Positions 1 through 50,158 of a DNA stretch of 50,158 bases are shown here, one piece after another. The DNA comes from Escherichia phage LHE71. The notes beneath the pieces are model-generated. The model saw nothing but the letters and a program-made list of their open reading frames with translations. It did not search any database and had not been told where the DNA came from. A program made the position numbers and the translations under genes. The stretch is from sequence record OP455115; one strand, 5' to 3'. The number at the start of each line of letters is the position of its first letter. Positions within the stretch are counted from its first letter, which is position 1.

Positions 1-18
1 AAATCCATCCTCTCTGTT

Positions 19-33
19 TAACATTTAGTGCTA
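19..33. promoter_or_regulatory. Palindromic intergenic motif instance (TAACATTTAGTGCTA)
   Basis: Matches recurring 15-bp inverted repeat TAGCA(A/C)-N3-(G/T)TGCTA seen about 20 times in intergenic DNA. Confidence 0.35.
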
Positions 34-53
34 TTTTACCATATTGCAGACAT

Positions 54-75
54 AAAAAAACCCGCCGAAGCGGGT
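54..75 (-). terminator. Rho-independent terminator
   Basis: Stem CCCGC/GCGGG with 4-nt loop, followed by a 7-T run on the minus strand, immediately 3' of the 85..312 gene. Confidence 0.55.
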
Positions 76-84
76 TAGTGTTTA

Positions 85-312
85 TCACGACAATCGTCGC
101 TTAATTCCTTTAGGGTGGGTCTGAGCTTTAGAGTAGCAGTGAGCAAGGTCGCCAGTCATTTCCCATTGGTCCTTCTTGGCTGAGTAGGTAAGCCATACGC
201 CAGTTTTATCCTTAGCGTCCATCGCAATTGCTGCCGCAACAAGTGCGAAGCCAGCAAACAAACCAGCACCAAAAATAACGATACCAGCAAGAATCAATAA
301 AAAAATGGTCAT
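85..312 (-). CDS. Small membrane protein, unknown function
   Basis: 75-aa ORF, SD AAGGAG upstream, N-terminal hydrophobic segment. Confidence 0.55.
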   Translation of the reverse strand: MTIFLLILAGIVIFGAGLFAGFALVAAAIAMDAKDKTGVWLTYSAKKDQWEMTGDLAHCYSKAQTHPKGIKRRLS

Positions 313-313
313 G

Positions 314-499
314 TTAAATCTCCTTGATTAATTCAATGTTTATTTTGTGGGTGTCAAGATTAGCTCCAGAAAGTTTCTTTGCTTTCGTGATGGCTTCTGC
401 CTGACTGGTTGCAGATAATTCAGCTTCGAAAGATTGTTTGCACGACTGGCAAAACATACCCATCTTTCGAATGATTAATTTAACTTTGAATCGCTTCAT
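314..499 (-). CDS. Hypothetical protein
   Basis: 61-aa ORF tightly packed in the minus-strand early operon. Confidence 0.45.
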   Translation of the reverse strand: MKRFKVKLIIRKMGMFCQSCKQSFEAELSATSQAEAITKAKKLSGANLDTHKINIELIKEI

Positions 500-641
500 C
501 TTCCTGCGCCTTAATCATAACGCCAGCAATGCGACCAATTACAGCCTCGCCAGGATTTAATCGCTTTTTATAACGAGTGGTTTCACCGTTGCGAGTTACT
601 TTAATTTCAATTTTGATTGATTCGTCTTTAGTGTTTTGCAT
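480..641 (-). CDS. Hypothetical small protein (about 53 aa)
   Basis: ORF absent from the supplied track (below its size cutoff); ATG with AAGGGG-like SD; overlaps the next gene start by about 20 nt. Confidence 0.3.
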   Translation of the reverse strand: MQNTKDESIKIEIKVTRNGETTRYKKRLNPGEAVIGRIAGVMIKAQEDEAIQS

Positions 642-805
642 TATGCAATCCCCTTGAATTGTTGCCGCTTACGGGTCTGCGGCGTTGCTTAACCACTATG
701 CAACCGAGCTTGTTAGCTGGAAGAGTGAGAATCGTCTCACGCGTTGCGCTTCATTGCGCCTCGTCTGTCTACGGGATTAATACTATCACCGCTCAGGGAC
801 GTAGG

Positions 806-1009
806 TCAATCATTAATTTCAAATTGGCCCTTAGTAATATCCTGCGGGTAATCAACCTCATGCAGGTTTCCATCATCGCCGTACGCATATACGAGTCTAT
901 TTGCTTTATTTACTTTTTCAACATCGTACAAGCACCCCGCTGAGAAAGCATCGCTATTGCGTGACGTGATGCATCGAACCTGATCGCCTTTCTTTGGTAA
1001 ATTAGCCAT
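806..1009 (-). CDS. Hypothetical protein, member of small paralogous domain family
   Basis: 67 aa; carries the VRCITS...LYDV...DDGN pattern shared with 4233..4871, 12582..12998 and 16401..16577. Confidence 0.5.
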   Translation of the reverse strand: MANLPKKGDQVRCITSRNSDAFSAGCLYDVEKVNKANRLVYAYGDDGNLHEVDYPQDITKGQFEIND

Positions 1010-1239
1010 TATTCGTAATCCCCTTCTTTGTTACCTACGCGCCCGGCAATATACCCGGCAGTCCAGACAAATTTGTAGCGATCGATGAGTAATTCGACCT
1101 TTTTGTGGTGAGCAGAAATAACGTCAATCATGATCTTGTCGTTTTTCCGATCTTCTTTTTTCATGCCACTGACGAATTTATTTAATTCCTTCGCCGCGCG
1201 CTTTACTACGTTCCATTCCGCTTCACTTAAACCGAACAT
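1009..1239 (-). CDS. Hypothetical protein
   Basis: 76-aa ORF, start overlaps upstream stop. Confidence 0.5.
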   Translation of the reverse strand: MFGLSEAEWNVVKRAAKELNKFVSGMKKEDRKNDKIMIDVISAHHKKVELLIDRYKFVWTAGYIAGRVGNKEGDYE

Positions 1240-1583
1240 TATTTACCTCTCCCAAATGAAAAATTAACACCTAAAACCTGATTGCAAACTGATTCCATGT
1301 ATCGCAACTGGTATTGAGCAACCTTTGAAGGACTTAATTCATCGGCAAATAAATCATCAACATTGATTTCTTTTTTATGCTTGCGCTTCCATGCCTTGAT
1401 AATGTTTGGCAAGATGCGCTCGCTTTTCCATGCTGCAAACTCAGCTTGATTAGTTGATGCAGGCGTAAGTTGCTTTTCAATCTGGTTTAGCAACTCATCG
1501 GTTGCTCCTTTTACGTGCAATTGATCGCTGATAGCATCAAGGATTTCACGAGCTTGCTTCTCTGACAGGTTAATAGTAATCAT
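1239..1583 (-). CDS. Hypothetical protein
   Basis: 114-aa ORF, overlapping start/stop with neighbours. Confidence 0.5.
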   Translation of the reverse strand: MITINLSEKQAREILDAISDQLHVKGATDELLNQIEKQLTPASTNQAEFAAWKSERILPNIIKAWKRKHKKEINVDDLFADELSPSKVAQYQLRYMESVCNQVLGVNFSFGRGK

Positions 1584-1789
1584 GCCTCTTCTCCTTCATC
1601 TTCGATCGGTGTAAAAAACAGAGTGTTCACTGCCGGGTTATAATAAACTCCGTCGTCATAGTCGCTTTCTTTCACTTTAATGAAAACGCCGCAACCGTCA
1701 TGCATGAAATCACCGTTATCAGTATGAACGAGTTCGAATACTTCAGAAGTTTTAGTGCAAGTGAAAAACTTATCAGTTGATACCATCAT
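1580..1789 (-). CDS. Hypothetical protein
   Basis: 69-aa ORF directly downstream of a promoter-like module. Confidence 0.5.
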   Translation of the reverse strand: MMVSTDKFFTCTKTSEVFELVHTDNGDFMHDGCGVFIKVKESDYDDGVYYNPAVNTLFFTPIEDEGEEA

Positions 1790-1849
1790 TTCTATTTTCT
1801 CTCTTCGTTGTCGATGAGGTAACTATATCAAATCACCCCACCGACGTTT

Positions 1850-1864
1850 TAGCAATTAGTGCTA
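1850..1864. promoter_or_regulatory. Palindromic intergenic motif instance (TAGCAATTAGTGCTA)
   Basis: 15-bp inverted repeat; on the minus strand followed after 22 nt by TATAGT and a conserved leader. Confidence 0.45.
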
Positions 1865-2434
1865 TTTATTGATGAACGTAGCGGCTATGTGCTGAGCGGT
1901 AATTTCTGGATGACCTTCTATAGCAAAGAAATCACACTCCTGATAACCATTAACCCCGATCATATCGTCCAGATAAATATAATCACGGCTGTCGTTGTCA
2001 AAGTTGCAGCCTTTGCGATGGATTCGGCATAGCTTGACCTGGATATCACCTTCAATCATCTGCAATACCTCATCCTTGAATCCTCCATCTGTAAATACCG
2101 ACAGAGAATCTGACTCTTTTACCTTGCATTCCGCTCGCATACCGAAAAATCGATTGCCAAATTGCGGCTTGATTACCTCCTCGCTAATCCAGATCATAAA
2201 TTGCCGTGGGCTTTTACCGTTCAGGATAGATGCTGGCTCTTCTTTATATCGACGGTCCTCATACAGGAACATGAAATACTCGAAATTAGCCTCACCCAAT
2301 ATTGCTCGTGCAATCTCAAACATTGGCGCTTTGAAGCTTCGTAGCGCTACGTGATCGTAAGTGTCAGCCAGGATGCATCCGATAGTGTCTTTTCCAGCGC
2401 CTGGTGCACCGTTTAAAATGATAGCTGTTTTCAT
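1862..2434 (-). CDS. P-loop kinase, deoxynucleoside monophosphate kinase-like
   Basis: Walker A GAPGAGKDT near N-terminus and LNGKSP motif; resembles phage dNMP kinases from memory. Confidence 0.55.
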   Translation of the reverse strand: MKTAIILNGAPGAGKDTIGCILADTYDHVALRSFKAPMFEIARAILGEANFEYFMFLYEDRRYKEEPASILNGKSPRQFMIWISEEVIKPQFGNRFFGMRAECKVKESDSLSVFTDGGFKDEVLQMIEGDIQVKLCRIHRKGCNFDNDSRDYIYLDDMIGVNGYQECDFFAIEGHPEITAQHIAATFINK

Positions 2435-2435
2435 G

Positions 2436-2546
2436 TTAGTATCTCCCTAAAAATAATTTTGCCACATTGATGATGGTGTGATTGATGATTAACAGTATAA
2501 TAACCGTTAATACCGGATGCGCTGCAATAAATTCGTACATGTTCAT
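2436..2546 (-). CDS. Small hydrophobic peptide (36 aa)
   Basis: ORF absent from the supplied track (below its size cutoff); ATGA overlap with the HAD gene stop; predicted single TM segment. Confidence 0.35.
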   Translation of the reverse strand: MNMYEFIAAHPVLTVIILLIINHTIINVAKLFLGRY

Positions 2547-3076
2547 TCATCTACTCCGTGAGATTTTAAATGATCGTGGACGTTATCGCCATAGTCAACT
2601 ACAGCATACGTAGTTATTCCAAGCGATCGGAATAATGGAATAATTTGCGGTGAGTCATCCCAAGCTGCCAGAATGTTATCAACGCCGATCGCGCGCACCG
2701 CCTCTTCTTTCATTACCGTGTCTTTGCGGTTGTCGGTATGCGGCCTCATGACTAAGTAATCATATCTTGCGCCGTGATGCTTAAGCCATAACTCAGATGC
2801 GTAACGCACCTCATCGCTTCTCCCGGTTAAAATGATCACATGATAACCAGCTGCAAACATAGAGTTCATCACTTCAATCGTACTCTGGATTGGGTTATCA
2901 AATATTGCCGCGCGGTTAAACTCAGACCAGCTTTCAGTCAAGTGCAAATCCTTTGTCGGTAGCAGGTGAAGTCGCTTTGAGCCATCACTCAGCGTTCCGT
3001 CAAAGTCAAAGATTGCTACGCGGCGCGTGCCGAGAAACAGGTTGATAGTCTGACCCCAAATGGTGACTTTATCCAT
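2543..3076 (-). CDS. HAD-superfamily phosphatase
   Basis: HAD motif I FDFDGTL (DxDxT) near N-terminus; 177 aa. Confidence 0.6.
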   Translation of the reverse strand: MDKVTIWGQTINLFLGTRRVAIFDFDGTLSDGSKRLHLLPTKDLHLTESWSEFNRAAIFDNPIQSTIEVMNSMFAAGYHVIILTGRSDEVRYASELWLKHHGARYDYLVMRPHTDNRKDTVMKEEAVRAIGVDNILAAWDDSPQIIPLFRSLGITTYAVVDYGDNVHDHLKSHGVDE

Positions 3077-3279
3077 TACGCTTTCTCCTGTACGCGAATG
3101 ATTTTGATGGTTAATTCTTCTTCAACAATTTTGTAGCCGGATGATTCAAATTTACTCTCACGAGTCTGATTGCATGAATCAATAACTACCTGGCTATTCT
3201 GAATATCGTCAGCCATGCCGATTAGCATGCTAACGATCTGCGTTCTCGTTTCGTTGCTCATTCCGGTAATAGTTTTCAT
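3076..3279 (-). CDS. Hypothetical protein
   Basis: 67-aa ORF downstream of a promoter-like module. Confidence 0.5.
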   Translation of the reverse strand: MKTITGMSNETRTQIVSMLIGMADDIQNSQVVIDSCNQTRESKFESSGYKIVEEELTIKIIRVQEKA

Positions 3280-3346
3280 ATTGATTCCTCTGATTGGTTG
3301 CTTAACTCAACGAAGGGCATTCTATCAAATGCCCTTGAGCAAGTTT

Positions 3347-3361
3347 TAGCAATTCGTGTTA
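3347..3361. promoter_or_regulatory. Palindromic intergenic motif instance (TAGCAATTCGTGTTA)
   Basis: Inverted repeat; 22 nt to TAGAAT with TGn extension on the minus strand. Confidence 0.45.
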
Positions 3362-3808
3362 TTACCAGTAATCGACCTCGTAGTCGGCCCAAGCGTCAAA
3401 ATCACTTTGGCAGAATGTGCCGCTATAATTTTCCATAATTTCATCGATCAGGAAGTAGCATGATTCGCCGTTACGATAGAAGTATGAATCTGCAACGTTG
3501 CGCGCCCAGCGCCCGGCGTCCTTCTTACTCATCTTCCAGCGCTTCATTGCGATTTTCTTGAATGCACGCACAACACGTTTGCGGATCTTGATATGCTTGT
3601 ACACCGCGTTGCAGCCGTAAGCCATATATTCATTATTACCAATATTCTGCATGATGTACGGATTAACGTCTTTTGACGTAATCATCAGATCGCCATCGCC
3701 GCGACGCGCATCATAAATGCTTGCTGTCATGTAGTGGCCTTTGAACATTCCAATGCCGTGCAGAGTGTATTCATTATTAGGTGTGTCAATGCAAATTAAG
3801 TGTTTCAT
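3362..3808 (-). CDS. Hypothetical protein
   Basis: Start moved to internal Met MKHLICID, which has SD GAGGAA; the longer ORF start lacks an SD. Confidence 0.5.
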   Translation of the reverse strand: MKHLICIDTPNNEYTLHGIGMFKGHYMTASIYDARRGDGDLMITSKDVNPYIMQNIGNNEYMAYGCNAVYKHIKIRKRVVRAFKKIAMKRWKMSKKDAGRWARNVADSYFYRNGESCYFLIDEIMENYSGTFCQSDFDAWADYEVDYW

Positions 3809-3865
3809 GAGTGATTCCTCGTTTGTTGGTGTAGGGGAATCATAGCGCATTCCCCTTGATAGGTT

Positions 3866-4084
3866 TTAGCAATTCGTGCTATTCGTTTTAATAGTGATGC
3901 AAAAATAATTTTTTAAGCACGTCACCACGCGCGCTGAATCGACTTGTGGAAGCCTTAAAATTTCATGGACCAGTTGCACTGGCGACACCTCAGATTTGTA
4001 GTAGTGTGCGATTCTGGAGGTGTTTGGGCGCATTCCTTCCACTGCGTCGCGTGCTGCATCTTCTGCTGTCATGATAGTAGCCAT
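3866..4084 (-). CDS. Hypothetical protein
   Basis: 72-aa ORF with AAGGGTG SD; its 3' end runs into the palindromic motif. Confidence 0.4.
   Translation of the reverse strand: MATIMTAEDAARDAVEGMRPNTSRIAHYYKSEVSPVQLVHEILRLPQVDSARVVTCLKNYFCITIKTNSTNC
3867..3881. promoter_or_regulatory. Palindromic intergenic motif instance (TAGCAATTCGTGCTA)
   Basis: Inverted repeat; 22 nt to TATGAT on the minus strand, with -10 inside a hairpin loop. Confidence 0.45.
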
Positions 4085-4179
4085 AAAACACCCTTAAGAG
4101 ATAATGTCAGGACCAGGAGGCAAAATAGCAACTCCTGAAATGATGGCGGCTCGTTATTCCAGTTAGTGAAGTCTGGCAT
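4072..4179 (-). CDS. Small hydrophobic peptide (35 aa), speculative
   Basis: ORF absent from the supplied track (below its size cutoff); SD GGAG 9 nt upstream of ATG; hydrophobic; overlaps next gene start. Confidence 0.25.
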
Positions 4180-4190
4180 AGTTCTTTCTC

Positions 4191-4225
4191 CAAAAGAAAG
4201 GGGAACCGTTCAGAGCCGATTCCCC
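4191..4225 (-). terminator. Candidate rho-independent terminator
   Basis: Stem GGGGAA/TTCCCC with 14-nt loop followed by a T-rich tract on the minus strand, after the 4233..4871 gene. Confidence 0.4.
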
Positions 4226-4232
4226 ATTAGCA

Positions 4233-4871
4233 TTACATGATGAAAAGCAGCGAAATAGCAGCGACCAGGAGAACAAGCGAGGCGGCAAGATTGAATAAAT
4301 CCACCTTCTCTTTAAACTTCAGCGCTGGCTTGTGGTCAACTTCCGACGGCTTGACGTTATGGATCTTGTTAGCTGCAATCTTGCCGTTAACGCAGAAAGT
4401 GCTCTTACGCTTCTTGCCGAACGTTGCGAACTTAGTGCCGCCGCTGTTCCAACGAAGACCTTCGCCGTTGTGGGTTACGGTAGCAATGCGGTGACGGCCC
4501 GTGTCGTCGGTCAGCGCTACAGTGTGCTTTGCGTGCTCAGTAGGCACGTCGTAGATTTTGCCAACGGTAAATTTTTTGGTGTTATCACTGATACATTCAA
4601 ATTTCATAAATTTTACCTCTTTATTATGCAGTTGGTTGATTGCTTCGATTACGTCGTTAAATTTAACACCATCCACGATTCGATGGAAGATATATTTTGA
4701 ACTACCGCCATAAGGCAGGAAAATTTCCTGATATTCGTGACGCCTGACAACGTTCACATTGCATCCGTTCTCATCAGTAATGATAAAACTATCATCATTT
4801 ACTCGCGCACCTTTGTAAGTTTTGCCCCACTTGAAACCAGATCCGCTACTCGATACACATTCAAATTTCAT
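4233..4871 (-). CDS. Membrane-anchored protein with two tandem copies of the small paralogous domain
   Basis: Internal repeat MKFEC(V/I)S...GK(T/I)Y twice; C-terminal hydrophobic anchor LAASLVLLVAAISLLFIM. Confidence 0.55.
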   Translation of the reverse strand: MKFECVSSSGSGFKWGKTYKGARVNDDSFIITDENGCNVNVVRRHEYQEIFLPYGGSSKYIFHRIVDGVKFNDVIEAINQLHNKEVKFMKFECISDNTKKFTVGKIYDVPTEHAKHTVALTDDTGRHRIATVTHNGEGLRWNSGGTKFATFGKKRKSTFCVNGKIAANKIHNVKPSEVDHKPALKFKEKVDLFNLAASLVLLVAAISLLFIM

Positions 4872-5155
4872 GGTTTAATGATCCTGTAAGGTTTGATTGA
4901 TAACATCACGTATTGCGTGAAGTCGCATTCTTGATCGTCATAGCCGCGATTGATGTATGGCGTCACGTCGGTAACATCGGACACCCTGGCATGTACTTCC
5001 CATCCGGTAAACTCACCGCGATCGAACTCGCATAGCTCAAGGATATCTCCAAGCTGGAATTTTCGGTCATTGATGCGGAACTCCGCTGTTTTGTTCCCGT
5101 TCATTACACCGATGAAATGTACCGGGGCGATTTTTAACTTATGAGTTTTGCTCAT
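4868..5155 (-). CDS. ASCH/DUF3850-like PUA-fold protein
   Basis: 95 aa; HKLKI...F...G.KT.E.R.NDR.FQ.GD.L pattern typical of DUF3850 from memory. Confidence 0.5.
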   Translation of the reverse strand: MSKTHKLKIAPVHFIGVMNGNKTAEFRINDRKFQLGDILELCEFDRGEFTGWEVHARVSDVTDVTPYINRGYDDQECDFTQYVMLSIKPYRIIKP

Positions 5156-5173
5156 CTTTCTTTACCTCGAATG

Positions 5174-5356
5174 TCACGTTCCAGAATTTATTGCCTCATG
5201 AATGATAGATACGTCCTGAGACGTGAGTTCGTGCAATGCGTGCCCGATAATCTCCATTCGGTCATTCGGCGCCATTCCACGAAGTGATTCACGTATGCGC
5301 GATGCCTTGTCGTAAATCTGCCATTGGGTGAGTCGTGTAGCCATAGCTGATTCCAT
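5174..5356 (-). CDS. Hypothetical protein
   Basis: 60-aa ORF with protein-like composition; preferred over the overlapping 5188..5382 frame. Confidence 0.4.
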   Translation of the reverse strand: MESAMATRLTQWQIYDKASRIRESLRGMAPNDRMEIIGHALHELTSQDVSIIHEAINSGT

Positions 5357-5378
5357 GATGAGTTAACTCGAATGTCTC

Positions 5379-5591
5379 TCATTGATTTTCTGCCTCTTCC
5401 GCCGCCAGGATAAGCGCCGCCGCTAATTTGCGAGCCGCGTCAGGTGAGTATTGCATCAGTGTTTGGCCATCTGCGTAACCCTCAGGATCGAAGTCCAGGT
5501 TGACAACATTACCACGAACGGTTCCCATCGTGACGCTGACCTCTGCTTGGTCAAAGTTAACATCGTCAATACGTACAGTTTCCATAATCAT
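5379..5591 (-). CDS. Hypothetical acidic protein
   Basis: 70-aa ORF downstream of a promoter-like module. Confidence 0.5.
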   Translation of the reverse strand: MIMETVRIDDVNFDQAEVSVTMGTVRGNVVNLDFDPEGYADGQTLMQYSPDAARKLAAALILAAEEAENQ

Positions 5592-5643
5592 TTCCTCTTC
5601 GTTGTTGATATGGCAATCATAGCTGACTACCCGATTTATTGTT

Positions 5644-5658
5644 TAGCAATTCGTGCTA
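5644..5658. promoter_or_regulatory. Palindromic intergenic motif instance (TAGCAATTCGTGCTA)
   Basis: Inverted repeat; 22 nt to TATGAT on the minus strand. Confidence 0.45.
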
Positions 5659-5722
5659 TTTAATAACTTCTTGATGCGATTGCGATAAAACTGCATTATG
5701 TGCTCATTGTGCCAATTGCTCA

Positions 5723-6220
5723 TTATTTCACCTCGTAGCGTACAAGCGTTCCGCGCTTAATGCTGATTTCACCTGATACCGTCTTGTTCTTAAATCCGCC
5801 GTAATGCAACAGGAGAATCACCACATCATCGTGTACCTCAATAGTTTTAGGAGTGGCGGTAATATCGATCCATGATTCGCTATCAAGTTGGACACCCTTT
5901 AGCGTCGCGCTCAATGGCATGTTCTCGATCTGAGTGCACTGTAGCGATGGCTTGATTTCTGGCTTTGCGCTATGAAAGATGGCTCGGCCAGCTTTCCAAC
6001 CAGCTTTCCAGCCAGGACCAACATACTCAACATAATATGGAAGAGATGGGATGTTATCAGGGTTGTGATTGTTATGAAGCTCAATGAGATTGCCAACGAT
6101 AGACGGATGGCACTCATTGAATGACGAATCTGTTGCACGGTCTTTGCTATGGCAGGTTATTTTCCCGCAGCTAATAGTGTTAAAAACCACAGGGAATTTA
6201 ATCTCGTTTAATTTCAACAT
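5723..6220 (-). CDS. Hypothetical Cys/His-rich protein
   Basis: 165-aa ORF next to the DpdA-like/YhhQ-like pair; N-terminal C-x4-CH...CH cluster; no family recognised. Confidence 0.5.
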   Translation of the reverse strand: MLKLNEIKFPVVFNTISCGKITCHSKDRATDSSFNECHPSIVGNLIELHNNHNPDNIPSLPYYVEYVGPGWKAGWKAGRAIFHSAKPEIKPSLQCTQIENMPLSATLKGVQLDSESWIDITATPKTIEVHDDVVILLLHYGGFKNKTVSGEISIKRGTLVRYEVK

Positions 6221-6287
6221 AATGATTTCCTCTTATTGGTTGCTCTGCTTCAATAAGGACACTATAACAAATGTCCTTGCGGAAGGT

Positions 6288-7115
6288 TTAGCAATTCGTG
6301 CTATTCCACTCGCTAATTTTCGGAGGCTTTACAGATTCAATGCAGTTCTTCAATATCGCACACCTTTCGGCAAGTATGTCTGATTTGCTGCCACCTTTGG
6401 AAAGGCATTGATCTACAGCTTGCTTAACGTCATCAGTATCAATCCACTTATCCTTGTGGATACTCCTCCTGCAAGCCTCAATTGTCACTACTTTATTTAT
6501 GGCAAGGTACTTAGGAACGTTGCAAGCCAGGTTAGTGCTATCTGCTGAGTTTAGAGGGTAGTTACCTAAAACTCTTCCATCAAGCATCCTTAATCCATGC
6601 AGCTTCACGTCAACCTGTGATTCTTTAACTGCTGAGAAAGCCTCGCTTATTCTTTGCTTCCACTTAGCGGATCTGACTGTTGCAAATTCACCAGAAGAAC
6701 CCATGCATACCCAATCCCATTTTTCACACAGACTTATCAGCCTACTGATTGGCTCATGCATATGCCACACCGGGGCGGCCTTGCTTTTAAGATCTGACGG
6801 CAGTTGAGATATGAGCTTATCATTATCCTCCGCGCTTCCTGTTATATCATCAGGGATAACAAAGAATCTCAATTTAGGATTATCAAACCAGTCAGGAAGA
6901 AAGTTGAAATAAAACTCCCTCCAGTCCTGAACCTTTCCGCTCTTCCACTTTGAGAATGCCCCATTATCTATGCATACCGTCTCAGCCACATCGAAGGCTA
7001 GCTTTATCTGGTCTGGTCGCTCAAAGGATACGAACGCACCACTTCCACGGTGCGCAATTCGTGCAATCCTTCCCTTATCTCCCCATATTGGAGATCCGTG
7101 AAAGTGAATTGTCAT
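6288..7115 (-). CDS. Alpha/beta enzyme, candidate tRNA-guanine-transglycosylase-like DNA-modification enzyme (DpdA-like)
   Basis: 275 aa with alternating strand/helix pattern; IDNGAF resembles the TGT DSGGFQ motif; ATGA-coupled to the upstream YhhQ-like gene. Function is inference. Confidence 0.4.
   Translation of the reverse strand: MTIHFHGSPIWGDKGRIARIAHRGSGAFVSFERPDQIKLAFDVAETVCIDNGAFSKWKSGKVQDWREFYFNFLPDWFDNPKLRFFVIPDDITGSAEDNDKLISQLPSDLKSKAAPVWHMHEPISRLISLCEKWDWVCMGSSGEFATVRSAKWKQRISEAFSAVKESQVDVKLHGLRMLDGRVLGNYPLNSADSTNLACNVPKYLAINKVVTIEACRRSIHKDKWIDTDDVKQAVDQCLSKGGSKSDILAERCAILKNCIESVKPPKISEWNSTNC
6289..6303. promoter_or_regulatory. Palindromic intergenic motif instance (TAGCAATTCGTGCTA)
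   Basis: Inverted repeat; 22 nt to TGtTATAGT (extended -10) inside a hairpin loop on the minus strand. Confidence 0.45.
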
Positions 7116-7591
7116 AGTTTAAATTTCCTCATGATAGCTATGATTATAAATGCGCCAACTGTCTTAGCTGCGAATTGTGCCAATGAAACATCAATCATTA
7201 CCGTTCCGAATGCTATCATCGGGAATGCTATTGAGTCAATCGCAGCCGACACTGTATTTGCGGGAATGGATTTACTGTAGAAATCACCACGCTTGAATTT
7301 GAACGTTATAGCGCTGCCTGTGCCAGCCAGCATTACCGATGACACTGAGGCGATCGCTATCATCCCTGCGTCTGGATCTATCAAAACGGTAGCAATACCT
7401 GCTGAAAGGCAAGCAATCATAGAATGCCAGAAACCAAATTTGTGCTGTATCTTATCCCTGATAACCATATCTGCCGATATGATTACGAGCGCATTAATCG
7501 GAGTGGCCCACACACCGAAATATGCAACCGACAGGTTTGCTGAAACATACAGCAAAACGAACAATGCAACCATTACTGATAACTTACGCAT
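7112..7591 (-). CDS. Multi-pass membrane protein, YhhQ/queuosine-precursor-transporter-like
   Basis: 159 aa, several TM helices; motifs SANL...W, SAD, NTVSAAIDSIAF..IAFG line up with recalled E. coli YhhQ motifs. Confidence 0.45.
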   Translation of the reverse strand: MRKLSVMVALFVLLYVSANLSVAYFGVWATPINALVIISADMVIRDKIQHKFGFWHSMIACLSAGIATVLIDPDAGMIAIASVSSVMLAGTGSAITFKFKRGDFYSKSIPANTVSAAIDSIAFPMIAFGTVMIDVSLAQFAAKTVGAFIIIAIMRKFKL

Positions 7592-7712
7592 ACTGGCTCT
7601 CCTGAGAAAATTGGTATAATTTGGATATTCGGTCTTACCTGCCTGATTCTGTTTACGGTTGATTCGTCACTTAGAGGATAAAAAACACCATTTACTAGCC
7701 ACCCTATCCTAG

Positions 7713-7883
7713 TCATTCGTCAGACTCTCCAATATATTTAGCCTCTTTCCATTGAGAGTATGCATCTTGCTCGCTGAACCCGTAGCCAGTAAAGCCACCA
7801 CCTTGACACATGAATCGCTTAAATTTCATGATTCCTTTGTAGCTGTAGCCACGGTCGGTGATTTTGCATTCTTCGTTAATCAT
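7713..7883 (-). CDS. Small hypothetical protein (56 aa)
   Basis: ORF absent from the supplied track (below its size cutoff); SD GAGGAAA upstream of ATG; directly downstream of a promoter-like module. Confidence 0.4.
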   Translation of the reverse strand: MINEECKITDRGYSYKGIMKFKRFMCQGGGFTGYGFSEQDAYSQWKEAKYIGESDE

Positions 7884-7942
7884 CTTCGTTTCCTCGCTCG
7901 TTGTCGATGGGATAACTATACCAGGTTATCCCGATCCAGTTT

Positions 7943-7957
7943 TAACAAAAAGTGCTA
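7943..7957. promoter_or_regulatory. Palindromic intergenic motif instance (TAACAAAAAGTGCTA)
   Basis: Inverted repeat; 22 nt to TGgTATAGT then leader TTATCCCATCGACAACGAG on the minus strand. Confidence 0.45.
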
Positions 7958-8278
7958 CTCTACGATGAACTCAACATTTACCGGGGTCCACTCTTCCATC
8001 CTGGGGATTGAGAGATTTTCCACCTCGCACATATTCCCCTCAACCTTGACAAGTTTTAATTTTTGGTTATTCACCTTCTGCATTCTCATCACGAGGTATC
8101 TTGCTTTCTCGTTTATGGTGCGTTTATCCACGCCTTTTGTGAAGTACATGGGGCCAACAGTGTCGAGGTTTATTTTGATTGACCGCTTACCAATCAGTGC
8201 ATCAGCTATTACCTGAATGTTTGCGTTCTGCTTTGCGTATGCGTAGCGGCCCTCTTCTGTTGTTACGTGTTCAAACAT
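7955..8278 (-). CDS. Hypothetical protein
   Basis: Start set at ATG 8278, which has SD GGAGGA 6 nt upstream. Confidence 0.5.
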   Translation of the reverse strand: MFEHVTTEEGRYAYAKQNANIQVIADALIGKRSIKINLDTVGPMYFTKGVDKRTINEKARYLVMRMQKVNNQKLKLVKVEGNMCEVENLSIPRMEEWTPVNVEFIVE

Positions 8279-8290
8279 AATCACTCCTCC

Positions 8291-8866
8291 TTACAGTCCA
8301 CATTTTTCTATATGCGCTTTCATCTGGCGAACCAGGTCGCGCACAGTGCTTACAGTCACATCACCTTGCTCAATGTCATCAATATCAGGAGTGAAAGAAT
8401 CAAGGCAGTCAGCCAGGCTAACTTTTTTCCGGCTGCGGCGCTTCTTCACCGGAACCTCTTCGTCACTCACCGAGATAGTAACGACTCGCAACTTCTCATC
8501 GTTCATGGTCACGCTAACCTTGACAGATTTGCCGATCTTGGAGAAGTGGCGCGATACGATCGGGGTGATGAATGAGGATTTAAACTTCTCGTTAATCTCT
8601 TCAGTCTTCCCTAACAGCCAGGACTCAGCATATCCGCTAACGGCATCGTCATCAGCGTCAGGAACTGACTTTCTCACTGCTGCCTCAGCCATCTGAGTAG
8701 CATCGAATGTGAACTCGGTATTCTCGCCATCACCATAAAGCTGGTCGCAAGCCGCCCGGATAACATCAGTCACCTTCGCCTCCTGGCGCTGGTTAACGGT
8801 CACGCCAGCTTTCTCGTAAGCTGCCTGGATTGCTGCCTGAACTGCATCTGATTGGTAAGAACTCAT
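8291..8866 (-). CDS. Hypothetical acidic protein, first gene of leftward early arm
   Basis: Start set at internal Met MSSYQ with SD AAGGAG; the longer ORF N-terminus has no SD. Confidence 0.55.
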   Translation of the reverse strand: MSSYQSDAVQAAIQAAYEKAGVTVNQRQEAKVTDVIRAACDQLYGDGENTEFTFDATQMAEAAVRKSVPDADDDAVSGYAESWLLGKTEEINEKFKSSFITPIVSRHFSKIGKSVKVSVTMNDEKLRVVTISVSDEEVPVKKRRSRKKVSLADCLDSFTPDIDDIEQGDVTVSTVRDLVRQMKAHIEKCGL

Positions 8867-8981
8867 AGCTTTCTCCTTAGTTTCAATATACACAATAATT
8901 AACGCGTAACAGCGTGTCTCTGATTGCAGTGTTACACGTCGACCCGCTTGTGTCAATGCTTACAGGCCGATTTTAAGTGTG

Positions 8982-9008
8982 GTTAATCGTGTTAATCGTG
9001 TTAATCGC
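8982..9008. repeat. Tandem 9-bp repeat (GTTAATCGT x3)
   Basis: Three direct copies in the divergent control region. Confidence 0.6.
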
Positions 9009-9120
9009 TTTTCCCATATAAATATGAGCCGATAAAACTACTGTATATATAAACATGAATATCATAATCAGAGCATCCAACGATTAACATAGTAGACACG
9101 CTATACAACCATGTTACAGA

Positions 9121-9196
9121 TAATATCATCTATATATATAAATAAAAAAAATACTTATATATTATATATATACATATATCTATATGTATATTATAA
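9121..9196. repeat. AT-rich (TA)n tract
   Basis: About 75 bp of near-pure A/T with TATATATA runs in the divergent intergenic region. Confidence 0.6.
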
Positions 9197-9216
9197 GGCG
9201 TAATTTGGCGTAATTT
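9197..9216. repeat. Tandem 10-bp repeat (GGCGTAATTT x2)
   Basis: Two perfect direct copies. Confidence 0.55.
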
Positions 9217-9285
9217 TGTCTACAATTGCGATTCAGGCAAATAGTATACAACTGTTAACACAAAATCAATTGTAATCGTAATCGA

Positions 9286-9300
9286 TAGCACGTTTTGCTA
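9286..9300. promoter_or_regulatory. Palindromic intergenic motif instance (TAGCACGTTTTGCTA)
   Basis: Inverted repeat in the control region; no obvious -10 at the usual 22-nt spacing. Confidence 0.35.
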
Positions 9301-9490
9301 AAAATGGAGGTGACTACCGGGCGAACCGGGTAACACTAATTCCTCCCTCTCACAATCATTGCATTCTAAGCAACAATCACATCAACAGTTGCACACCATG
9401 CAACAATCACATTTCATCATTCGCAATCAATCACAATCAAAATTATTCCAGATATTCCAGTATTGATGGAATAATGAGCAACTATTTGAA

Positions 9491-9505
9491 TAGCATTTTT
9501 TGCAA
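9491..9505. promoter_or_regulatory. Palindromic motif of rightward early promoter module
   Basis: TAGCATTTTTTGCAA, then 22 nt, then TATGAT (9528..9533), conserved leader, SD GAGGAAG, ATG at 9568. Confidence 0.5.
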
Positions 9506-9567
9506 AGCATCAGCCAGGTGAATCGGGTATGATTCATCTCATCAACCAATCAGTAGAGGAAGCAGCA

Positions 9568-9693
9568 ATGAGAGTTAAACAGATTTGTAGTCAGTGTGCT
9601 GGTCGTGGTTTTACTCTAGTCCCGTTATTCACTGGAGTCTGGACAATGCAGCGAATCACGTGTCCGGCCTGCAACGGTCAGGGTAAGCGATAA
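9568..9693 (+). CDS. Small zinc-ribbon protein (41 aa) with two CxxCxGxG motifs
   Basis: ORF absent from the supplied track (below its size cutoff); SD GAGGAAG 6 nt upstream; CSQCAGRG and CPACNGQG match the DnaJ-type zinc-finger repeat. Confidence 0.45.
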   Translation: MRVKQICSQCAGRGFTLVPLFTGVWTMQRITCPACNGQGKR

Positions 9694-9716
9694 GGTCAAT
9701 CAGGAGAATGCAACAA

Positions 9717-10423
9717 ATGAAATTAATCTGGTCACTATTTGACGGTTCAGGTCTTGCTGGTCATGAGCTGGCAAAGCAAGGTCACAAGGTGATGTGCTTC
9801 AACTTTGACGGAGCCGATCACGGTGATTACGCAAAGTACAATGCCAGAGTCGAGCATCCGAACATTGAGTATGTGAACGTCTTCATTGATGAGAAGTTCG
9901 AACGTGATGCTATCGCTGGCGTGTACGGAAAGCCGGATTTTATTATGGCCTTCCCGCCGTGCACTGACCTGGCTGTTAGTGCCGCCGCCGCCTCTTTGCC
10001 AGCAAGCGTGAACGTGATCCGTTATTCCAGGAGAAGGCTGTTGCCACCGCAAGGATTGCTGCGAACATTGGCGAGGCGCTTGGTGTTACTTACATCATTG
10101 AGAATCCGGTGAGCGTCCTGTCGTCTGCGTGGAGAAAACCAAATCACTCCTTCAATCCCTGGGAGTATGGCGGCTATCTTCCCGAGAATGACGTGCATCC
10201 CTGGTTCCCGATGTATATTGCGCCGCGAGATGCTTACCCGAAGAAGACTTGTCTGTGGACCTCTGACGATTTTGTCATGCCAAAAAGGAAACCTGTAAGA
10301 CTGCCTGACGGGTACTCTGCACAGCAAAACAAGCTGGGCGGCAAGTCTGCCAAAACGAAGCTGATACGATCCCTGTCGCCGCGTGGATTTTTCAAAGCGA
10401 TCGCAAATAGCACTTTTTGTTAA
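9717..10423 (+). CDS. DNA (cytosine-5)-methyltransferase-like gene interrupted by a -1 frameshift at a GCC repeat
   Basis: N-terminal frame has motif I-like LFDGSGLAG and motif IV-like FPPCTDLAVS; downstream frame has RDPLF and IIENPV (motif V/VI-like); frames switch within 9980..9992. Confidence 0.4.
10408..10422. promoter_or_regulatory. Palindromic motif of promoter module
   Basis: TAGCACTTTTTGTTA, then 22 nt, then CATAAT (10445..10450) and leader TACCTCATCGAAACGAG. Confidence 0.5.
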
Positions 10424-10482
10424 AACTCGAACGATATGATTTGGCATAATTACCTCATCGAAACGAGATTGAGGAAAACAAA

Positions 10483-10668
10483 ATGGCACGTCGCATCACT
10501 AAAGACCTTAAAGTTCTGAACAAAGAAAACGTAGTTAAAATTCTGGTTATTTGGGGTTACAACGAAGAGTCAGCAAAGCAGAAGGTCGAGGCTGGTTATG
10601 ACCTGGCTATCAAGGCAATGCCTAACGACGACGCTAAAGGTATTGCAAATTACGTATCTTTCTTCTAA
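10483..10668 (+). CDS. Hypothetical protein
   Basis: 61-aa ORF with SD GAGGAAAA. Confidence 0.5.
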   Translation: MARRITKDLKVLNKENVVKILVIWGYNEESAKQKVEAGYDLAIKAMPNDDAKGIANYVSFF

Positions 10669-10683
10669 TTAACAGGCCAGTAA

Positions 10684-10869
10684 ATGAAAACAAAATTAGT
10701 TCATAAATCAGAAATCAAGATCGGCGATACCGTGATTCACAACGGAGAGCTTAAAACTGTTGGCAAGGAGTCAATAACCAACGATGAATTTATGGGTTTG
10801 TTGTTGTTCGGGGACTCCTATCGACTTGGTTACAAAATGGTTGAGCTTGTTGAAGATGTAAAATTCTAA
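10684..10869 (+). CDS. Hypothetical protein
   Basis: 61-aa ORF; KOW-like GDTVIHNGELKTVG pattern. Confidence 0.5.
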   Translation: MKTKLVHKSEIKIGDTVIHNGELKTVGKESITNDEFMGLLLFGDSYRLGYKMVELVEDVKF

Positions 10870-10870
10870 A

Positions 10871-10885
10871 TAGCACTTTTTGCTA
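10871..10885. promoter_or_regulatory. Palindromic motif of promoter module
   Basis: TAGCACTTTTTGCTA, then 22 nt, then CATAGT inside a GGGAG/CTCCC hairpin, then conserved leader. Confidence 0.5.
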
Positions 10886-10944
10886 AACGAAAATGCGGGA
10901 GGGCTGCCATAGTTCTCCCATCAACAGAAAACGAGGCAATCACC

Positions 10945-11316
10945 ATGTTTAAACAATTCGTAGACCTGGACTTCTCAGCCAGCACAGCAATCCAGACTGA
11001 CGAGAAAGAGAACGTAGCGATCGATAACATTGCGCGCAAGATTTACAACAAGCAAGAGAGGGCAGTGAGAGTCGCTCTAAGCGCTTATTACGGTGTAAGT
11101 GATGCAATGGAGTGCGTGAACCGAGTAACCCGCGTGGTGGACCGTTTGGGCGTGTCTCGTTTCGTTGATAACGACACTGGCGAGACAATCATTCAGCTTA
11201 ATAATCCATCTATGCGTACCGAGCTTGGAAATATTGCATTATGGGGCGTGGCTAACTACTCAATCACTGTAAACTCCTGCATTGCGGATCGTGTTAAGGA
11301 GGCATTGTATGAGTGA
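10945..11316 (+). CDS. Hypothetical protein
   Basis: 123-aa ORF with SD. Confidence 0.5.
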   Translation: MFKQFVDLDFSASTAIQTDEKENVAIDNIARKIYNKQERAVRVALSAYYGVSDAMECVNRVTRVVDRLGVSRFVDNDTGETIIQLNNPSMRTELGNIALWGVANYSITVNSCIADRVKEALYE

Positions 11317-11509
11317 TAATATCTACCGCGTGGTTGCGATCTCACGCAAGACGCAGAAGAGCGTGATCGCTTACATGGGTAGTAGCGCCATTGAAGCTAC
11401 GGACGCCTTCGAATCATTGAAGAACAACGAGGGATTTATGAACACGTTCCTCGTTCGACTTGAGCGTCTCGAACCTGTTATCATTGATGAGGCGCGAAAG
11501 CTATCCTGA
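11309..11509 (+). CDS. Hypothetical protein
   Basis: Start at MSDNIYRV with SD AAGGAGG; overlaps upstream stop. Confidence 0.5.
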   Translation: MSDNIYRVVAISRKTQKSVIAYMGSSAIEATDAFESLKNNEGFMNTFLVRLERLEPVIIDEARKLS

Positions 11510-11525
11510 CTGGTTAGGGGGAATA

Positions 11526-11846
11526 ATGAACCATACTTACAAAATCACAACGAAGTCACCGAAGATTAACGGGAGCACGGTTGCAGCACTGAATAACGCG
11601 GCGGCAATTCACGAAAAAAATATCATGGAGCGCGTGAAGGCAGCGGTAGGTAGATTCTACGGGATCAACGCTGATATTGCCGACAGTAAACGACTATTCA
11701 AATACGTGCCAGGTCATCCATATAGCAGGATGATTGATATCAAGCATGAAAAAGAATTGGTTCGAATCGGATCGCTTAGCATTGACGAGTTCGACCATAG
11801 CATCAACCTGGTGACGGCGTATCAAACTTGGGACGGTAAAAAATGA
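11526..11846 (+). CDS. Hypothetical protein
   Basis: Start at MNHTYKIT with SD GGGGGAA. Confidence 0.5.
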   Translation: MNHTYKITTKSPKINGSTVAALNNAAAIHEKNIMERVKAAVGRFYGINADIADSKRLFKYVPGHPYSRMIDIKHEKELVRIGSLSIDEFDHSINLVTAYQTWDGKK

Positions 11847-11986
11847 TTTATATTCACACTTTCTATACTGGCAAATTTAACAGCGTAAAAAATGTTCGCG
11901 TTTACGATAGCCACCAAAAAGCAATGATGCAGAAAGTAGTTCTAGGTGGCACAATAAAAGAGTGCAAAGTAATTTCTGAGTACTAA
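11843..11986 (+). CDS. Small hypothetical protein (47 aa)
   Basis: ORF absent from the supplied track (below its size cutoff); ATGA overlap with upstream stop. Confidence 0.3.
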   Translation: MIYIHTFYTGKFNSVKNVRVYDSHQKAMMQKVVLGGTIKECKVISEY

Positions 11987-12001
11987 TAGCACGAATTGCT
12001 A
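11987..12001. promoter_or_regulatory. Palindromic motif of promoter module
   Basis: TAGCACGAATTGCTA, then 22 nt, then ATATAT-type -10 inside a GGGAGT/ACTCCC hairpin. Confidence 0.45.
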
Positions 12002-12063
12002 AAGACATACGATCGGGAGTGATATATATTACTCCCACACCAAAAGAAATAAAGGAATTAAAA

Positions 12064-12288
12064 ATGAGTATTAAAGTTGAGAATATCATCAAGCACCTGA
12101 ACGCGAGAGGCCGTGTAGTTATCAAAATGGATAAGTCTTCCGGTTTTATTTCAATGACGGTAACTAAGACTCGTAACGGTAATAACGTTATCGGCAGCAC
12201 GCCAGGCTCGCGCTTAGTAAATGCTACAGATGCGGATGTGCGCGCTACGCTTGAGGCTAACTCAATTTACATTAATTCATGGAGTTAA
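12064..12288 (+). CDS. Hypothetical protein
   Basis: Start at MSIKVEN with SD AAAGGAA. Confidence 0.5.
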   Translation: MSIKVENIIKHLNARGRVVIKMDKSSGFISMTVTKTRNGNNVIGSTPGSRLVNATDADVRATLEANSIYINSWS

Positions 12289-12501
12289 TTGATGGAGCGG
12301 GATAATTTCTGGACTCGTTATTTTGCCGCCCTTGATGCCGGGCTTAGTGCGGAATGGTGTATAAAGGTTGCATATAAAGAAATCACGCTTGATGACGCGC
12401 TAGGGAATATGGATATGGACGCAGAAAGCGAATATAATCCAGACTTCGAGTTACCTGGTGATGATATTGATGAGGACGACGACGATTATATTCCCTGGTA
12501 A
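12289..12501 (+). CDS. Hypothetical protein with acidic C-terminus
   Basis: 70 aa; C-terminal DDIDEDDDDYIPW. Confidence 0.5.
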   Translation: MMERDNFWTRYFAALDAGLSAEWCIKVAYKEITLDDALGNMDMDAESEYNPDFELPGDDIDEDDDDYIPW

Positions 12502-12503
12502 AT

Positions 12504-12518
12504 AGCACGATTTGTTAA
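12504..12518. promoter_or_regulatory. Palindromic motif of promoter module
   Basis: TAGCACGATTTGTTA, then 22 nt, then TGaTAAAGT inside an AAGGTCA/TGACCTT hairpin. Confidence 0.45.
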
Positions 12519-12581
12519 TATTGCCGTAAGGTCATTTGATAAAGTGACCTTATTCAAGATAACCAATCAGGAGCGAACGCA

Positions 12582-12998
12582 ATGAAATCCATCAAACTGA
12601 AATGCACTCACGCAGATAAAATTACAGGATTTGAAGTAAACAACCTATACAAAGGTCGTGAGCGCTATGATGGCACTCGCGAAGTAAAATTAAAATGTGG
12701 GAAGTATTTAAAACTTGAAAAGCATGATGAATTACAGATTCACGGATCTGATGAAATCTTATTCGCTAAGTTCACTGAGTTGAAAACAAAGACGCTCAAG
12801 TGCACCGGGCTTGACCATCGCAATCCTATGAAAAAATCATTCAAAGTTGGCAAGCGTTACCAGGTGGAAAGCGGTCGCGCTCTCGGCGGCGTAGCTGGTT
12901 ATATTTTTGATGAGGATGGTTGCCGTTGGACATTGTTTCGCGAGGAGATCGGTTTTAGCATAGCGGACGGTACAACCTTTGAGGCAAAATACTTATAA
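12582..12998 (+). CDS. Protein with two copies of the small paralogous domain
   Basis: 138 aa; repeated LKC...GK.Y..E.G pattern related to 4233..4871. Confidence 0.5.
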   Translation: MKSIKLKCTHADKITGFEVNNLYKGRERYDGTREVKLKCGKYLKLEKHDELQIHGSDEILFAKFTELKTKTLKCTGLDHRNPMKKSFKVGKRYQVESGRALGGVAGYIFDEDGCRWTLFREEIGFSIADGTTFEAKYL

Positions 12999-13003
12999 CC
13001 AAT

Positions 13004-13018
13004 AGCACTTTTTGCAAA
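13004..13018. promoter_or_regulatory. Palindromic motif of promoter module
   Basis: TAGCACTTTTTGCAA, then 22 nt, then TATCAT inside a CGGTGT/ACACCG hairpin. Confidence 0.45.
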
Positions 13019-13074
13019 ACGCGTGTACCATTGGCGGTGTATCATTTACACCGTCAACTAAGGAGTTTATTGTG

Positions 13075-14643
13075 ATGTTTAATATTAAGCCAAAACTGAA
13101 TTACCAACAGATTATTGAGATCGCCAATAGCACTGGAGTTAATCCGGTGGCGATCGCAATTCGTGAAAACAGCTATGGTGACTCAGTTTCATTTTGGCAA
13201 GATCCGATCGATATCAATAGCGGCAACGATAAGTTCCCTCTGATTTCGTTAGGTGGCAATAACTTGGTATTCGAATATGCAAAAGCAAAGGCCGAGTCTG
13301 TACAGTTCCCTGTTTCGTCTGCGTACGCTCATTTCATTGGGTGCATCTCAGCCGCGATGCTCGGGAAGTTTTGGGTGAAATATCACGGAGAAGAGCAACC
13401 GACCGCTCTTTACATGGTGATTAGCCAGCCACCTTCAACAGGTAAATCAGCGATCAACTCAGCGGCTATAACGCCTATGCGTGCAGAGATTCAGCGACTG
13501 AATGAAGAGCGCAAAAAGGAACGCACCCGATTAACCAGTCAGCTACGTCAGGTCGAGAAGGAAATTAAAAACGACCCGAAGGGTAACACGACGGCGGCGC
13601 TGTACGAGGACAAGGAAAAACTGGAAGAGAAGATTAAGAAGATGGCTGATATTGTTTTCGCGGTATCAGATCCAACACCTGAAGGTCTAGCTAAGGTGGC
13701 GGCAGTGCAAGGTCACTTTTCCGTAATATCTGACGAGGCAACGGCAATCAATACATTGCTCGGTCTTACGTATGGAGGTTCTGATAAGAAATCAAACAGC
13801 GAGCTTATCCTTAAGGCGTGGGATAAAAACCATATGGAGGTCGCGCGTTCAAATCAGGACAATAACTTATCTCTTTGCCCGGTCGGTTCGATCTGCGTCA
13901 TTGCGCAGGATGAAACAATCAAGGGTATCATGGACGCAGGCCAGCGCGGTATCGGTGTATCTGAGCGTTTCCTTTTGGTTCGCGAGGAGCCGCTTTTAGG
14001 TACTCGTATTCTTTGTGATGAAAATGGTGATGCACTGTATAAAGAAGTCGATCGCGGACTGGTTAGCAAATATTACAGACTCGTGCACAACATCATGAAG
14101 GAGGACAACGTTGTTCTCTCTGTGAGCCGTAATGCTATGCGTGAATTAAACCTTGCGCGCCAGGCGATGGAGCCTGATTTCGCCGCCGGGGGAAAATACT
14201 CTCACTCAATGCTTCGCGGTCATCTCGGCAAGTTCGATAAGCACGCCTTGCGTATTGCTTCAGTTCTCCACACGATCAAGAATTGGGAGGGTGAATCACC
14301 GAACCGTTCCAACCGTGAGATTGACCTTGAAACAATGCAGGAAGCAATCATGATCTTCAATGAGCTTTCCAGGACTTATCTGTCGTCTGCCAGCGCTGCC
14401 GGGTATGCTGGTGATGAGGCTGAATCTCGTAAGCTGATTGATGTTATCACTGATATCGCAAAGAAGAATAAAGGGCGCGCTCCTATTCATAGCATCGTTG
14501 CAAAGTGCCGGAACGTTACGCCGTTCAACGGTCAACAGAAAGTATCTGAGCGAATCGACAGCCTGCTGATTACGCTCGAAGAGATGAATTACACTTGCCG
14601 CATTGATGATATTGTTTTCATCAATCCTCGACTGATGGGTTAA
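13075..14643 (+). CDS. P-loop NTPase, putative replication/primase-associated protein (DUF3987-like)
   Basis: Start at MFNIKP with SD AAGGAG; Walker A PPSTGKS and Walker B-like VISDEA. Confidence 0.55.
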   Translation: MFNIKPKLNYQQIIEIANSTGVNPVAIAIRENSYGDSVSFWQDPIDINSGNDKFPLISLGGNNLVFEYAKAKAESVQFPVSSAYAHFIGCISAAMLGKFWVKYHGEEQPTALYMVISQPPSTGKSAINSAAITPMRAEIQRLNEERKKERTRLTSQLRQVEKEIKNDPKGNTTAALYEDKEKLEEKIKKMADIVFAVSDPTPEGLAKVAAVQGHFSVISDEATAINTLLGLTYGGSDKKSNSELILKAWDKNHMEVARSNQDNNLSLCPVGSICVIAQDETIKGIMDAGQRGIGVSERFLLVREEPLLGTRILCDENGDALYKEVDRGLVSKYYRLVHNIMKEDNVVLSVSRNAMRELNLARQAMEPDFAAGGKYSHSMLRGHLGKFDKHALRIASVLHTIKNWEGESPNRSNREIDLETMQEAIMIFNELSRTYLSSASAAGYAGDEAESRKLIDVITDIAKKNKGRAPIHSIVAKCRNVTPFNGQQKVSERIDSLLITLEEMNYTCRIDDIVFINPRLMG

Positions 14644-14647
14644 TGAT

Positions 14648-15055
14648 ATGCTTCTTCTTTTAGATCTATTCAGGTTCTGCGAAGGTTACGACAAATACAC
14701 TCGACAGCACATAGCGAAATTTATATACGCCCACAAGGAAAGTGAGCGATTTGCTAAGGCCGCCGGAATGACTCGACGTGAATTTACAAGTGCGTTATCT
14801 AAGGAGTTTTGCGCTCGTTGCGTTACTGAGGGTTACTTGGATCTCAAGGATGGATTTTACTGGTGCAAGGGAAAGATCAAACGCCCGGTAATGATGAAGC
14901 TGATGTGTATTGATGGCTACAACAATCGATATACGTGGGAAATGATGCACATTGGAGAAATGAGTGATGAGGATTTGTTTGGCGAACGTAGAAACATTGA
15001 TAGATCGGAACGTCGAATTGTGCGCAAGACTCCAGCTTACGAAAGAAGAATTTGA
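14648..15055 (+). CDS. Hypothetical protein
   Basis: 135-aa ORF, last gene of the plus block before the terminator. Confidence 0.5.
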   Translation: MLLLLDLFRFCEGYDKYTRQHIAKFIYAHKESERFAKAAGMTRREFTSALSKEFCARCVTEGYLDLKDGFYWCKGKIKRPVMMKLMCIDGYNNRYTWEMMHIGEMSDEDLFGERRNIDRSERRIVRKTPAYERRI

Positions 15056-15170
15056 GCAAGGGTTGTTGAGTCTGTTGCTCACTTCAATGAGGACCAACAA
15101 CGACAGTGAGCACAATCTTTGCGACCAGGAAGGTGAGTTGCTTCTCCATGTCAAAAGATACAAATAACAA

Positions 15171-15193
15171 AGGAGGCTAAGCCTCCTTTTTTT
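15171..15193. terminator. Bidirectional rho-independent terminator
   Basis: Stem AGGAGGC/GCCTCCT followed by TTTTTT; lies between convergent gene blocks. Confidence 0.6.
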
Positions 15194-15581
15194 CGTCCTT
15201 ACGAAGTGAAAAATAAACCAGCAATAGACCAATAAAAACGAGAATCCAGCCAACGATAGCGTCATACCAGTTTCCAGGCTTAGTCACAGTGATGCTTTCA
15301 GCGTTAACCGTGTTGGCCTTAATGGTTGACACCTCAATTGACTTCTTCACGGAAGAGTCAACCTTTCCTACATTGGACTTTTCAACTTTAACATCTCGCT
15401 TATCTTCGGATTTTGCGGTTACTCCTGCTAATTGCTTTGTGTTCTCCTCTCCAATCTGTGCTGTAACTTCAGGTTTAGATCCGATTAAACCGCTCAGGGC
15501 AGATGCCGTCGAGCAACCGGATAGAGAAATAACACCAACAGCCACTACAATAGCAACGCACGTTTTCTTCAGTCTCATCAT
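15177..15581 (-). CDS. Unimolecular spanin (T1 gp11-like)
   Basis: Lipoprotein signal with lipobox LSGC at N-terminus, C-terminal TM helix, directly downstream of endolysin. Confidence 0.6.
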
Positions 15582-16066
15582 AATTCCTTAACGCAATACG
15601 CGTATTCTTCAGCGCGTCTGTTCTTGAGTCCTCTAGACACTTCGCGCTTTTTGGTTTTTGGGTTGTAGTAGTATACCCATCGCCATAACTGATTGCACGC
15701 TTCCCTGTGCTTACCCTGATTTATTAGCTTAAGCATTGTAGAAGATCCGAACGCTCCAGTACCAACGTTGAAAGTGAAGCTATACAATGACGCGCGCATC
15801 GTTACCGGAATATCAACCTTAACCTTCTTGTCAACGTATCGCTGAGCGACGCCGATGTGTTTTATCAACAAAGCATCGCATTCTCGCTTAGTGTATTTCT
15901 TACCAGGTATGACGTCCGGCCCGGTTATTCCGCTGCATACGGTAGGGACTCCGGCGATATCGTAATAAACCTCGTATTCTATACCTTCGATTCGTTCCAG
16001 TAGGGTAGGTGTCAACGTCAAAGCTGCCCCGATTGATGCGCCTATAACGTTATTTTTTAAACTCAT
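15578..16066 (-). CDS. Endolysin, lysozyme (GH24-like)
   Basis: [23 protein letters not shown] matches the E...D...T catalytic region of lambda R / T4-type lysozymes. Confidence 0.75.
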
Positions 16067-16281
16067 TATCTCCCCCTGATCTTAAGCGCCTTATTTAGAT
16101 CGCCATCGTTTAACGCTTCCTGAATTGCCTTGCTATCACGATACTTCCAGTACGCTCCCCAAGCGCCAAAAAGCAGAAAGCAAATGAATGTAGCGCCAGC
16201 AATATAAAGTTGACCTGTCGCCGCCCCTACCAACGAAGCACCGCCCGTGCTTGACGTAGCTGCTGTTAAAAATTCTTTCAT
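16066..16281 (-). CDS. Holin candidate
   Basis: Small protein with hydrophobic TM segment upstream of endolysin; start uncertain (ATG 16281 or TTG 16308). Confidence 0.45.
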
Positions 16282-16400
16282 AATCTCACCATATATTTTT
16301 TTGAACAAGTGAGTCGATTTTAACCTTCAAATTTACTTGATACAACGCAAAAAGGCCAGCATGTAAATCATGCCAGCCTGTAAGGTTATGAATGATATTG

Positions 16401-16577
16401 TTAATCCAGCTCAATAAATTCCAGGTAATGACCGTTCAGAGGAGCTTGGATTACTGAGCCTTGCCCGTCGTAAATCTCAAGCAATCCCCCACCGAAATCA
16501 TAACCAACACTATAGATCTGATTTACGCGGAATGGAAGTGTTTTGGAGTCATTTCGGATGCACTTAACTAGTTTCAT
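16401..16577 (-). CDS. Small protein, single copy of the paralogous domain
   Basis: Start at MKLVKCIR with SD AAGAGG; pattern KC..F.V.QIYSVGYD shared with 806, 4233, 12582. Confidence 0.45.
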   Translation of the reverse strand: MKLVKCIRNDSKTLPFRVNQIYSVGYDFGGGLLEIYDGQGSVIQAPLNGHYLEFIELD

Positions 16578-16636
16578 GATATGTAGCCTCTTTGTTTTCG
16601 ATGTGGTTACTATACCCGAATCCATTCGGGCATTTT

Positions 16637-16651
16637 TAGCAATTAATGCGA
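16637..16651. promoter_or_regulatory. Palindromic motif of promoter module
   Basis: On the minus strand TTGCTA, then 22 nt with CCCGAAT/ATTCGGG hairpin, then TATAGT (plus 16609..16614). Confidence 0.5.
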
Positions 16652-17794
16652 TCCTGTCATTTCTGGACGATAGATGAATCGACCTATCTCACCAAATTGC
16701 TTGTCGTAAACGATTACCGCCGCCTGACGATATGAGCGCCACCCGCCGCGCGCGGCGTATGCATCCTTAGCGCCTAACTGACCGTGCACTTCATCAATAC
16801 CGAGAGAGTGCTCAGTTATTGTCTGGTGATGCCAGTGACCGCTATGAGTATACACATACTTGCTCTCACCAAAATCAGCACGGAAGTCTGCTGCCATAGC
16901 TGCCAGTCGAGTCTCTGCCTTTTTCATCGTGTGACCGTGAGTGTATCCAAGCAAGGTATTGCCCCATCGAGTCTTATGCAGAACCATAGGGCTTACGTCA
17001 ACGAATACTCGCGGCTCATCTTCATAGTATGCAGCCATTGCAGCGCGCAACCAAATCATCCCGGATTGGTCGTGATTACCTTCAACAACCTGAACTTCGA
17101 CCTCTTTGTGTTTCGTCAGCATTTTGTCGATAGCGCGACGCACCGAACGGATCGCAACATGCACCAATTTTGCGTATCGTGAATCCTGATCCAGAACGTG
17201 ACCGCTTGCCGGGGTAACAGCGTCAAGACCGTCCGAGTGAAGGAAGTCACCGCCGATTAACAGAACAGCTTTCTCTGCGTTCGGAGCAATATCGATCGCG
17301 TAGTTAAAGAAGTCATTCAGCACTTTTTCCGCTACGTCTGTAGAGTAGTTCTCTCCGCATTCATGCTTGTGAGCAAGCGCGCCAATGTGCAGATCGAACA
17401 CCGGATAGAGTGCCAGCTTACCCATCGCTGTCGTAAGTCCTTGCGAGGTTAGTAACTCAGTTGGCTTTGCTCGCGGCAGGTCTTCACAGAATGCAATACG
17501 CGCCGCTTCCATCATGGCCGCAATCTTCTCACGGTCCTGATCGGTTTTGACCCATCGCACGACCTCAGTTCCATCACCTCGAATCATCGTAGACGTGCCT
17601 TTTACCATGAATCCCTCGGGCACGTTTTTAGCAACATGCTCATTACCGTGGAAGTGACCTTCTTTTGCCAGTTTGGCGTGACGCGCTTCAACAGTGCGAA
17701 TGTGCATACCGTATTTTTCCGCGATCTCGCGAAGTGTTAGGCCGTTCATACGCTCTTCAATAAGTTGTTCGGTGGTGATTTTAGCTTGTGACAT
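16643..17794 (-). CDS. HTH-containing calcineurin-like metallophosphoesterase
   Basis: N-terminal HTH TLREIAEKYGMHIRTV; phosphoesterase motifs GDFLHSDG and GNHD. Confidence 0.65.
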   Translation of the reverse strand: MSQAKITTEQLIEERMNGLTLREIAEKYGMHIRTVEARHAKLAKEGHFHGNEHVAKNVPEGFMVKGTSTMIRGDGTEVVRWVKTDQDREKIAAMMEAARIAFCEDLPRAKPTELLTSQGLTTAMGKLALYPVFDLHIGALAHKHECGENYSTDVAEKVLNDFFNYAIDIAPNAEKAVLLIGGDFLHSDGLDAVTPASGHVLDQDSRYAKLVHVAIRSVRRAIDKMLTKHKEVEVQVVEGNHDQSGMIWLRAAMAAYYEDEPRVFVDVSPMVLHKTRWGNTLLGYTHGHTMKKAETRLAAMAADFRADFGESKYVYTHSGHWHHQTITEHSLGIDEVHGQLGAKDAYAARGGWRSYRQAAVIVYDKQFGEIGRFIYRPEMTGSH

Positions 17795-17872
17795 ATTTTA
17801 ATCCTTACATGATAATGAAATACATTACTGAAAATGAAATTAGCGGTGTTAATACTACAGCAAAATAAAGTT

Positions 17873-18274
17873 TCATGCCACAGCCTTTAACCAGAATCCT
17901 AGATCTGAAGATTTAAACTCAACGAGTTTTCCGTCAACCTCAAGCATCACACTGTTTCGGCCAGGTGAGTAGTAACCTATATGCAACTCCTGCTCAATCC
18001 CAATAGTGCAAAGCACGTTAACGAAGTCAGGAGGCAACCAGTCAGAGAAAGGAATTTTCTTAACCTGCTTTTTTCCGATCCAGATAGTCTGATAATCTTC
18101 TGCGTTAATGTTTAAGCCTGGAAGACTTACTGTTTTTTGTGGATTTTCTTTCTCGATCAATTCTCTTTCCCTCTTCACGATAAAACTCAAGTGATGGAGT
18201 TGCTGGAACTCTGTGCATTTTTCTCGGCATATCTTCCATAAATGAAATCTTTCCGTTTGAGATAATGCTAACAT
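17873..18274 (-). CDS. Hypothetical protein (start uncertain)
   Basis: 133-aa ORF overlapping 18105..18377 by 170 nt in another frame; weak SD. Confidence 0.35.
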   Translation of the reverse strand: MLALSQTERFHLWKICREKCTEFQQLHHLSFIVKRERELIEKENPQKTVSLPGLNINAEDYQTIWIGKKQVKKIPFSDWLPPDFVNVLCTIGIEQELHIGYYSPGRNSVMLEVDGKLVEFKSSDLGFWLKAVA

Positions 18275-18377
18275 CCTTTATATCGAAATATTTCGCTATT
18301 AGTGCTATATCGCCTGAGATCCCGCATTCCTTCGCGTGCTCCCAAACCTCGCGTTTACCTTGTTTTTTTATCAACAT
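18105..18377 (-). CDS. Hypothetical protein (possibly N-terminal part of a frameshifted gene)
   Basis: 90-aa ORF with ordered N-terminal half and basic low-complexity tail. Confidence 0.3.
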   Translation of the reverse strand: MLIKKQGKREVWEHAKECGISGDIALIAKYFDIKDVSIISNGKISFMEDMPRKMHRVPATPSLEFYREEGKRIDRERKSTKNSKSSRLKH

Positions 18378-18564
18378 TGGTTAATTTCTCCACGCTTTCA
18401 ATAAAATACTCAACATCTTTGACTGAGCAGCGATAGTAAGCCATTTTAAGGAAGTTCATAGCAATATCCCAATCAAAATTGCCGCCTTGCTTGTCAGTGA
18501 TATGAACAGCCATTTTTGCAGACTGCTGAGCGATATTGAAAAAGTTTGCGTTAATGCGTGCCAT
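18355..18564 (-). CDS. Hypothetical protein
   Basis: Start set at second ATG (MARINANFF), which has AGGA 9 nt upstream. Confidence 0.45.
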   Translation of the reverse strand: MARINANFFNIAQQSAKMAVHITDKQGGNFDWDIAMNFLKMAYYRCSVKDVEYFIESVEKLTNVDKKTR

Positions 18565-18624
18565 ATTCTTATTCCTCATTTCGTTTTGATGAAATAACTA
18601 TACCCGACTTTCGCCGGGTAGTTT

Positions 18625-18639
18625 TAGCAATTAGTGCTG
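18625..18639. promoter_or_regulatory. Palindromic motif of promoter module
   Basis: 22 nt from TATAGT on the minus strand. Confidence 0.45.
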
Positions 18640-18882
18640 TAAGATCGTGTCGGATTTAAGTTCTTCTACGTCTTTCTGAATGATTGAAGGCCAACGCTCG
18701 ATATATTCATTTTTTATCTCATCGAAAGACATGTCAAGAGAACTAGTGAACTCCCACAGATCGCAACCAATAACATCCTGAGTCAATCCGTTTTGCTCCA
18801 TAATTTCGCAGCACGTAGCGCGATAAAGAAGCCATAACCCTTGATCAGTTAATTTAACAGGAAACATTTTTTCGCTCATCAT
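18631..18882 (-). CDS. Hypothetical protein
   Basis: 83-aa ORF, ATGA coupled to Dam gene. Confidence 0.5.
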   Translation of the reverse strand: MMSEKMFPVKLTDQGLWLLYRATCCEIMEQNGLTQDVIGCDLWEFTSSLDMSFDEIKNEYIERWPSIIQKDVEELKSDTILQH

Positions 18883-19592
18883 ACTTTCCTCACCTTTGCT
18901 CGTTTGTTTTTAACGGAAGGACAAATGCTTGTGATTGGGATGTAGTGAGTCTGTTGCACCTCACCTTCTTTAAGCTCGCGCATAATAAAAATCACCGAAC
19001 CTTTGTTATTACCATCTACAGCCTTTCCAGTTTCACCGGATATGAAAGCCAGACGACCGGATCGTGCGTATTCATTGCCGTCAATATCCTCAGTCAAATC
19101 AGCTTCAATCCAGATGATTTCAGCCGCGTGCTGTCGAGCCTCAGTAAACCACGCCGTCGAGTTATCGGCAGGTAAAAGAATATCGATCTGGTTGTTGTGC
19201 TCCATTTGCTCAATCGCTTTCTTGACGAATATATCAGGTCGACTGTAAGGAGGATTTAACCATACGTGCTTATTTTTACCCCACCAACGTTTTAAGCAGT
19301 TTGTTTCCTGGGAATAAAACTTCTCGCAAACTTTATTTTCTTCGCTTGCCGCAGCGTCGAGATCATATTTTCCGTAGCGCCCCTCAAGGTATGCGATAAC
19401 CTCGCGTGGAGTTGACCATAAATCACGAACAACATCCGGCGTATTTGTTCCCTTGTATCGACGCCCTGAAATCTCTTTGCAGGTTGGAGTTTTCAATGCT
19501 TGATAATAACCTCCTGATGCTATTGCTTCGCGAGTGAATGAGCAACCAGTTTCTGCAAAGTCGATTGTTTCGATATCATCAAAGTCTTTCAT
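18879..19592 (-). CDS. DNA N6-adenine methyltransferase (phage Dam-like)
   Basis: Catalytic NPPY motif in WLNPPYSRPDIF; SD AAGAGGA. Confidence 0.7.
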   Translation of the reverse strand: MKDFDDIETIDFAETGCSFTREAIASGGYYQALKTPTCKEISGRRYKGTNTPDVVRDLWSTPREVIAYLEGRYGKYDLDAAASEENKVCEKFYSQETNCLKRWWGKNKHVWLNPPYSRPDIFVKKAIEQMEHNNQIDILLPADNSTAWFTEARQHAAEIIWIEADLTEDIDGNEYARSGRLAFISGETGKAVDGNNKGSVIFIMRELKEGEVQQTHYIPITSICPSVKNKRAKVRKV

Positions 19593-19647
19593 TTTTAGTC
19601 CTCTTGTTTTGGTGAGGTAATAATGCCAGATTCCATTCCGGCATGTT

Positions 19648-19662
19648 TAGCAAAAAGTGCTA
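19648..19662. promoter_or_regulatory. Palindromic motif of promoter module
   Basis: TAGCAAAAAGTGCTA; 22 nt from CATTAT on the minus strand, then leader TACCTCACCAAAACAAGAGG. Confidence 0.45.
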
Positions 19663-20079
19663 TTTCGTTAAATCGTATATTGCCAGCTTGAATTGCTCAA
19701 ATCCGTATGCAACGGCAGAGAATCCACCGCGATCTCGAACCTTTTTGAGAAACTCCCTTTGCTTATCGCTGACTGGTGATGCCTTTCCTTTGCCGGACTT
19801 ATTAACCCGCTTGAGTTCGATGGCTGCAAACGGGTAGCGTGAGTTTACACCAATCAGGATAACGAAGTCTGATACGCCTTTAAGTAATCCTGACTGCTGG
19901 TCAATCATCGCTGTAACTTTTGTTTTCTCATTTTCATTGACGCTATGCCAAGCAAGCAATTCAGGATGATTGTGCTTTAGCCACTGGAAGCTATCAATCT
20001 GATGAGCAACCTCCTTTCGAGTATCGCTGGGATCTCGTTCATAATATTCTAAATAATCACCCTTATCTACTACAGCCAT
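19660..20079 (-). CDS. VRR-NUC domain nuclease
   Basis: Start at MAVVDKGDY; PD-(D/E)XK-like D...ELK core (SDFVILIG...AAIELKRVN). Confidence 0.6.
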   Translation of the reverse strand: MAVVDKGDYLEYYERDPSDTRKEVAHQIDSFQWLKHNHPELLAWHSVNENEKTKVTAMIDQQSGLLKGVSDFVILIGVNSRYPFAAIELKRVNKSGKGKASPVSDKQREFLKKVRDRGGFSAVAYGFEQFKLAIYDLTK

Positions 20080-20080
20080 T

Positions 20081-20560
20081 TTACACCCCGTGATTTTTAT
20101 GAAAATCAAGCTCTATCTCTGCTGACTTTCTCGCCTTCACTGCATCATCAAAGCTATCCCCTTCATATAACATCTTTTTCCTCTTGTTGCTTTGTATCTG
20201 AGCTACCCATTTCCTTTTCTTTGAGTGCCAGCTTACTCCAGTAACGCCAGATTTGTTATTTGAATATGATGATTTATTTTTCATGTTAACTTGCTTAGTG
20301 ACAAGAAGAAGGTTTTCTATTATGTTGTCAGTCCTGTCGTGATTTATATGGTCTACTTCCATCCCTTCGGGTATTTTTCCGTAGTGCATCTCCCATATTA
20401 TTCTATGAGCATGATACGCTTTCTTGCGCATCATGACTTTCACGTAACCCTCATCACTTATAGTTCCAGCAAGCGTTCCAGCTTGAACTCTATTATTTCT
20501 AGTGACGAGCCAGTAAAGATTACCGTCGCTGTACTTAAGGTATTTTGACCATTCAATCAT
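20081..20560 (-). CDS. HNH homing endonuclease with AP2-like DNA-binding domain
   Basis: HNH core EVDHINHDRTDNIIENL; C-terminal GVSWHSKKRKWVAQI AP2-like segment. Confidence 0.7.
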   Translation of the reverse strand: MIEWSKYLKYSDGNLYWLVTRNNRVQAGTLAGTISDEGYVKVMMRKKAYHAHRIIWEMHYGKIPEGMEVDHINHDRTDNIIENLLLVTKQVNMKNKSSYSNNKSGVTGVSWHSKKRKWVAQIQSNKRKKMLYEGDSFDDAVKARKSAEIELDFHKNHGV

Positions 20561-22575
20561 TCCGGGATACCCTCCATACCGAAGTCTTTGCGTGAAATAA
20601 TATCTTCTTTCTTCTGGTTGCGCCTATGAGTAACGCGTACCGGATGCGCTATATGATGAGAGTATTGCACGATCTTGATGGCGTTCTTCATCCCGATAAA
20701 GTAGCGACGCATTTTAGGATCTGATACGTGAGGTAATACTCCTTTCGTTTTCCATAGCGTACCGCAAATCTTAGAGTCGGACTCAGGAAAGAATTTTTCA
20801 TACGCCTTGAACTCATCACCGTCATCATTAATAAGTGTGTATTTGTATATCACACCTTTTTGATTTTTGGTTAACGTAACTTCAAAATTCTTGACCTCGT
20901 ACCAGTCATTCTTAGTGTACGCCTTACCGGATAACTTAAGGTTAGGATCGACAAGAGAAACATCGCAACAGCGACAGACTCTGGCCACAACGTCATTCTC
21001 CGCACCACACCCTTTAACAAGGATTTTTCCTGTACGCTCATCAACCTGGTCCTCGCAAATCTGAGAAGTCCAGAAGTGATCGCAGCGCTCGCCGTCGATA
21101 ACGTTAACGCATCTGCGAGCGTAGAAGCTATTTACGCAACCACACTTCGGACACGTTTTCGGGTCTTTTCCGTTTTCAAAACGCTTTTGGAATTGTGCCT
21201 GCTCAAGTATCGGATCGAAATAAAGCTGCCCCAGTTCATCCATCGTACCTGCAAAATCCCATACCAGATGGTCTTGCTTAACCATACCCTCAGCAACCTG
21301 CCATGATTTAAGCAGTCGCATACCCCTACCTAAAAGCTGAATTAGCAAGGTGAGAGATCCTATCTTGCGAAGTATTACGCTGAAATCCCAATTTGGAACG
21401 TTAACGCCAGTAGTTAGCGCCATGACCTGAAAGGTATATTTAATTTTCCCGGCCCTCACATCGTCAAGAATTTTCTTGCGCGTTTTCGTGTCTGTATCGC
21501 CAGTAATAATTGCATAGGTGCTTCCTGGTGGTAGTGCCGCCGCCGCCTCTTTGCAGTGACGCACCCCGGCGCACGTGATTAGAACTGCGTTACGCTCTTC
21601 AGCCTTTTTGGCAACCATTTGCATGATTCGCTGAGTAAGAGATTTATCATGAAGGATCTCATCCTCCATTGCCTTCATATCTTTCTCTGCAAAGTCCTGT
21701 ACCCCATCCTCGCTTGAGGCCTTAAATTTATCAAGATCGTAGTGAACTCCGTCCGTAGAACCGAATATAGTCGGAACGACTGAGCCAAACTCAATAAGGT
21801 AGTTGGTGTCTATATCAGTAACGCGCTCACGCCAGAATCCTAACGCCTTTGGATTCTCAACAAGAATTGGAACTACGCCCCTAAATTCAGATCCAGTCAT
21901 ACCAAATATTCTAAGGTCGTGACCGTGAACCTCTTTACAGCGGCGCATCATCTCCATAATTACGATCGTGTACTGACTGCGTTTAGTTCCAAGCAAAGGT
22001 TTTCCATCATTACCAATCAGGGGAATATCTCCGTCCATGATAATTTTCCCTTTCTCGCCCCTCATCTGTTCCATCGTTTCCTTGCCTTCGATGGCTTGCG
22101 CAAGGTCTTCCCAATCTACCTGATGACATTCATCAATCCCGATTACGTGCGGGACAAAATCAGCCAACTCATTATTGAGTCCATTTGCAACAGTACCCTC
22201 AGAGCCGACCACGATCGGGAAGTAGCAAGACTTGATTCCAAGTGACGCTGAGAATATAGAGTTAGTTACGCCGAAGTTGTCGATCTCCTCACTATCCTGA
22301 TCGACAATCTCACCCTGTCGTGCCAGCACGAGCATTTTCAAGCCCATTTTTTGACACTGCTTTGCAACCATAGCAAAAATGATGGTCTTACCCGCAGACA
22401 CTGACGCTTTAACAAAGAATGGATGCTCGTAATTTGATAGGCGTTTTGCGATCTCAGCATAAGCAACAACCTGGTACGGATACGGAACGATCTCACCAAC
22501 AGTGAATCGTTCTTGAGTTCGTTTTATATAGTCCTCGCCAAGTAATGCGATTTGCTTTTTGATGTTAATTGTCAC
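20557..22575 (-). CDS. Superfamily-2 ATP-dependent helicase
   Basis: Walker A SVSAGKT, motif II DECH, C-terminal Cys cluster; GTG start with AAGGA SD. Confidence 0.75.
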   Translation of the reverse strand: MTINIKKQIALLGEDYIKRTQERFTVGEIVPYPYQVVAYAEIAKRLSNYEHPFFVKASVSAGKTIIFAMVAKQCQKMGLKMLVLARQGEIVDQDSEEIDNFGVTNSIFSASLGIKSCYFPIVVGSEGTVANGLNNELADFVPHVIGIDECHQVDWEDLAQAIEGKETMEQMRGEKGKIIMDGDIPLIGNDGKPLLGTKRSQYTIVIMEMMRRCKEVHGHDLRIFGMTGSEFRGVVPILVENPKALGFWRERVTDIDTNYLIEFGSVVPTIFGSTDGVHYDLDKFKASSEDGVQDFAEKDMKAMEDEILHDKSLTQRIMQMVAKKAEERNAVLITCAGVRHCKEAAAALPPGSTYAIITGDTDTKTRKKILDDVRAGKIKYTFQVMALTTGVNVPNWDFSVILRKIGSLTLLIQLLGRGMRLLKSWQVAEGMVKQDHLVWDFAGTMDELGQLYFDPILEQAQFQKRFENGKDPKTCPKCGCVNSFYARRCVNVIDGERCDHFWTSQICEDQVDERTGKILVKGCGAENDVVARVCRCCDVSLVDPNLKLSGKAYTKNDWYEVKNFEVTLTKNQKGVIYKYTLINDDGDEFKAYEKFFPESDSKICGTLWKTKGVLPHVSDPKMRRYFIGMKNAIKIVQYSHHIAHPVRVTHRRNQKKEDIISRKDFGMEGIPE

Positions 22576-22589
22576 GGCTATTTAATCCT

Positions 22590-22618
22590 TTGAATCGTTG
22601 TAACGTTTACGCTATAAT
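22590..22618 (+). promoter_or_regulatory. Sigma70-like promoter for the Cro-like gene
   Basis: TTGAAT, 17-nt spacer, TATAAT; flanked by inverted repeat AACGTTTAC/GTAAACGTT. Confidence 0.5.
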
Positions 22619-22641
22619 ACACGACATACAGTAAACGTTTT

Positions 22642-22656
22642 TAGCAAAAAGTGCCA
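22642..22656. promoter_or_regulatory. Palindromic motif, shared by divergent helicase and Cro-like promoters
   Basis: TAGCAAAAAGTGCCA; 22 nt from TATTAT on the minus strand; lies downstream of the plus-strand promoter. Confidence 0.45.
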
Positions 22657-22669
22657 CAGGAGAATTAAG

Positions 22670-23122
22670 ATGAATATGAAACGTATCGCAGAGTCAACTG
22701 GTGAAATCGATAAACGTCACATTAATGGTAACAACGGAACGCGACGCGGTAAAGACAAAAAGCCTCGCCAACGCTGCGGATTCTATATTCACAAAGAAGA
22801 AACACGAGCAGGACTGCGAGCGCGACTTGACGCTCTTATTGAATATTACGGCGGCCCAGCGGCTTGCGCAAAGGCTCTGAAAGTTAGCAACCAGACGGTT
22901 CAAGGGTGGAAGGATCGAAATATGATTTCCTGGCAAGGCGCTGAAGCGGCGCATCGTGCTTATCGCCGACAGGGTTGCAAAGGATTTCGGGCTGCATGGC
23001 TGCGATTCGATCTGAAGTTTGATGGGAACGGCAAGTGCCTTGAGAAGCGCTGCAAAAACAAGAAGTTTATGCGGGTCGTGAAGAAGGAAGATATTGGAAC
23101 GACAAATAGCATTTTTAGTTAA
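22670..23122 (+). CDS. Cro/YdaS-like HTH transcriptional regulator
   Basis: HTH segment YYGGPAACAKALKVSNQTVQGW; SD AGGAGA. Confidence 0.55.
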   Translation: MNMKRIAESTGEIDKRHINGNNGTRRGKDKKPRQRCGFYIHKEETRAGLRARLDALIEYYGGPAACAKALKVSNQTVQGWKDRNMISWQGAEAAHRAYRRQGCKGFRAAWLRFDLKFDGNGKCLEKRCKNKKFMRVVKKEDIGTTNSIFS

Positions 23123-23130
23123 AACAAACG

Positions 23131-23165
23131 ACGCGTAGCGGGTTAACATCCTTCTACGCGTTTTT
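23131..23165 (+). terminator. Candidate terminator
   Basis: Stem ACGCGTAG/CTACGCGT with long loop followed by TTTTTATTT. Confidence 0.35.
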
Positions 23166-23181
23166 ATTTGGAGATCTGTAA

Positions 23182-24117
23182 GTGAACGAAGAGTTTATGA
23201 TGTTTCAGAAAGAGGACGTCTTGCCGTACATGAAGGGTTTATGGCGCGAGGCGTTCCAGTCAGTCTGCGGATTGCCGAATGAGGTGTTTAATAAGAAGCA
23301 CCAACCTTGCCCTAACTGCGGAGGTAAAGACCGTTTTCGCTGGACCGACAACCTGAACACTCCAGGAGACGGCGGTGCGATCTGCAACTCATGCGGTAAC
23401 GACTCCGGGATCGGTTGGTTGATGAAATTAACTGGTATGCCGTATAGCGATTGCATAAACATCCTGGGAAGATTTCTCGGAAAAGTTCCGCAGGAATACA
23501 TCGTCAAGGCAAACAAGAAAGCGCGCCGGACTCCGGTGTCTGGTGTCAATGTCATGATGGCAGATCATGAAGCAGTGATGAAAGTCATGGAGCGCACAGT
23601 GAAGCGCGTAAAAACACCTCTAAGCATGTTTGAGTCACTACCTACTGAATCATTCGATGTTGGGGTAAAACGTCGCGAGGATGGCAGAGAGTCGGTATTT
23701 CATGCTATCCCGTGCCAACTTGTCCACGAGGACGGGCTTGATGACGAGTTTTGCAATATTTTGATTATTGATGAAGAGGGAAGAGAATCGTTTTACGCGA
23801 AGAAATATACCAGTTGCTCGGTTGCCGTGACTGGTAAAACTGAAAAAGCGATCTACTTATGCCTTAATTGGGTTGATGCTCAGCATATTGCATTTCACAC
23901 AAAGCAAGAGGTATGGGCCTGTTTCACTCCTGAAAATCTCGAAATGGTTGCGTACAGATACAAAGGGGAGCGTGAGGTAAGAGTGGCGTGCGAACCTTCA
24001 GATAAGGAGACTTTATACATGGCTGATGACCGACAATTAAAAATAATCATCCCGAATCCTGGAGGATACCGTTCAGGAATGCAAGCCAAGCTATTCTCAC
24101 CAAGCGATCTACTCTAA
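23182..24117 (+). CDS. Primase-like protein with N-terminal primase zinc ribbon
   Basis: CPNCGGKDRFRW...ICNSCGN matches the CxxCGGxDRFR primase-helicase zinc-binding pattern; GTG start. Confidence 0.6.
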   Translation: MNEEFMMFQKEDVLPYMKGLWREAFQSVCGLPNEVFNKKHQPCPNCGGKDRFRWTDNLNTPGDGGAICNSCGNDSGIGWLMKLTGMPYSDCINILGRFLGKVPQEYIVKANKKARRTPVSGVNVMMADHEAVMKVMERTVKRVKTPLSMFESLPTESFDVGVKRREDGRESVFHAIPCQLVHEDGLDDEFCNILIIDEEGRESFYAKKYTSCSVAVTGKTEKAIYLCLNWVDAQHIAFHTKQEVWACFTPENLEMVAYRYKGEREVRVACEPSDKETLYMADDRQLKIIIPNPGGYRSGMQAKLFSPSDLL

Positions 24118-24138
24118 CCGCCTTCGGGCGGTTTTTTG
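24117..24138 (+). terminator. Rho-independent terminator
   Basis: Stem ACCGCC/GGCGGT with TTCG loop then TTTTTT. Confidence 0.6.
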
Positions 24139-24145
24139 TTGCCCG

Positions 24146-24174
24146 TTGCAAGACTCATAACACAATGATAAAAT
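24146..24174 (+). promoter_or_regulatory. Sigma70-like promoter for the tail fibre gene
   Basis: TTGCAA, 17-nt spacer, TAAAAT; palindromic motif lies just downstream at 24182..24196. Confidence 0.45.
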
Positions 24175-24181
24175 CTATGTT

Positions 24182-24196
24182 TAGCAATTCGTGCTA
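24182..24196. promoter_or_regulatory. Palindromic motif in operator position of tail fibre promoter
   Basis: TAGCAATTCGTGCTA between the predicted -10 and the SD AAGGAG. Confidence 0.45.
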
Positions 24197-24217
24197 TTTA
24201 CTTAAGGAGTTTATACT

Positions 24218-26002
24218 ATGGCTTTATACAGACGCGGTACAGCATCAATGGATGCAGACGGAACGGTTCACGGAACCGATACAAAATGGAAGGATCAGCT
24301 TGCTCTGATTCGCGTAGGTGCAACTATCGTTTTCCTTGAGCAACCAATTAAGCTGGCTGTGATTAGCGATATCGTTAGCGACACCGAATTAAAGGCTATC
24401 TCTACCGACGGTCAAACGGCTGATAACGGTAAGTATGTGATCCTACTTAACGATTCACTGACTGTAAACGGCTTAGCTCAAAACGTCGCTGAGACGCTTC
24501 GATACTATCAAAGCAAAGAGACTGAGATCGCGGCAGCTATAGACCTGATAAATCAGCTTGATATGAATAAACTTGAGCAAATTGTTGCTGAGGTGAATCA
24601 GGCAAAATCTGATTCTCAATCTGCGAAAAACCAGGCTGAATTAGCGCGTGACGCAGCTAACGCCGCGCGTGATGAGACTAACTCAATCAAGAACCAGGCA
24701 CGGCAAATTGTTGACGGGGCAGTCGGTAGCATCAATGCAGCAAAAGAACAAGCGATCACAGATGTAGGCTCTAAAGAATCAGCGGCGATTACGCACATCG
24801 ACACGGAAGAGAAAGCAGCCATTAAGGCAATCAATGACGCAAAAGGAGATCTGTCAGGTTACGTTAACGACGCTCAGACGGCGGCGCAAACTGCAACCTC
24901 AGCAAAAAACGGTGCCAATTCGGCAAAAGAAGCTGCGGTTAAAGCTAAAGATGAGGCGGCGGTAAGTGCTAAAAAAGCGAAAGACGCAGCTAATAGCATT
25001 AATGCCGATAATCTTTTAACTAAGGATGGTAATCTCTCCGGTCTTGTGAACAAAAAAGAGTCTAGAAGAAATATTGGGTTAGGTGAAAATGATGCTGTTA
25101 ACTTTCTTACTATTAACACCACGGGTGCTATAGGTGCAGGAAGGAACTCATGGGACGGTTCTGGCTGGGGTAGTCAGTCCATATTGTCATCATTGATGAT
25201 TATGTCACCTGATGGAATATCCATACCAGGGATTTACGTCAGAACAGAACATGGCGATAATGGTTATGCTGGAACTTTATTATTTTATGAGAGGGCAAAC
25301 TACTTCGAGACTAACAATAGATTTAGAGCCAATCAGTTTTTATGCCAGAGAACATCTATGGGTTATAACCAGATGTGGTCTGCCTCATGCTTTCAGGGAA
25401 ATGCTTACACCGCTGATAGTGGTGTTGAAAACTATCAATCGCTTATTGCTGGATCGTGTGATACGATGGGTCAAGGGTATGTTGGCGGCGTAGCTTTTGG
25501 CATGATGACTACGGGCAATCCTGAATGGCCCAGGGCACAAATATCAGTAGGTGCTCAAGATAGGGATGGAGCAGGCAATATTGGTCTGCAAATGCATTTC
25601 AGGTTTATAGCTTCAGGGCAAATATCTTACTCTGGACCTCAAGGGGCTGGAAGTTTCCAACAGGTTCCGGCATCTGACAGAAATATAAAGCACAGCATAA
25701 AGGATGATGAATCAAGCATTGCATACAACAACATAAAATCAATGAGATTTAGGAACTTTATATTTAACGATGATGAGCAAGAAAGGGTAAGGAGAGGTGT
25801 TATAGCTCAGGAGATAGAAGAGATCGACAATCTATATGTTAAGAGAAGGGTGTATGAGAGCCACGAGCTAAACGGGCCAAAAGTTGAAAGGCTTGAGCTT
25901 GATACAACTCCTTTATTGCTTGACACTATGAGAGCTTTACAGGATACAATAAAGAAAGTTGAAGAGTTACAAGAAGAGATAAAAATGTTGAAGTCCAAAT
26001 GA
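24218..26002 (+). CDS. Tail fibre protein with C-terminal intramolecular chaperone (peptidase S74-like) domain
   Basis: 594 aa; Ala/Lys-rich coiled-coil repeats centrally; C-terminal SDRNIKH...IAQEIEEI segment resembles the autoproteolytic chaperone domain. Confidence 0.7.
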   Translation: MALYRRGTASMDADGTVHGTDTKWKDQLALIRVGATIVFLEQPIKLAVISDIVSDTELKAISTDGQTADNGKYVILLNDSLTVNGLAQNVAETLRYYQSKETEIAAAIDLINQLDMNKLEQIVAEVNQAKSDSQSAKNQAELARDAANAARDETNSIKNQARQIVDGAVGSINAAKEQAITDVGSKESAAITHIDTEEKAAIKAINDAKGDLSGYVNDAQTAAQTATSAKNGANSAKEAAVKAKDEAAVSAKKAKDAANSINADNLLTKDGNLSGLVNKKESRRNIGLGENDAVNFLTINTTGAIGAGRNSWDGSGWGSQSILSSLMIMSPDGISIPGIYVRTEHGDNGYAGTLLFYERANYFETNNRFRANQFLCQRTSMGYNQMWSASCFQGNAYTADSGVENYQSLIAGSCDTMGQGYVGGVAFGMMTTGNPEWPRAQISVGAQDRDGAGNIGLQMHFRFIASGQISYSGPQGAGSFQQVPASDRNIKHSIKDDESSIAYNNIKSMRFRNFIFNDDEQERVRRGVIAQEIEEIDNLYVKRRVYESHELNGPKVERLELDTTPLLLDTMRALQDTIKKVEELQEEIKMLKSK

Positions 26003-26004
26003 TA

Positions 26005-26030
26005 AAATCCCCGCAATGCGGGGATTTTTG
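26005..26030 (+). terminator. Rho-independent terminator
   Basis: Stem ATCCCCGC/GCGGGGAT followed by TTTTTG; between convergent genes. Confidence 0.6.
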
Positions 26031-26444
26031 TTAGAACGGGATATCATCATCGAAAGTTGATTGAGGATTTGGCTGTGGCTGTGATTGCGCTCGCTGCTGT
26101 TGCTGCGGTGCTCGTTGTTGATTGCTTTGTCCTCGTTGACTGAATACCAGCTTAGGGAAATCAGCAGCCTGCAATGAATTGTAAGTCGTTCCGTTGTGCT
26201 CACGGGATGAGATCTTCAACGTTTCGCAAGATACTGAAATTACCCGACCAACCTGAAACGCTTCACGATACCAATCAGCAAGGCCAGGCTTTCCACCATC
26301 GCTTAAAAAGAATGTGTAGTTTGTGTATTCGCGATCGCCATCACGAGGCTTGTAGCTTTCTGCCAGTTCGATGATATAAGTATTTCCTCCGTTACGTTCC
26401 AGAATCTTTGGTTCTTTGCGGATCTCGCCAGTGATAATATGCAT
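26031..26444 (-). CDS. ssb: Single-stranded DNA-binding protein
   Basis: 137 aa; Gln/Pro-rich linker and acidic C-terminal tail DDDIPF typical of SSB. Confidence 0.7.
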   Translation of the reverse strand: MHIITGEIRKEPKILERNGGNTYIIELAESYKPRDGDREYTNYTFFLSDGGKPGLADWYREAFQVGRVISVSCETLKISSREHNGTTYNSLQAADFPKLVFSQRGQSNQQRAPQQQQRAQSQPQPNPQSTFDDDIPF

Positions 26445-26490
26445 GTTTTTCTCTCCTAAATTTTATGGGCGACCGAAGCCGCCCTGATGA

Positions 26491-27138
26491 TTATTCGAAG
26501 TTGGTGATTGATTGAGATTGTACAGGCTTCGCGCTAGTTGCTTCAACCTGTTTTTTCTGTTCCGGTTGCGCCGGGCGAATGCCGCGAGCTTTACCGATCT
26601 CAAACTTAGCCTTAAGTGCGTTGTAGTGATCCTGAATGATTGACTTGCTTGCCGTGTCCGTCTGGCGGTAAGCGTTAGCCCATACCTCTTTCAGTGATTC
26701 GATATCTTCACACGCATCAAGTTCTTTTTTCCAGTCCTTGACAGATTTTACTGCAAGCTGAGCGTCGTCATCACTTTGGCTAATCCCCAGCGCTGCGGCA
26801 AGAGAGTAACGTCGCGCATACGTCATTGCGGAACCTACACCTTGCGGATCGCGTTTTGCAATCGGCATCATCATGAAGAATTTGGCCCATTGCCCGGATT
26901 TGTGAATCAGCATAGTCTCAAGATGGAATGTTGTTTCCGTGCTGGTATCAAGCATTGATTGCAGGATCATGATATCGTTATCGGTTAACGCCGGACTAAC
27001 TGCCGCCATCATTGCGTCAAGAGTTGCGTATGAATTTTTCAGGTGATTGTTTTTAGCGTCCTTCTTTGCCTTAGCGAATTTATTTCGAGCATTAAACAGT
27101 GCTGGGAGGATTTCGTTTGTTTCTGGTGATAATTGCAT
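26491..27138 (-). CDS. Erf-family single-strand annealing protein
   Basis: Start at MQLSPET with SD AGGAGA; conserved YARRYSLAAALGI segment. Confidence 0.6.
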   Translation of the reverse strand: MQLSPETNEILPALFNARNKFAKAKKDAKNNHLKNSYATLDAMMAAVSPALTDNDIMILQSMLDTSTETTFHLETMLIHKSGQWAKFFMMMPIAKRDPQGVGSAMTYARRYSLAAALGISQSDDDAQLAVKSVKDWKKELDACEDIESLKEVWANAYRQTDTASKSIIQDHYNALKAKFEIGKARGIRPAQPEQKKQVEATSAKPVQSQSITNFE

Positions 27139-27212
27139 CTTAACTTCTCCTGATTGGTGTATTAGGTGCATTATAACACCTCATTAATTATTTGTTTAGC
27201 TATTTGTGCCGT

Positions 27213-28277
27213 TTACTTGTTTTGATATCTTACCCATGACGGCGTTTCAAGTTCGATCTCGCTTGCGTCGCCAGCATATCCGGGCCAAACGTCCATCTCA
27301 GAGCAAGCCTTATAAGTGTGGACCACGCTAATATACTGATTGCGACCTATTCTGATTTGCTCCATAGTCATGCGGTAAGCAAGGGCAATGTAAGGTTCCT
27401 TTTTCTCCTGTGCCAGCAATCGAACTACGATCGGAATATCTTCCGGGAAGTTTCCTTCAAATGCTCCAGCCTGGATTGCACGTCGCAGCAGGTCGTGCTG
27501 CAATGCCATTTTCAGGTAATAGCCGTGATTGTATGCCAGGCGCGGGAACTCTAACGGGTTAGCGCTCATCGTGGTTTTGAAGTCAGTGATAATCAGAGCT
27601 TCAGGAAAAATCACGTCTTCAAATACCGGATCGCCATTCTCATCATAACCAGTCAGCACACGACCCGGAACATTCTCTTTGTAGTCAAGATGGTCGATCC
27701 GAACCTTAACTTTGACTCCGGATATCTCACCGAAGATTGAGATCTCACGCTGCGCCGTTTCGCTGTTGATGCACGCCTCATGATCAGGATTTTGCTCAAG
27801 TATAGCCCTCATCTTCATGCATGCGTCGTATTTGTCAGCATCAACAAGTTGCTTTCCTTCAGCGCGCGCCTCAGCTTCTGCGATCAGTTCAATCAGGTAT
27901 TGAACGTTTAGTTCCTCACCACAATCAACCATCATTTTGATGAGGTCCGGGTACTGCTTACCGGATGTACCTTTCAGGCCGAATGATTTTAATTTTGCTG
28001 CCAGCGCCGCCTGCGAAGTAATCAGATCCTTAAACTCTGCCGGAGCCGGGCAACGGGCATACGATGCAGTAAACAGATCTCGGCTCTCAAAGTTGGTATG
28101 CGACTGAGTACCGAACTCCAGCGCTTTCGTTGTCTCATTCTTCTTGAATCTCCAGTTAGCCGGGCAAGTTTGATAGATTTCTGCAAGGCTCGATCCGCTA
28201 ACATACTCTGCCGACCAACCTTCGTTACTATGATACTCGTCATTAGAAAGCTGACTTGATGTGAATACTTGGAACAT
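27213..28277 (-). CDS. Recombination-associated exonuclease (PD-(D/E)XK-like)
   Basis: 354 aa, SD AAGGAG; IITDFKTT segment; sits in operon with Erf and SSB. Confidence 0.5.
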   Translation of the reverse strand: MFQVFTSSQLSNDEYHSNEGWSAEYVSGSSLAEIYQTCPANWRFKKNETTKALEFGTQSHTNFESRDLFTASYARCPAPAEFKDLITSQAALAAKLKSFGLKGTSGKQYPDLIKMMVDCGEELNVQYLIELIAEAEARAEGKQLVDADKYDACMKMRAILEQNPDHEACINSETAQREISIFGEISGVKVKVRIDHLDYKENVPGRVLTGYDENGDPVFEDVIFPEALIITDFKTTMSANPLEFPRLAYNHGYYLKMALQHDLLRRAIQAGAFEGNFPEDIPIVVRLLAQEKKEPYIALAYRMTMEQIRIGRNQYISVVHTYKACSEMDVWPGYAGDASEIELETPSWVRYQNK

Positions 28278-28586
28278 TGCGTTTATCTCCTTCGTTTACG
28301 ATAAATCCATTATAGCCATTAACAGCGTTTAGTCAATCGAATACATGTAATTGGTGTGTAATTGCGTGTCTATATTGCTCAAGTTACAACCAGCATCAGC
28401 AGAATCAATGTCTTAAGTCGATTTTTATGCACTGTATATTGCGTAACACTTGTAACCGCTTTTTCTTAGAAATACAGAGATACCTACAAATAGAATCCAC
28501 ATTGATTAAATTTTGAACATACATGATAGAAATTTTACGAATCAATCAAATCACCTGTTACACGATAGACAACTGTTACACAACAA

Positions 28587-28650
28587 TAATTATATATATA
28601 AAGCTAAAATTAAATATTATCTATCTATATATATTATATAGAGTTTTTAC
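28587..28650. repeat. AT-rich (TA)n tract in second divergent control region
   Basis: Near-pure A/T with TATATATA runs, flanked by GTTACAC-type short repeats. Confidence 0.55.
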
Positions 28651-28803
28651 CATATCTACCTGCGGTCGAATGAGGTCGATTTTGTAACACCTCTTCCAGT
28701 TACAAAAATATACACCTGTTACGCGAAAAAATTGTAATCGCACTATTGCAATAAAAGTAAATGCGACATACAATGCAATCACACTAACGACGAGGACATA
28801 CAA

Positions 28804-29031
28804 ATGAAAAAGTTAATCACCATTATCGCTGCGGCATTCATCCTGACTGGTTGCTCATCGATGCCTGAGCGCACTTGTACGGCAATTTATGAATCAGGCG
28901 GCGCGGAGTACTCGGTTTACGTTTTTGGATCTAAGATGCGCGGAAATGAGATGGTATTGCGTGCTGGATACCCATTCTCCTTCAACTATGTATCAGAGAA
29001 AAACTTCAAATCTCACGATTGCTCGATATAA
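28804..29031 (+). CDS. Small outer-membrane lipoprotein, Cor/Llp-like superinfection-exclusion candidate
   Basis: 75 aa; signal peptide with lipobox LTGC; lies next to the distal tail genes. Confidence 0.5.
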   Translation: MKKLITIIAAAFILTGCSSMPERTCTAIYESGGAEYSVYVFGSKMRGNEMVLRAGYPFSFNYVSEKNFKSHDCSI

Positions 29032-29053
29032 AAGAAAAGCCCCGAAAGGGGCT
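29030..29053 (-). terminator. Rho-independent terminator
   Basis: Stem AGCCC/GGGCT followed on the minus strand by TTTCTTTT; end of the late operon. Confidence 0.55.
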
Positions 29054-29742
29054 TAGTCGTATGCTGCCGTTTTGATTGCTGTTATAATATTTCCATTATT
29101 CGTTGTGTTCATTATCTGACCTGCCGCAGTGGTTGCTGCTGCATTTATTCTCGTTGTGCTCCCGTTGTACCTGCATGAACTGCCTGCTGTTGAGTTTCCT
29201 ATTATTGGTTGCCCAGTTGGCAACCTGCCAATAACAACTTGATAGTTGCCAAGTATAGTTGGAACAACCGCGTAGCTTCCGCTGAGTGTTGTGTCTATGT
29301 TTAATCCACCGCCAGCGTATCCAGGAGTGCCGATTGTAACCAAATCACTAAGGACCTTTGTCTCATTTGTCAACACTAGCTTTCCTGACGCATCCCATAT
29401 TGCCATACCCCAGCTAGGTAGTGACTGCTCAAATATGGCAAATATGTAGTATGTTAGCGTGTATGATTGGTTTGCTGGATTTGTCCCCCTTATATAAACA
29501 GTTCCAACATTGGGTCCGCTTCTGAAAGTAAAGGCTGAAAGCGCGGTCCCCTGCTGCGTGTTTGTTGTTTTGCAAAAAGCTATAACCGGAACACCTGTAG
29601 GTATCCGAACATATCTCTCTGCAACCTGCGAACCACTAACATTTACTGATTGAATTTCCCCTCTCGCATATAAAGCGAATGGCGTTGATAACGGGGTTAT
29701 GAATGGGTTTCCGTTTACATCTATAAAAGCACCGTATGACAT
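29053..29742 (-). CDS. Distal tail protein, receptor-binding candidate
   Basis: 229 aa Gly/Thr/Asn-rich beta-type sequence downstream of J. Confidence 0.4.
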   Translation of the reverse strand: MSYGAFIDVNGNPFITPLSTPFALYARGEIQSVNVSGSQVAERYVRIPTGVPVIAFCKTTNTQQGTALSAFTFRSGPNVGTVYIRGTNPANQSYTLTYYIFAIFEQSLPSWGMAIWDASGKLVLTNETKVLSDLVTIGTPGYAGGGLNIDTTLSGSYAVVPTILGNYQVVIGRLPTGQPIIGNSTAGSSCRYNGSTTRINAAATTAAGQIMNTTNNGNIITAIKTAAYD

Positions 29743-30047
29743 TAATCATTCTCCAGATATGCTATTAAGTAACAGTTTGATGATGGGTACACGTTTGGCC
29801 CAGGTGAGTTTGTTGGCGTTACTGTTATCGTATTACCGCTAGCAATAATTTTCCTGCCAGGCCCACTAATGGCGCCATCGTCAAGGCTTATAACGTAGTT
29901 CACATGCATACCAGGAGGCACTTGATAGCTGAACGATGCTGAATTCTGGCCTGCTGACAAAAAGTTCCAACCAACAACCGTAACAGGCTTAATCCCATAG
30001 TTATTATAAACGCCATTTGCGTCCCAAGTTGATATACCGTACGCCAT
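29742..30047 (-). CDS. Tail-associated protein
   Basis: Start at MAYGISTW with SD GGAGGA; shares WDA(S/N)G motif with 29053..29742. Confidence 0.4.
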   Translation of the reverse strand: MAYGISTWDANGVYNNYGIKPVTVVGWNFLSAGQNSASFSYQVPPGMHVNYVISLDDGAISGPGRKIIASGNTITVTPTNSPGPNVYPSSNCYLIAYLEND

Positions 30048-30092
30048 AATAAATCCTCCAAAAGAAAAGGGCATCTCTCGATGCCCTTGATA

Positions 30093-33000
30093 TTACCATG
30101 AGCCAGTCAACCTGCCAATCTGAACCCTCAGGCGACCACTCGAATCCCTAACAGATATTGTGGTATTAGTTTGCTTCATCGCACCCTCACCATCACTTCC
30201 GTAGTTTTCAAATGTACCTCCCTTGTCAAGTCTCCAGCCAGCCTTGTTAACGACATAGTTATTCGATTGAATAACATTACCAATCATCGCATTCGTGATG
30301 AATCCGTTCTTAATGATGGCACTATTAAGAATCACCTGATTACCTTCAACAACAAAAGGGTACTGAGTCTGACCATTCATCCCTGTCATGATTGCAAATC
30401 GTGATGCCTCAAACAAAATCTGCGCCTTAACCGCAGCTCCGGAACCAATCAGAGACATAGCCATGCCTGCACTGTATTCTTGGCCGTTATACTTCAGACC
30501 GAGCTTGATGCCGTACATTGCACCAGTCGAATCCGCATTGCTCCACGAGTCAAGTTTTTGAGAAAGTGCTGCCTCATTATTCCCAAGCCTCGCGCTTAAC
30601 GACAAGTCAGCTTGCGTTCTCGCCTCAGTCTCGTTTGCTATAGCCTCTCTGATATCAGTCAAACTTGCCTGGATATCATCACCAATCTCTGCCTTGAGTT
30701 GGTCAATTTCACGCGATAGCGCTCCAGTCTCAGTTGCGATAACTTCACGCAATTCGCTGTTGCTAGCGCTAATCTGATCGCCAAAACTTGCCTTCAATTG
30801 CTCGATCGCCGTCACTCGTGCCTGCGTCTCATCAGTAATAAGTTTCAGTGATTTCGTGTACTCAGCTTTTCGTTTTCCGTTCTCCTTCTTCATGTATATC
30901 GCGTCTTTGTCATTGGCGAGCGCGTTTTCTATTACTGCCTCTGCGTTAGCTGCGTTCTGCGCCGCGTTGTCGGTTGCGTTATCAACAAGCCACTCGTAAC
31001 CAGGCGAGTTTTCGATATCGACAGAAATCTCCCCAATGATATCGTCAACGTTTGTTGATGCCATACCTCTGACAAAATCAGTCCACTGAGACACGTTACC
31101 GATCCTATCAACCGTCCTTACCCGATACCACACAATATTCCCTCCAGGCATCGGTGAGTGATAATACTCATGCTGCGGGTACGGAATCAAAGAAAGCAAA
31201 CTTGCGTTATCCACTGTTCCATCTGGCGACTGTTGCAACTCTGTATAGGCCGTATCTCCAGAACCATCAGAGAATCCCCATTTTGTACGGATACCAAAAA
31301 CAACATCATCCGTAGCTGTAAGGTTAATCGGTCGACCCGGCTCTCCTTGCTTGCCTGTCAACGTCGCTGCGACGATATTTGACCAGCCGGAAGTTGTACC
31401 AGAACCAGCAACGGAGCGAACGCGAACCTGATAGTTTCCAGCGTAAATACCTTCAACGTATACCTCTTTGTTTGCTGTCTGCGGTACATTTTGCCAGTTG
31501 CCATTATCCTTTCGCCACTGTACGTCATAGAAAACTGCGTACGGAACTTTATCCCAGCTAACAATCATCGTTTCTACGCTCATCCCCTGGACGATTCTCG
31601 ACTCTGAGGACACCTGCACGTTTTCCGGTCTAGGGATCTGATCTGGCTCAACGATGCTCGTCGGTCGGTCGTCGATATTAACTCCGTAATCAATCTCATC
31701 GTACTTGTTAGGATCGTACTCCACCGCCGTGATTTTGTAGGTAAATTCCTCATCATCATCGCCCTTATCGATTTTTGTCACTACGTACTGCTGTAACGCA
31801 ATGTCGGTGCGGTCGATAGCGAATACCGTGTTAGGCTTCACAGGAAATCCAAAGCCAATGTTAACCTCTATAGTCTTACCATCCGCACTAACACTTGAGA
31901 TTGTGCGCTTCACGGGCTTGCCATCTGGCTTATTTACGATAATAAAGTCACCCGCGCGTGCATCCACCCGGAACGGCAAGAAAATCTGACTACCGGATAC
32001 TTCGAGCAAGCGCCCTGATAGGTTCATCGTCAAGTTACTTGACCAGAAGTTATCAGCTATTGCCACAACATCTCCGATTGTCGGGATCATGCCCTCAAGC
32101 CCGGTAGCGAAGTTTACCGTGGTGCTGCGGAGGTTAGTTTTCAGAATCCATCTCCCGCGTCGGTTGGCCTCACTGCGTCGGGTACATCCGATTGCTGTAA
32201 TACTGGTTACGTTGTTCCCGAACCGCAGAGTAGCCTCTCGATCGAATACTGGCTCAACGTCCTGTTGATACATGTTTTGCTCATCATCAAACATCACGTT
32301 ACACGTCGTGTACATGCTTTTCTCGCTTGCAAACGTGTAGGAGAAGTCTCCATTAACAACGTTGTCGTTCGTGAAGATGTACGCAGGTTCACGCGGTCTG
32401 TCGATGATTACAGAAATGCTTTCACCATTCCAAAAGCTCATTCCTCGGAATATTGAGCAAATGTCTCGAATCACTTTGTACGCATCAGTTTGTGACTGAA
32501 TTATCACATCGCAAAGGTAGCGAGGCTCAGTTCCACCCTTTCCATCTGGAACCATCTGATCGCAATATTGCGCAGCCTCATAGAGCGCCCATTTATCAAC
32601 GGAGATTCCAAGCTCTTTCTGATCCAGTCCATAACGCTGATTAATCATCAGGTCATAAAGAACCCACGCCGGATTATTAGTCCACGCCTTCTTGAAAGTT
32701 CCATCCCAATTGCCGTTATAGGTTCTCGATTCAGGGTCGTAATTCGATGGAACGTTAATAATCTTCCAGCGCTTACGAATTGAGATCGTAGGTAGTTGAT
32801 TTGGGAACATTTTCGAATCAAACTCGACAAAAAGAAGACCAGTCAGGGGATAACGGAACTTGGCATCTATAACCTCAGCGTAGCTTTTTACCTGAATTGC
32901 ATCGACAACGTTTGAGTTATCAGAGTCTGGAGTCTTTCTAACAATCCTGAATATCACTTGGTTATTGAAGTTTGGTAAGTTTATTCGACGACTTCGATCG

Positions 33001-33512
33001 TAACCAGACATTGTTTTTCCTTCAATTACGTCAGTGAGAACAGTCTCAAACGAACCACCATCAACCGCTTGCTGCACTTCGTACTCAACGCGTACGCCGT
33101 TTTTATCACCGTTGCTTTCAATTCGTACGCCTCGAGGCATAAACATTTTGATACGGATTGCCGAAAGCGTTTTGTTGGTTACTGAGATCGTGTACGGGTT
33201 ATCTGTAGTAACCTCACGGTTTACAGTTACCTCACTAGAGCTATCTTCCATCCCCTTGATATATTCCTGAGTCTGCGTCCCCGGCCTGAACTCAGCCTTT
33301 ACCCCTTCAAAGTTGAACGATCCATCCTCGTTTTGCACCGGGACTGAGTTAAACATCAGTTGCTTTAGGCTGAATGTTTCGTCAATTTCACCATCAGATA
33401 TTGCTAACAGGATCTTAATCTTGTTGATTGAGATCAGGTTATCTTCCATTTCTTGTGGTTTGTGAGGCTTTGGTGAACCACCTTTCGATCCGCTTATCAC
33501 TTTTTGAATCAT
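30093..33512 (-). CDS. Tail tip / host specificity protein J-like
   Basis: 1139 aa; N-terminal region aligns by eye with lambda J; C-terminal coiled-coil and fibre-like region. Confidence 0.85.
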   Translation of the reverse strand: MIQKVISGSKGGSPKPHKPQEMEDNLISINKIKILLAISDGEIDETFSLKQLMFNSVPVQNEDGSFNFEGVKAEFRPGTQTQEYIKGMEDSSSEVTVNREVTTDNPYTISVTNKTLSAIRIKMFMPRGVRIESNGDKNGVRVEYEVQQAVDGGSFETVLTDVIEGKTMSGYDRSRRINLPNFNNQVIFRIVRKTPDSDNSNVVDAIQVKSYAEVIDAKFRYPLTGLLFVEFDSKMFPNQLPTISIRKRWKIINVPSNYDPESRTYNGNWDGTFKKAWTNNPAWVLYDLMINQRYGLDQKELGISVDKWALYEAAQYCDQMVPDGKGGTEPRYLCDVIIQSQTDAYKVIRDICSIFRGMSFWNGESISVIIDRPREPAYIFTNDNVVNGDFSYTFASEKSMYTTCNVMFDDEQNMYQQDVEPVFDREATLRFGNNVTSITAIGCTRRSEANRRGRWILKTNLRSTTVNFATGLEGMIPTIGDVVAIADNFWSSNLTMNLSGRLLEVSGSQIFLPFRVDARAGDFIIVNKPDGKPVKRTISSVSADGKTIEVNIGFGFPVKPNTVFAIDRTDIALQQYVVTKIDKGDDDEEFTYKITAVEYDPNKYDEIDYGVNIDDRPTSIVEPDQIPRPENVQVSSESRIVQGMSVETMIVSWDKVPYAVFYDVQWRKDNGNWQNVPQTANKEVYVEGIYAGNYQVRVRSVAGSGTTSGWSNIVAATLTGKQGEPGRPINLTATDDVVFGIRTKWGFSDGSGDTAYTELQQSPDGTVDNASLLSLIPYPQHEYYHSPMPGGNIVWYRVRTVDRIGNVSQWTDFVRGMASTNVDDIIGEISVDIENSPGYEWLVDNATDNAAQNAANAEAVIENALANDKDAIYMKKENGKRKAEYTKSLKLITDETQARVTAIEQLKASFGDQISASNSELREVIATETGALSREIDQLKAEIGDDIQASLTDIREAIANETEARTQADLSLSARLGNNEAALSQKLDSWSNADSTGAMYGIKLGLKYNGQEYSAGMAMSLIGSGAAVKAQILFEASRFAIMTGMNGQTQYPFVVEGNQVILNSAIIKNGFITNAMIGNVIQSNNYVVNKAGWRLDKGGTFENYGSDGEGAMKQTNTTISVRDSSGRLRVQIGRLTGSW

Positions 33513-33560
33513 GATGTTTACCTTTTTGTGCTATTTATCGGTGAACTCATTATACAGGCG

Positions 33561-33583
33561 AAAAAAAACCCGCGCAAGGCGGG
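33561..33583 (-). terminator. Intra-operon terminator/attenuator hairpin
   Basis: CCCGCGCAAGGCGGG stem-loop with 8-T run on the minus strand between I and J; near-identical copy at 35741..35762. Confidence 0.5.
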
Positions 33584-33589
33584 TTGGTT

Positions 33590-34189
33590 TTAACTCATAT
33601 CCTCAGCGTAAGAACCTGCCGAGAATGTTGCTCCACCTCCGGCGCGATACCCGTACGGAACAGGGAGAGGATATCCCGCCGCCGTCGTATTTACAGCACC
33701 ACCGAACGCGTACGAAGGTTTATTCTTGCTTGACTGAACCTCAAAATTTGCGCCGCCTGGCTGGGGTGAAATCATCTGCATCACACCACCCAGCACCATA
33801 GCACCACCCATCATGAATAGAGATGATGACATTGTACCCATTAACGCCAGAGATGCGCCGCCAGTATAGAATGCGGCAACCATTATTGCCGCGCCCAATA
33901 CAACCTGAAATAGACCTCCTGTCTTAGAGCCAGTGGGGATCGGTACGATTCTTATCTCTTTAGCACACTTGAATTTTTCCTCTTCATGTTGCCCTACGTT
34001 AACGCCATCTACGAATATTGCAAACTTGCTACGAGATCCTACTTCGCTTTGCATGTATTCTTTAAATCCATCTACCTGACTTGATAGCGCCCGTATAGCT
34101 TCCGGGTAAGAGTCAACAGCGTAACGGTGAAAGACGCCGAAGCGTCTCCCAAGTGAACCTGATAATTTGATTACTTTTACATCATTCAT
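33590..34189 (-). CDS. Tail assembly protein I-like
   Basis: 199 aa; Gly-rich hydrophobic C-terminus; position after K. Confidence 0.65.
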   Translation of the reverse strand: MNDVKVIKLSGSLGRRFGVFHRYAVDSYPEAIRALSSQVDGFKEYMQSEVGSRSKFAIFVDGVNVGQHEEEKFKCAKEIRIVPIPTGSKTGGLFQVVLGAAIMVAAFYTGGASLALMGTMSSSLFMMGGAMVLGGVMQMISPQPGGANFEVQSSKNKPSYAFGGAVNTTAAGYPLPVPYGYRAGGGATFSAGSYAEDMS

Positions 34190-34920
34190 AATTTGAGATC
34201 CTTATGGCGAACAATCAAAACGGTGTGATCCTGATACCAGCCTGAATAAATATCACGTCGCGATAGCTTACCGAAGGCATGATGCAAGATCTGATTATCA
34301 CCCAGGTAAATCCCTGCGTGATTCCATACCGGAACATTTTGCCCTATCTGCATGATTACCATATCACCAAATGAAGGATTATTCTGATCTGGTATCTCAA
34401 CGAATCCATCTTGCTTGTAATAGTCCTGATAGAGATTGATTCCGTGCTCCGGCTTCCACCATTCAAAATTCAATCGGCGATCGCGCAACTCTACTCCATG
34501 CTCTTTGTGCCACGCCATCACAAGGCCGTAACAGTCGAATGATCCTAATGACCACGGACGACCAATCAGAGGCAATTTCTCCGGCTTCACAAATCGCATA
34601 TCCCCTTCCGGCACGCTAACAATAATCCAGGTAACCTCCATCTCGTTGCACATGCACGTATCGTGAGCGCTTGGTAGAGTTGTAGCCCCGTCTCCTGTGT
34701 GGCTGTGAACAATTGCTATTGTTGTTGATTCCTCATCGTCCTCAATGCAAGCGTATTGTACAGCATCCATCATGAAATGATTCTCTGGATCACGATGCAC
34801 ATTATCAATGCGATGGTATTTTTGCACGCGGCCCTTTTGGGTGACTACCCCGCAGCATTCGCGGGGGTATTCTTCCTGAGCGTGAGTCATAATTTCAAGT
34901 TTAATTTTTGCACTAATCAT
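34186..34920 (-). CDS. Tail assembly protein K-like (JAB/MPN plus NlpC/P60)
   Basis: HSHTGDGATTLPSAHD JAMM-like motif; SD GAGGAAAAATCA. Confidence 0.75.
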   Translation of the reverse strand: MISAKIKLEIMTHAQEEYPRECCGVVTQKGRVQKYHRIDNVHRDPENHFMMDAVQYACIEDDEESTTIAIVHSHTGDGATTLPSAHDTCMCNEMEVTWIIVSVPEGDMRFVKPEKLPLIGRPWSLGSFDCYGLVMAWHKEHGVELRDRRLNFEWWKPEHGINLYQDYYKQDGFVEIPDQNNPSFGDMVIMQIGQNVPVWNHAGIYLGDNQILHHAFGKLSRRDIYSGWYQDHTVLIVRHKDLKL

Positions 34921-35699
34921 TGATTTTTCCTCTGTAGTGAAGCGACAGCGCAACCGCCAAAATCCAATTCATTGTTTGCGCCGAATCTCAGACGGCAGGC
35001 AGTTACCGTTCCCGGGCAGAAGTCGAGCGCGGGATCATCTACAGGATTATTGTCTTTGTCAAAGTAACCGTTTTGCCCGTTGTATCCGCAACCTTTCCCG
35101 GTTTTATACCAGCCACGCTGCGCCCAATAGCAAACGCTTTGCGTGAGTCGTGACGGTATCATTATTCCATCCATATCATACGGCGACGTGAGATCGAATC
35201 GTGCAACGCTCTTATCGACATAGCTCGGGCGTTCGATATAGTATACCAGCTTCCGATAAGCACCGTCAGCGATAGATCCGTCAGAGTTGATAAGCTCACG
35301 CTGAGTTATCCATATTGTAACCTTCGCTTGCATCAATCCGTTATATGCGCGAATCATCGCAGACACTCTACTATCAATGTTTGCTACCGTTAATTGTGGT
35401 TTTGTAGCCTTGCCTGAACTGTCGAACGAGATCCCTGATATACCGAACGGTCGCGCGCCGTACTGTTCACCACGGAAGGTAATTTCTTTCGGCGGTAGTG
35501 TTCCTGTTTGCTGGGCCTGCATGATTTCTTCTGGAGTGTACTGGATATTCTCCCCGTGGAATCGGTACACCTGAGCACCGAACTTACTACCATCAACTTC
35601 AATAAGGGTGATTATCTCGCCAGGATACAGTGACTGAAGGCAGTTGTGAAACAGGCTCTTTCCGCTTTCTTCATCATAAAGTTTTTTGTTTTCGCTCAT
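34917..35699 (-). CDS. Minor tail protein L-like
   Basis: Start at MSENKKLY with SD GAGGAAAAATCA; C-terminal Cys cluster CYWAQRGWYKTGKGCGY as in lambda L. Confidence 0.75.
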   Translation of the reverse strand: MSENKKLYDEESGKSLFHNCLQSLYPGEIITLIEVDGSKFGAQVYRFHGENIQYTPEEIMQAQQTGTLPPKEITFRGEQYGARPFGISGISFDSSGKATKPQLTVANIDSRVSAMIRAYNGLMQAKVTIWITQRELINSDGSIADGAYRKLVYYIERPSYVDKSVARFDLTSPYDMDGIMIPSRLTQSVCYWAQRGWYKTGKGCGYNGQNGYFDKDNNPVDDPALDFCPGTVTACRLRFGANNELDFGGCAVASLQRKNQ

Positions 35700-35740
35700 T
35701 GATTTTTCCTCTTGTTTAGTTGCAACCATTCTACAGCTAC

Positions 35741-35762
35741 AAAAAAACCCGCGCAAGGCGGG
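35741..35762 (-). terminator. Intra-operon terminator/attenuator hairpin
   Basis: Same AAAAAAACCCGCGCAAGGCGGG element as at 33561..33583, between M and L. Confidence 0.5.
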
Positions 35763-35778
35763 CTTTTGTCACTAAGTG

Positions 35779-36132
35779 CTATTGCATAGATGTAAACTGC
35801 TCCATAAACGTTACGTTAATTTCCATCACGTCTCGTGATACTGGTTTAGCTCCCAGGCTGTTAGGCTTAACAACCCATATCCCGATCTTCCCGTCCGGCG
35901 GCATCCATGCGAACGGCTTAATGCGGTGAGAATCGCAGAAGTCGTAAACAGCCATGAAATCTTCCCCGGCATAGACAACTGAATACTCGCGTCGAGTGGT
36001 GTTAAATCCAGACGATGCAAGCTGCATGTAGCCATTACCAAACTGGATGGAGCGGTCGTTATTGGTAGTGGTAAGGGAGCCACCGCCCCCTTGAACCTGC
36101 GTACACCAACCGAAAGTGTCAAGTGTCGCCAT
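35779..36132 (-). CDS. Minor tail protein M-like
   Basis: 117 aa; position between tape measure and L. Confidence 0.65.
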   Translation of the reverse strand: MATLDTFGWCTQVQGGGGSLTTTNNDRSIQFGNGYMQLASSGFNTTRREYSVVYAGEDFMAVYDFCDSHRIKPFAWMPPDGKIGIWVVKPNSLGAKPVSRDVMEINVTFMEQFTSMQ

Positions 36133-36134
36133 TA

Positions 36135-39008
36135 TTAACCTCCTGTTTTTTCCTGAATGTAATTATAAACCTCGCCGCCCTGCGAACAAGACTCACGAAT
36201 CATTTTTTTGAACATCATTTCTACACCCTGAGAAATTCCTCTCGGATCTGAACCATTGTCAACTTTAACCTCCATGCCCCTAACGTCAACGACCGTTCCA
36301 CCTGCTGATTGGTTTACTGCCTTCGGTGCTGATTTAGATGCGTTAAATCCAGAGGTTGCAACACTACCCGCAGCGGCAGCAAGCGATGTAACGGCGACAC
36401 CTGAAGATAAAGACCTAAAACCATAGGCGACAGGCGTAGGAGTTGCCTGTGATGCCGCAGAAGCACCAGACGAAGCTCCTCCAGCAAAACTCCATGTTTT
36501 ACCACCCATCATGCCCGAGATCGTATTGAAGATTACCATCTGAGCAATCATCTTTATAATCATGCCGATGATATTTTTAGCAAAGTCAGCAAAGTTTGCT
36601 TTCCCGGTAGTTAGGAATTGAACCATCATGTCAGTCATACCGTTTAGAGCACTTGACGCGATCTCGTTAACATTGCCGTACATATCCATTGCCGCATCAC
36701 CGTAATCAGCAAAAGCACTTTCAGCACCAGCTAACCAGTCAGCACGTTTGGCATCTTCCGCAGCGTAGTAATCATTTTGCGCCTTAATCATGTTCTGGAG
36801 TTTTTCGTCTCCTTCACCACCGCCAGCGTTGATATAATCAGTGGTTATTTTAGCCAGTTCCGCTTGTCGTTCCATTTCGCGAGTGCTAAGACCGCGTGAC
36901 GCGTTAAGCTGTTCTGTCGCCGCCGTCATCTCATTGACAAACTTCAGAGATTTATCGGTAAGAGCATTCAACTGTTGCTGCTTAACAATCTGATCGCCAA
37001 TCTCAGCCTTCTGTTTTGCAAGCTCTAAAACTTTCTCCTGGTTTGCAAGTAGTGCTTTTTCTTCCGTAGACAACTGACGCTTAGAACTGGCTTCACGAAG
37101 AACAGCAATCGTAGCCTCGGTAGTAAACAGTGCCTTTCTCTGTGCGGAAAGTTTTTGCCCGATCTCCTTGTGTTCCTGCAATACCTTAAGTTGAGCCTTG
37201 AGTGAGATTAACTCCTTGTCGAATTGCTCTGTCGGTGAGCGTACAATTTTCGACTGCTTATTTCGTTCTCGGTTTCGCTTATCGATCTCTTCTGCTTCTT
37301 TCCTTATTGCTTCCTTAGTTTCCTCGCTGTACTGCTTTTCAAGAGTGCGACGCTGCTTCATCGCTTCAACGTATCCCATCTCGCCTTTTTCTACGCGAGC
37401 GTTAATAGCATCAAGCTCGGATGCCAACTGGTCGTAGTTGTCGCGAGAACTTTTTACGATGTTCTCCTGCTCCTTCAGCACATCAGCACCAAAATCACTC
37501 ATGCCAGGCAGGGATTGCGTAGCCTTGATTGCAGAGGCGATAAAGTTTGAGATGTACTCATCACCTTTCGCAAGAATCATTTTTACCTGAATCACTGTAC
37601 CCTGTACCACATCAATAATCAGGTTAAGCGCCCCGAGAGTATGATCCCCTACCCATCCCCAAGCGTCAGAAGACCACTGCTTAATATCGTTCCACATTTT
37701 TTCAAGAGGTGTGGCATTGTCTGCGATCGACTTCATTCGCTTCTCCATAACTTCGGCGAATAATTTCGTTGCTTCAGACACTGCTTCCGTTTCACCCTTA
37801 GTACGGCTTAGCGTATCGACATATGTCAGTTGTCCTTTTTCTAAAAAGTTGTATTGCTCGTTAAGTTTAGCCAGACCCTTTACAGGATCGCTTGCGATTT
37901 TATCGAACTCAGCGATGATTTTACTTGCCGATTTTCCGGTTGCTGTCGACCACTCAGCGGTAGCTTTTGTGATGTTCTGAATCTGCTCTCGCGTATATTT
38001 CCCCGTACTGGCAAGTTCAGTAACAATCTCACGAATGCTTGAAATTGTTGAGTTGCTCGTCTGAGCTACCTTTTTAGCAACAGAATCAAGGTCTTCAGCC
38101 GTGACTCCTGCATAACCTCCAGTCTCAACAAGAGCCTTCTGCATATCAGTTATTGACTTGTAAGAGTCATAACCAGCTTTCGCCAGAAGACCTAACGAAC
38201 CAACAAGAACGCCAACCCCTGCCGTGACCGGATTAATATAGCTAAGCAGTACTTTAAACGTATTACCGACACCGCCGAACGAGTCCTTGATCTGACCACC
38301 TTGCTGGATGGCAACCAGCCATACAGGCATGCCGGAGGCGAGAGATGTTACGACGTCAGTAATCTGTGCCGGAAGCATTCTCATAGCCTGCTTATATTCC
38401 CCAGCGCTGATACCTGCCGCATTCATTGCTCGCCCCTGCTCTTTCAGTTTTGCGATTAGTGGCGCTGCTTCATTTGATAGTCCAAGCTGAGCCGCTTTCA
38501 GTTCCATTAACTCTGCGTGAGTTTTTCCAATAGCGTTAACCTGACTGTTCAGGGAATCCATGAACGCTTTGCTTTTCGCTGCCGCCTGCTCTTTTGCTTT
38601 CGCCTCCTGTAATGCTGCTTGGCCTTCTTCCGTAAGCATGGCACGGCTGCGAGCAAGTTTTGCGTTTTGCAGATCCAGCATTTCACCTAAACGGAAAAAC
38701 GTGTCATCTGGAACGACGCCTTGCTGCCAGAGTTTATCAAGCTGCTGGGAAGCAACTTTTAACCTCTCCATTTTTGCAACTGTAGGATCGATTGCCTTCT
38801 CTACAGCCTCGTACTCTTTTCGCTGGCGTTTAAGTTGTTCAGCGTGTTCTTTAGCCTTCTGTTTTGCAACCTCGGCCTCATTGATTAAAGACCCCATAGA
38901 GTCAGCGGCTTGGTCGTTAGCTTTTGAAAACTCTTTCAATGACTTGACGGCGCGCTGCACTGTCGACACATCAACGTCAAGCGATAGACCTGCTACCTTA
39001 TCAACCAT
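36135..39008 (-). CDS. Tail tape measure protein
   Basis: About 957 aa, helical and coiled-coil rich; start set at MVDKVAGL with SD AGGGGG. Confidence 0.85.
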
Positions 39009-39024
39009 ATAACCCCCTATATAC

Positions 39025-39045
39025 AAAAAAACCGCCAAACGGCGG
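39025..39045 (-). terminator. Intra-operon terminator/attenuator hairpin
   Basis: Stem CCGCC/GGCGG with 7-T run on the minus strand immediately upstream of the tape measure SD. Confidence 0.45.
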
Positions 39046-39046
39046 C

Positions 39047-39681
39047 TTAGTTATTCTGCTTAGCAATCATTTCAAGCGCTTTAGCTTCCATGATCCTAAC
39101 GTCCTGCAATGCCAGTTCTTCATCTTCTATTTTATAGATTTTAAACAACATAGGCAAAACATTATAATCAAGACCGTAAGCGCCAGCGCCTGAACTTCTC
39201 CACTGAGTGAGCATTGATGTAAAAACATTCCAAGCCTTCACCATTTCAGCGTCGCCAATTATCGTTTCCGGTTCCTCGTCTTCATAGTCAGAAAGACTTA
39301 AACCAACCGATCGCAATTGTTCCTCTGTTGGCGGCTTCTGATATAACAGATAGACCGCCCTTTTTAGTTTTTTGCGCGGTGTCCTGCGAGAGCCTTGATG
39401 TAAGTCGCTGTCAGGTTGTACGCTGCTGAAGGATAATACTGAACCAGTTTTCGCGCATTTTCTTCGTTAAATTCTTCTTCTAGGTTCCACCCTGAAGCGA
39501 TCTTGGTAATGAACTCGCTGTCGTTCATTTCTCCCTGGTTAGCATACATATCCTGAACTTCTTTACTGGAAAGGTGGCGTACAGTGAAAATGATCGTTGC
39601 ATCTTCACCGTTAGGCATGGTGAAGGTAACTGGAAGTTTGAAGTCTGGAAGTTGACCAAGAACGAAATTAAATTTAGCCAT
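39047..39681 (-). CDS. Tail assembly chaperone GT-like fusion made by programmed -1 frameshift
   Basis: Slippery heptamer A AAA AAC at the last codons of the 39364..39681 ORF; -1 frame continues into the 39047..39316 ORF. Confidence 0.5.
39364..39681 (-). CDS. Tail assembly chaperone G-like
   Basis: 105 aa between major tail and tape measure genes; ends at the slippery site. Confidence 0.6.
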   Translation of the reverse strand: MAKFNFVLGQLPDFKLPVTFTMPNGEDATIIFTVRHLSSKEVQDMYANQGEMNDSEFITKIASGWNLEEEFNEENARKLVQYYPSAAYNLTATYIKALAGHRAKN

Positions 39682-39703
39682 GATATTTCTCCTGATTGGT
39701 TAA

Positions 39704-39718
39704 TGGCACTTTTTGTTA
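39704..39718. promoter_or_regulatory. Palindromic motif instance upstream of the chaperone gene
   Basis: TGGCACTTTTTGTTA about 20 nt upstream of the SD. Confidence 0.4.
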
Positions 39719-39754
39719 AAAGATAATAGTGCAAAGTTGATACGATGATTTTAC

Positions 39755-39783
39755 AGAAATGAAGAAGGGGGCGCAAGCCCCCC
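39755..39783 (-). terminator. Candidate terminator/attenuator after major tail gene
   Basis: GC stem GGGGG/CCCCC followed by a T-rich tract on the minus strand. Confidence 0.4.
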
Positions 39784-39795
39784 TGTGGATATGAT

Positions 39796-40464
39796 TTAGG
39801 CACCAGGTGATGCCAGAGAGGATGAGATGAAAGTGAAATCACCCTTCAGGGATACGGCGAGTTGTACCGTTTCCATTTCGTTTACTTGCGTAGATGGAAT
39901 GTCGTTAAAAGACAAGATACCAGCCCACATGCGCATCTCGTTCGCTTTTGGAACATACATCCGAACCGCAGTTACCTGACCAGAAGAATCCAGCTTACGC
40001 AGAATAGGATAGATAGGGTTATCAAATTCGTGCGCAAAGGTGTACGTTAGCGAGATCGCAGATTTAAACGTCGGGATCTGCTGCTCTTTATCGTCGGACA
40101 AACACTGATAAGTGTAATACTGCTGCTCTCCACCGTCCTGACCAATCTCCTGCACGCAAGGGATCTCAGTCCAGCCAGTAACTTTTGCAAAGCTCATTGT
40201 ACCGCCAGCCGGGAAAACAAGAGTATCAGTAGTGTCAATTCCAGCAAGAGTAATACTTGTTTCCCGAGCGTCAGTAACAATTAGTACTCGACTAACCATC
40301 TTATTCCAAGTTGACTGAGTTACAATAACGTAATCACCTTTTGCTAAGTCGCCCTTAGATGCAACTGTAGCAACAGGATTTTTTGCGTTAGTGACAGCGG
40401 TTGCCTCGATCTCTACTCCTCGAGAGGTTTCCACGAAAATTTGCGCGCCATTTGGTAAGTGCAT
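39796..40464 (-). CDS. Major tail protein
   Basis: Start at MHLPNGAQIF with SD AAGGAG; position just upstream of the chaperone pair. Confidence 0.6.
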   Translation of the reverse strand: MHLPNGAQIFVETSRGVEIEATAVTNAKNPVATVASKGDLAKGDYVIVTQSTWNKMVSRVLIVTDARETSITLAGIDTTDTLVFPAGGTMSFAKVTGWTEIPCVQEIGQDGGEQQYYTYQCLSDDKEQQIPTFKSAISLTYTFAHEFDNPIYPILRKLDSSGQVTAVRMYVPKANEMRMWAGILSFNDIPSTQVNEMETVQLAVSLKGDFTFISSSLASPGA

Positions 40465-40466
40465 AA

Positions 40467-40865
40467 TTAAGTCTCCTTTGTGTCTACTCGTACCGTAAAG
40501 CGAACTGGAATCATCCATCCGCTTTCGTGTTTAACAATTTGATGCACGATTGCACCTTCGAAAATATAACCAACGTTAAGCATTTTACCATCTTTGAAAA
40601 AATCGGCAATCTCTTTTGCTTTCAATCTTGCCTCATCAACGCCGGAGCCTGGAGGGAACACTACGCCGATCTGAACGATTGCGATGTAAGATTTACACTT
40701 TCGGTCAATTGATAGATAAAGCGTATCCCCTTCAATGTAGTTGAACCTTAGCCACATGCCGCCATCTCTCGGCGGTGTAAAGTTCCTGTTTTCCATGTAG
40801 TGAGGAAAGTCTCTATACTTCGACAGAAAGGCGGCGCGCGCCGCCGCTGATAACTCATAGTGCAT
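40467..40865 (-). CDS. Tail terminator/completion protein candidate
   Basis: 132 aa, position before major tail gene. Confidence 0.45.
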   Translation of the reverse strand: MHYELSAAARAAFLSKYRDFPHYMENRNFTPPRDGGMWLRFNYIEGDTLYLSIDRKCKSYIAIVQIGVVFPPGSGVDEARLKAKEIADFFKDGKMLNVGYIFEGAIVHQIVKHESGWMIPVRFTVRVDTKET

Positions 40866-41298
40866 TTTGTTGTCTCCTTGCTTGCTTTATTGCATCAGCC
40901 ATATACGATCGCAGCCTCAACGCCACCAAACCTACTACTCCGCTTGGAGCTTGCTGTGAGTGACCGTATTCAAGGGCGTTTGCATAAATCAACATGTTTG
41001 AAAAGTGAACTGAGGTTATCGCGCCTCCACGGCTGAACATGCCATAAGTTTTTGCTTGCTCTTCGCTACGGACGACGCCGCCAGTTTTATCATATCGATT
41101 TAATGCGTGGTTAGGGATTTCGTTAAAAGTTATCTGCCAGTTACCCTTAAAGCGTCCTGTATCTACCGGAGAGCGGCTAACGAGGGCGCTATGTACATCT
41201 CTGACGAATATCTCTATAGCGTGCTCCAGCGTGCTCTCAGCTGCCTTAATCCACGCATCAATCTCACCTTGAAATCTACGAATCTGATAGTTAGCCAC
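40855..41298 (-). CDS. Head-tail joining protein (HK97 gp10-like)
   Basis: 147 aa; GRFKGNWQ motif. Confidence 0.5.
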   Translation of the reverse strand: MANYQIRRFQGEIDAWIKAAESTLEHAIEIFVRDVHSALVSRSPVDTGRFKGNWQITFNEIPNHALNRYDKTGGVVRSEEQAKTYGMFSRGGAITSVHFSNMLIYANALEYGHSQQAPSGVVGLVALRLRSYMADAIKQARRQQNAL

Positions 41299-41671
41299 AG
41301 ACTGATACCCTCCGCAATACTGGACGATAGGCGACTGGTTTCAGTGACGCCTGAACCGGGCGAGCATCAACGACAACATGACGAATGCCATCAATCTCTA
41401 TATAGTCACCCTCGTTTATTTCATGATCATTATTGAAGATCCCCAAAATATCTGAGGCACGGATAGTTTCCCCGTCAATCTCACGAGCGTTCGGTCTTCG
41501 CGTCGCGCCGGATATTGGAATAACCTGTTCCATCGGTGGGATCTCGAATCCGTTTTCATCATATCCGTATTCACCTTGCTTTATCAGGTTCATAGGTCTT
41601 GAAGGATCGGTGAAGAAAGCCACGCCTTTACGAGCCATCCTTTCAATCTGTGAGTAGTTCATTAGTGGCAT
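41291..41671 (-). CDS. Head-tail adaptor/head closure protein candidate
   Basis: 126-aa ORF by position in the neck module. Confidence 0.4.
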   Translation of the reverse strand: MPLMNYSQIERMARKGVAFFTDPSRPMNLIKQGEYGYDENGFEIPPMEQVIPISGATRRPNAREIDGETIRASDILGIFNNDHEINEGDYIEIDGIRHVVVDARPVQASLKPVAYRPVLRRVSVCG

Positions 41672-42072
41672 CCTCCACGGAGTCCTGTCATTAATGCGAA
41701 TCGACCACGGCGTCGTGCTTTAAGCTGTTCGAACATCTTACCCCACGGCGTCGAAAGCATTGTGTTATCTGACTGGTTCTTAGTCACCTCTCCAAAAGTC
41801 TGGCTAAATTCACCGCTCAGGGAGAAAGACGTAACGCGTCGTGAGTATGATTCAAGATCCTCATCTTCACCTTTTAGCGCCCCATCAAGGAAAGCAAGGT
41901 GCAATGCATAAAGAGCAAGCGCCTTGACGTATGCATCTTTAAAGGTCTTCTTGCAGACGAATAGATCAGCCATTTCTACCCATGCATAAAGTGTTTCATC
42001 TGGAACTTTTCGAAGTGCCGGAACCAGCTTTCGCATTTGCTCAACAACTGCAATTAAAGTTTCTTGATTCAT
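41662..42072 (-). CDS. Head-tail connector protein candidate
   Basis: 136 aa; SD GGAGGTAAATT; by position. Confidence 0.45.
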   Translation of the reverse strand: MNQETLIAVVEQMRKLVPALRKVPDETLYAWVEMADLFVCKKTFKDAYVKALALYALHLAFLDGALKGEDEDLESYSRRVTSFSLSGEFSQTFGEVTKNQSDNTMLSTPWGKMFEQLKARRRGRFALMTGLRGGCH

Positions 42073-42085
42073 AATTTACCTCCAT

Positions 42086-42112
42086 AAAAAAAAGGCGCTA
42101 CATGAGCGCCTT
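42086..42112 (-). terminator. Intra-operon terminator/attenuator hairpin
   Basis: Stem AAGGCGCT/AGCGCCTT followed by 8-T run on the minus strand, just upstream of the next SD. Confidence 0.45.
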
Positions 42113-42117
42113 GATGA

Positions 42118-42405
42118 TTAATATTCGCCGCCGTCTTCAAGCTCTTTAACGCTTTTGCTATCCCACGGATCGGGCTTCGTGATTTTTGCCATTTCAGCGC
42201 GGATTTTTCGGTTGGTGGCACTGTCGTCTTTTACTTCGATTTCTTCGCGAGCAATCAAGCAACGCAGCCCAGGCAATTCAAGTACGGATGCCGGGAGTGT
42301 CACCTCTTCATCTGGAAGAACCTTTGCGAATGAGCCATCTTCAAGACGGAACATCTGAAGAGCTACACCAACGTTTACGATAACAACAGTTTTCTCTTTA
42401 GCCAT
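42118..42405 (-). CDS. Hypothetical structural protein
   Basis: 95-aa ORF downstream of the capsid gene. Confidence 0.45.
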   Translation of the reverse strand: MAKEKTVVIVNVGVALQMFRLEDGSFAKVLPDEEVTLPASVLELPGLRCLIAREEIEVKDDSATNRKIRAEMAKITKPDPWDSKSVKELEDGGEY

Positions 42406-42420
42406 TTTGATTTCTCCAAT

Positions 42421-42447
42421 AAAAAAGGGACTAACTAAGTTAGCCCC
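42421..42447 (-). terminator. Terminator/attenuator after major capsid gene
   Basis: Imperfect stem GGGACTAAC/GTTAGCCC followed by 6-T run on the minus strand. Confidence 0.45.
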
Positions 42448-42454
42448 TATAATA

Positions 42455-43414
42455 TTACACGCCAGTGATTAAGACAATAGTCATCGGGCGATAAATTGTA
42501 AGACCAGTACACTTAGAGGTGCAAGGCACTTTAAAGTGAAGGTCTTTCGGCTGCGCTGGCAGCATGTTAAACGCTTCCGGGATCTCGATGGACATATTCA
42601 TCGGATTCTTTTCGTACACCAGCACGCCTTTAGTTCCAGCGCCGTCGATATCTTCAAGCTCTGCGATAGAGTCGATTTCGATACCCGCGTTCTGAGACTT
42701 AAAATAGTCCAGATAAGACATGGTAGTTTCAGGCATACGGATCGCAAGAACCTTACGCATGGACGGCGGAATCAGGATGTTGGTTGCACGATGCTGACCG
42801 CGCGTAATCGTCTCGATGGTTTCGATCGCCTGAGTCAGTTCAGCCTCTGCCGTTTCCGGTTTCTGAGTTGCGCCATCCATCCACTTACCGGAGGTAATTT
42901 TGGTGATGTTCGGATGGTTGAACACGGACACGATCTTGTGCGGCGCAGAACCTTTAAACACCAGGCGGTTAACCAGTTGATCATGAGCTAACTGACACGC
43001 GCTCGCCTTGCGAGTTGACAGCGGACGACCAGTTGCCTGACCTGCTTTGATTTCGTCGATTGAGATCAGAAACGCATTACCCAAACGGAACACTTTGCCG
43101 AACTCAGAAGTACCCAGGGCATCAACAAGCGGCAGGTCGTCGGTGTAGTCAGCGATAATCTGCGCAGTGCCAACCTTATCAAAGGTCATGTATTCGAACG
43201 TCTTGTCAGTAGGAGAAAGATCGGTAGTAACCGGGAATACGCGTAGAGCGGAGCCTACCGGGTAGTCTTCTTCATAGGACTGGCTTTTGATGCGGTGTAG
43301 TTCCTGAGCGGTCCAGATACCCATCGTTGCGGCTGCATCCTGTTTTACGCCAGCCTGGATCAGATACATTTCAACATTGCTTTTATCTGCTTCATCAAAT
43401 TTTTTAGTGGTCAT
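42455..43414 (-). CDS. Major capsid protein
   Basis: 319 aa; SD AAGGAGAAG; position between decoration-like genes and neck genes. Confidence 0.7.
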   Translation of the reverse strand: MTTKKFDEADKSNVEMYLIQAGVKQDAAATMGIWTAQELHRIKSQSYEEDYPVGSALRVFPVTTDLSPTDKTFEYMTFDKVGTAQIIADYTDDLPLVDALGTSEFGKVFRLGNAFLISIDEIKAGQATGRPLSTRKASACQLAHDQLVNRLVFKGSAPHKIVSVFNHPNITKITSGKWMDGATQKPETAEAELTQAIETIETITRGQHRATNILIPPSMRKVLAIRMPETTMSYLDYFKSQNAGIEIDSIAELEDIDGAGTKGVLVYEKNPMNMSIEIPEAFNMLPAQPKDLHFKVPCTSKCTGLTIYRPMTIVLITGV

Positions 43415-43434
43415 GATTACTTCTCCTTAGTTAA

Positions 43435-43462
43435 TAAAAAAGCCGTGATTATGTTCACGGCT
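43435..43462 (-). terminator. Hairpin plus T-run upstream of the capsid gene
   Basis: Stem AGCCGTGA/TCACGGCT, with CATAAT in the loop, followed by TTTTTT on the minus strand. Confidence 0.4.
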
Positions 43463-43469
43463 TCAATAA

Positions 43470-43484
43470 TAGCACTTTTTGTTA
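43470..43484. promoter_or_regulatory. Palindromic motif instance upstream of the capsid gene
   Basis: TAGCACTTTTTGTTA adjacent to the hairpin containing CATAAT. Confidence 0.45.
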
Positions 43485-43505
43485 AAGCGTCAAAGTGTTT
43501 TTATG

Positions 43506-44273
43506 TTATGCATCAACCTCTGGCGTTGGCACCGCTTCCACGCGATAAGCAATTGTTGCCGTCGTCTTACTAGCATCATTAGCCGTCCAGGTGATATTGA
43601 AATCACCGACTGCCTCTTCACCAACAGGGGTTACAAGACCCGAGTCCGGATCGACGGTGGCGATATTGGTAGCGTCGATTGACCACTTGCCAGTCTTATC
43701 AGTTGCATTGGCTGGAAGAACATTAGCCACACACTGGATCGTAACATTGTTTGGCTGAGGACTTTTCTTGTCAGTGGTGATTGTAGCGGATTCAACAAGA
43801 ACGACAGGGGGCGGCGGCGGTGGAACGATGAAAGCATTTTGTTTCACCTGAACCTCAATAAAGTTCCCGTCTTCGTGCTTAACAAAGCCACCCGCAAAGG
43901 TCCAACCAACATAATCATCAACTCCAGTTACTGAGCCTCCAGCGCCAAATTTAAGTTTTGAGAATAGTTCTGGAGCGTCACCAATAGAAGTAAGCGCCCA
44001 CACGCGACCGTGAGAAACGACGTTGCACACTTCACCGTCTAGGATTTTACCGCTCAGGTGTTCATATTGGGAACGGAAAGCGATTCCGTAAGGTGTTGCA
44101 CCATCAGTAAGCGTGGAAACAACCTTAACGCCGTCAACAATACCGACAACTTTAACAGCAGCGCCGAACTCAATATCACCCTGAGCAACACAAGATCCAT
44201 CAATATTGTAGGTTGAAGTATCGGAAATACTGCCAGGACACGCAGGGCGTAACATTAAATTTTCATAAGCCAT
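43506..44273 (-). CDS. Capsid-associated protein with polyproline linker and C-terminal Ig-like (Big_2-like) domain
   Basis: N-terminal 150 aa paralogous to 44334..44810; PPPPPP linker; C-terminal segment matches bacterial Ig-like pattern. Confidence 0.6.
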   Translation of the reverse strand: MAYENLMLRPACPGSISDTSTYNIDGSCVAQGDIEFGAAVKVVGIVDGVKVVSTLTDGATPYGIAFRSQYEHLSGKILDGEVCNVVSHGRVWALTSIGDAPELFSKLKFGAGGSVTGVDDYVGWTFAGGFVKHEDGNFIEVQVKQNAFIVPPPPPPVVLVESATITTDKKSPQPNNVTIQCVANVLPANATDKTGKWSIDATNIATVDPDSGLVTPVGEEAVGDFNITWTANDASKTTATIAYRVEAVPTPEVDA

Positions 44274-44287
44274 AATAATTTCTCCAT

Positions 44288-44317
44288 AAAAAAAGGACCA
44301 TCCAAAAAGGATAGTCC
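44288..44317 (-). terminator. Candidate hairpin plus T-run
   Basis: Imperfect stem GGACCATCC/GGATAGTCC followed by 7-T run on the minus strand. Confidence 0.35.
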
Positions 44318-44333
44318 CAATATTAAACGCTAA

Positions 44334-44810
44334 TTACAGTTGATGCAACTGAACCTCAACAAGCCGAACATCTTTGTATTTAGTCCAACCGCCAGCGTAG
44401 GTCCAGGTTGTTTCGATCGTGCCATCAGATTTCTCTTGACCATCAACATCAAGTTTAACGGCAGAGCCGAAAGTTGGTGCTTCGGTGGATTTGGAAAGCA
44501 TCCATACTCGGCCTGAAGTCATCACGTTAATTGCGCCACCTTCTTCATAAACCATCTGGTTTTGAGCATTAACAGTCTGCCAGTGAGATCGGATTGCCAC
44601 GCCGTAAGGAGTGGTTCCGGTAGAAAGAGCCTTAACCAACTTATGACCATCAACCGCCTGAGCTTGAACAATCTGTACGGCAGCGCCAACAAAAACATCA
44701 CCTTCATTAACGACGCAAGCGCCGTCAATATTGTACTTTGAAGTATCCGCAACCATACCCGGGAGCGCAATCGCCATATCTCGCTGATAAGATGCATTAA
44801 TTTGTGCCAT
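44334..44810 (-). CDS. Capsid-associated protein, paralog of 43506..44273 N-domain
   Basis: Shared motifs DTSKYNIDGACV, TPYGVAIRS, SGRVWML, TWTYAGGW. Confidence 0.55.
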   Translation of the reverse strand: MAQINASYQRDMAIALPGMVADTSKYNIDGACVVNEGDVFVGAAVQIVQAQAVDGHKLVKALSTGTTPYGVAIRSHWQTVNAQNQMVYEEGGAINVMTSGRVWMLSKSTEAPTFGSAVKLDVDGQEKSDGTIETTWTYAGGWTKYKDVRLVEVQLHQL

Positions 44811-44821
44811 GATATTTCCCC

Positions 44822-45934
44822 TTACATTACTTTGCTTAAACGTGAATTTGGCGTAACAGGCGCGGCGTCGTTTTTCTCTTCCGGCTTACCGCCTTCGATA
44901 GAGTCGCCTTTTACTGCTTTACGCTGAATAGCCATGATATCAGAATCTTTAGCAACATCAAACATAGCGTCGATATATGCGTCTGATTTTTTACTAACAT
45001 CTTTATCAAGCATGGCTTTAACTACGGCAATCTTGACGTCTTTGATATCAAGACCATCATGTTTGACGCCTGCTGTTTCTGCTACTGCGGTAACTTCTGC
45101 GCGTGCGGCGGCATCGGCTTTTTGCTTCTCTACCTCGGCCTTAACCAGTTCCGGCAGGGAGTCAACCTTAACCTTCAGCGCATCGCGCTCAGCTTCGAAG
45201 CCATCAGCTTTACCCTGAATGGTGGCAATCTGCGCGGTTAATTTTTCGATATGGTTTGCAACTTCTTCGGTTACTTCCACATCAACTGAGTCGATCTTAA
45301 TTTTTTTCATTTGCTTGTCCTCGTTAGTTAATTGAACGTTATTATCATACGGGAACTCCTGCTCGGCATCAAGATTTAATTTAGCGATTCCCGCACGACC
45401 TTTGAAAACAAGTGCAATATGGTTGACCTTGATATTAGTCTGTACCGCGTCAAATTTCACCCAGCCTTCAGGCGGCGCTTCGTCCTGTTTCATATCCTCT
45501 TCGAAGATATATTCTCCAGTCTCATTTGAACCCCAACCAGGCTTATCAATATCAACCGAAGTATAACCAACAGATAATTCACCTGCTTCTTTTGCTTTAG
45601 CCTTGCTGATCGCGTAGTCGCTGTAAATACTCAAAGGAACTTCAACGCCAACCCCTGAAGCAATACCAGCTCCAGCACACGATCCGACAACAACGTCCTT
45701 AGCATTTTGGGGAGTCACCGTTACGTGACCGACTGTGATCGGCTTTCCTGCAAAACTTTGCAAGGAATCTTGCTTGAAAACTTCGGACGCCGGACGGAAC
45801 TCAACCCGATCGCCGTGAGGAGTTTTGTAAACCTGAGCGCCGATTCGCGCCACGATTGGGCGGTCAACTAAAAAACCGTTATCATCAAAGTGCGCCTTGA
45901 TTTTTACTGAATCGAATCTTTGCTTTGCCTTCAT
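44822..45934 (-). CDS. Prohead protease/scaffolding protein candidate
   Basis: Start at MKAKQRF with SD AGGAGA; globular N-terminal domain and coiled-coil C-terminal half. Confidence 0.5.
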   Translation of the reverse strand: MKAKQRFDSVKIKAHFDDNGFLVDRPIVARIGAQVYKTPHGDRVEFRPASEVFKQDSLQSFAGKPITVGHVTVTPQNAKDVVVGSCAGAGIASGVGVEVPLSIYSDYAISKAKAKEAGELSVGYTSVDIDKPGWGSNETGEYIFEEDMKQDEAPPEGWVKFDAVQTNIKVNHIALVFKGRAGIAKLNLDAEQEFPYDNNVQLTNEDKQMKKIKIDSVDVEVTEEVANHIEKLTAQIATIQGKADGFEAERDALKVKVDSLPELVKAEVEKQKADAAARAEVTAVAETAGVKHDGLDIKDVKIAVVKAMLDKDVSKKSDAYIDAMFDVAKDSDIMAIQRKAVKGDSIEGGKPEEKNDAAPVTPNSRLSKVM

Positions 45935-45936
45935 TT

Positions 45937-46698
45937 TTAATCTCCTGTAGAAAAGTCTGGAACAGCCCAACAGCGGCAATTGTATTCCTCACCCGGGAAT
46001 ACATGATCGGAATCTACCGCTATGCGCTTACCTTCCCATCTTACATGTTTTTCACGTTCGCGTAAATCCATCACCCCGCGCCAGAAATAGTAAGATACAC
46101 CAGCGTCTTTTATGCGCTGCCGCATCAGTCTACTGTTCCATGTTCCGACAATTCCCGACGCTCTATTTTTGGCCCAGCTACGGTAAATACCAAATCGCTC
46201 CTTAGCAAGTTCAACAACAAAATCCTTGCTTTTACCCTGACCGGATGCCGCACGAAGTTTATCAGTGAAATCAGTAACCATGTTGGCGGCAAATTTCCTG
46301 ATAGAAGTAGTCACCTGCGATCGCCACAGATTATATTGTCCTGAGTACCAGTTTTCGGCAGCGGTAGGACCAATCAGGGCTAGTAGCATCACGGCTTGAT
46401 TCTTCTTACCTCCAGCATTGCGAGCGATGCGCAGCCACTGCTTAGAGTTGAATTTATAGATCGCGAGCGCAACGGATGATAGAGAACCAATAATCGGAGC
46501 GATGAGTGATTCGACGTAATCAAGCAATGACCTTTCTGTCTGATCTATCTCTTCGTCAGTAGCGTCAAATTTCATCGGCTTTAATTCGTCACGCATTTTT
46601 TCAGTTAGTTTGGCTGCAACATCCTGTAGGGAGCGCGACATTGCGCGCTCGCTCATTTCAGGATAGCGCCACTGTGTTGCAACGCCATTAATTTTCAT
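45937..46698 (-). CDS. Head morphogenesis protein (Mu F-like)
   Basis: 253 aa; C-terminal W..GKRI...VFPGEEYNCRCW segment typical of Mu F / SPP1 gp7. Confidence 0.6.
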   Translation of the reverse strand: MKINGVATQWRYPEMSERAMSRSLQDVAAKLTEKMRDELKPMKFDATDEEIDQTERSLLDYVESLIAPIIGSLSSVALAIYKFNSKQWLRIARNAGGKKNQAVMLLALIGPTAAENWYSGQYNLWRSQVTTSIRKFAANMVTDFTDKLRAASGQGKSKDFVVELAKERFGIYRSWAKNRASGIVGTWNSRLMRQRIKDAGVSYYFWRGVMDLREREKHVRWEGKRIAVDSDHVFPGEEYNCRCWAVPDFSTGD

Positions 46699-47971
46699 CT
46701 TCTAACTTCTCCCCTAACCCCGGTTCCGGCTCAGTTGTTTCTTCCGGTTCGCGAATGTTGATGTTATTGCCATCCTTGAGTTTGAACTCAGGGGCAATAG
46801 ATCGCAAAGTGTCGCGAGCTTCTTCCAGATCGATGATTTGCTCAGTGATAGCCTTCGTGACTGACTCAACGTTATTCTTCGTGATCTCTGATTCCTCTTT
46901 CTTGCTCGGAACAGACAAAGGCTCAAACTCGATCGACCACTCTTCCTCATCAACAATGAACGGCAACAAGAACTCAAGAAGCGGCCTGTAATCTTCCTCG
47001 CGCTTGCGATCGACTAGCTTATAGAAAGTCTCAAGCGCTGTGTTTTGGCTCGCTGATACGCCGCCTACGTTCTTATTCTTGATGATAATCTCATGAATCC
47101 CGGATAGGGAGACGATGCGGTCCATCTTGCTTGACAAGAACTCAGGAACTCCGCTGATATCAGAGTTTAGAACGTCGTATTCTTCCGTCTCAGCATCGAT
47201 ACCGATCGCACGGCCTACGCCGGAGTTATCATCAACCTGAGCAAGTCGCAGGCGCGCGGCATACTGAGCATTATCATCATCACACATTTCAACAAGACCT
47301 TTGACCTTCCATACAGCCTGTTGCTTACGTCGCAAGATCTGAGTAGCCAGAGATTCACAGTAATCATAGTCACAGATTGCATCAATCAGTGACTTGTTCA
47401 ATACCGAAGCTCCCCATCCTTGATTCTGCTTTCTTGCCTGTTGCGTTACTCTTTCACCATCAGCAATAAAGACTCTTGAGTGATGAATCAGATACGGCTG
47501 CATATTGTCGCCAGGGGATACCTTGTAAATTTCAGGCTCACCATAGCGAGGGGATCTTGCATTGGTGACTCGCTTTTCAACAGAGATAGCAAATCGATCG
47601 TAAACTCGGACGCCTTCAAGTTTAGCTCCAGGTTTTGCCTGACTGGTTAACATCCTGTTGTCTTTGATGATTGCCACCATCGCCGCGCCGCCGTAAAGTC
47701 GTGCCCAACAAAGAAGATCCACCAGACTTGAATCAAGTTTGTAGCTATCCCATAAAGACTTGAACTCTTTTTCATCCTTAACGCCTGACATTTTAAAACC
47801 AGCCGTCACCATCTCTTCCGGGATAACATCCACAATTCGCTTCGCGGTTGCGTTGTCGTTGTAGAAAGAACCGACGTGATATGATGCATCAGACATAAAG
47901 AATGGCTTAGGCGAACCGTCCGCGCCGCCGTTAAAGATATCGTTATAGCCATCATGCTTAACAATTTTCAT
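46688..47971 (-). CDS. Portal protein
   Basis: Start at MKIVKHDG with SD GGAGGAAAC; size and position after terminase. Confidence 0.7.
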   Translation of the reverse strand: MKIVKHDGYNDIFNGGADGSPKPFFMSDASYHVGSFYNDNATAKRIVDVIPEEMVTAGFKMSGVKDEKEFKSLWDSYKLDSSLVDLLCWARLYGGAAMVAIIKDNRMLTSQAKPGAKLEGVRVYDRFAISVEKRVTNARSPRYGEPEIYKVSPGDNMQPYLIHHSRVFIADGERVTQQARKQNQGWGASVLNKSLIDAICDYDYCESLATQILRRKQQAVWKVKGLVEMCDDDNAQYAARLRLAQVDDNSGVGRAIGIDAETEEYDVLNSDISGVPEFLSSKMDRIVSLSGIHEIIIKNKNVGGVSASQNTALETFYKLVDRKREEDYRPLLEFLLPFIVDEEEWSIEFEPLSVPSKKEESEITKNNVESVTKAITEQIIDLEEARDTLRSIAPEFKLKDGNNINIREPEETTEPEPGLGEKLEDEN

Positions 47972-47983
47972 GTTTCCTCCAAT

Positions 47984-48009
47984 AAAAAGGGCCGTCAATT
48001 GACAGCCCT
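47984..48009 (-). terminator. Hairpin plus T-run between terminase and portal genes
   Basis: Stem GGGCCGTCAA/TTGACAGCCC followed by 5-T run on the minus strand. Confidence 0.4.
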
Positions 48010-48025
48010 AATTATATCTCATTTA

Positions 48026-49594
48026 TTACCGCTTAACCATCCCGGCGAGTCGCTTCATTCTCTCGATAGGATCATCAATGGTCAGCAATTCGATGTTCGC
48101 TGCATCCATGAAGTTATCGACGATATCATCATGCGGATGGGTGTCATCGTAAGTGAAGGCGCTGTGTTCAGCGATAATTTCAGCAAGCATAGGGTGCTCT
48201 TCTGGCAGAACCACACGCCCGGCTTTAATAACTGGCTGAGCATCCATAGCTCGGGTAACTTTATCTTTGTTACGCTGCAATGGTGTGATTGAGATCGGAG
48301 TCTTTTTCCTTAAGTTCTGAATCAAGCCCGTTCCGCTCGCTTTATCTTCCACGTAGATTTTGCGAAGCACGCCCATTGATTTATTGTGCCTCCATGCCTG
48401 ATTCACAAATGCGGTAAATTGTTTCTCCATATCAGGCGCTTCCCACTTGCCGCGAATACCGTCGATAAAGTAAACCTTATCGTTTTTCTTACCCCATAAA
48501 CAAAAGACTGTGTAGTCGTTTAGCTCACCTGTCTTCTGAGCGGTATCAGCGGTGATAAAACGGTAATCATATTTACCAGGATCTGGCTCGTCAGCGTCAA
48601 GGCTGCTTCCGTAATAAGTCCACCACTCCGAGTTAAACACGGAGCCACCAAGCGCGATCGGCTTCTGTTGATACTGGGAATCAAAGGTGTACTGGTCCGC
48701 TTCGCGCAAAGCTAATAGGTCGTGAACACTTTCCTTGCTGGGCCAGAATGAATAATGCTTAACACCATCCAATTCTACATACTCAGACGACAAAACGTCG
48801 CGCTCGAAATAAGGCTGCAACCAGTCAGGAAGCGTCTTTCCGTATTCTTCAGTCACCAGCGCCGGGATCGAAATCTGGTCAAACTCAATACCCATACCGC
48901 CATTCATCATAAACCAGGTTGAATCCTGCGCGTGCAGTCGCTGCTGGATTGCGATAATCGGCGTCTCGTTGTGCATACGACGGGAGCGGATAGTGTTCTT
49001 CAATAGCATGTGCGTACGCTCACGCTTAACCTTTGAGAACATATCATCAGGCTTGTCGATGTCGTCGAGCATTACCATCCCCGAGAATCCAGGCGTCATG
49101 TACCCACCACGCGAACCTGTAATACGACCGCCAGCCGCAGCGGATATCAACTCAAACCAAACCTTTCCATCTTCGTTAAGAACCTGCATCTCCTCATCTT
49201 TCGATGTACCGAACTTGCAAGGCCATAGCTCTTGGAACTCTTTGCTGCTGATAATCTCACGAACTCGCTTACTGTTACGCTTAACCAGGCTGTCAGCAAA
49301 CGACACGTTAAGGTTTCGCACCTTCTTACACTTTAGCATTGCGTACACCGGAAGGTGAATTGAGAACACTTCAGTTTTACCGGAACCAGGCGTGACGTTA
49401 AAGATTGTATTCCCTCGCCGCCCTGCAATAATTTCCTCCACTTCGTGACATAGGTAAAGGTGATGCCAGTTAGGCTGAAACTGCTGCGCCTGCATAATCT
49501 GGAACCAGATCCTAATCATCTTCTCGAAATTCGCCTCACTCATTTTCTTGATCGCTAACTTCTGAGTTGCGTCGAGGTCTTCCCATTGAATCAT
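48026..49594 (-). CDS. terL: Terminase large subunit
   Basis: 522 aa; Walker A TPGSGKT in N-terminal ATPase, acidic nuclease-type C-terminal domain. Confidence 0.85.
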   Translation of the reverse strand: MIQWEDLDATQKLAIKKMSEANFEKMIRIWFQIMQAQQFQPNWHHLYLCHEVEEIIAGRRGNTIFNVTPGSGKTEVFSIHLPVYAMLKCKKVRNLNVSFADSLVKRNSKRVREIISSKEFQELWPCKFGTSKDEEMQVLNEDGKVWFELISAAAGGRITGSRGGYMTPGFSGMVMLDDIDKPDDMFSKVKRERTHMLLKNTIRSRRMHNETPIIAIQQRLHAQDSTWFMMNGGMGIEFDQISIPALVTEEYGKTLPDWLQPYFERDVLSSEYVELDGVKHYSFWPSKESVHDLLALREADQYTFDSQYQQKPIALGGSVFNSEWWTYYGSSLDADEPDPGKYDYRFITADTAQKTGELNDYTVFCLWGKKNDKVYFIDGIRGKWEAPDMEKQFTAFVNQAWRHNKSMGVLRKIYVEDKASGTGLIQNLRKKTPISITPLQRNKDKVTRAMDAQPVIKAGRVVLPEEHPMLAEIIAEHSAFTYDDTHPHDDIVDNFMDAANIELLTIDDPIERMKRLAGMVKR

Positions 49595-49633
49595 AATTGA
49601 ATCTCCTTCATGGGCGCTTTCGCGCCCGTAACG

Positions 49634-50158
49634 TTAAAGCATATCAAGAATGCTGTTCACTGCCTCTTTCATTGCATCCTCAGTGGTGGCAACAGAGGTC
49701 GATGCGGAAGCTGCCGAGTTTTCGATATTGATTGAGGCTGGTTTATCGATCCCGAGATCCTTACCGATAAATGAGGCGTTAATAACACCGTTGGCGGCAA
49801 GCTGAAATTTTTGCTCGTTGATTACAGATTCCACGAACTCCATAACCTCGCTATATTCCTCTTCTCGCTTCCACTTAATGATCGCGGCCTCACTTGCACC
49901 GATGAATAGTCTGTATCCGGTCCACGTAAACACTCGCGGCTTATGAACAAGCGATTCATACACGCCACCCTGGAAGCTGGCTGATTCTGACGCCTTTATC
50001 GCGTTGTCCTCAGCCCATTCGAAATACTTCACCGACAGATCGAATAGTTGTTCTGGCGTCATCGCACGGTTTTTCGCGAGTACAGTGCCGAATTTTTTCT
50101 TGTATAGCTCTTTGAAATTACCACCCTGGACTACGGGAGCGTTCTTAGGTTCACTCAT
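49634..50158 (-). CDS. terS: Terminase small subunit candidate
   Basis: 174-aa ORF immediately upstream of terL; ATG falls on the last three bases of the window. Confidence 0.5.
   Translation of the reverse strand: MSEPKNAPVVQGGNFKELYKKKFGTVLAKNRAMTPEQLFDLSVKYFEWAEDNAIKASESASFQGGVYESLVHKPRVFTWTGYRLFIGASEAAIIKWKREEEYSEVMEFVESVINEQKFQLAANGVINASFIGKDLGIDKPASINIENSAASASTSVATTEDAMKEAVNSILDML

Follow-up and report, generated by a model that had tools for sequence, protein, structure and literature searches.

Escherichia phage LHE71 carries a dcm gene that is split between two reading frames, and this allele, which should be null as judged from its sequence, probably arose in this Tunavirus phage through one mutation templated by the phage's own helicase gene. 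The stretch of DNA that we analysed (the window, 50,158 nucleotides of sequence record OP455115) corresponds approximately to the whole genome of a T1-like phage (Drexlerviridae, Tunavirus), and positions 9717 to 10423 in it form a single gene, read in two frames and split at a GCC tract. A reading made earlier from the sequence alone had described a C5-cytosine-methyltransferase-type gene broken by a frameshift at this tract, and this was borne out: over residues 1-232 the joined protein matches PHROG 757 'DNA methyltransferase' far beyond chance level (E=5.6e-80), an intact relative of 234 aa (P0001) shares 94% identity with it, and the sole indel across dcm in comparison to ten aligned relatives is a gain of 2 nt at the GCC site. 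By sequence comparison, the gene codes for the compact 'Dcm-like' C5-cytosine methyltransferase (~234 aa) that T1-like phages have and that makes up PHROG 757. The features referred to below are the following.

9702..9706, plus strand: AGGAG ribosome-binding site of dcm, 10 nt 5' of ATG 9717 (sequence reading)
9717..9980, plus strand: 5' part of dcm in its native frame, codons 1-88 (tblastn with SA32RD Dcm)
9981..10112, plus strand: out-of-frame tail of 43 aa (AAAASLPASVNV...), ending at TGA 10110-10112 (translation)
9995..10423, plus strand: 3' part of dcm in the -1 frame, counterpart of residues 93-234 (tblastn with SA32RD Dcm)
9977..9999, plus strand: 23-nt block TAGTGCCGCCGCCGCCTCTTTGC, 23/23 identity to the helicase segment 21532-21554
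21532..21554, plus strand: putative donor segment, within the ATP-dependent helicase gene (ORF 20557-22575, minus strand)
18879..19592, minus strand: second methyltransferase gene, Dam (N6-adenine), intact (97-99% identity to the Dam of T1 and relatives, aligned in one piece)
26491..28277, minus strand: recombination module, consisting of a recombination protein (26491-27171) and an exodeoxyribonuclease VIII homologue (27213-28277)

The coordinates and motifs given in the sequence-only reading (9717, 9980, 9981-9992 and 10423; FPPC, RDPLF and IIENPV) are as described when the DNA is translated. The start ATG AAA TTA at 9717 is annotated likewise in relatives, and ATG 9708, chosen by the ORF listing, was rejected as the dcm start for being spaced too near the ribosome-binding site. 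From ATG 9717, frame 0 encodes MKLIWSLFDGSGLAG...FPPCTDLAVS, with motif I (FDGSG) at 9738-9752 and motif IV (FPPC, Cys82 codon at 9960-9962) lying 5' of the lesion, and residues 1-84 of the SA32RD Dcm align to 9717-9968 in frame 3 with 95% identity (tblastn). The (GCC)4 tract occupies 9981-9992. The -1 frame is open from 9980, just after a TAG at 9977-9979, to the stop at 10421-10423, and encodes RDPLF as well as ...LFASKRERDPLFQEKAV...IIENPVSVLSS...IRSLSPRGFFKAIANSTFC; in tblastn, residues 93-234 of the SA32RD Dcm align to 9995-10420 in frame 2 with 92% identity. Motif VI (ENP) is encoded in this -1 frame at 10100-10108, with the Glu codon at 10100-10102, together with the KK pair equivalent to K175/K176 and the C-terminal motif IRSLSPRGF. 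The gene order around dcm is common to Tunavirus genomes of ~91% nucleotide identity: the site is syntenic, in the early region with two 61-aa ORFs downstream, in SH2, EF3-1, SA32RD and an ERZ contig alike, and the Tunavirus counterparts are annotated as DNA methylase or 'Dcm-like C5 cytosine methyltransferase'.

In the protein, the catalytic Cys82 comes before the break, and the region of the catalytic loop with the invariant Ser88-Gly89 comes after it. In the -1 frame the TAG at 9977-9979 is followed by no ATG, GTG or TTG until GTG 10109, which lies directly 3' of the ENP codons and is the earliest possible start in that frame; therefore Glu128 is absent from every predicted product. The +2 nt frameshift at 9982-9993 leaves no intact ORF, and motif VI is missing from both predicted products. 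Translation would give 88 native residues followed by 43 out-of-frame residues, the latter having no counterpart in relatives, and the part holding the essential ENP glutamate would lack a start codon, so that the phage is predicted to have no 5mC of its own making on its DNA. Among the options offered by the sequence-only reading, a pseudogene, i.e. a null allele, is the one favoured by the evidence.

The nature of the encoded enzyme could be assessed from the family as a whole, which is large (2826 clusters in a word-indexed search, 937 representatives after 50% clustering and tblastn matches in 1484 phage records) and uniform in length, nearly all members having 225-250 aa. The sequence-only reading had remarked that the joined product of ~235 aa had no obvious target-recognition domain, and this holds for the family at large: the large domain that would lie between motifs VIII and IX is absent from it, and thus its lack is a family trait unrelated to the break. 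In an alignment of 26 diverse members, F8, G10, S11, G12, P80-P81-C82-T83, S88-G89, E128-N-P and K175 are invariant, D9 and K176 are nearly invariant, and the C-terminal IRSLTPRGF motif is conserved.

The comparison with the Pfam C5-methyltransferase profile (PF00145), suggested in the sequence-only reading as a check, came out divided. The joined protein has no match to it, the intact relatives SH2 and P0001 reach 12.2 and 11.4 bits, both below the cut-off of 22, and 17 of the 26 family members score at an E of 1 or better (top E=1.3e-6), so the family is a distant relative of the profile and not a clean member. No match for the joined protein was found in NCBIfam, nor in HMMER searches of PDB sequences with either the single protein or a family profile. 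The fold and the literature do support the assignment: the AlphaFold model (pLDDT 87, pTM 0.86) contains the catalytic-domain fold of C5-methyltransferases, its top Foldseek matches are DNMT3A/3B (E about 5e-7), and ~185 of the 234 residues superpose on the DNMT3B catalytic core. By the predicted model, then, the encoded enzyme has a catalytic fold resembling that of DNMT3 and almost no target-recognition domain, and the placement of the family among the C5-methyltransferases is based on this fold comparison together with the literature. The likeness to DNMT3A/DNMT3B is one of fold and compactness, with 13-17% identity and no close kinship, and those enzymes, unlike the phage family, are eukaryotic, multidomain and oligomeric. 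In comparison with the classical enzymes of PF00145, such as M.HhaI, M.HaeIII and E. coli Dcm, the phage family is ~100 residues shorter and without the large target-recognition domain, and most of its members, the closest intact relatives included, fall below the gathering score.

The family does have a characterised member. The bas06_0055 gene of phage KarlJaspers (711 bp, annotated as 'Dcm-like C5 cytosine methyltransferase') encodes a protein that aligns with P0001 over its full length at 55% identity (E=5e-88), with C82, E128, K175 and K176 aligned, and by this homology the gene in the window belongs to a family with an experimentally studied representative. Two other proteins, P0003 and P0007, were considered as KarlJaspers orthologues and rejected by tblastn. 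The 711-bp dcm of K42, a KarlJaspers-like member of the Drexlerviridae, was identified in a 2023 preprint (Wang et al., bioRxiv) as the trigger of retron Ec86 (10.1101/2023.08.16.553469), a retron native to E. coli BL21(DE3) (10.1101/2023.08.16.553469). Expression of K42 Dcm, the one protein for which activation of Ec86 is known, was toxic solely when Ec86 was present, a C82A/E128A/K175A/K176A mutant was inert, and 5mC was detected on the msDNA by LC-MS, the CCWGG specificity being assumed and unmapped (10.1101/2023.08.16.553469). A 55%-identical homologue is reported to form 5mC (10.1101/2023.08.16.553469), and in view of this the earlier suggestion that the product may not be a conventional methyltransferase is not supported. 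CCWGG sites are over-represented in the window (90 observed against 52 expected), so that avoidance of this motif gave no clue to specificity.

The lesion itself is more than a simple indel in a repeat, which had been one of the earlier proposals. At this site relatives read GTTAGT GG(C/T) GC(N) (GC/CG)N CA(C/T) TT(T/C) GC, i.e. V-S-G-A-(A/R)-H-F-A, or GTTAGTGG.GC...CA.TTTGC in terms of the relative-type dcm sequence, and every relative examined is in frame through it with VSGA(A/R)HF; the window reads GTTAGT GCC GCC GCC GCC TC TTT GC. The change comprises at least 3 substitutions and 2 extra bases within 12 nt, with flanks nearly identical to those of relatives, and the minimal converted tract (9982-9993) puts 12 nt in place of the relatives' 10 nt, so that the frame shifts by +2 and the invariant Ser88-Gly89 region is lost. 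This 12-for-10-nt replacement is identical to a segment of the helicase gene, an identity that accounts for all the substitutions and for the +2 nt. At a length of 23 nt or more the 50-kb window has just two exact direct repeats, of which the pair 9977-9999/21532-21554 is one. In shuffled sequence the number of matches averaged 0.01, although up to 3 mismatches were permitted. We found nothing relevant around the site in the way of local repeats or hairpins that could serve quasi-palindrome switching.

The direction of transfer can be read from the relatives. The helicase gene of the window is intact, with 98% identity to the SA32RD helicase, and its coding strand across the segment encodes ...CKEAAAALPPG...; SA32RD and DELF2 have a variant of the segment with 3 differences (AAGTGCTGCCGCTGCCTCTTTGC), which in SA32RD still encodes K-E-A-A-A-A-L, and Sso008 has the exact 23-mer in its helicase gene with normal sequence in dcm. 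The conserved KEAAAAL and the helicase copies of Sso008, SA32RD and DELF2 therefore indicate that the sequence is original to the helicase gene and secondary in dcm. The (GCC)4 tract is absent from the dcm of all relatives examined. Normal dcm alleles, as seen in five relatives, already align to the helicase segment over ~31 nt, both having CCTGG.TG.TAGTG at the left end, CTTTGC at the right end and GCCGC in between.

The simplest account is one templated event, in which a nascent or invading strand would have paired at this chance look-alike in the helicase gene, at a distance of 11.5 kb and in the same strand orientation, and would have returned after copying between 12 nt (9982-9993) and 23 nt from it. 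The mechanism would be a strand switch or a short-patch ectopic conversion, overwriting 10 nt of the codons for the catalytic loop (...VSGA(A/R)HF...). The exonuclease VIII homologue and the recombination protein, 99-100% identical to SA32RD_25 and SA32RD_26, are candidate catalysts of the ectopic pairing, a role we ascribe to them by supposition. We infer the templated event through relatives that are only ~91-92% identical in DNA (SA32RD, EF3-1, Sfin-1 and LeonhardEuler are at ~91% to the window). In phage T4, templated mutations by strand switching to imperfect repeats have been described (Schultz, Carver and Drake 2006, as presented by Kreuzer and Brister 2010, PMC3016281). The T4 work was based on a mutant screen, whereas the event proposed here would have occurred in one natural genome, with a donor in another gene 11.5 kb off and a RecE/RecT-type module instead of the UvsX system of T4.

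Several other origins of the patch have to be weighed against a templated mutation. It is rather unlikely that the +2 patch exists only in the consensus, through an error of sequencing, assembly or polishing, and that dcm is intact in the real phage. Frame breaks in conserved genes are frequently errors, and error-ridden relatives are on record, namely Sso008 with many split genes and ISF001 with ~14% divergence in both methyltransferase genes. Here, however, 12 nt replacing 10 nt and copying another locus exactly is no homopolymer or repeat-unit error and would be atypical of any platform; the exact shared flanks measure just 5-6 nt on each side, too short for a k-mer graph crossover or a mis-mapping of reads; and in the comparison with SA32RD no second conserved gene is broken in frame, dcm being alone in this among the ~62 genes common to both when all 75 SA32RD proteins were compared to the window. 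That the helicase identity is a coincidence, built up from point mutations and a small insertion in a decaying pseudogene, appears highly implausible. The resemblance of normal dcm to the helicase segment does lower the number of changes needed, but at least 3 substitutions and a 2-nt insertion within 12 nt would all have to match the donor, against the mean of 0.01 near matches in shuffles, and the rest of dcm has no other indel or stop and keeps 92-95% protein identity to intact relatives.

The sequence-only reading had also raised the possibility of a phase-variable or programmed shift. Full-length Dcm would then be made part of the time, through changes in tract length or through slippage of ribosomes or RNA polymerase, and a four-unit simple repeat placed precisely at the frame overlap invites this idea, all the more as (GCC)4 is rare (2 occurrences in the genome, where 0.24 would be expected for four-unit repeats of any trinucleotide). 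As far as the sequence can tell, we nevertheless consider it very improbable. Phase variation is rejected because the GCC unit has 3 nt, so that a change in unit number keeps the frame, and because relatives are without the tract. A programmed frameshift is rejected because there is neither a slippery site nor a downstream structure: AGT GCC GCC GCC GCC TCT TTG C (9978-9999) contains no X XXY YYZ heptamer in frame 0, 9980-9997 contains no A/T run, and the RNA of 9994-10093 has a folding energy of -26.5 kcal/mol, no better than that of shuffled sequence with its mean of -28.3 (z = +0.57). The two-frame arrangement is not conserved, the relatives examined all being in frame, and a shifted product would read VSAAAAL, having lost the invariant Ser-Gly of the catalytic loop. 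Length variation of the tract in populations, which the earlier reading proposed to look for, finds no basis either. The tract occurs in no relative's dcm, and the dcm/GCC junction was matched only by unrelated contigs, one in IMG/VR (L005, high in GC, a chance match) and two among metagenome contigs (L042 and L043). With the tract absent from the dcm of relatives and from related IMG/VR and metagenome sequence, nothing is conserved on which frame switching could act. A helicase-templated mutation thus stays the probable origin of the allele.

The loss of dcm is not confined to LHE71. We compared 38 named close relatives at a protein identity of at least 80%, from which Sso008 was excluded because of split genes throughout its genome and ISF001 because of the ~14% divergence in both of its methyltransferase genes. 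Among the remaining 36, dcm is broken in five, by lesions that are all unlike that of the window.

ADB-2: loss of 1 nt at position 360
DELF2: nonsense mutation at codon 62
IME18: loss of 1 nt at position 581
phiD2-2: insertion of a G at position 538
FCWL1: the same insertion of a G as in phiD2-2 (position 538) and a replaced 3' end

In the same five genomes the genes for Dam (0.71 kb) and the tape-measure protein (2.87 kb) are unbroken, and breaks per kb are concentrated in dcm (binomial P of 6e-4 to 8e-3, according to the counting of events). In several cases the lesion alters one base of a short homopolymer and might be a sequencing error, the clean control genes notwithstanding. T1 is not found among the close dcm matches, while its Dam and tape-measure genes are among theirs; dcm is therefore an accessory gene. 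We also considered whether the double substitution in DELF2 was templated and rejected this, the longest k-mer shared with another part of the DELF2 genome being 9 nt, which is at chance level; without an ectopic template for the DELF2 lesion, templating is no general route to dcm loss.

What would favour such losses is suggested by the work on K42, in which all four Ec86 escapers carried dcm lesions (10.1101/2023.08.16.553469), namely a 2.3-kb deletion, a 1-bp frameshift and two point mutations 9 bp 5' of the start (10.1101/2023.08.16.553469). The window's gene and the Dcm of K42/KarlJaspers (Bas06) are of the same protein family and similar in length (236 vs 234 aa), and each gene occupies the early region of its Drexlerviridae genome; the window copy differs in being on the Tunavirus branch and in being broken. 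The lesions differ in kind as well, a helicase-templated patch in the window against a 1-bp deletion, a large deletion and an upstream point mutation in the K42 escapers, in which loss of function in dcm, frameshift included, is known as a means of evading defence. The accessory status of the gene, together with selection against it by host defences that sense Dcm activity, would account for the persistence of dcm nulls and for their recurrence in relatives. Beside retron Ec86/Eco1, Type IV restriction and toxicity of Dcm itself are candidates for the selective force. In terms of hosts, IME18 and FCWL1, with dcm broken, and IME167, with dcm intact, were all isolated on BL21(DE3); dcm is broken in 2/3 isolates from BL21 against 4/36 others (P=0.056, low-quality genomes still counted).

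That dcm loss was selected under a Dcm-sensing defence could well be the case, although we would stop short of calling it probable in view of the homopolymer lesions, the intact dcm of IME167 and the P value of 0.056. Alternatively, the null allele is real and neutral, dcm having been dispensable on the propagation host and the lesion having drifted to fixation without any selection by defence, a reading that we regard as possible and on balance somewhat doubtful. It would fit the accessory status of the gene, with no close copy in T1, the growth of IME167 on BL21(DE3) with dcm intact, and the BASEL study, in which methyltransferase genes and resistance to restriction were not simply linked. 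Against it stand the clustering of breaks in dcm relative to control genes of the same genomes and the fact that experimental selection by Ec86 gives the same class of mutant, neither of which is proof of selection in LHE71. A further step, which we consider unlikely, would be that the helicase 23-mer acts as a built-in mutagenic template by which dcm, in those T1-like phages that have this 23-mer in the helicase gene, is knocked out recurrently by the identical patch under a Dcm-sensing defence such as retron Ec86; if that were true, the phage would be a natural escaper and the first field case of templated mutagenesis used to evade immunity.

The kind of gene (a phage Dcm), the kind of mutation (a templated complex frameshift) and null alleles as experimental retron escapers are known already, and what is new is the specific pair of donor and recipient, as well as the indication from relatives that dcm has been lost repeatedly in Tunavirus. 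On a practical matter, the two ORFs should be annotated as one disrupted dcm, and neither as two hypothetical proteins nor as a programmed frameshift. For research on mutation, the allele offers a clean natural case of a complex mutation that was probably templated, with a donor identifiable in the same genome. Furthermore, the state of dcm, which T1 lacks and which carries breaks in 5 of the 36 relatives with genomes of good quality, provides evidence from the field that this methylase may be a liability in some hosts. A T1-like phage that is null for dcm is predicted to be blind to sensing of the retron Ec86 type and to lack phage-specified 5mC, a predicted state that would matter for host range and when phages are selected as tools or for therapy.

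The frame-broken C5-cytosine methyltransferase gene, dcm, adjoins a variable early-gene region (window 5200-8300). When the proteins of the close relative SA32RD were compared with the window by tblastn, no counterpart was found for genes 53-59, 61 and 62, and genes 52 and 60 matched theirs at only ~60% identity. The counterpart of SA32RD_47 (11309-11566) has an in-frame stop within the tblastn alignment and corresponds to a shorter ORF of 75 aa (11282-11509), which is probably a difference of annotation or length and not a lesion. Upstream of dcm lies a small ORF (9529-9693) whose 54-aa product has two CxxC pairs and is zinc-ribbon-like. The related phages SH2, EF3-1 and phiD2-2 have a different gene here, of 70 aa, which overlaps the start of dcm.

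Variation at the C-terminus of Dcm was seen among the relatives. In SH2 (L001, 1140-1170), one additional T in the T-run directly before the dcm stop codon replaces and lengthens the C-terminus, giving 243 aa vs 234 aa, and in JMPW2 (L020) the stop comes 6 codons early. Two public Shigella phage genomes call for comment on their quality. The record of vB_SsoS_008 (L049, MK335533.1), in which the genes for tape measure, tail fibre, capsid, portal protein and primase are annotated as numerous fragments, looks like an error-rich assembly and is unfit for use as evidence of gene disruption. The sequence of vB_SflS-ISF001 (MG049919.1 / NC_047863.1) is probably also of poor quality: its Dcm and its Dam, the N6-adenine methyltransferase, are both only ~86% identical to those of relatives that otherwise agree among themselves at 95-99%, and its Dcm carries P81Q inside the invariant PPC motif.

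Further exact direct repeats, of 18-22 nt, join distant sites of the window (33562/35741, 10406/43468 and 1846/18621), and one of them begins within the final dcm codons. A separate 19-nt motif, TTTAGCAATTCGTGCTATT, occurs in four copies that are identical at 19/19 bases and apparently located just outside coding regions:

3865-3883, first copy of the 19-nt motif
5642-5660, second copy
6287-6305, third copy
24180-24198, fourth copy

Because its core is palindromic (TAGCA-N5-TGCTA), we suggest that the motif acts in the early region as an operator or promoter element.

Across the whole window, GGCC is much rarer than expected (58 observed vs 115 expected, z = -6.2) and GGWCC is also depleted (26 vs 47, z = -3.3), whereas CCWGG is commoner than expected (90 vs 52, z = +5.5) and CCNGG is likewise over-represented. 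Avoidance of restriction sites is a possible cause of this bias, as is a lack of such avoidance where Dcm-type sites are concerned.

Follow-up and report, generated by a model that had tools for sequence, protein, structure and literature searches.

Genome and modification-related genes

The window, by which we mean the whole 50,158-bp stretch of Escherichia phage LHE71 DNA analysed here, is the entire genome of a T1-like siphovirus (Drexlerviridae, Tunavirus-like). It was matched by 319 related phage records, and its replication region was 92-93% identical in nucleotide sequence to Shigella phages S2_02 and Sfin-1. A first-pass annotation had proposed up to three DNA-modification functions in this genome (a Dam-like N6-adenine methyltransferase, a C5-methyltransferase-like gene and a DpdA-like enzyme), had added a dNMP-kinase-like protein and a HAD phosphatase, and had read the five together as layered anti-restriction chemistry. 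Four of the five open reading frames were as described; the C5-methyltransferase "gene" is a frameshifted pseudogene. Dam and the DpdA-like enzyme stood, and the third function belongs to a real Dcm-family gene that is most likely inactive. PHROG scans, which covered other ORFs of the early region and the replication module and only part of the small ones, detected no further modification enzymes, and no tRNA genes were found in the window. Every modification-related component of LHE71 belongs to a described family.

Dam methyltransferase

18879..19592, minus strand: Dam, a T1-type N6-adenine DNA methyltransferase (GATC), 237 aa, with NPPY at residues 113-116

The proposed Dam reading frame with its NPPY motif was exact. 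The protein scored 230.4 bits against PF05869 (cutoff 28.1, E 1.3e-68) and 238.1 bits against TIGR01712 phage_N6A_met (cutoff 97.05), and 233 of its 237 residues were identical to those of T1 Dam (YP_003925.1, M.T1), so it is essentially T1 Dam. This part of the annotation is correct and already known. T1 DNA from a dam- host remains GATC-methylated, a CRISPR-made dam deletion abolishes the methylation, and DpnI/MboI assays for the enzyme have been published (PMC10470545). At 98% identity to that enzyme, LHE71 Dam is predicted to form m6A specifically at GATC and would methylate GATC adenines on the phage DNA. GATC was not avoided in the window (237 sites compared to 222±14 expected).

The purpose of this methylation may not be primarily anti-restriction. 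Deletion of dam in T1 reduced the burst size from ~52 to ~32 in a host with no relevant restriction system and left sensitivity to the GATC-targeting Dnd system unchanged (PMC10470545), as would be expected if the main role of Dam were in phage replication, packaging or gene expression. We consider this a serious possibility but lean slightly against it: full GATC methylation blocks MboI-type cleavage, so that protection against that class is certain, and the two kinds of role are not mutually exclusive.

A putative transporter-transglycosylase cassette

6288..7115, minus strand: putative DpdA-like DNA-guanine transglycosylase, 275 aa, a minimal TGT-fold TIM barrel with no Zn site; candidate catalytic residues Asp50, Asp89 and Asp192
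7112..7591, minus strand: VUT/YhhQ-family membrane protein, putative 7-deazaguanine-base importer, 159 aa; its stop overlaps the DpdA start (ATGA)
7713..7883, minus strand: 56-aa ORF (orf56) at the cassette head, kept with the cassette in Lg3, L023, L024 and L025
7898..7970, minus strand: repeated intergenic element upstream of the cassette, with a conserved box, a variable stem-loop and an RBS
6227..6316, minus strand: copy of the repeated intergenic element downstream of the cassette

The DpdA-like gene was also confirmed as an exact ORF on the minus strand, and its product belongs to the DpdA-only clade of phage proteins. It matched phrog_887 'queuine tRNA-ribosyltransferase' (E 1.2e-76) but had no sequence match in Pfam, NCBIfam or the PDB, even when searched as a 45-sequence profile. 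By tblastn against phage genomes, a relative with 95.6% identity was present only in Tunavirus Lg3; relatives at ~59% were found in Rogunavirinae such as Phleasolo and in Enterobacter phage Phc, and more distant ones in Pantoea phage MED16 (48%, E 5e-76) and Salmonella phage 7-11 (35%, E 4e-44). MED16 and 7-11 are "DpdA-only" phages whose virion DNA carries dADG at 0.13% and 0.02% of G, respectively, and MED16 DNA has little restriction protection apart from Dam-dependent resistance (PMC8306585; PMC6884629).

An AlphaFold model of the protein (pLDDT 92.8) formed an eight-stranded barrel of the TGT (beta/alpha)8 type; Foldseek searches with this model returned generic TIM barrels only. Three aspartates, D50 (IDNGAF), D89 (IPDD) and D192 (ADST), did not vary among 45 homologs; the model places them where predicted strands b3, b4 and b8 end. 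In DpdA and TGT enzymes, aspartates after b3, b4 and b8 act as general acid/base, in base recognition and as nucleophile, respectively (D95, D130 and D256 of DpdA; PMC10164549). The contexts of the three residues resemble TDSGGF, FDEC and FDCV of E. coli Tgt, a likeness of motifs rather than a residue-level superposition, and hhalign gave no alignment between the two proteins. The zinc site CxCxxC...H is conserved in bacterial DpdA and TGTs (PMC10164549); CxCxxC was absent from the window protein, and its family has no invariant Cys. In a profile search of 1.84 billion proteins, this family comprised 1203 representatives at 50% clustering, mostly of 220-275 aa, and none of the best 150 of these was a TGT of canonical length. 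One member (P0334) is fused to QueD, another is fused to a D12-class Dam methylase, and the homolog in a Caulobacter phage (DMCA) adjoins QueD.

The gene at 7112..7591 had been missed in the first-pass annotation, and its product is a divergent member of the VUT/YhhQ family. The 159-aa protein scored below the cutoff for Vut_1/PF02592 (15.8 bits, cutoff 27.2, E 0.019) and aligned weakly with E. coli YhhQ (221 aa), than which it is shorter; hydropathy gave at least five hydrophobic segments, indicating a polytopic protein. Homologs P0007 and P0008, which matched it with E values of 2e-13 and 1.5e-9, exceeded the Vut_1 cutoff (37.4 and 39.3 bits) with alignments that cover almost the full profile, and a further homolog (P0006) carries its source's own name, 'queuosine precursor transporter'. 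The 159-aa protein was encoded in only 20 phage records. Phages in which its gene adjoins the DpdA-like one are Lg3, Phc, the Phleasolo group, Pectobacterium phage PEAT2 and Acinetobacter phage AB3P2. The VUT-then-DpdA order and the 4-nt overlap were both kept in metagenome contigs L020 and L021, although both proteins were only 40% identical to those of the window. In another contig, a VUT homolog was coupled to a nucleoside 2-deoxyribosyltransferase, likewise a base-exchanging enzyme. The imported substrate would be a 7-deazaguanine base (preQ0, preQ1 or a relative).

Searches by tblastn with E. coli QueC, QueD, QueE and FolE returned nothing below E 0.2 in the window. As the window has a transporter and a transglycosylase only, any modification must rely on salvage or on the host pool. 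There is precedent in phage CAjan (Queuovirinae): its 7-deazaguanine cluster has both yhhQ and dpdA, and its folE and queC mutants still incorporate preQ0 of host origin, at a level reduced 12-fold (PMC7544227).

The orf56-VUT-DpdA unit is flanked on both sides by copies of the repeated intergenic element. Compared to the typical Tunavirus ISF002, window positions 5976-7881 had no counterpart; the stretch in common with Lg3 spanned 6287-7957 at 89% identity. The VUT-DpdA cassette was also present in L025 (99.6% identical across the cassette) and in L023, a 49.7-kb contig.

A route of four steps can be proposed. The three genes would be transcribed early; the YhhQ-type protein would import a 7-deazaguanine base, with the host's own preQ0 pool adding to the supply; the minimal TGT-fold enzyme would then, as expected for its family, swap selected guanines in double-stranded phage DNA for that base via an Asp-ribosyl covalent intermediate; and the outcome, judging from MED16 and 7-11, would be dPreQ0 or dADG at a low level and at selected sequences. 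The cassette is probably active in LHE71.

Alternatively, the pair may cause no meaningful modification of phage DNA. It could be inactive cargo, it could act on tRNA, a nucleoside or a protein (as with the TGT-like Cap10 of type IV CBASS), or it could serve to manipulate the host pool of queuosine precursors. We regard this as unlikely, though worth keeping in view. Among relatives that have been tested, MED16 and 7-11 are the closest, and dADG is present in the virion DNA of both; the three candidate catalytic aspartates are invariant in the homologs compared. The retention of an overlapping VUT-DpdA operon across wide divergence argues for selection on a joint function, and relatives of the DpdA-like protein are fused to or adjoin QueD or, in one case, are fused to a Dam-type methyltransferase. 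If the VUT-DpdA pair works as proposed, no smaller genetic route to 7-deazaguanine in DNA is known: it would take two genes without any biosynthesis, and it would be found in one of the best-known groups of lytic coliphages. Since T1-like phages are commonly considered to have little protection against restriction, the cassette would then allow the cost and benefit of low-level deazaguanine marks to be tested easily by genetics.

A frameshifted cytosine methyltransferase gene

9717..9992, plus strand: 5' part of the dcm pseudogene, in frame 1, with motif I FDGSG and catalytic FPPC (Cys82), ending in an aberrant (GCC)4 patch
9980..10423, plus strand: 3' part of the dcm pseudogene, in frame 3, with the ENP motif (Glu128), K175/K176 and the C-terminal half
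9977..9999, plus strand: 23-nt patch TAGTGCCGCCGCCGCCTCTTTGC, in place of ancestral TAGTG-GTGCGCGACA-CTTTGC; adds 2 nt and shifts the frame
21532..21554, plus strand: probable donor of the patch, inside the helicase gene 20557..22575 (minus strand) and antisense to its ...KEAAAAL... codons

The C5-methyltransferase-like gene at 9717..10423 (plus strand) had been described as a single gene. Its Dcm-family identity held: a translation with the frame repaired matched phrog_757 'DNA methyltransferase' (E 5.6e-80), and FDGSG, FPPC(82) and ENP(128), all invariant in 38 homologs, are all encoded. However, at 707 nt the stretch is not divisible by 3, and no single reading frame spans it, the ENP motif lying in a different frame from the other two. 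Frame 1 starts at ATG 9717, contains motif I FDGSG and motif IV FPPCTD, is lost at a (GCC)4 run at 9981-9992 and from there encodes nothing meaningful as far as its stop at 10112. The rest of the protein (...LFASKRERDPLF...IIENPVS...) continues in frame 3, where a TAG lies just upstream and the first start codon, GTG 10109, comes past the ENP motif. In alignment with the intact SH2 and EF3-1 orthologs, the window has 2 extra bases in a short divergent patch right after the catalytic motif FPPCTDLAVS. These two orthologs have 234-243 codons, and the window has no single uninterrupted frame of the ~234-237 codons expected of the family.

The repaired protein had no Pfam or NCBIfam match; neither it nor EF3-1 nor P0129 reached the PF00145 gathering cutoff. 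Relatives of ~61-63% identity (P0135, P0137 and P0180) exceeded that cutoff over motifs I-IV, with 24.7-28.5 bits against 22. The AlphaFold (AF2) model of P0129, an intact ortholog of 94% identity, had a pLDDT of 90.3, and its top 44 PDB matches in Foldseek were catalytic domains of DNMT3A/3B (best E 3.2e-7). The family numbered 2826 homologs and occurred in 1456 phage records; its invariant residues include G10-S11-G12, P80-C82, E128-N129-P130 and K175.

The frameshift has an identifiable template. The patch was identical at 23 of 23 positions to window 21532-21554, and no other stretch near the patch had a match as long elsewhere in the genome. The donor site is native to the helicase gene, being present in T1 and Lg3 with 2-3 mismatches. 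Just downstream of the catalytic Cys codon, with TAGTG and CTTTGC as flanking microhomologies, 12 nt of helicase origin took the place of 10 nt of dcm. A patch of this kind is what a templated switch or a short-patch conversion leaves behind. The copying of these 12 nt, with the resulting +2 frameshift, would have inactivated dcm. The frameshift allele was found in only one deposited genome: it was absent from IMG/VR in an exact scan and from 103 of 103 related phage records in a blastn search of 50,697 phage records. Loss of dcm recurs in this group of phages, with an in-frame nonsense codon in DELF2 and no gene in T1 or Lg3.

Two ways in which the broken gene could still yield a working enzyme were considered and rejected. 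Programmed -1 frameshifting would need an X_XXY_YYZ slippery site, and none was present in GCCGCCGCCGCC, where the target frame also has its TAG just upstream. A split, two-part Dcm would need a start codon in the target frame before GTG 10109, which already lies beyond ENP; there is none, so no complementing C-terminal half would be produced.

The break could instead be an assembly or consensus artefact, in which case all three enzymes would be active and the virion would carry m6A at GATC, m5C at CCWGG and 7-deazaguanine. That the allele is known from a single deposited genome favors this scenario, as do the cassette-bearing L023 and L025, in which dcm is intact with the canonical patch sequence, so that the combination of intact Dam, Dcm and VUT-DpdA exists in nature. 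CCWGG was also not avoided in the window (90 sites compared to 52±7 expected). However, the patch is not a homopolymer slip, and a perfect 23-nt copy from the same genome, bounded by microhomologies, is not a base-calling or polishing error. We therefore consider an artefact quite improbable and infer that LHE71 dcm is a true pseudogene. Annotation pipelines should not count LHE71 as encoding an active cytosine methylase; the broken gene illustrates a specific mutational mechanism, a short templated conversion between microhomologies.

Loss of this gene could have been advantageous. The family is labeled 'Dcm-like C5 cytosine methyltransferase' by the BASEL authors, and the repaired window protein was 54% identical to the product of the 711-bp Bas06 gene (E 4e-83). 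In K42, a near-identical, Bas06-like phage, Dcm has catalytic C82 and binding residues E128, K175 and K176, and it makes 5mC in the retron msDNA, whose CCWGG (Dcm) site is needed for defence; K42 Dcm is the trigger of retron Ec86 defence, and phages that escape Ec86 have dcm deletions, a 1-bp frameshift or promoter mutations (bioRxiv 10.1101/2023.08.16.553469). By analogy with K42, we take CCWGG as the presumed specificity of the window copy. Because this Dcm family triggers the Ec86 abortive-infection system, loss of dcm in LHE71 was plausibly selected, and the recurrent losses fit Dcm being costly in some hosts. The broken LHE71 dcm would then be a natural counterpart of laboratory escape mutants of retron Ec86.

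Kinase and HAD phosphatase

2543..3076, minus strand: HAD phosphatase of the Pnkp phosphatase-domain family, 177 aa, DFDGT at residues 24-28; core T1 gene gp64
1862..2434, minus strand: P-loop dNMP-kinase-like protein; core T1 gene gp62

Both ORFs at 1862..3076 were exact, and what failed was their use as evidence of modification. The HAD protein matched PF25109 (62.6 bits, cutoff 27.6, E 5.7e-17) and phrog_415 (E 1.2e-66), and the match was to the phosphatase domain of polynucleotide kinase-phosphatase only, the fused 5'-kinase domain being absent. The P-loop protein (GAPGAGKDT) matched phrog_139 'dNMP kinase' (E 4.3e-45). The two are 89% (HAD, gp64) and 96% (kinase, gp62) identical to their T1 counterparts, and T1 has neither dcm nor DpdA, so nothing about them points to hypermodified nucleotides. 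The DpdA reaction is post-replicative, takes place on DNA and requires no nucleotide kinase. Recent papers on T1-like phages and TLS place these genes in nucleotide or polynucleotide metabolism, and in LHE71 they would likewise belong to core T1 metabolism of nucleotides or nucleic-acid ends, unrelated to DNA modification.

The T4 dNMP kinase gp1 phosphorylates hm-dCMP, a precedent that, with the phrog_139 match, could suggest a nucleotide-level route to hypermodification comparable to hydroxymethyl-dCMP handling in T4; this is scarcely credible here, since both genes belong to the T1-like core and Dam is the one modification enzyme annotated in T1-like phages, the HAD match is limited to the Pnkp phosphatase domain, and no base-modifying enzyme, such as a dCMP or dUMP hydroxymethylase or a glycosyltransferase, was found among the ORFs scanned. 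The presence of the kinase and HAD genes should not be taken to indicate hypermodification.

Combined interpretation

Taken together, the findings lead us to favor, with moderate confidence, a model in which LHE71 has an active Dam, a probably active VUT-DpdA cassette, a dead dcm and a kinase and HAD phosphatase unrelated to modification. Family membership, gene order and the frameshift with its template were established here; for T1 Dam and K42 Dcm, activity is established in the literature. The substrate of the transporter, the activity and product of DpdA in LHE71 and selection for dcm loss enter the model as predictions. The genome would thus have at most two layers of modification, not three: Dam is certain, VUT-DpdA is probable but probably low-level, Dcm is lost and there is no nucleotide-level pathway. 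The layered anti-restriction reading was weaker than claimed, since the DpdA-only relatives have 0.02-0.13% of G modified and little restriction protection, the T1 dam deletion lowers burst size without restriction, and a phage Dcm is a liability under retron Ec86. What is new is a salvage-type VUT-DpdA cassette in a Tunavirus and a templated knockout of dcm.

A more speculative reading, which we hold only tentatively and consider rather doubtful, joins these two features. The orf56-VUT-DpdA unit would be a self-contained, salvage-only 7-deazaguanine cassette, in which a base importer is coupled to a minimal transglycosylase that has no zinc, and it would be mobile among Drexlerviridae as a module bounded by the stem-loop elements. 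The patch copied from the helicase gene would have removed dcm deliberately, as an escape from a methylation-sensing retron. If so, opposing pressures from defence systems would have led the phage to exchange one mark on its DNA for another. A salvage-only cassette would also make the level of protection dependent on the environment, through scavenged or host-made precursors.

Comparison with known systems

LHE71 Dam shares with T1 Dam its 98% identity over all 237 residues, the NPPY motif and a position adjoining the helicase in the replication module, and differs by four substitutions only. The Dcm of K42 and Bas06 KarlJaspers (Drexlerviridae) is likewise close to the window gene, with 54% full-length identity after repair, the same minimal, DNMT3-like C5-methyltransferase architecture of ~235 aa and shared catalytic and binding residues (C82, E128, K175/K176); the window copy, however, is broken by the templated +2 frameshift after Cys82. 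The window phosphatase has the DxDGT motif and PF25109 match of T4 Pnkp but stands alone, without the fused kinase, and the window kinase resembles the T4 gp1 and T5-type dNMP kinases in its P-loop GAPGAGKDT and its phrog_139 match.

The DpdA of MED16 and 7-11 (group 3 'DpdA-only' of Hutinet 2019; DpdA/TGT_1 of Simoliuniene 2021) is similar to that of LHE71 in that no preQ0 or G+ biosynthesis genes accompany it, and MED16 also combines Dam with DpdA. In contrast to both phages, neither of which is among the 20 VUT-carrying phage records, the window DpdA is translationally coupled to a VUT/YhhQ-type gene, and its host phage is a virulent T1-like virus. Compared to bacterial DpdA (PDB 7UI4) and TGTs, the window protein is shorter (275 aa as opposed to 375-413 aa) and is without CxCxxC...H, the large Ins8 insertion, a DpdB partner and a PF01702 sequence match. 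CAjan shares with LHE71 a phage-encoded homolog of the preQ0 transporter together with a DNA transglycosylase; CAjan differs, however, in having FolE, QueD, QueE and QueC, ~25-32% of its G is modified, and its yhhQ is dispensable.

Results and Discussion

CCWGG, the Dcm/EcoRII site, was strongly over-represented in the whole window, with 90 sites compared to 52 ± 7 in dinucleotide-preserving shuffles (n = 100), none of which (0/100) reached 90 sites. The GATC count over the same sequence was at expectation. The dcm pseudogene, a frameshifted C5-cytosine methyltransferase gene, contains 23 nt (9977-9999) that are perfectly duplicated in the helicase gene (21532-21554). This duplicate has the appearance of a templated mutation between two microhomologies (TAGTG ... 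CTTTGC), and may be an example of how null alleles are generated in T1-like phages. The dcm gene of phage vB_EcoS-DELF2 (L002, 670-1374) is interrupted by an in-frame stop codon (…DEKF*LD…), and its annotation splits it into two CDSs, both named "DNA methyltransferase". This is a second natural null allele of dcm among T1-like phages, independent of the first.

Both divergent early operons of the window contain a repeated intergenic element of 50-80 nt.

Copies of the repeated intergenic element in the window
1805-1877, repeated element
3285-3363, repeated element
3832-3883, repeated element
5599-5671, repeated element
6227-6316, repeated element
7898-7970, repeated element
10408-10485, repeated element, inverted copy
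10867-10926, repeated element, inverted copy

On the transcribed strand, each element is laid out as a conserved box, TAGCAC-N5-TTGCTAAAAC, followed by a stem-loop, the RBS, and the start codon. The arms of the stem-loop vary in sequence from copy to copy yet remain complementary, with pairs such as GGGATAAC/GTTATCCC, GGGGAAT/ATTCCCC, and GGGCAT/ATGCCC. Its spacing is not that of a standard sigma-70 promoter. Because copies lie on the flanks of the VUT-DpdA cassette (a putative base importer and a DpdA-like DNA-guanine transglycosylase), the elements may be regulatory units, recombination boundaries in module exchange, or both.

A VUT-family homolog of the protein in the window was also found in a Logan contig (L019, SRR29078258, 101-1020), where it overlaps a nucleoside 2-deoxyribosyltransferase gene (PF05014) that takes the place of the DpdA-like gene. 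This overlap suggests that base importers may be paired more generally with enzymes that exchange bases. Among relatives of the DpdA-like protein of the window (6288..7115), P0334 is a fusion of QueD (PF01242) to a DpdA-like domain, and P0250 is a fusion of a D12-class Dam methylase (PF02086) to a DpdA-like domain, possibly a gene-call merge.

The early operon also includes the following gene, whose related RefSeq records say "RNA-binding protein".

4868..5155, minus strand, DUF3850/ASCH-like protein of 95 aa (PF12961, E 8e-16)

In T1 (L009), the HNH endonuclease gene ST63 separates the phosphatase and kinase genes (compared region, T1 5465-5959). In contrast, the kinase/phosphatase interval of the window (2434-2543) holds only a 108-nt spacer, and the HNH endonuclease gene of the window (20081..20560, minus strand) instead adjoins the helicase gene.

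Follow-up and report, generated by a model that had tools for sequence, protein, structure and literature searches.

The stretch of DNA analysed here, the window (50,158 nucleotides from Escherichia phage LHE71; record OP455115), belongs, as judged from its sequence, to a T1-like phage (Drexlerviridae, Tunavirus) and is ~95% identical to T1. Region 2 (Table 1) is a 526-bp gap flanked on the left by recE, the exonuclease VIII gene, and on the right by cor, which codes for a superinfection-exclusion lipoprotein. The recE start codon ends at 28277 and cor begins at 28804, in agreement with the gap size and flanks given in the first-pass annotation. recE is followed by erf and then ssb, and region 2 is situated directly upstream of recE-erf-ssb. 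Positions 28100-29050 of the window are ~95-96% identical to T1 and IME18. In public records, region 2 is mostly unannotated, and an origin annotation is absent from those examined. A paralogous copy, region 1, lies about 19.5 kb away between divergent early operons; its T1 counterpart is formed where the two ends of the published sequence are joined, T1 position 1 mapping to window position ~9404.

Table 1. Positions of regions 1 and 2, their component elements, neighbouring genes, and candidate trans-acting proteins in the window
Feature	Position	Strand	Description
Region 1	8868..9528	none	Paralogous copy, between divergent early operons (blocks of small early genes)
Region 1 left array	9087-9119		
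Region 1 AT core	~9115-9195		
Region 1 tandem repeat	9197-9216		GGCGTAATTT x2
Region 1 right array	9217-9278		
Region 1 ATAGCAC box	9285-9303		
DUF3987 protein	13012..14643	+	MCM-like AAA+ helicase with C-terminal winged helix; candidate trans-acting factor
Cro-like HTH protein	22670..23122	+	150 aa; alternative candidate binder
recE	27213-28277	-	Exonuclease VIII; start codon ends at 28277
Region 2	28278..28803	none	526-bp gap, recE to cor; ~95% identical to T1 29604-30555
P_recE	28309..28336	-	sigma-70, TTGACT-16-TATAAT, 11/12 matches
Distal left repeats	28347..28458	none	GTAATTG x2 (28347, 28358), GTTACAA (28383), GTCGATTTT (28417), GTAACAC (28443), GTAACCG (28452)
IHF-like core	28403		AATCAATGTCTTA; within distal left repeats
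Left proximal array	28552..28583	+	CACCTGTTACACGA, TAGACA, CAACTGTTACACAA; ACA triplets 9 bp apart; adjoins core
AT-rich core	28584..28650	none	Near-palindrome, arms 28591-28611 and 28613-28633
Tandem repeat	28661..28679	+	TGCGGTCGA / TGAGGTCGA; most variable stretch within Tunavirus
Right array	28680..28740	+	TTTTGTAAC-N10-GTTACAAAA, TATACA, CACCTGTTACGCGA, TTGTAATCG
P_cor	28746..28774	+	sigma-70-like, TTGCAA-17-TACAAT, 9/12 matches
cor	28804-29031	+	Superinfection-exclusion lipoprotein gene; right neighbour of region 2

The earlier description of region 2 as non-coding is supported, in that its small ORFs lack a coding signature and have no codon-position bias. A 46-aa CDS annotated in AY216660 is open in 15 of 15 sequences, but its variable columns are distributed 10:14:12 by codon position, compared with 9:2:49 for recE, in which variation among 15 Tunavirus sequences falls mostly at third codon positions. 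The other three ORFs of the gap were rejected as genes, being broken in 4 to 14 of 15 sequences. No Rfam family reaches its gathering threshold in the whole window, a permissive scan of 28200-28900 yields nothing credible, and no tRNA was found. The module is without a match in the plasmid collection that was searched. GC skew in the window tracks gene orientation and is uninformative on origins.

Region 2 had been noted for GTTACAC/GTAACAC-type repeats, and these are real: exact GTWACAC is found at 28443, 28557, 28575, and 28684, accompanied by the close variants GTTACGC (28718) and GTTACAA (28383 and 28699). The positions first assigned to the repeats sit 2-5 nt upstream because a longer form had been marked (GCGTAACAC, CTGTTACAC, TTGTAACAC), and the repeat placed at 28723 actually spans 28716-28724. 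Against a null of first-order Markov simulations of region 2 itself, GTWACAC occurs 4 times versus 0.18 expected (P ~2e-4), GTWAC 8 times versus 1.34 expected, a count reached in 0 of 5000 simulations, and GTWACA 11 times versus 1.07 expected. Repeats owed to base composition would be no more numerous than expected; the counts in region 2 lie above expectation, and the repeats are therefore real. Over the whole window, GTWACAC is not over-represented (10 sites versus 7.6 +/- 2.9), and 7 of the 10 sites fall within regions 1 and 2, which make up 2.4% of the window, as do 5 of 5 TGTWACA palindromes. The same repeat had also been reported in 8906..9335, and sites are indeed found in 8906-9336, at 8906, 8929/8931, 9113, and 9330.

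The repeats of region 2 are organized into arrays on both sides of the AT-rich core. The distal left repeats have homologous blocks in region 1 (GCGTGTCT...GTTACA and GTGTTAATC repeats); the IHF-like core among them is the sole one seen and is not conserved. In the left proximal array, 14% of columns vary among 15 Tunavirus sequences. To the right of the core, the tandem at 28661..28679 lies where other genera have a ATTTTGCGC-type palindrome and region 1 has GGCGTAATTT x2, and the right array includes TTTTGTAAC-N10-GTTACAAAA, a perfect 9-bp inverted repeat. Across the 15 Tunavirus sequences, the spacers 28657-28678 and 28692-28700 vary freely while the motifs, including those of the right array, are fixed.

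The (TA)n tract previously described at 28587..28650 is present and resolves into (TA)5 at 28591-28600 and (TA)4 at 28626-28633, embedded in a stretch that reaches 81% A+T per 100 bp. The core of region 2 is strongly conserved, with 6% variable columns compared with 20% in the recE coding sequence among 15 Tunavirus sequences. The least stable 80-bp stretches of the window are found at ~9115 (-72.0 kcal/mol), in the core of region 1, and then at ~28576 (-77.9 kcal/mol), in the core of region 2; the mean for the window is -109.1 kcal/mol (sd 5.9), and the third-ranked site has -90.0. Four further whole genomes were compared: SRT8 (Sertoctavirus), TLS (Tlsvirus), Rtp (Rtpvirus), and KP36 (Webervirus). 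In all four, as in the window, the cores of regions 1 and 2 are the two least stable 80-bp stretches, and the stability of both cores in these five genomes falls 4.5-6.3 sd below the genome mean, with a gap of 7.5-12 kcal/mol to the more stable third-ranked site.

The two regions had been called similar, and they prove to be collinear paralogs in the same orientation, with a likeness far stronger than had been recognized. Their Smith-Waterman score is 69, versus 25.5 +/- 3.2 for shuffles, and in a blastn search within the window region 1 is the sole other match to region 2 (E = 2e-7). Six blocks are shared. From left to right, these are GCGTGTCT..ATTGC..GTTACA; CGATTTT with GTWAY repeats terminating in CGCTTTTC; an array of TAGACA / TATACA / TGTTACA with an ACA each 9 bp; the (TA)n core; a short tandem repeat (GGCGTAATTT x2 in region 1, TGCGGTCGA / TGAGGTCGA in region 2); and TATACA-CTGTTA(A)C with TTGTAATCG. 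Within Tunavirus, region 1 exists as two mosaic variants whose flanks are strongly different and whose core is almost invariant: type A carries GTTACA-type repeats, and type B carries GTGACA/GTCAC. Some Tunavirus genomes have GTGACA/GTCAC in region 1 and still have GTTACAC in region 2.

The architecture extends beyond Tunavirus. A set of 46 loci with a recE relative (43-99% identity) was obtained from IMG/VR, nearly all on T1-like contigs of ~50 kb. A peak of 80-86% A+T is found upstream of recE in all 46, at a distance of ~220-310 bp in 44 of them. An alignment of 13 representatives displays a single architecture, with its elements ordered from P_recE rightward: P_recE, inverted-orientation repeats, a conserved block AAAATCA..TAAGT..TGATTTT, more repeats with TTTGCGCC, direct repeats adjoining the core, the AT core, itself partly conserved in sequence (ATATATATAAATAAATAAACT..ATTTT.ATATATTATAGA), a ATTTTGCGC-type palindrome, a second set of direct repeats, and a rightward promoter in most lineages, with cor in many. 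Exactly two modules per genome, each with arrays around a palindromic AT core of ~65-80 bp, are present in five genera, represented by the window, SRT8, TLS, Rtp, and KP36. Alignment shows the two copies to be collinear paralogs in SRT8 (Smith-Waterman score 96 versus 24 +/- 2.7) and in TLS. For Rtp and KP36 the collinear paralogy is judged by inspection of the sequences, in which the two copies share long near-identical AT-core stretches, the cores of KP36 being near-identical over ~55 bp. The cores may be almost the same within one genome and are different between genera, which indicates concerted evolution.

The GTTACAC repeat seen in the window is real but is merely the T1-lineage form of a lineage-specific repeat. 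T1 and Rtp have GTWAC(A), with GTATAC additionally present in Rtp; SRT8 has ATTACA/TGTAAT in region 2 and TAGACA/GTGACA in region 1; TLS and many others have GAACA / GTGAACA; and KP36 has GTAAGAT / ATCTTAC. In TLS, KP36, and Rtp, the repeat type is common to both copies. Repeats that vary between lineages and are common to both copies form the pattern expected of sites co-evolving with a phage-encoded binder. The SRT8 and type-B Tunavirus copies differ, and therefore the two copies do not always have identical sites; a strict rule of the same motif in both copies is broken by SRT8 and by type-B Tunavirus region 1 and was rejected. Among 23 dereplicated loci, distances from ACA to ACA peak sharply at 9-10 bp, about one helical turn, with a second peak at 19-20 bp; the z-scores of these peaks are inflated because the sequences are related, which leaves the peak positions unaffected.

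The first-pass annotation had suggested that the two regions could be a pair of origins or of regulatory hubs. This proposal is partly supported, in that the pairing holds and is kept in five genera. The reading preferred here, with a probability of roughly 0.4, is that region 2 and its region 1 paralog constitute a cis-acting replicator module, most likely one of two origins. Several features lean to origins: the repeats lie on both sides of the AT core, the core is without a conserved sigma-70 promoter, TLS and KP36 retain the right-hand array with no rightward gene beside it, and a winged-helix helicase of the MCM-like kind is encoded by the phage. Also counted for the origin reading are the ease of melting of the cores, which is the greatest in the genome, the enrichment and clustering of the repeats together with the phasing of their ACA triplets, the conservation of motifs and core with variable spacers within Tunavirus, and the collinear paralogy of the module copies within genomes. 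Counted against it are the conservation of the AT core in sequence, beyond what an unwinding element needs, and the occasional difference in repeats between the two copies. A DnaA-dependent, oriC-like origin was rejected, as DnaA boxes and GATC are missing from both regions: the consensus DnaA box (TTWTNCACA) has no match in regions 1 and 2, with one relaxed match, and GATC occurs 0 times there versus 237 times in the window.

The modules are located in divergent promoter regions, and promoter biology could explain both the AT-richness and the repeats. A sigma-70 PWM scan of 18 representative loci identifies P_recE as the only strong promoter at a conserved offset, with scores of 13-15 in 17 of the 18 loci (L049 is without it), and P_recE is annotated as a promoter in AY216660 and phage Chapo. 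The right-hand promoter is strong in some lineages only; in the window, P_cor overlaps a degenerate ATAGCAC-type box. The same scan found no conserved or strong sigma-70 promoter in the central ~400 bp of the 18 loci, and promoter matches in the core score low and differ in position from lineage to lineage. The real-looking outward promoters at the module edges keep a regulatory role in play, and the main rival to origins is that the modules are paired early-transcription control regions, a reading that we consider rather unlikely. The repeats would in that case be operator or enhancer arrays recognized by a regulator of the phage, such as the Cro-like HTH protein; one regulator would switch P_recE, P_cor, and the region 1 early promoters together, and the core would be bent or UP-like DNA or contain weak promoters.

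Placement provides much of the case for control regions. Both modules lie between divergent operons, the leftmost repeats start just upstream of the P_recE -35 hexamer, and the right array adjoins P_cor or the ATAGCAC-box promoter; the arrays of region 2, however, sit outside the -35 and -10 hexamers of both P_recE and P_cor. The Tunavirinae repeats GTGACA, GTTACA, TAGACA, and ATTACA look like -35 hexamers, and many genera share a minus-strand TATAAT at the core's right edge, which carries a promoter annotation in Chapo, but the central 400 bp offer neither a conserved nor a strong promoter. Relative to T1, KP36 has its recE-erf-ssb operon in inverted orientation, and the whole module has moved along with the operon; a module that always travels with recE equally fits a recE control region. 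This inversion has left the far side of the KP36 module adjoining the 3' end of the primase gene, and TLS is without cor, its right-hand array adjoining the terminator of a convergent tail gene. That the right-hand array is kept in both phages without a rightward gene argues against its regulating such a gene. The phage does have an HTH regulator, yet the promoter of the HTH gene itself bears a putative autoregulatory inverted repeat, AACGTTTAC-N22-GTAAACGTT, that is unlike the array motif. A regulator would also leave unexplained why the cores have minimum stability in every genome examined.

The two roles may also be combined, in that promoters at or in the AT core could prime or open the origin, with the repeats recruiting RNA polymerase or an activator in place of an initiator helicase. 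T7 and T4 origins consist of a promoter and an AT-rich stretch. Consistent with such an arrangement, outward promoters are present at both edges of the module, and several lineages have, where the core begins on the left, -35-like hexamers 16-18 bp before TATAAA/TATATA. These core-edge sites have low PWM scores (6-9) at positions that are not conserved, and neither GAACA of TLS nor GTAAGAT of KP36 resembles a -35 hexamer. Transcription-activated origins appear distinctly improbable.

A very improbable alternative is that the modules are packaging sites, with the arrays bound by the small terminase subunit around the cut site, as in SPP1 or P1 pac. The layout of SPP1 and P1 pac resembles the array-centre-array arrangement, and region 1 contains the start sequence of the T1 and TLS records. 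The first HindIII (5876) and EcoRV (2733) positions in the TLS record, whose start is AGATTT, assigned as pac, are consistent with the pac fragments that have been published (PMC11447400). These data place the packaging end in an AATCA-rich segment specific to region 1, ~100-300 bp outside the shared module, and region 2 is without an equivalent of this segment. Furthermore, region 2 is ~19 kb away, and a single submolar pac fragment is reported for TLS (PMC11447400). The shared module is thus probably not pac, as the T1 and TLS record starts, the assigned pac, both map to the AATCA-rich segment outside it. The weakest reading, that region 2 is ordinary AT-rich intergenic DNA with random repeats or a small unannotated gene or RNA, draws on the annotated 46-aa CDS and on hypothetical proteins recorded in the gap in some records, and is largely refuted by the enrichment statistics, an architecture that is family-wide and duplicated, and a core more conserved than coding DNA.

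Two phage proteins are candidates for binding the repeats. The helicases found in the phage are of the MCM-like and SF2 types, and a primase with a T7-type zinc ribbon is also encoded. An AlphaFold model of the MCM-like DUF3987 protein (pLDDT 89, pTM 0.87) has a C-terminal winged helix that matches the winged-helix domains of ORC, Cdc6, and MCM. The Cro-like HTH protein has a weak P22_Cro match in Pfam and is classified as a transcriptional regulator in PHROG. Comparison with repeat type gave no clear signal of covariation for either the helicase winged helix or the HTH recognition helix, and by inspection the winged helix of Rtp seems closer to that of TLS than to that of T1, though the Rtp repeats are T1-like. 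That neither domain tracks repeat type counts against the origin reading.

In kind, the modules are best read as a variant of known origin architectures, with repeat arrays around an unwinding element that may be loaded by the MCM-like helicase. The Reps of SaPIs are self-loading initiator helicases, one type of which is MCM-like, and their C-terminal winged helix reads iterons (PMC9371898). The SaPI ori has penta- or hexanucleotide iterons in both orientations on either side of a central AT-rich region (PMC9371898). Similarly, the T1-like modules have short repeats around an AT core, and the phage has an MCM-like winged-helix helicase. The SaPI ori, however, is single and immediately downstream of rep, whereas the T1-like modules are two in number and lie 3.7 kb and 13.9 kb from the DUF3987 helicase gene, a distance that counts against the origin reading; sequence comparison also yields no clear covariation of the T1-like winged helix with repeat type.

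[quoted passage not shown] The second origin is proposed to stall forks and so to set off a switch to recombination-dependent synthesis of concatemers, carried out by an exonuclease together with an annealing protein and SSB (PMC6316719). The T1-like modules likewise number two per genome, ~19.5 kb apart, with one directly upstream of recE-erf-ssb. SPP1 differs in relying on gp38, a distinct origin-binding protein, along with a loader and a helicase of the DnaB type, and in having oriL inside gene 38. The SPP1 origin repeats are unrelated in sequence to those of the T1-like modules.

Other systems show more limited likeness. The ori and crr of satellite phage P4 are two distant cis regions that share the short repeat TGTTCACC, to which the alpha primase-helicase binds through its winged-helix domain. 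The arrays of TLS- and Rtp-like relatives contain GTGAACA/TGTTCAC, a likeness that is a lead only. The P4 alpha helicase is of the SF3 class and not MCM-like, and crr is an auxiliary element, not a second complete module as in the T1-like phages. In lambda, OL and OR are run by one repressor, and the T1-like phages similarly have two paralogous regions by outward promoters that may be served by a single DNA-binding protein of the phage. The operators of lambda are 17 bp long and overlap promoters; the T1-like modules are ~400 bp, centred on an extreme AT core, and their repeats do not overlap promoter hexamers. Finally, TLS and T1 carry a 21-nt intergenic repeat, aaATAGCACnnnTTGnTAAAA (PMC11447400). 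This repeat (ATAGCAC..TTG.TAAAA) is present in ~24 copies, one per transcription unit and oriented with transcription; one copy lies at the right edge of region 1, and in several other lineages (L020, L027, L047, and L049) one lies at the right edge of the region 2 homolog. It is a separate element, of which region 2 has only a degenerate copy and of which the GTWAC arrays and AT core are not part.

If the modules are origins, a phage-encoded protein would bind the repeats flanking the core, melt the core, and load the helicase. The prime candidate initiator would be the MCM-like helicase, self-loading in the manner of a SaPI Rep, with the Cro-like HTH protein as the alternative. Replication would then pass to the phage primase and, no phage DNA polymerase gene having been noted, presumably to the polymerase of the host; the edge promoters P_recE and P_cor may aid opening of the core. 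The copy adjacent to recE-erf-ssb could, like SPP1 oriR, stall forks and switch replication to recombination-dependent concatemer synthesis. The complete scheme, in which T1-family phages would have two origins opened and loaded by a self-loading MCM-like helicase, with the recE-adjacent copy doubling as a fork-stalling switch to RecE/Erf/SSB-dependent concatemers, is speculative, and improbable with all its parts taken together.

T1 is one of the founding model phages, and to our knowledge its replication origin has never been mapped. A literature search, with the original T1 and Rtp genome papers outside its scope, found no transcription-start or origin-mapping study of T1 or Drexlerviridae. 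The 2024 re-annotation of TLS found origin-like repeats nowhere in the genome (PMC11447400), and the SU57 genome paper reports finding no oriC-like site (PMC7718038). The present analysis provides two precise coordinates per genome, an architecture that holds across five genera, and a named candidate initiator, and the origin question is therefore directly testable. If the complete scheme is true, SaPI/archaeal-type initiation would operate in a classical virulent coliphage, a virulent Gram-negative phage family would join the users of MCM-like self-loading helicases, and the paired modules would join SPP1 as the second case in which two origins are linked to a recombination module. If they are purely regulatory, the modules would still define a shared control element of Drexlerviridae early operons.

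The candidate origin module, repeat arrays flanking an AT core, is present in two copies. Next to region 2 (28278–28803), the AT-rich gap between recE and cor, cor occurs in Tunavirus as at least two very different alleles (the window at 28804–29031 and T1-group loci L005–L017 and L036). The alleles measure 228 versus 237/240 nt and vary at 57% of columns, whereas the module upstream retains 90–95% identity. From the sequences, a recombination boundary appears to lie near 28850.

Region 1 (8868–9528), the paralog of region 2, itself exists in two mosaic versions among Tunavirus genomes (window 8868–9280 compared with L055, L057, L058, and L061), as does the adjoining 191-aa gene, with 46–53% protein identity. 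The GTTACA/GTAAC repeats of type A become GTGACA/GTCAC in type B, yet the AT core is nearly identical between the two types despite the differing repeats around it. Three tandem GTG(G)TTAATC units of 9–10 bp (8979–9006) are a repeat-unit expansion confined to type A; at the equivalent position, region 2 has GCGTAACACTTGTAACC. Module orientation also varies. In the Klebsiella phage KP36 (L065, 32253–35008), the ssb-erf-recE operon and its upstream module are inverted with respect to T1, which leaves its two modules inverted relative to each other instead of directly repeated. Neither region 1 nor region 2 contains a GATC site, of which the window has 237; about 5–6 would be expected in the regions by length alone, and fewer once their AT-richness is considered. 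Dam methyltransferase genes are annotated in the relatives TLS and KP36.

Region 1 differs from region 2 in containing a CAATCA/AATCA-rich repeat segment at 9340–9445, with five exact CAATCA copies. Equivalents are observed in region 1 of TLS and SRT8, and weaker ones in Rtp and KP36. This segment is a candidate packaging-recognition region, because position 1 of the T1 record (window ~9404) falls inside it and the assigned TLS pac site also maps to it. The first rightward ORF past region 1 encodes a protein with two CxxC pairs, which give it the look of a zinc ribbon; its PHROG match, to Q-like antiterminators, is only marginal (E = 9e-4). The DNA methyltransferase gene downstream (9708–10423) is apparently split into two overlapping ORFs, and the ADB-2 record marks a "potential frameshift" at the same spot.

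Coordinates of ORFs to the right of region 1 and of several of the ATAGCACNNNTTGNTAAAA copies
Feature	Coordinates	Strand	Product
First rightward ORF	9529–9693		54 aa
DNA methyltransferase ORF, first part	9708–10112		
DNA methyltransferase ORF, second part	10109–10423		
ATAGCACNNNTTGNTAAAA copy	1847–1865	-	
ATAGCACNNNTTGNTAAAA copy	3864–3882	-	
ATAGCACNNNTTGNTAAAA copy	9285–9303	+	
ATAGCACNNNTTGNTAAAA copy	10407–10425	+	
ATAGCACNNNTTGNTAAAA copy	24179–24197	-	
ATAGCACNNNTTGNTAAAA copy	43469–43487	+	

Other putative regulatory elements are visible in the window. The 94-bp gap between the divergent SF2 helicase and Cro-like HTH genes (features at 22590–22642) holds a good promoter, TTGAAT-17-TATAAT. 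On either side of its -10 lie the arms of a perfect 9-bp inverted repeat, AACGTTTAC-N22-GTAAACGTT. The repeat, a possible autoregulatory operator, has a motif unlike the GTWAC arrays. The element ATAGCACNNNTTGNTAAAA, already described for TLS, where its function was posed as an open question (PMC11447400), has 24 copies in the window versus 2 expected (up to three mismatches allowed), mostly oriented as the neighboring genes are. In other genera, an extended -10-like sequence, cgTGTATAGT, follows the cor-upstream copy by ~21 nt, which suggests that ATAGCACNNNTTGNTAAAA may be the upstream box of a promoter class.

Follow-up and report, generated by a model that had tools for sequence, protein, structure and literature searches.

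The window analyzed here comprises 50,158 nucleotides of Escherichia phage LHE71 (sequence record OP455115). On its plus strand an ORF with an ATG start (28804..29031) encodes a prolipoprotein of 75 aa (MKKLITIIAAAFILTGCSSMPERTCTAIYESGGAEYSVYVFGSKMRGNEMVLRAGYPFSFNYVSEKNFKSHDCSI), here referred to as Cor. A Shine-Dalgarno motif (GAGGA, 28792..28796, plus strand), read directly from the sequence, is located 7 nt 5' of the ATG, and in the T1 record AY216660 a ribosome-binding site is annotated at the equivalent position.

As stated in the first-pass annotation, the lipoprotein gene is opposite in strand to the distal tail genes and adjoins them. It is convergent with an ORF of 229 aa (29053..29742, minus strand), which lies downstream of an ORF of 101 aa (29742..30047, minus strand) and of the gene of a J-like central tail fibre or tail tip protein of 1139 aa (30093..33512, minus strand; Pfam Phage_Tail_Tip, FNIII-A_GpJ and Phage-tail_3). 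The 229-aa protein is the equivalent of T1 ST31 and N15 gp23 (228 of 229 residues identical to T1; PHROG 425, E 1.6e-67) and the 101-aa protein that of T1 ST32 and N15 gp22 (100 of 101 residues identical to T1). In the mechanical ORF list the ST32 homologue begins nine codons earlier at 30074 (110 aa, 29742..30074, minus strand). The match to PHROG 557 starts at residue 10 of this 110-aa ORF, which together with the T1 annotation backs the start at 30047 and a protein of 101 aa (MAYGISTW...).

The N-terminus of Cor reads MKKLITIIAAAFILTGC up to the end of the lipobox at Cys17 and continues with two serines. It represents a textbook type II signal peptide, composed of an n-region with KK, a hydrophobic core and the lipobox L-T-G-C including Cys17. 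The signal peptide covers aa 1–16, the lipobox LTGC aa 14–17 (28843..28854, plus strand), and the codon of the predicted lipidated Cys17 is found at 28852..28854 (plus strand). This leaves a mature protein of 59 aa. The Pfam model LPAM_1 scored 20.1 bits and thereby reached its cutoff of 20. The earlier description of the gene product as a 75-aa lipoprotein with the lipobox LTGC was thus confirmed. The cysteine is preceded by MKKLITIIAAAFILTG and followed at position +2 by a serine, which is compatible with sorting to the outer membrane. Position +2 was occupied by S or A and never by D in all homologues compared. Judging from these sequence features, Cor is predicted to be exported, lipidated on C17 and, with Ser at +2, sorted to the outer membrane by the Lol system. 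Additionally, C25 and C73 probably form a disulphide.

For the analysis of conservation 20 close relatives of Cor, sharing 59–97% identity, were obtained from a large protein collection. G16, C17, C25, C73 and the stretch A54-G55-Y56-P57 were invariant in all 20 homologues, and F58 was kept in at least 90% of them. The three cysteines C17, C25 and C73 as well as the AGYPF motif including F58 were also present in the more distant Cor proteins of the phages BrunoManser, herni, HK022 and N15. Comparison with cor of phage herni gave a dN/dS of ~0.3, with dS near saturation. The residues invariant among the 20 homologues, their retention in HK022 and N15 and the dN/dS of ~0.3 argue that cor is under selection and more than a chance ORF.

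The DNA from 28300 to 29800 was 97.5% identical to coliphage T1 over the full length of the stretch and 94–96% identical to about two dozen further genomes of Tunavirus. Within the first 25 kb of the window, other Tunavirus genomes matched with ~91% identity across ~82% of the length, and the genome is therefore that of a T1-like phage which is distinct from T1 and carries a T1-type tail-tip/cor cassette. The first-pass annotation had proposed a Cor/Llp-like receptor-blocking lipoprotein of a T1-like phage, and the gene turned out to be cor itself. The protein shared 74 of 75 residues with T1 Orf30/Cor (AAP49969 / YP_003915), the sole change being K48N. It matched the NCBIfam equivalog NF047972 'phage exclusion lipoprotein Cor' (lamb_exclu_cor) with 57.5 bits against a cutoff of 31 (residues 1–73) and PHROG 1119 'Cor superinfection exclusion protein' with an E-value of 2.8e-30 (residues 1–74), and it is located in the cassette J-ST32-ST31-cor. 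The corresponding ORF of T1 is recorded as Orf30 or ST30 and labelled either 'lysogenic conversion protein Cor' or 'Cor superinfection exclusion protein'. The protein is with certainty a member of the Cor family.

Pfam does not contain a family for Cor or Llp. The model PF24052 'Phage_lipoprotein' reached 18 bits with Cor, below the cutoff of 27, and T5 Llp, HK022 Cor and N15 Cor were likewise without any Pfam match above cutoff, yielding sub-threshold LPAM_1 and chance matches only. PF24052 was therefore dropped as a criterion of membership.

The distribution of cor was analyzed together with that of ST31. By tblastn against a phage collection, cor was detected in 227 records and ST31 in 349. 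The counts per genus (counts were compared, not record lists) were 176 and 177 for Escherichia, 22 and 22 for Enterobacteria, 8 and 8 for Shigella and 4 and 4 for Salmonella phages, respectively. The surplus of ST31 was contributed mostly by Klebsiella phages, where the 75-aa cor query may be too divergent for detection. Three records labelled as C. jejuni phages (MG065637, MG065641 and MG065679, 'Campylobacter phage' A15b, A14a and A13a) contained homologues of Cor (55–57% identity) and ST31 that are typical of Drexlerviridae coliphages. These records probably reflect coliphage contamination or wrong labelling.

Phages commonly encode small lipoproteins, and the weak secondary matches of Cor in PHROG and Pfam involve only the signal peptide. 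Both points would suit an unrelated lipoprotein, such as the outer-membrane part of a spanin or a generic moron, that merely lies beside the tail genes. However, the match above the NF047972 cutoff extends over the full length, the protein is 99% identical to T1 Cor, which confers resistance to T1, and the record counts of cor per genus are the same as those of ST31, the protein of the FhuA-type locus. Furthermore, the lysis modules of T1-like phages use a u-spanin and are located elsewhere in the genome (PMC13164509). The family match and the identity to T1 Cor rule out a spanin or generic lipoprotein, to which we assign practically no probability. None of the results obtained contradicted the identification as cor.

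T1 is the closest described counterpart of the locus. Both phages share the promoter-like site, the ribosome-binding site, the convergent orientation, the hairpin terminator and the neighbours ST31, ST32 and J. They differ by K48N in Cor, by the C-terminus of the lateral tail fibre and by one repeat, which the J protein of the present phage has fewer. J was 95% identical to T1 J and lacked exactly one C-terminal coiled-coil repeat unit of 33 aa (REVIATETEALSREIDQLKAQIGDDIQASLTDI) near residue 921, resulting in 1139 instead of 1172 aa. The lateral tail fibre (24218..26002, plus strand, 594 aa) was 78% identical to T1 Orf26 (728 aa) within its N-terminal 288 aa, whereas the C-terminal ~300 aa were unrelated to T1 Orf26. 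The presumed glycan-binding end has been exchanged as a module.

The Cor proteins of phi80, N15, HK022 and mEp167 belong to the same family (PHROG 1119, lamb_exclu_cor). They share the lipobox, the two further cysteines and AGYPF, and their genes occupy the same site after the homologues of J, gp22 and gp23, but they are only ~35–38% identical to the present Cor. This group is cited as the one in which inactivation of FhuA and exclusion of both T1 and phi80 were originally demonstrated.

The gene order J, gp22-like, gp23-like and cor was common to T1, BrunoManser (Sertoctavirus), herni (Tempevirinae), HK022 and N15. The orientation of cor varied with lifestyle. In the three Drexlerviridae examined and in the present phage the gene is inverted and convergent with the tail genes, whereas in the temperate phages HK022 and N15 it is co-directional with them, counts as a moron or lysogenic-conversion gene and is expressed from the prophage. 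The llp gene of T5 forms a divergent (head-to-head) pair with the receptor-binding gene pb5, and an early promoter is annotated for it. The notion that receptor-blocking lipoproteins of T1-like, phi80 and T5 phages are encoded at this position applies to the T1-like phages and, in co-directional arrangement, to N15 and HK022.

A hairpin (AAGCCCC-TTTC-GGGGCTT, 29037..29054, minus strand) is located between the convergent stop codons and overlaps with that of the 229-aa gene. RNA folding of segments of 56–60 nt containing the hairpin gave -14.6 kcal/mol for the plus and -15.5 kcal/mol for the minus strand. A U-tract follows the hairpin only on the minus strand, that is the strand of the tail genes (UUUUCUUUUAU), whereas the cor strand continues with AGUCGUAUGC and has no U-tract. 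The terminator scan called the hairpin on the minus strand only, and the T1 records contain a rho-independent terminator at this site which is annotated on the tail-gene strand. The assumption of a shared terminator hence holds for the G+C-rich hairpin, which both genes have in common, but not for the canonical U-tract, which belongs to the tail-gene strand alone. A second, weak terminator-like hairpin was found at 29126..29142 (plus strand), ~95 nt past the cor stop codon and antisense inside the 229-aa gene (GCAGTGGTTGCTGCTGC followed by ATTTATTCTC). It might halt read-through from cor past the shared hairpin, which lacks a U-tract on this strand, or it may be a chance match.

Upstream of cor a consensus scan revealed a candidate sigma-70 promoter (TTGCAA, 17-nt spacer, TACAAT; 28746..28774, plus strand) with 9 of 12 matching positions. 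It ends ~30 nt before the ATG and is identical in T1. Promoter-like sites were not enriched in the region, with 6 found versus 3.8 expected. The cor upstream regions of BrunoManser and herni were searched as well. They have a -35-like element GCACT(T)TTTGC(C/T)A in common, but the closest -10-like hexamer is 21 nt away from it, and due to this spacing a promoter common to these phages could not be defined.

The intergenic region between cor and recE (28278..28803, 526 bp) is shared with the divergent recE operon and has a G+C content of 32%, compared with 45% for the whole window. It contains eight GTTAC/GTAAC motifs versus ~1.0 expected (Poisson P ~1e-5), which is the densest cluster of the window. 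A perfect inverted repeat (TTTTGTAAC-N10-GTTACAAAA) is located at 28680..28707 and precedes the -35 hexamer of the promoter-like site of cor by ~40 nt. Furthermore, three direct copies of CA(C/A)CTGTTAC(A/G)C were found at 28552, 28570 and 28713. T1 carries the same eight GTTAC motifs and has kept both arms of the palindrome, while three positions of the spacer differ. Two GTTAC motifs were present in BrunoManser and none in herni. The motifs represent a candidate operator array. For the T1 promoter PrecE, repression by Pir and cAMP-CRP has been reported (PMC6737242). Neither a published binding motif nor an explanation of the GTTAC array was found in the literature. One could speculate that this Tunavirus-specific array is an operator of the T1 regulator Pir, which would tie cor into the phage circuit rather than leave it a constitutive moron, but we consider this unlikely. 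If true, the shutdown of the receptor would be coupled to the lysis/carrier-state switch reported for T1.

The locus downstream of J has been described to determine the specificity for the terminal receptor in Drexlerviridae and their relatives (PMC8594841; bioRxiv 2026.04.02.716166), and the receptor-binding role of the ST31-type protein is taken from the same two reports. The T1-type allele of this locus goes with FhuA, and the cognate exclusion lipoprotein adjoins it (PMC8594841; bioRxiv 2026.04.02.716166; PMC13164509). From the presence of cor together with ST32 and ST31 proteins that are 99% identical to those of T1, FhuA is the predicted terminal receptor of the present phage.

The effect of Cor on infection is known from experiments with related proteins. 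Overexpression of T1 Cor rendered the T1-susceptible E. coli strain ECOR-4 resistant to T1 (PMC6737242). This is the expression test that the first-pass annotation had proposed. The Cor proteins of phi80 and N15 inactivate FhuA. For T5, Llp was demonstrated to bind the periplasmic side of FhuA and to close its extracellular loops (PMC9586334). The authors of the Llp study expect the same mechanism for Cor, which is ~20% identical to Llp, disulphide included (PMC9586334).

Llp of T5 (PDB 8A60 chain B) resembles the present Cor in several respects. It is a small outer-membrane lipoprotein that forms a small beta barrel and targets FhuA, and its gene is located on the opposite strand beside receptor-binding genes. 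Unlike Cor, it lacks AGYPF. Its sequence similarity to Cor is marginal outside the signal peptide, and its gene is arranged head-to-head with pb5 under an annotated early promoter rather than tail-to-tail. Moreover, pb5 was described as structurally distinct from the receptor-binding proteins of the Drexlerviridae and of independent origin (bioRxiv 2026.04.02.716166).

Profile comparisons link the two lipoproteins to a varying extent. T5 Llp (AY587007, 2501..2734) matched PHROG 1119 over its full length with an E-value of 1e-19, and in a search of the PDB with the Cor profile T5 Llp was the best match (8a60_B, E 0.007). A single-sequence search of the PDB with Cor retrieved spurious designed repeat proteins aligned to residues 10–41, i.e. 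the signal peptide and the N-terminal part, and was disregarded. Direct alignment of Cor and Llp by hhalign gave a probability of 93.6% (E 2e-7) when the signal peptides were included, but only 2.8% (E 0.016, 35 columns) for the mature proteins. Since the match collapses without the signal peptides, the former value is largely an artefact. Both proteins share the pattern Cys1, Cys9-11 and a C-terminal Cys (mature numbering). Close homologues of Llp in the phages HK6 and slur09 (records PP724615 and NC_028840) are publicly labelled 'Cor'.

The AF2 model of Cor was based on a shallow alignment, as only 20 close relatives (59–97% identity) were available. It showed a small beta barrel of five strands with a pLDDT of 76.5 overall and 85–91 over residues 21–70, and is confident only there. 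When the PDB was searched with this model by Foldseek, Llp (8a60_B) ranked 48th (TM 0.43/0.50, rmsd 3.5 A, 50 columns, 20% identity), among Tudor- and chromo-like small barrels, and there was no match at E<=0.001. In the BFVD the Cor homologue was followed mostly by lipoproteins or receptor-blocking proteins (E 2e-3 to 5e-2) from Yersinia phage phiR2-01, the Escherichia phages DT571/2 and slur09, Providencia phage PSTCR5 and Proteus phage Stubb. At least two of these sources, DT571/2 and slur09, are T5-like, and phiR2-01, PSTCR5 and Stubb are presumably T5-like as well.

Published predictions are in line with a common mode of action. In an AF3 model a T1-like Cor docked to FhuA from the periplasmic side, at the site of Llp, with an ipTM of 0.84 after removal of FhuA residues 1–70, and the model of the T1-like Cor compared to Llp with a TM-score of 0.69 (PMC13164509). 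A preprint of 2026 predicted the same architecture for Llp and the Cor proteins of T1, phi80, mEp167 and HK022. The view that the present Cor works like Llp has good but indirect support, and homology of the two proteins is plausible.

A different action is conceivable, in which Cor blocks FhuA-dependent phages without the 1:1 periplasmic lock known from Llp, either by involving other outer-membrane proteins or by changing FhuA indirectly. The title of Arguijo-Hernandez 2018 was counted for a role of other outer-membrane proteins in the action of Cor, and according to the 2026 preprint, how Cor works at the molecular level is still to be elucidated. The marginal similarity of the mature proteins and the unspecific fold ranking in the PDB point in the same direction. 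On the other hand, Llp and Cor fall into one PHROG (1119) and have the cysteine pattern in common, and in the published AF3 and structure predictions T1-type Cor occupies the site of Llp on FhuA and has the same fold. We therefore regard an action unlike that of Llp as improbable.

A further exclusion lipoprotein of the same phage family, Rtp45 of phage Rtp (PDB 9RPS), is likewise encoded beside the post-J receptor-specificity locus (PMC12685063). However, it targets LptDE and acts by steric displacement of loops rather than by allostery in a TonB-dependent transporter (PMC12685063). Rtp45 (9RPS) was not retrieved from the PDB by the Cor profile at E-values up to 10.

Taken together, we are highly confident that the gene is cor, encoding the superinfection-exclusion lipoprotein of a Tunavirus (T1-like) phage. 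The proposed action, an inactivation of FhuA, is as follows. Based on its orientation and the promoter-like site, cor would have a promoter of its own and be transcribed in opposite direction to the late tail genes, so that an expression independent of these genes would be possible. As suggested by the lipobox, the precursor would be exported, lipidated on Cys17 and cut by signal peptidase II. The disulphide C25-C73, predicted from the invariant cysteines and the model, would staple the small five-strand beta barrel. By analogy to Llp and according to the models, the mature protein of 59 aa would bind the periplasmic face of FhuA, the receptor of the neighbouring ST32/ST31/J module, and lock it in a state which the phage tip cannot bind, as structurally shown for T5 Llp. 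Infected cells and the envelope fragments released by lysis would then cease to adsorb T1-like and other FhuA-dependent phages. As a result, competitors would be excluded and the progeny spared. The exclusion itself was shown experimentally for T1 Cor (PMC6737242), whereas a protective value for the progeny is presumed.

Which of these effects has been selected for may be viewed differently. With the same molecular action, the main role of Cor could be to keep progeny from adsorbing abortively to FhuA on the debris of lysed cells and on vesicles, or to make T1 carrier or lysogenic cells immune. Protection of progeny was argued for T5 Llp and repeated for Cor (PMC13164509; PMC12685063). For T1, persistence in the form of an extrachromosomal prophage has been reported, and cor is listed among its lysogeny-associated genes (PMC6737242). 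The co-directional cor genes of the temperate phages HK022 and N15, with their treatment as moron or lysogenic-conversion genes, would also fit carrier immunity. Neither role is mutually exclusive with the exclusion of competitors, however, and we consider it possible, though the less probable view, that one of them is the main selected role.

The gene, its family, its position, the exclusion phenotype and the predicted complex with FhuA are already known from published work, and cor of the present phage is in this sense an ordinary member of its family. The finding consequently has little weight as a discovery but is useful for annotation. With respect to the biology of the phage, cells expressing the present cor are predicted to resist T1, phi80, T5 and other FhuA-dependent phages.

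Follow-up and report, generated by a model that had tools for sequence, protein, structure and literature searches.

Results

Hairpins with T-runs at late gene junctions

The window, the whole stretch of 50,158 nt analysed here (OP455115), is the complete genome of the T1-like (Tunavirus) Escherichia phage LHE71, with a late region 92–93% identical to T1 and relatives (~92% to T1). On its late-gene (minus) strand, nine GC-rich hairpins lie between 33.5 and 48 kb and two further ones lie after J. The composite elements before G, L and J are given further below; the others are as follows.

47981..48009, minus strand: TerL/portal, hairpin AGGGCTGTC-AATT-GACGGCCCT, then TTTTATT, running into Shine-Dalgarno GGAGG (47980-47976); portal ATG 47971; -16.1 kcal/mol, z -5.6
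44287..44318, minus strand: decoration/Ig-decoration, hairpin GGGACTATCC-TTTTT-GGATGGTCCT, then seven T; Shine-Dalgarno GGAG (44285-44282), ATG 44273; -16.3 kcal/mol, z -6.5; terminator in T1 annotation
43433..43464, minus strand: Ig-decoration/capsid, hairpin GAAGCCGTGA-ACATAA-TCACGGCTTT, then TTTATT; Shine-Dalgarno AAGGAG (43428-43423), capsid ATG 43414; -15.0 kcal/mol, z -6.6; between the capsid promoter motif and the capsid ribosome-binding site
42418..42448, minus strand: capsid/orf95, hairpin AGGGGCTAAC-TTA-GTTAGTCCCT, then TTTTTATT; Shine-Dalgarno GGAG (42417-42414), ATG 42405; stop codon 6 nt ahead of stem; -13.8 kcal/mol, z -4.5
42085..42112, minus strand: orf95/head-tail connector, hairpin AAGGCGCT-CATGT-AGCGCCTT, then eight T; Shine-Dalgarno GGAGG (42083-42079), ATG 42072; stop codon 5 nt ahead of stem; -12.0 kcal/mol, z -5.1
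39023..39048, minus strand: GT chaperone/tape measure, hairpin AAGCCGCC-GTTT-GGCGGTTT, then TTTTGT; Shine-Dalgarno GGGGG (39017-39013), ATG 39008; stem overlaps the GT stop codon; -12.3 kcal/mol, z -3.7; terminator in T1 annotation
30060..30095, minus strand: J/orf32, TAATAT (30095-30090, including the J stop), hairpin 30087-30068, T-run TTTTCTTTT, GGAGG; -15.4 kcal/mol, z -4.6; terminator in T1 annotation; beyond the interval of the first-pass annotation
29030..29054, minus strand: end of the late block, hairpin AAGCCCC-TTTC-GGGGCTT, then TTCTTTT; -12.1 kcal/mol; faces a convergent gene, no downstream ribosome-binding site; terminator in T1 annotation

Eight of the nine hairpins are strict hairpin-plus-T-run sites, while the ninth (39784-39766) has a degenerate T-run. 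Within 33400-48100 the sense strand holds 8 strict sites and the antisense strand 1, against a chance level of 1.08 ± 1.09 (maximum 5 in 200 dinucleotide shuffles), so the minus-strand elements reported in the first-pass annotation are real. No late intergenic gap of more than 20 nt lacks such an element. All 11 elements fold as single hairpins (-11 to -16.3 kcal/mol; z -2.5 to -6.6 versus shuffles), and at GT, I, orf95, MCP and J the stop codon lies anywhere from overlapping the stem to 6 nt from it. A GC-rich stem, a short loop, an adjacent U-run, the sense strand and a position just past stop codons bear out the earlier impression of intrinsic terminators. The stems have AU-rich single-stranded stretches on either side.

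At six junctions (portal, Ig-decoration, capsid, orf95, connector and tape measure) the T-run leads directly into the ribosome-binding site through a nearly fixed motif, T5-8-A-T(T)-GGAG, 7–10 nt ahead of the start codon. The earlier placement of the elements just 5′ of ribosome-binding sites thus holds for portal, capsid, tape measure and others but not for L and J, where 29–36 nt, including a -10 hexamer, separate T-run and Shine-Dalgarno. For G, L and J together, hairpin plus T-run lie 29–62 nt from the Shine-Dalgarno; the T-runs of these three composite elements and of the hairpin closing the late block have no neighbouring Shine-Dalgarno.

Terminators between structural genes of T1-like phages are already known and are annotated in T1, whose genome is ~92% identical and has orthologues of the LHE71 elements at the corresponding gene junctions. 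The GenBank record of T1 (AY216660) carries "terminator, rho-independent" at 7/9 homologous positions and at two after J, as well as a promoter in front of the capsid hairpin. It carries no annotation for the TerL/portal and major tail/G hairpins or for the promoter motifs that precede G, L, J, portal, orf95 and the tail-tube gene. The terminator annotation reportedly stems from Roberts, Martin and Kropinski (2004; PMID 14972552). In the literature the late region of T1 is also summarised as "transcriptons" flanked by terminators (PMC11447400).

Conservation among related phages

In 63 contigs of related phages (capsid identity 57–100%), the matching junctions also carry hairpin plus T-run. 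Each junction shows 8–18 distinct stem-loops, with several Watson-Crick pair types at the same stem rank; stems that have changed yet stayed complementary in such diverged relatives further support the intrinsic-terminator assignment. The element is present at TerL/portal in 9/9 T1-clade and 39/39 mid-clade loci, at capsid/orf95 in 11/11 and 37/38 (18 distinct stem-loops), and at GT/tape measure in 10/11, 36/36 and 9/10 loci.

The abutting U-run is retained at most junctions in most clades. At orf95/connector it is eroded in 16/38 mid-clade loci that retain the hairpin, and at major tail/G a full run of 6–7 T is found in 32/36 and 9/10 loci of the other clades and in 0/11 of the T1 clade. The hairpin is also kept and the U-run lost at TerL/portal in the far clade and at capsid/orf95 in L052. 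That hairpins outlast U-runs in some lineages hints at a second role.

Promoter motifs beside the hairpins

Conserved sigma-70-type promoter motifs flank at least 7/9 elements, and one more lies within the U-like gene, which argues against the single long operon proposed in the first-pass annotation. Outside the composite elements, the following motifs were found.

48011..48016, minus strand: portal -10-like TATAAT, 1 nt ahead of the stem
44320..44325, minus strand: -10-like TAATAT, 1 nt ahead of the decoration/Ig-decoration stem
43466..43493, minus strand: capsid promoter motif, TTGACG, 16-nt spacer, TGcTATTAT (canonical extended -10)
42449..42477, minus strand: orf95 promoter-like TTGTCT-17-TATTAT, across the capsid stop codon; 9/12 matches
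40582..40609, minus strand: promoter-like TTGCCG-16-TGgTAAAAT within the U-like gene, ~145 nt ahead of the major tail protein start; 9/12 matches plus TG

In an arrangement that we call type A, found before portal, Ig-decoration, capsid, orf95 and orf32, the stem is preceded at 0–2 nt (0–5 nt among relatives) by a -10-like hexamer. At the portal, TAnAAT precedes the core stem by 2–4 nt in 26/26 distinct contexts; the -35 is weak (TGGTTA, 48039-48034), and in other clades an ATAGCAC repeat lies directly upstream of the -10. The TAATAT before Ig-decoration has TTGCAT 17 nt upstream, within the end of the decoration gene, and a TTGCAT/TTGCAC-17-TAATAT-type motif is found in 15/21 contexts. The capsid motif (10/12 matches plus TG) is conserved across clades and annotated as a promoter in T1, and has the ATAGCAC repeat, copied in antisense, as its spacer. 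The orf95 -10 abuts the stem, and TTGnnn-17-TAnnAT is present in 36/38 contexts, including clades in which the capsid stop codon falls elsewhere in the spacer. Within the U-like gene, the T1 and mid clades, apart from L052, all keep GATGGTA(A/G)AATG ahead of the tail-tube gene unchanged even at third codon positions, while the codons on either side differ.

A promoter scan flags 43493, 42477 and 40609. Four junctions have conserved type A -10/-35 motifs; orf95/connector and GT/tape measure, where the same comparison of contexts across relatives gives no consistent -10/-35 and no adjacent promoter motif, serve as internal negative controls. Several -35 hexamers match at only 3/6 positions, and for motifs within coding sequence protein constraint could mimic promoter constraint. 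A type A promoter firing straight into a terminator is paradoxical unless the putative start site lies within the stem.

Composite cassettes before G, L and J

A second arrangement, type B, places a -35-like TTGCGC inside the hairpin and a conserved -10 downstream of it, with a spacer of exactly 17 nt.

39748..39784, minus strand: major tail/G, hairpin 39784-39766, -15.2 kcal/mol; -35-like TTGCGC (39776-39771) in loop and 3′ arm; degenerate T-run UCUUCAUUUC (39765-39756); -10 TAAAAT (39753-39748)
35728..35763, minus strand: M/L, hairpin CCCGC-CTTGC-GCGGG (35762-35748); -35-like TTGCGC (35756-35751); seven T (35747-35741); -10 TAGAAT (35733-35728); L ATG 35699
33549..33585, minus strand: I/J, hairpin AACCCGC-CTTGC-GCGGGTT (33585-33567); -35-like TTGCGC (33577-33572); eight T (33568-33561); -10 TATAAT (33554-33549); J ATG 33512

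The 17-nt spacer is kept in 28/33 (G), 31/34 (L) and 34/35 (J) contexts and the -10 in every one. The -35 at M/L is of TTGCGC/TTGTGC type in most of 34 contexts, and the -10 at I/J is TATAAT or TACAAT in 35/35. In LHE71 the TG before the type B -10 is one base off the canonical extended position. The identical 22-nt pair noted earlier, AAAAAAACCCGCGCAAGGCGGG, is exact: it occurs exactly twice, at 33562-33583 within the I/J cassette and at 35741-35762 within the M/L cassette, and no shuffle gave two matches. The interval first given for the former, 33561-33583, overshoots by one base, as this copy carries 8 A instead of 7. The T-run forms part of the 17-nt spacer between the hairpin-borne TTGCGC and the TAnAAT -10, such that one 37-bp cassette may both end the upstream unit and start the next; this double constraint of terminator and promoter would explain why the L and J copies are identical over 22 nt.

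Proposed termination and re-initiation in the late region

We propose that the elements are canonical Rho-independent terminators for host RNA polymerase, most of them paired with a re-initiating sigma-70-type promoter, and put the probability of this reading at about 0.7. The terminators would split the late region into ~10 short transcription units, with transcription ending and then restarting at most of them and leaking through those that no promoter adjoins. At type A junctions the -10-like hexamer sits just upstream of the stem and the T-run passes into the Shine-Dalgarno. The elements at orf95/connector and GT/tape measure must leak, because they have no adjacent promoter motif yet the downstream genes need expression. 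With the stem 5 nt past the stop codon or overlapping it, a terminating ribosome could suppress termination at these two sites; at lambda tR2, termination efficiency fell from ~0.9 to <0.1 when the distance to the upstream stop codon was cut from 28 bp to 5 bp (PMC4824070). The capsid, decoration and tail-tube genes each have an upstream promoter motif and a 3′ hairpin, and the predicted net effect is high transcript levels for these genes and lower levels for minor proteins. We found no 3′-end or 5′-end mapping for any T1-like phage in the literature and therefore infer termination, promoter activity and read-through levels from what is observed directly, namely hairpin structures that are non-randomly placed and conserved, together with the motifs that flank them. 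Termination plus re-initiation does not account for promoters being restricted to late times.

Graded attenuation, as suggested in the first-pass annotation, is plausible at orf95/connector and GT/tape measure. It cannot be a complete account: the capsid gene has to be expressed far more strongly than the portal and protease genes upstream, which attenuation alone cannot provide. In its pure form, with one upstream promoter, no internal re-initiation and hairpins as partial terminators that set structural protein ratios, we consider it unlikely. Hairpins do directly follow high-copy genes (decoration, Ig-decoration, capsid and tail tube), minor tail proteins are distal, and U-run erosion at some junctions suggests tuned strength; however, -10/-35 motifs are conserved at most junctions, and full U-runs of 6–8 behind stems of -12 to -16 kcal/mol, one after another, would let almost no transcription reach J.

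A single-promoter late operon in which a dedicated novel phage factor (Q/N-like or RNA-based) overcomes strong terminators, perhaps after loading at the ATAGCAC repeats beside promoters, is likewise improbable. The idea has its attractions: a series of 9–11 good terminators would shut off the distal genes unless polymerase read through them, a promoter motif comes immediately before a terminator at the capsid and portal junctions, as in lambda pR′-tR′, the repeat fills the capsid promoter spacer and abuts the portal -10 in other clades, and ~40 early proteins have no known function. Yet the proposed search of early proteins for Q/N-like antiterminators, now run with PHROGs, gave no match to Q, N, Nun, Psu or other antiterminator families for 30 early/middle proteins; a Pfam scan of 13 among them found no antiterminator family either, the curated, HHpred-based T1 record lists no antiterminator, and Rfam yielded no put-like RNA or any other family. 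These searches do not support a recognisable antitermination factor, on which the operon was earlier thought possibly to depend. With promoter motifs conserved at most junctions, none would be needed, and in the clade whose capsid is 57% identical the terminator comes first and the capsid promoter lies downstream of it.

That the hairpins act mainly in RNA stability or processing, either as 3′ hairpins that stop exonucleases once the RNA is cleaved or as 5′ hairpins that shield the mRNA downstream, with termination secondary, appears quite improbable as the main role. Loss of the U-run with retention of the hairpin (orf95/connector in the mid clade and major tail/G in the whole T1 clade, among others) and the AU-rich flanks fit such a role, but the stem-abutting U-run, which a pure stabiliser does not need, is mostly retained, and the elements show every sequence feature of intrinsic terminators. 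Stability and termination are not mutually exclusive. A translation-initiation module, in which the near-fixed U-rich tract would act as an enhancer by the Shine-Dalgarno and the hairpin would insulate it from upstream coding RNA, is very improbable, as the elements of G, L and J are distant from the Shine-Dalgarno, 29054-29030 has no downstream gene, and stems covary independently of the ribosome-binding site.

Comparison with known systems

The stop-to-stem distances at five LHE71 junctions fall within the range in which tR2 was almost fully repressed by terminating ribosomes (Li et al. 2015, PMC4824070), although that work used a synthetic reporter with lambda tR2. A parallel to the cassettes is offered by the promoter-early stem-loops (PeSLs) of T4-type phages, which are likewise small repeated combinations of a sigma-70 promoter and a terminator stem-loop, sited at gene-module borders and nearly identical within one genome (PMC2839356, PMC4122927). 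PeSLs, however, are found in early regions that are hyperplastic and have been linked to the shuffling of genes (PMC2839356, PMC4122927), whereas the LHE71 cassettes belong to a conserved syntenic late structural block and carry the -35 inside the hairpin.

The lambda late operon (pR′-tR′, Q) shares with LHE71 the use of host polymerase for late genes, a promoter near a terminator, and the tail genes M, L, K, I and J; unlike lambda, LHE71 has no Q homologue that we could find, and has many terminators and promoter motifs rather than one of each. In T7, the partial terminator T-phi lies right after the major capsid gene and enriches capsid mRNA relative to downstream genes, much as a terminator directly follows the capsid gene in LHE71. 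T7 has its own polymerase and one such terminator, whereas LHE71 uses host polymerase and has a terminator after almost every expression step.

Late intergenic hairpins have the form of intrinsic terminators

Across its full length, 33000–48500 is 92–93% identical to coliphage T1, SA30RD, pSf-2 and ADB-2, and T1 proteins are colinear with the window across the whole 50 kb, so the window represents a complete Tunavirus (Drexlerviridae) genome. Its late genes are encoded on the minus strand, in the order TerS, TerL, portal, morphogenesis protein, protease, decoration, Ig-decoration, major capsid, orf95, connector proteins, U-like, major tail, G/GT, tape measure, M, L, K, I, J, orf32 and orf31. 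Using a consensus scan and an RNAfold-based scan, we identified eleven hairpin elements at junctions between these genes:

48009, minus: GC-rich hairpin and T-run, TerL–portal, both scans
44318, minus: GC-rich hairpin and T-run, decoration–Ig-decoration, both scans
43464, minus: GC-rich hairpin and T-run, Ig-decoration–capsid, both scans
42448, minus: GC-rich hairpin and T-run, capsid–orf95, both scans
42112, minus: GC-rich hairpin and T-run, orf95–connector, both scans
39784, minus: hairpin with a poor T-run, major tail–G
39048, minus: GC-rich hairpin and T-run, GT–tape measure, both scans
35762, minus: GC-rich hairpin and T-run, M–L, both scans
33585, minus: GC-rich hairpin and T-run, I–J, both scans
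30087, minus: hairpin and T-run after J, J–orf32
29054, minus: hairpin and T-run after J, end of the late block

All eleven are single hairpins of −11 to −16.3 kcal/mol (z-scores −2.5 to −6.6), with stems of 7–10 pairs (A-U and G-U end pairs included) and loops of 3–6 nt, and fall within the GC-rich stem of ~5–14 bp and loop of 3–8 nt that define an intrinsic terminator. The accompanying U-run, at least 5–6 U within the 8 nt directly 3′ of the stem, is present at 10/11 sites, the exception being 39784–39766. Every element is non-coding and on the late-gene strand, its stem overlapping the stop codon or starting up to 41 nt past it, and late intergenic gaps of more than 20 nt all contain one. 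Strict criteria leave 8 sites on the sense strand of 33400–48100 and 1 on the antisense strand, compared with 1.08 ± 1.09 (maximum 5) in 200 dinucleotide shuffles of this region. The hairpins and T-runs that a first-pass annotation reported before late genes are therefore real and statistically solid, and the identical 22-nt pair that it listed is exact at 33562–33583 and 35741–35762, where the chance expectation is nil. Its placement of the T-runs just 5′ of ribosome-binding sites needs correction before L and J (minus strand), where 29–36 nt separate the two. Similar matches inside the U-like, morphogenesis, K, I and J genes are long, interrupted and weakly folded, with poor T-runs, and were considered background. 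Outside the late block, a perfect 9-bp hairpin at 15169–15189 (both strands; AAAGGAGGC-TAA-GCCTCCTTT), T-rich on the far side of each strand, sits between convergent spanin and HTH genes and is probably a bidirectional terminator.

Stem pairing is conserved across related phages

We collected 63 related contigs via the capsid protein (57–100% identity), used tblastn to place their late genes, and applied the strict criteria of the window scan to the sense strand, binning clades by capsid identity.

Loci with a hairpin and T-run at six late-gene junctions (T1 clade, ≥98% capsid identity; mid clades, 74–86%; far clade, ≤67%)
Junction: T1 clade; mid clades; far clade
TerL–portal: 9/9; 39/39; 0/9
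capsid–orf95: 11/11; 37/38; not scored
major tail–G: 0/11; 32/36; 9/10
GT–tape measure: 10/11; 36/36; 9/10
M–L: 11/11; 31/34; 9/9
I–J: 11/11; 31/32; 6/8

Each junction has 8–18 distinct stem-loops, all pairing, with several Watson-Crick pair types at one stem rank; between clades the stem sequence changes while pairing stays, in sequences that had been selected for folding. Because MAFFT/RNAalifold misaligned short hairpins with unequal loops and under-counted pairs, we used pair tables anchored at the stem base; RNAalifold on the poor MAFFT alignment of capsid–orf95 gave double changes in 6/9 pairs. Compensatory changes of the kind expected for a structure maintained by selection thus appear to be present. 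Together, stem, loop, U-run, strand and pairing argue that reading these elements as terminators, as originally proposed, was right.

Loci failing the strict test almost always retain a hairpin of −10.5 to −19 kcal/mol with an eroded U-run, so that the hairpin is more conserved than the U-run; at orf95–connector the U-run is eroded in 16/38 mid-clade loci. Two extreme cases are the TerL–portal junction of the far clade (contigs L053–L062), where a hairpin without any U-run (GTGGGCTTAACGGCCCAC-AAATCAC) still has CATAAT 2 nt upstream, and capsid–orf95 of contig L052, which also has a hairpin without a U-run (GGGACTAACTTAGTTAGTCCC-TTCGCC). Such stems suggest either a role beyond termination or recently decayed terminators.

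Promoter-like motifs accompany most hairpins

The elements follow two layouts. In the composite cassettes before G, L and J (type B), the three window copies read stem-CTTGCGC-stem-T-run-N4–5-CTGTAnAAT, and exactly 17 nt separate TTGCGC, which spans the loop and 3′ arm, from a downstream TAAAAT, TAGAAT or TATAAT. Among relatives, with 33–35 distinct contexts at each junction, every context has a TAnAAT-type −10, the commonest hexamer at the −35 position is TTGCGC, TTGTGC or TTGCGG, and the spacer is 17 nt in 28/33, 31/34 and 34/35 contexts for G, L and J, respectively. Given these conserved hexamers and their spacing, the hairpin and T-run would also constitute the −35 and spacer of a putative promoter, and this double constraint, terminator plus promoter motif, would explain the low variation of type B hairpins and the 22-nt identity. 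We rejected the label "extended −10" for these cassettes, as the TG in the window adjoins the hexamer and misses the canonical TGn position by one base, and only some clades have the canonical form.

After the major tail gene, the T1-clade hairpin (39784–39756, minus, and contigs L002–L014) keeps its stem and TTGCGC loop and has lost the T-run (CCCCCT-TCTTCATTTC); all non-T1 clades have T6–7 here. It may have been kept as the −35 carrier of the putative G promoter after its terminator function weakened. At M–L, T1-clade contig L010 is without a strict hairpin and T-run, having a junction of only 36 nt and GGCGCT 3′ of the stem, and could be a natural variant for probing the role of the cassette.

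In the remaining layout (type A; before portal, Ig-decoration, capsid, orf95, connector, tape measure and orf32), the T-run leads into the Shine-Dalgarno sequence, with consensus T5–8-A-T(T)-GGAG. At 30060–30095 (minus), a mechanical ORF call starts orf32 at ATG 30074, inside the hairpin after J; the T1 annotation starts it past the GGAGG 3′ of the T-run, in agreement with this layout. Five type A sites have a −10-like hexamer 0–2 nt upstream of the stem in the window and 0–5 nt in relatives, and a further promoter-like motif lies within a coding sequence:

Portal: −10-like TATAAT, TAAAAT or TACAAT, in 26/26 contexts
Ig-decoration: TTGCAT or TTGCAC-17-TAATAT-type, in 15/21 contexts
Capsid: TTGACG-16-TGcTATTAT
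orf95: TTGnnn-17-TAnnAT, in 36/38 contexts, including those where the capsid stop codon falls elsewhere in the spacer
orf32: −10-like TAATAT
40582–40609, minus: TTGCCG-16-TGgTAAAAT, located within the U-like gene and ~145 nt ahead of the major tail gene

The orf95–connector and GT–tape measure junctions have no consistent promoter motif across relatives and served as internal controls. Synonymous positions of the motif at 40582–40609 are invariant in T1- and mid-clade loci (74–100% capsid identity) except L052, making it a candidate promoter dedicated to the major tail protein, absent from the T1 record annotation.

A promoter directly 5′ of a terminator, as these type A motifs would form, is seemingly self-defeating. 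A start 6–9 nt past the −10 would place the first nucleotide 4–7 nt inside the 5′ arm, leaving a residual fold of 0 to −7.7 kcal/mol detached from the U-run. Transcripts from this start would then be unable to form the hairpin (a "self-blind" terminator), and those arriving from upstream would form it fully and stop. The relative order of terminator and promoter is flexible, since the capsid junction of the clade at 57% capsid identity is arranged in the usual way, terminator then promoter motif. It is conceivable, though on balance we doubt it, that type A sites of this kind and type B cassettes form a fully insulated, factor-free chain of late units, each element compressed into ~40–70 bp from promoter motif through Shine-Dalgarno.

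Termination and re-initiation as a model of late transcription

The first-pass annotation placed these terminators inside one long operon and offered graded attenuation or an antitermination factor to explain them. A single operon fits poorly with a late block in which at least 8 promoter-like motifs are conserved alongside 11 terminator-like sites. From sequence comparison, the parsimonious reading is canonical intrinsic termination followed by re-initiation, by which the late region would be divided into a series of short units. A good promoter motif precedes both the capsid gene and the tail-tube gene, in the latter case within the U-like gene, and a hairpin closely follows each; decoration genes likewise have hairpins 3′. 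Pure attenuation from one promoter cannot lift capsid expression above that of upstream portal and protease.

Termination with re-initiation also needs read-through in places, since the connector-to-U-like and tape measure–M genes are without an adjacent promoter motif. The stems ahead of them start 5 nt past the stop codon (orf95–connector) or overlap it (GT–tape measure), and short stop-to-stem distances recur among clades, with medians of 6–7 nt at several junctions. In a reporter, ribosome occlusion cut termination at lambda tR2 from ~0.9 to <0.1 once the stop codon had been placed 5 bp away (PMC4824070). The eroded U-runs of many lineages at orf95–connector are consistent with a site that is necessarily leaky.

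The proposed antitermination factor found no support. None of 30 early/middle proteins matched an antiterminator family, including the Q/N type, in PHROGs, nor did the 13 also scanned against Pfam; the only regulator-like matches among the 30 were a Cro/C2-like helix-turn-helix protein and families of unknown function. A DUF3850/ASCH-like "RNA-binding" protein (4868–5155) was discarded as a candidate because it has a common PUA-like domain, no T1 counterpart and no membership in an antiterminator family. Rfam gave no match at gathering score over the whole window, put-like RNA included, and at E ≤ 1 only two sub-threshold antisense SraG matches (E 0.2–0.6) in the late region. Given the conserved promoter motifs, late transcription would need no such factor, and the late block differs from the lambda Q/N system, in which a single late promoter has a terminator just downstream and late transcription is otherwise uninterrupted.

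A novel factor is possible, and its obvious loading site would be the ATAGCAC repeat beside several promoter motifs. This 19-nt repeat (ATAGCACnnnTTGnTAAAA) occurs 24 times in the window versus 2 expected, for example at:

1847–1865, minus
3864–3882, minus
9285–9303, plus
10407–10425, plus
24179–24197, minus
33516–33534, minus: degenerate late-region copy
35764–35782, minus: degenerate late-region copy
39703–39721, plus: degenerate late-region copy
43469–43487, plus: degenerate late-region copy

Nearly all early/middle copies are in sense orientation (not the one at 24179), and most lie ~19–20 nt upstream of a −10-like hexamer, itself within or beside a short inverted repeat of variable sequence, and ~75 nt before the start codon. 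This spacing is unsuited to a −35, and we rejected that role for ATAGCAC...TTGnTA, whose TTGnTA is separated from the −10 by ~22 nt at early promoters and, in other clades, by ~8 nt at the portal junction. The element has been described in phage TLS, with function unknown (PMC11447400).

The early region holds two genes without a T1 counterpart (6288–7115 and 7112–7591, minus), one resembling queuine tRNA-ribosyltransferase (DpdA-like; PHROG 887, E 1e-76) and its neighbor weakly matching a Vut_1/YhhQ-type transporter (Pfam E 0.019); they may form a 7-deazaguanine DNA-modification module. A DNA methyltransferase is apparently split into two overlapping ORFs (9708–10112 and 10109–10423, plus), which match the N- and C-terminal parts of PHROG 757, respectively, and could reflect a frameshift, pseudogene or sequencing error.

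Comparison with annotated and known systems

The elements are orthologues of terminators already annotated in T1. The curated T1 record (AY216660) marks rho-independent terminators at 7/9 homologous positions and at both sites after J, among 21 genome-wide, annotates a promoter 5′ of the capsid hairpin and contains no antiterminator. Other T1-like genome papers list 18–21 rho-independent terminators each (PMC4070988), and published and record annotations for these phages are all in silico; neither Term-seq nor other transcript mapping of a T1-like phage appeared in the literature searched, where the one RNA-seq paper concerned a T5-like phage. The terminators as first reported are accordingly of little consequence, as T1-family papers routinely list them and the T1 record marks these sites. 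The comparison across relatives has modest value: it counts against a hidden antiterminator and provides a concrete transcription map of a classic phage whose predicted start sites and 3′ ends can be tested. If their behavior is confirmed, compact terminator/promoter/RBS cassettes could become insulating parts for synthetic operons.

Only the putative composite terminator/promoter architecture may add to published work. It resembles the PeSL cassettes of T4-type phages (PMC2839356, PMC4122927), in which a sigma-70 promoter motif is fused to a terminator stem-loop in near-identical repeats, much as the three type B cassettes here appear to be, two of them identical over 22 nt. However, PeSLs occur in hyperplastic early regions with gene gain, loss or shuffling, whereas type B cassettes keep to the same junctions in every clade, within a syntenic structural block.
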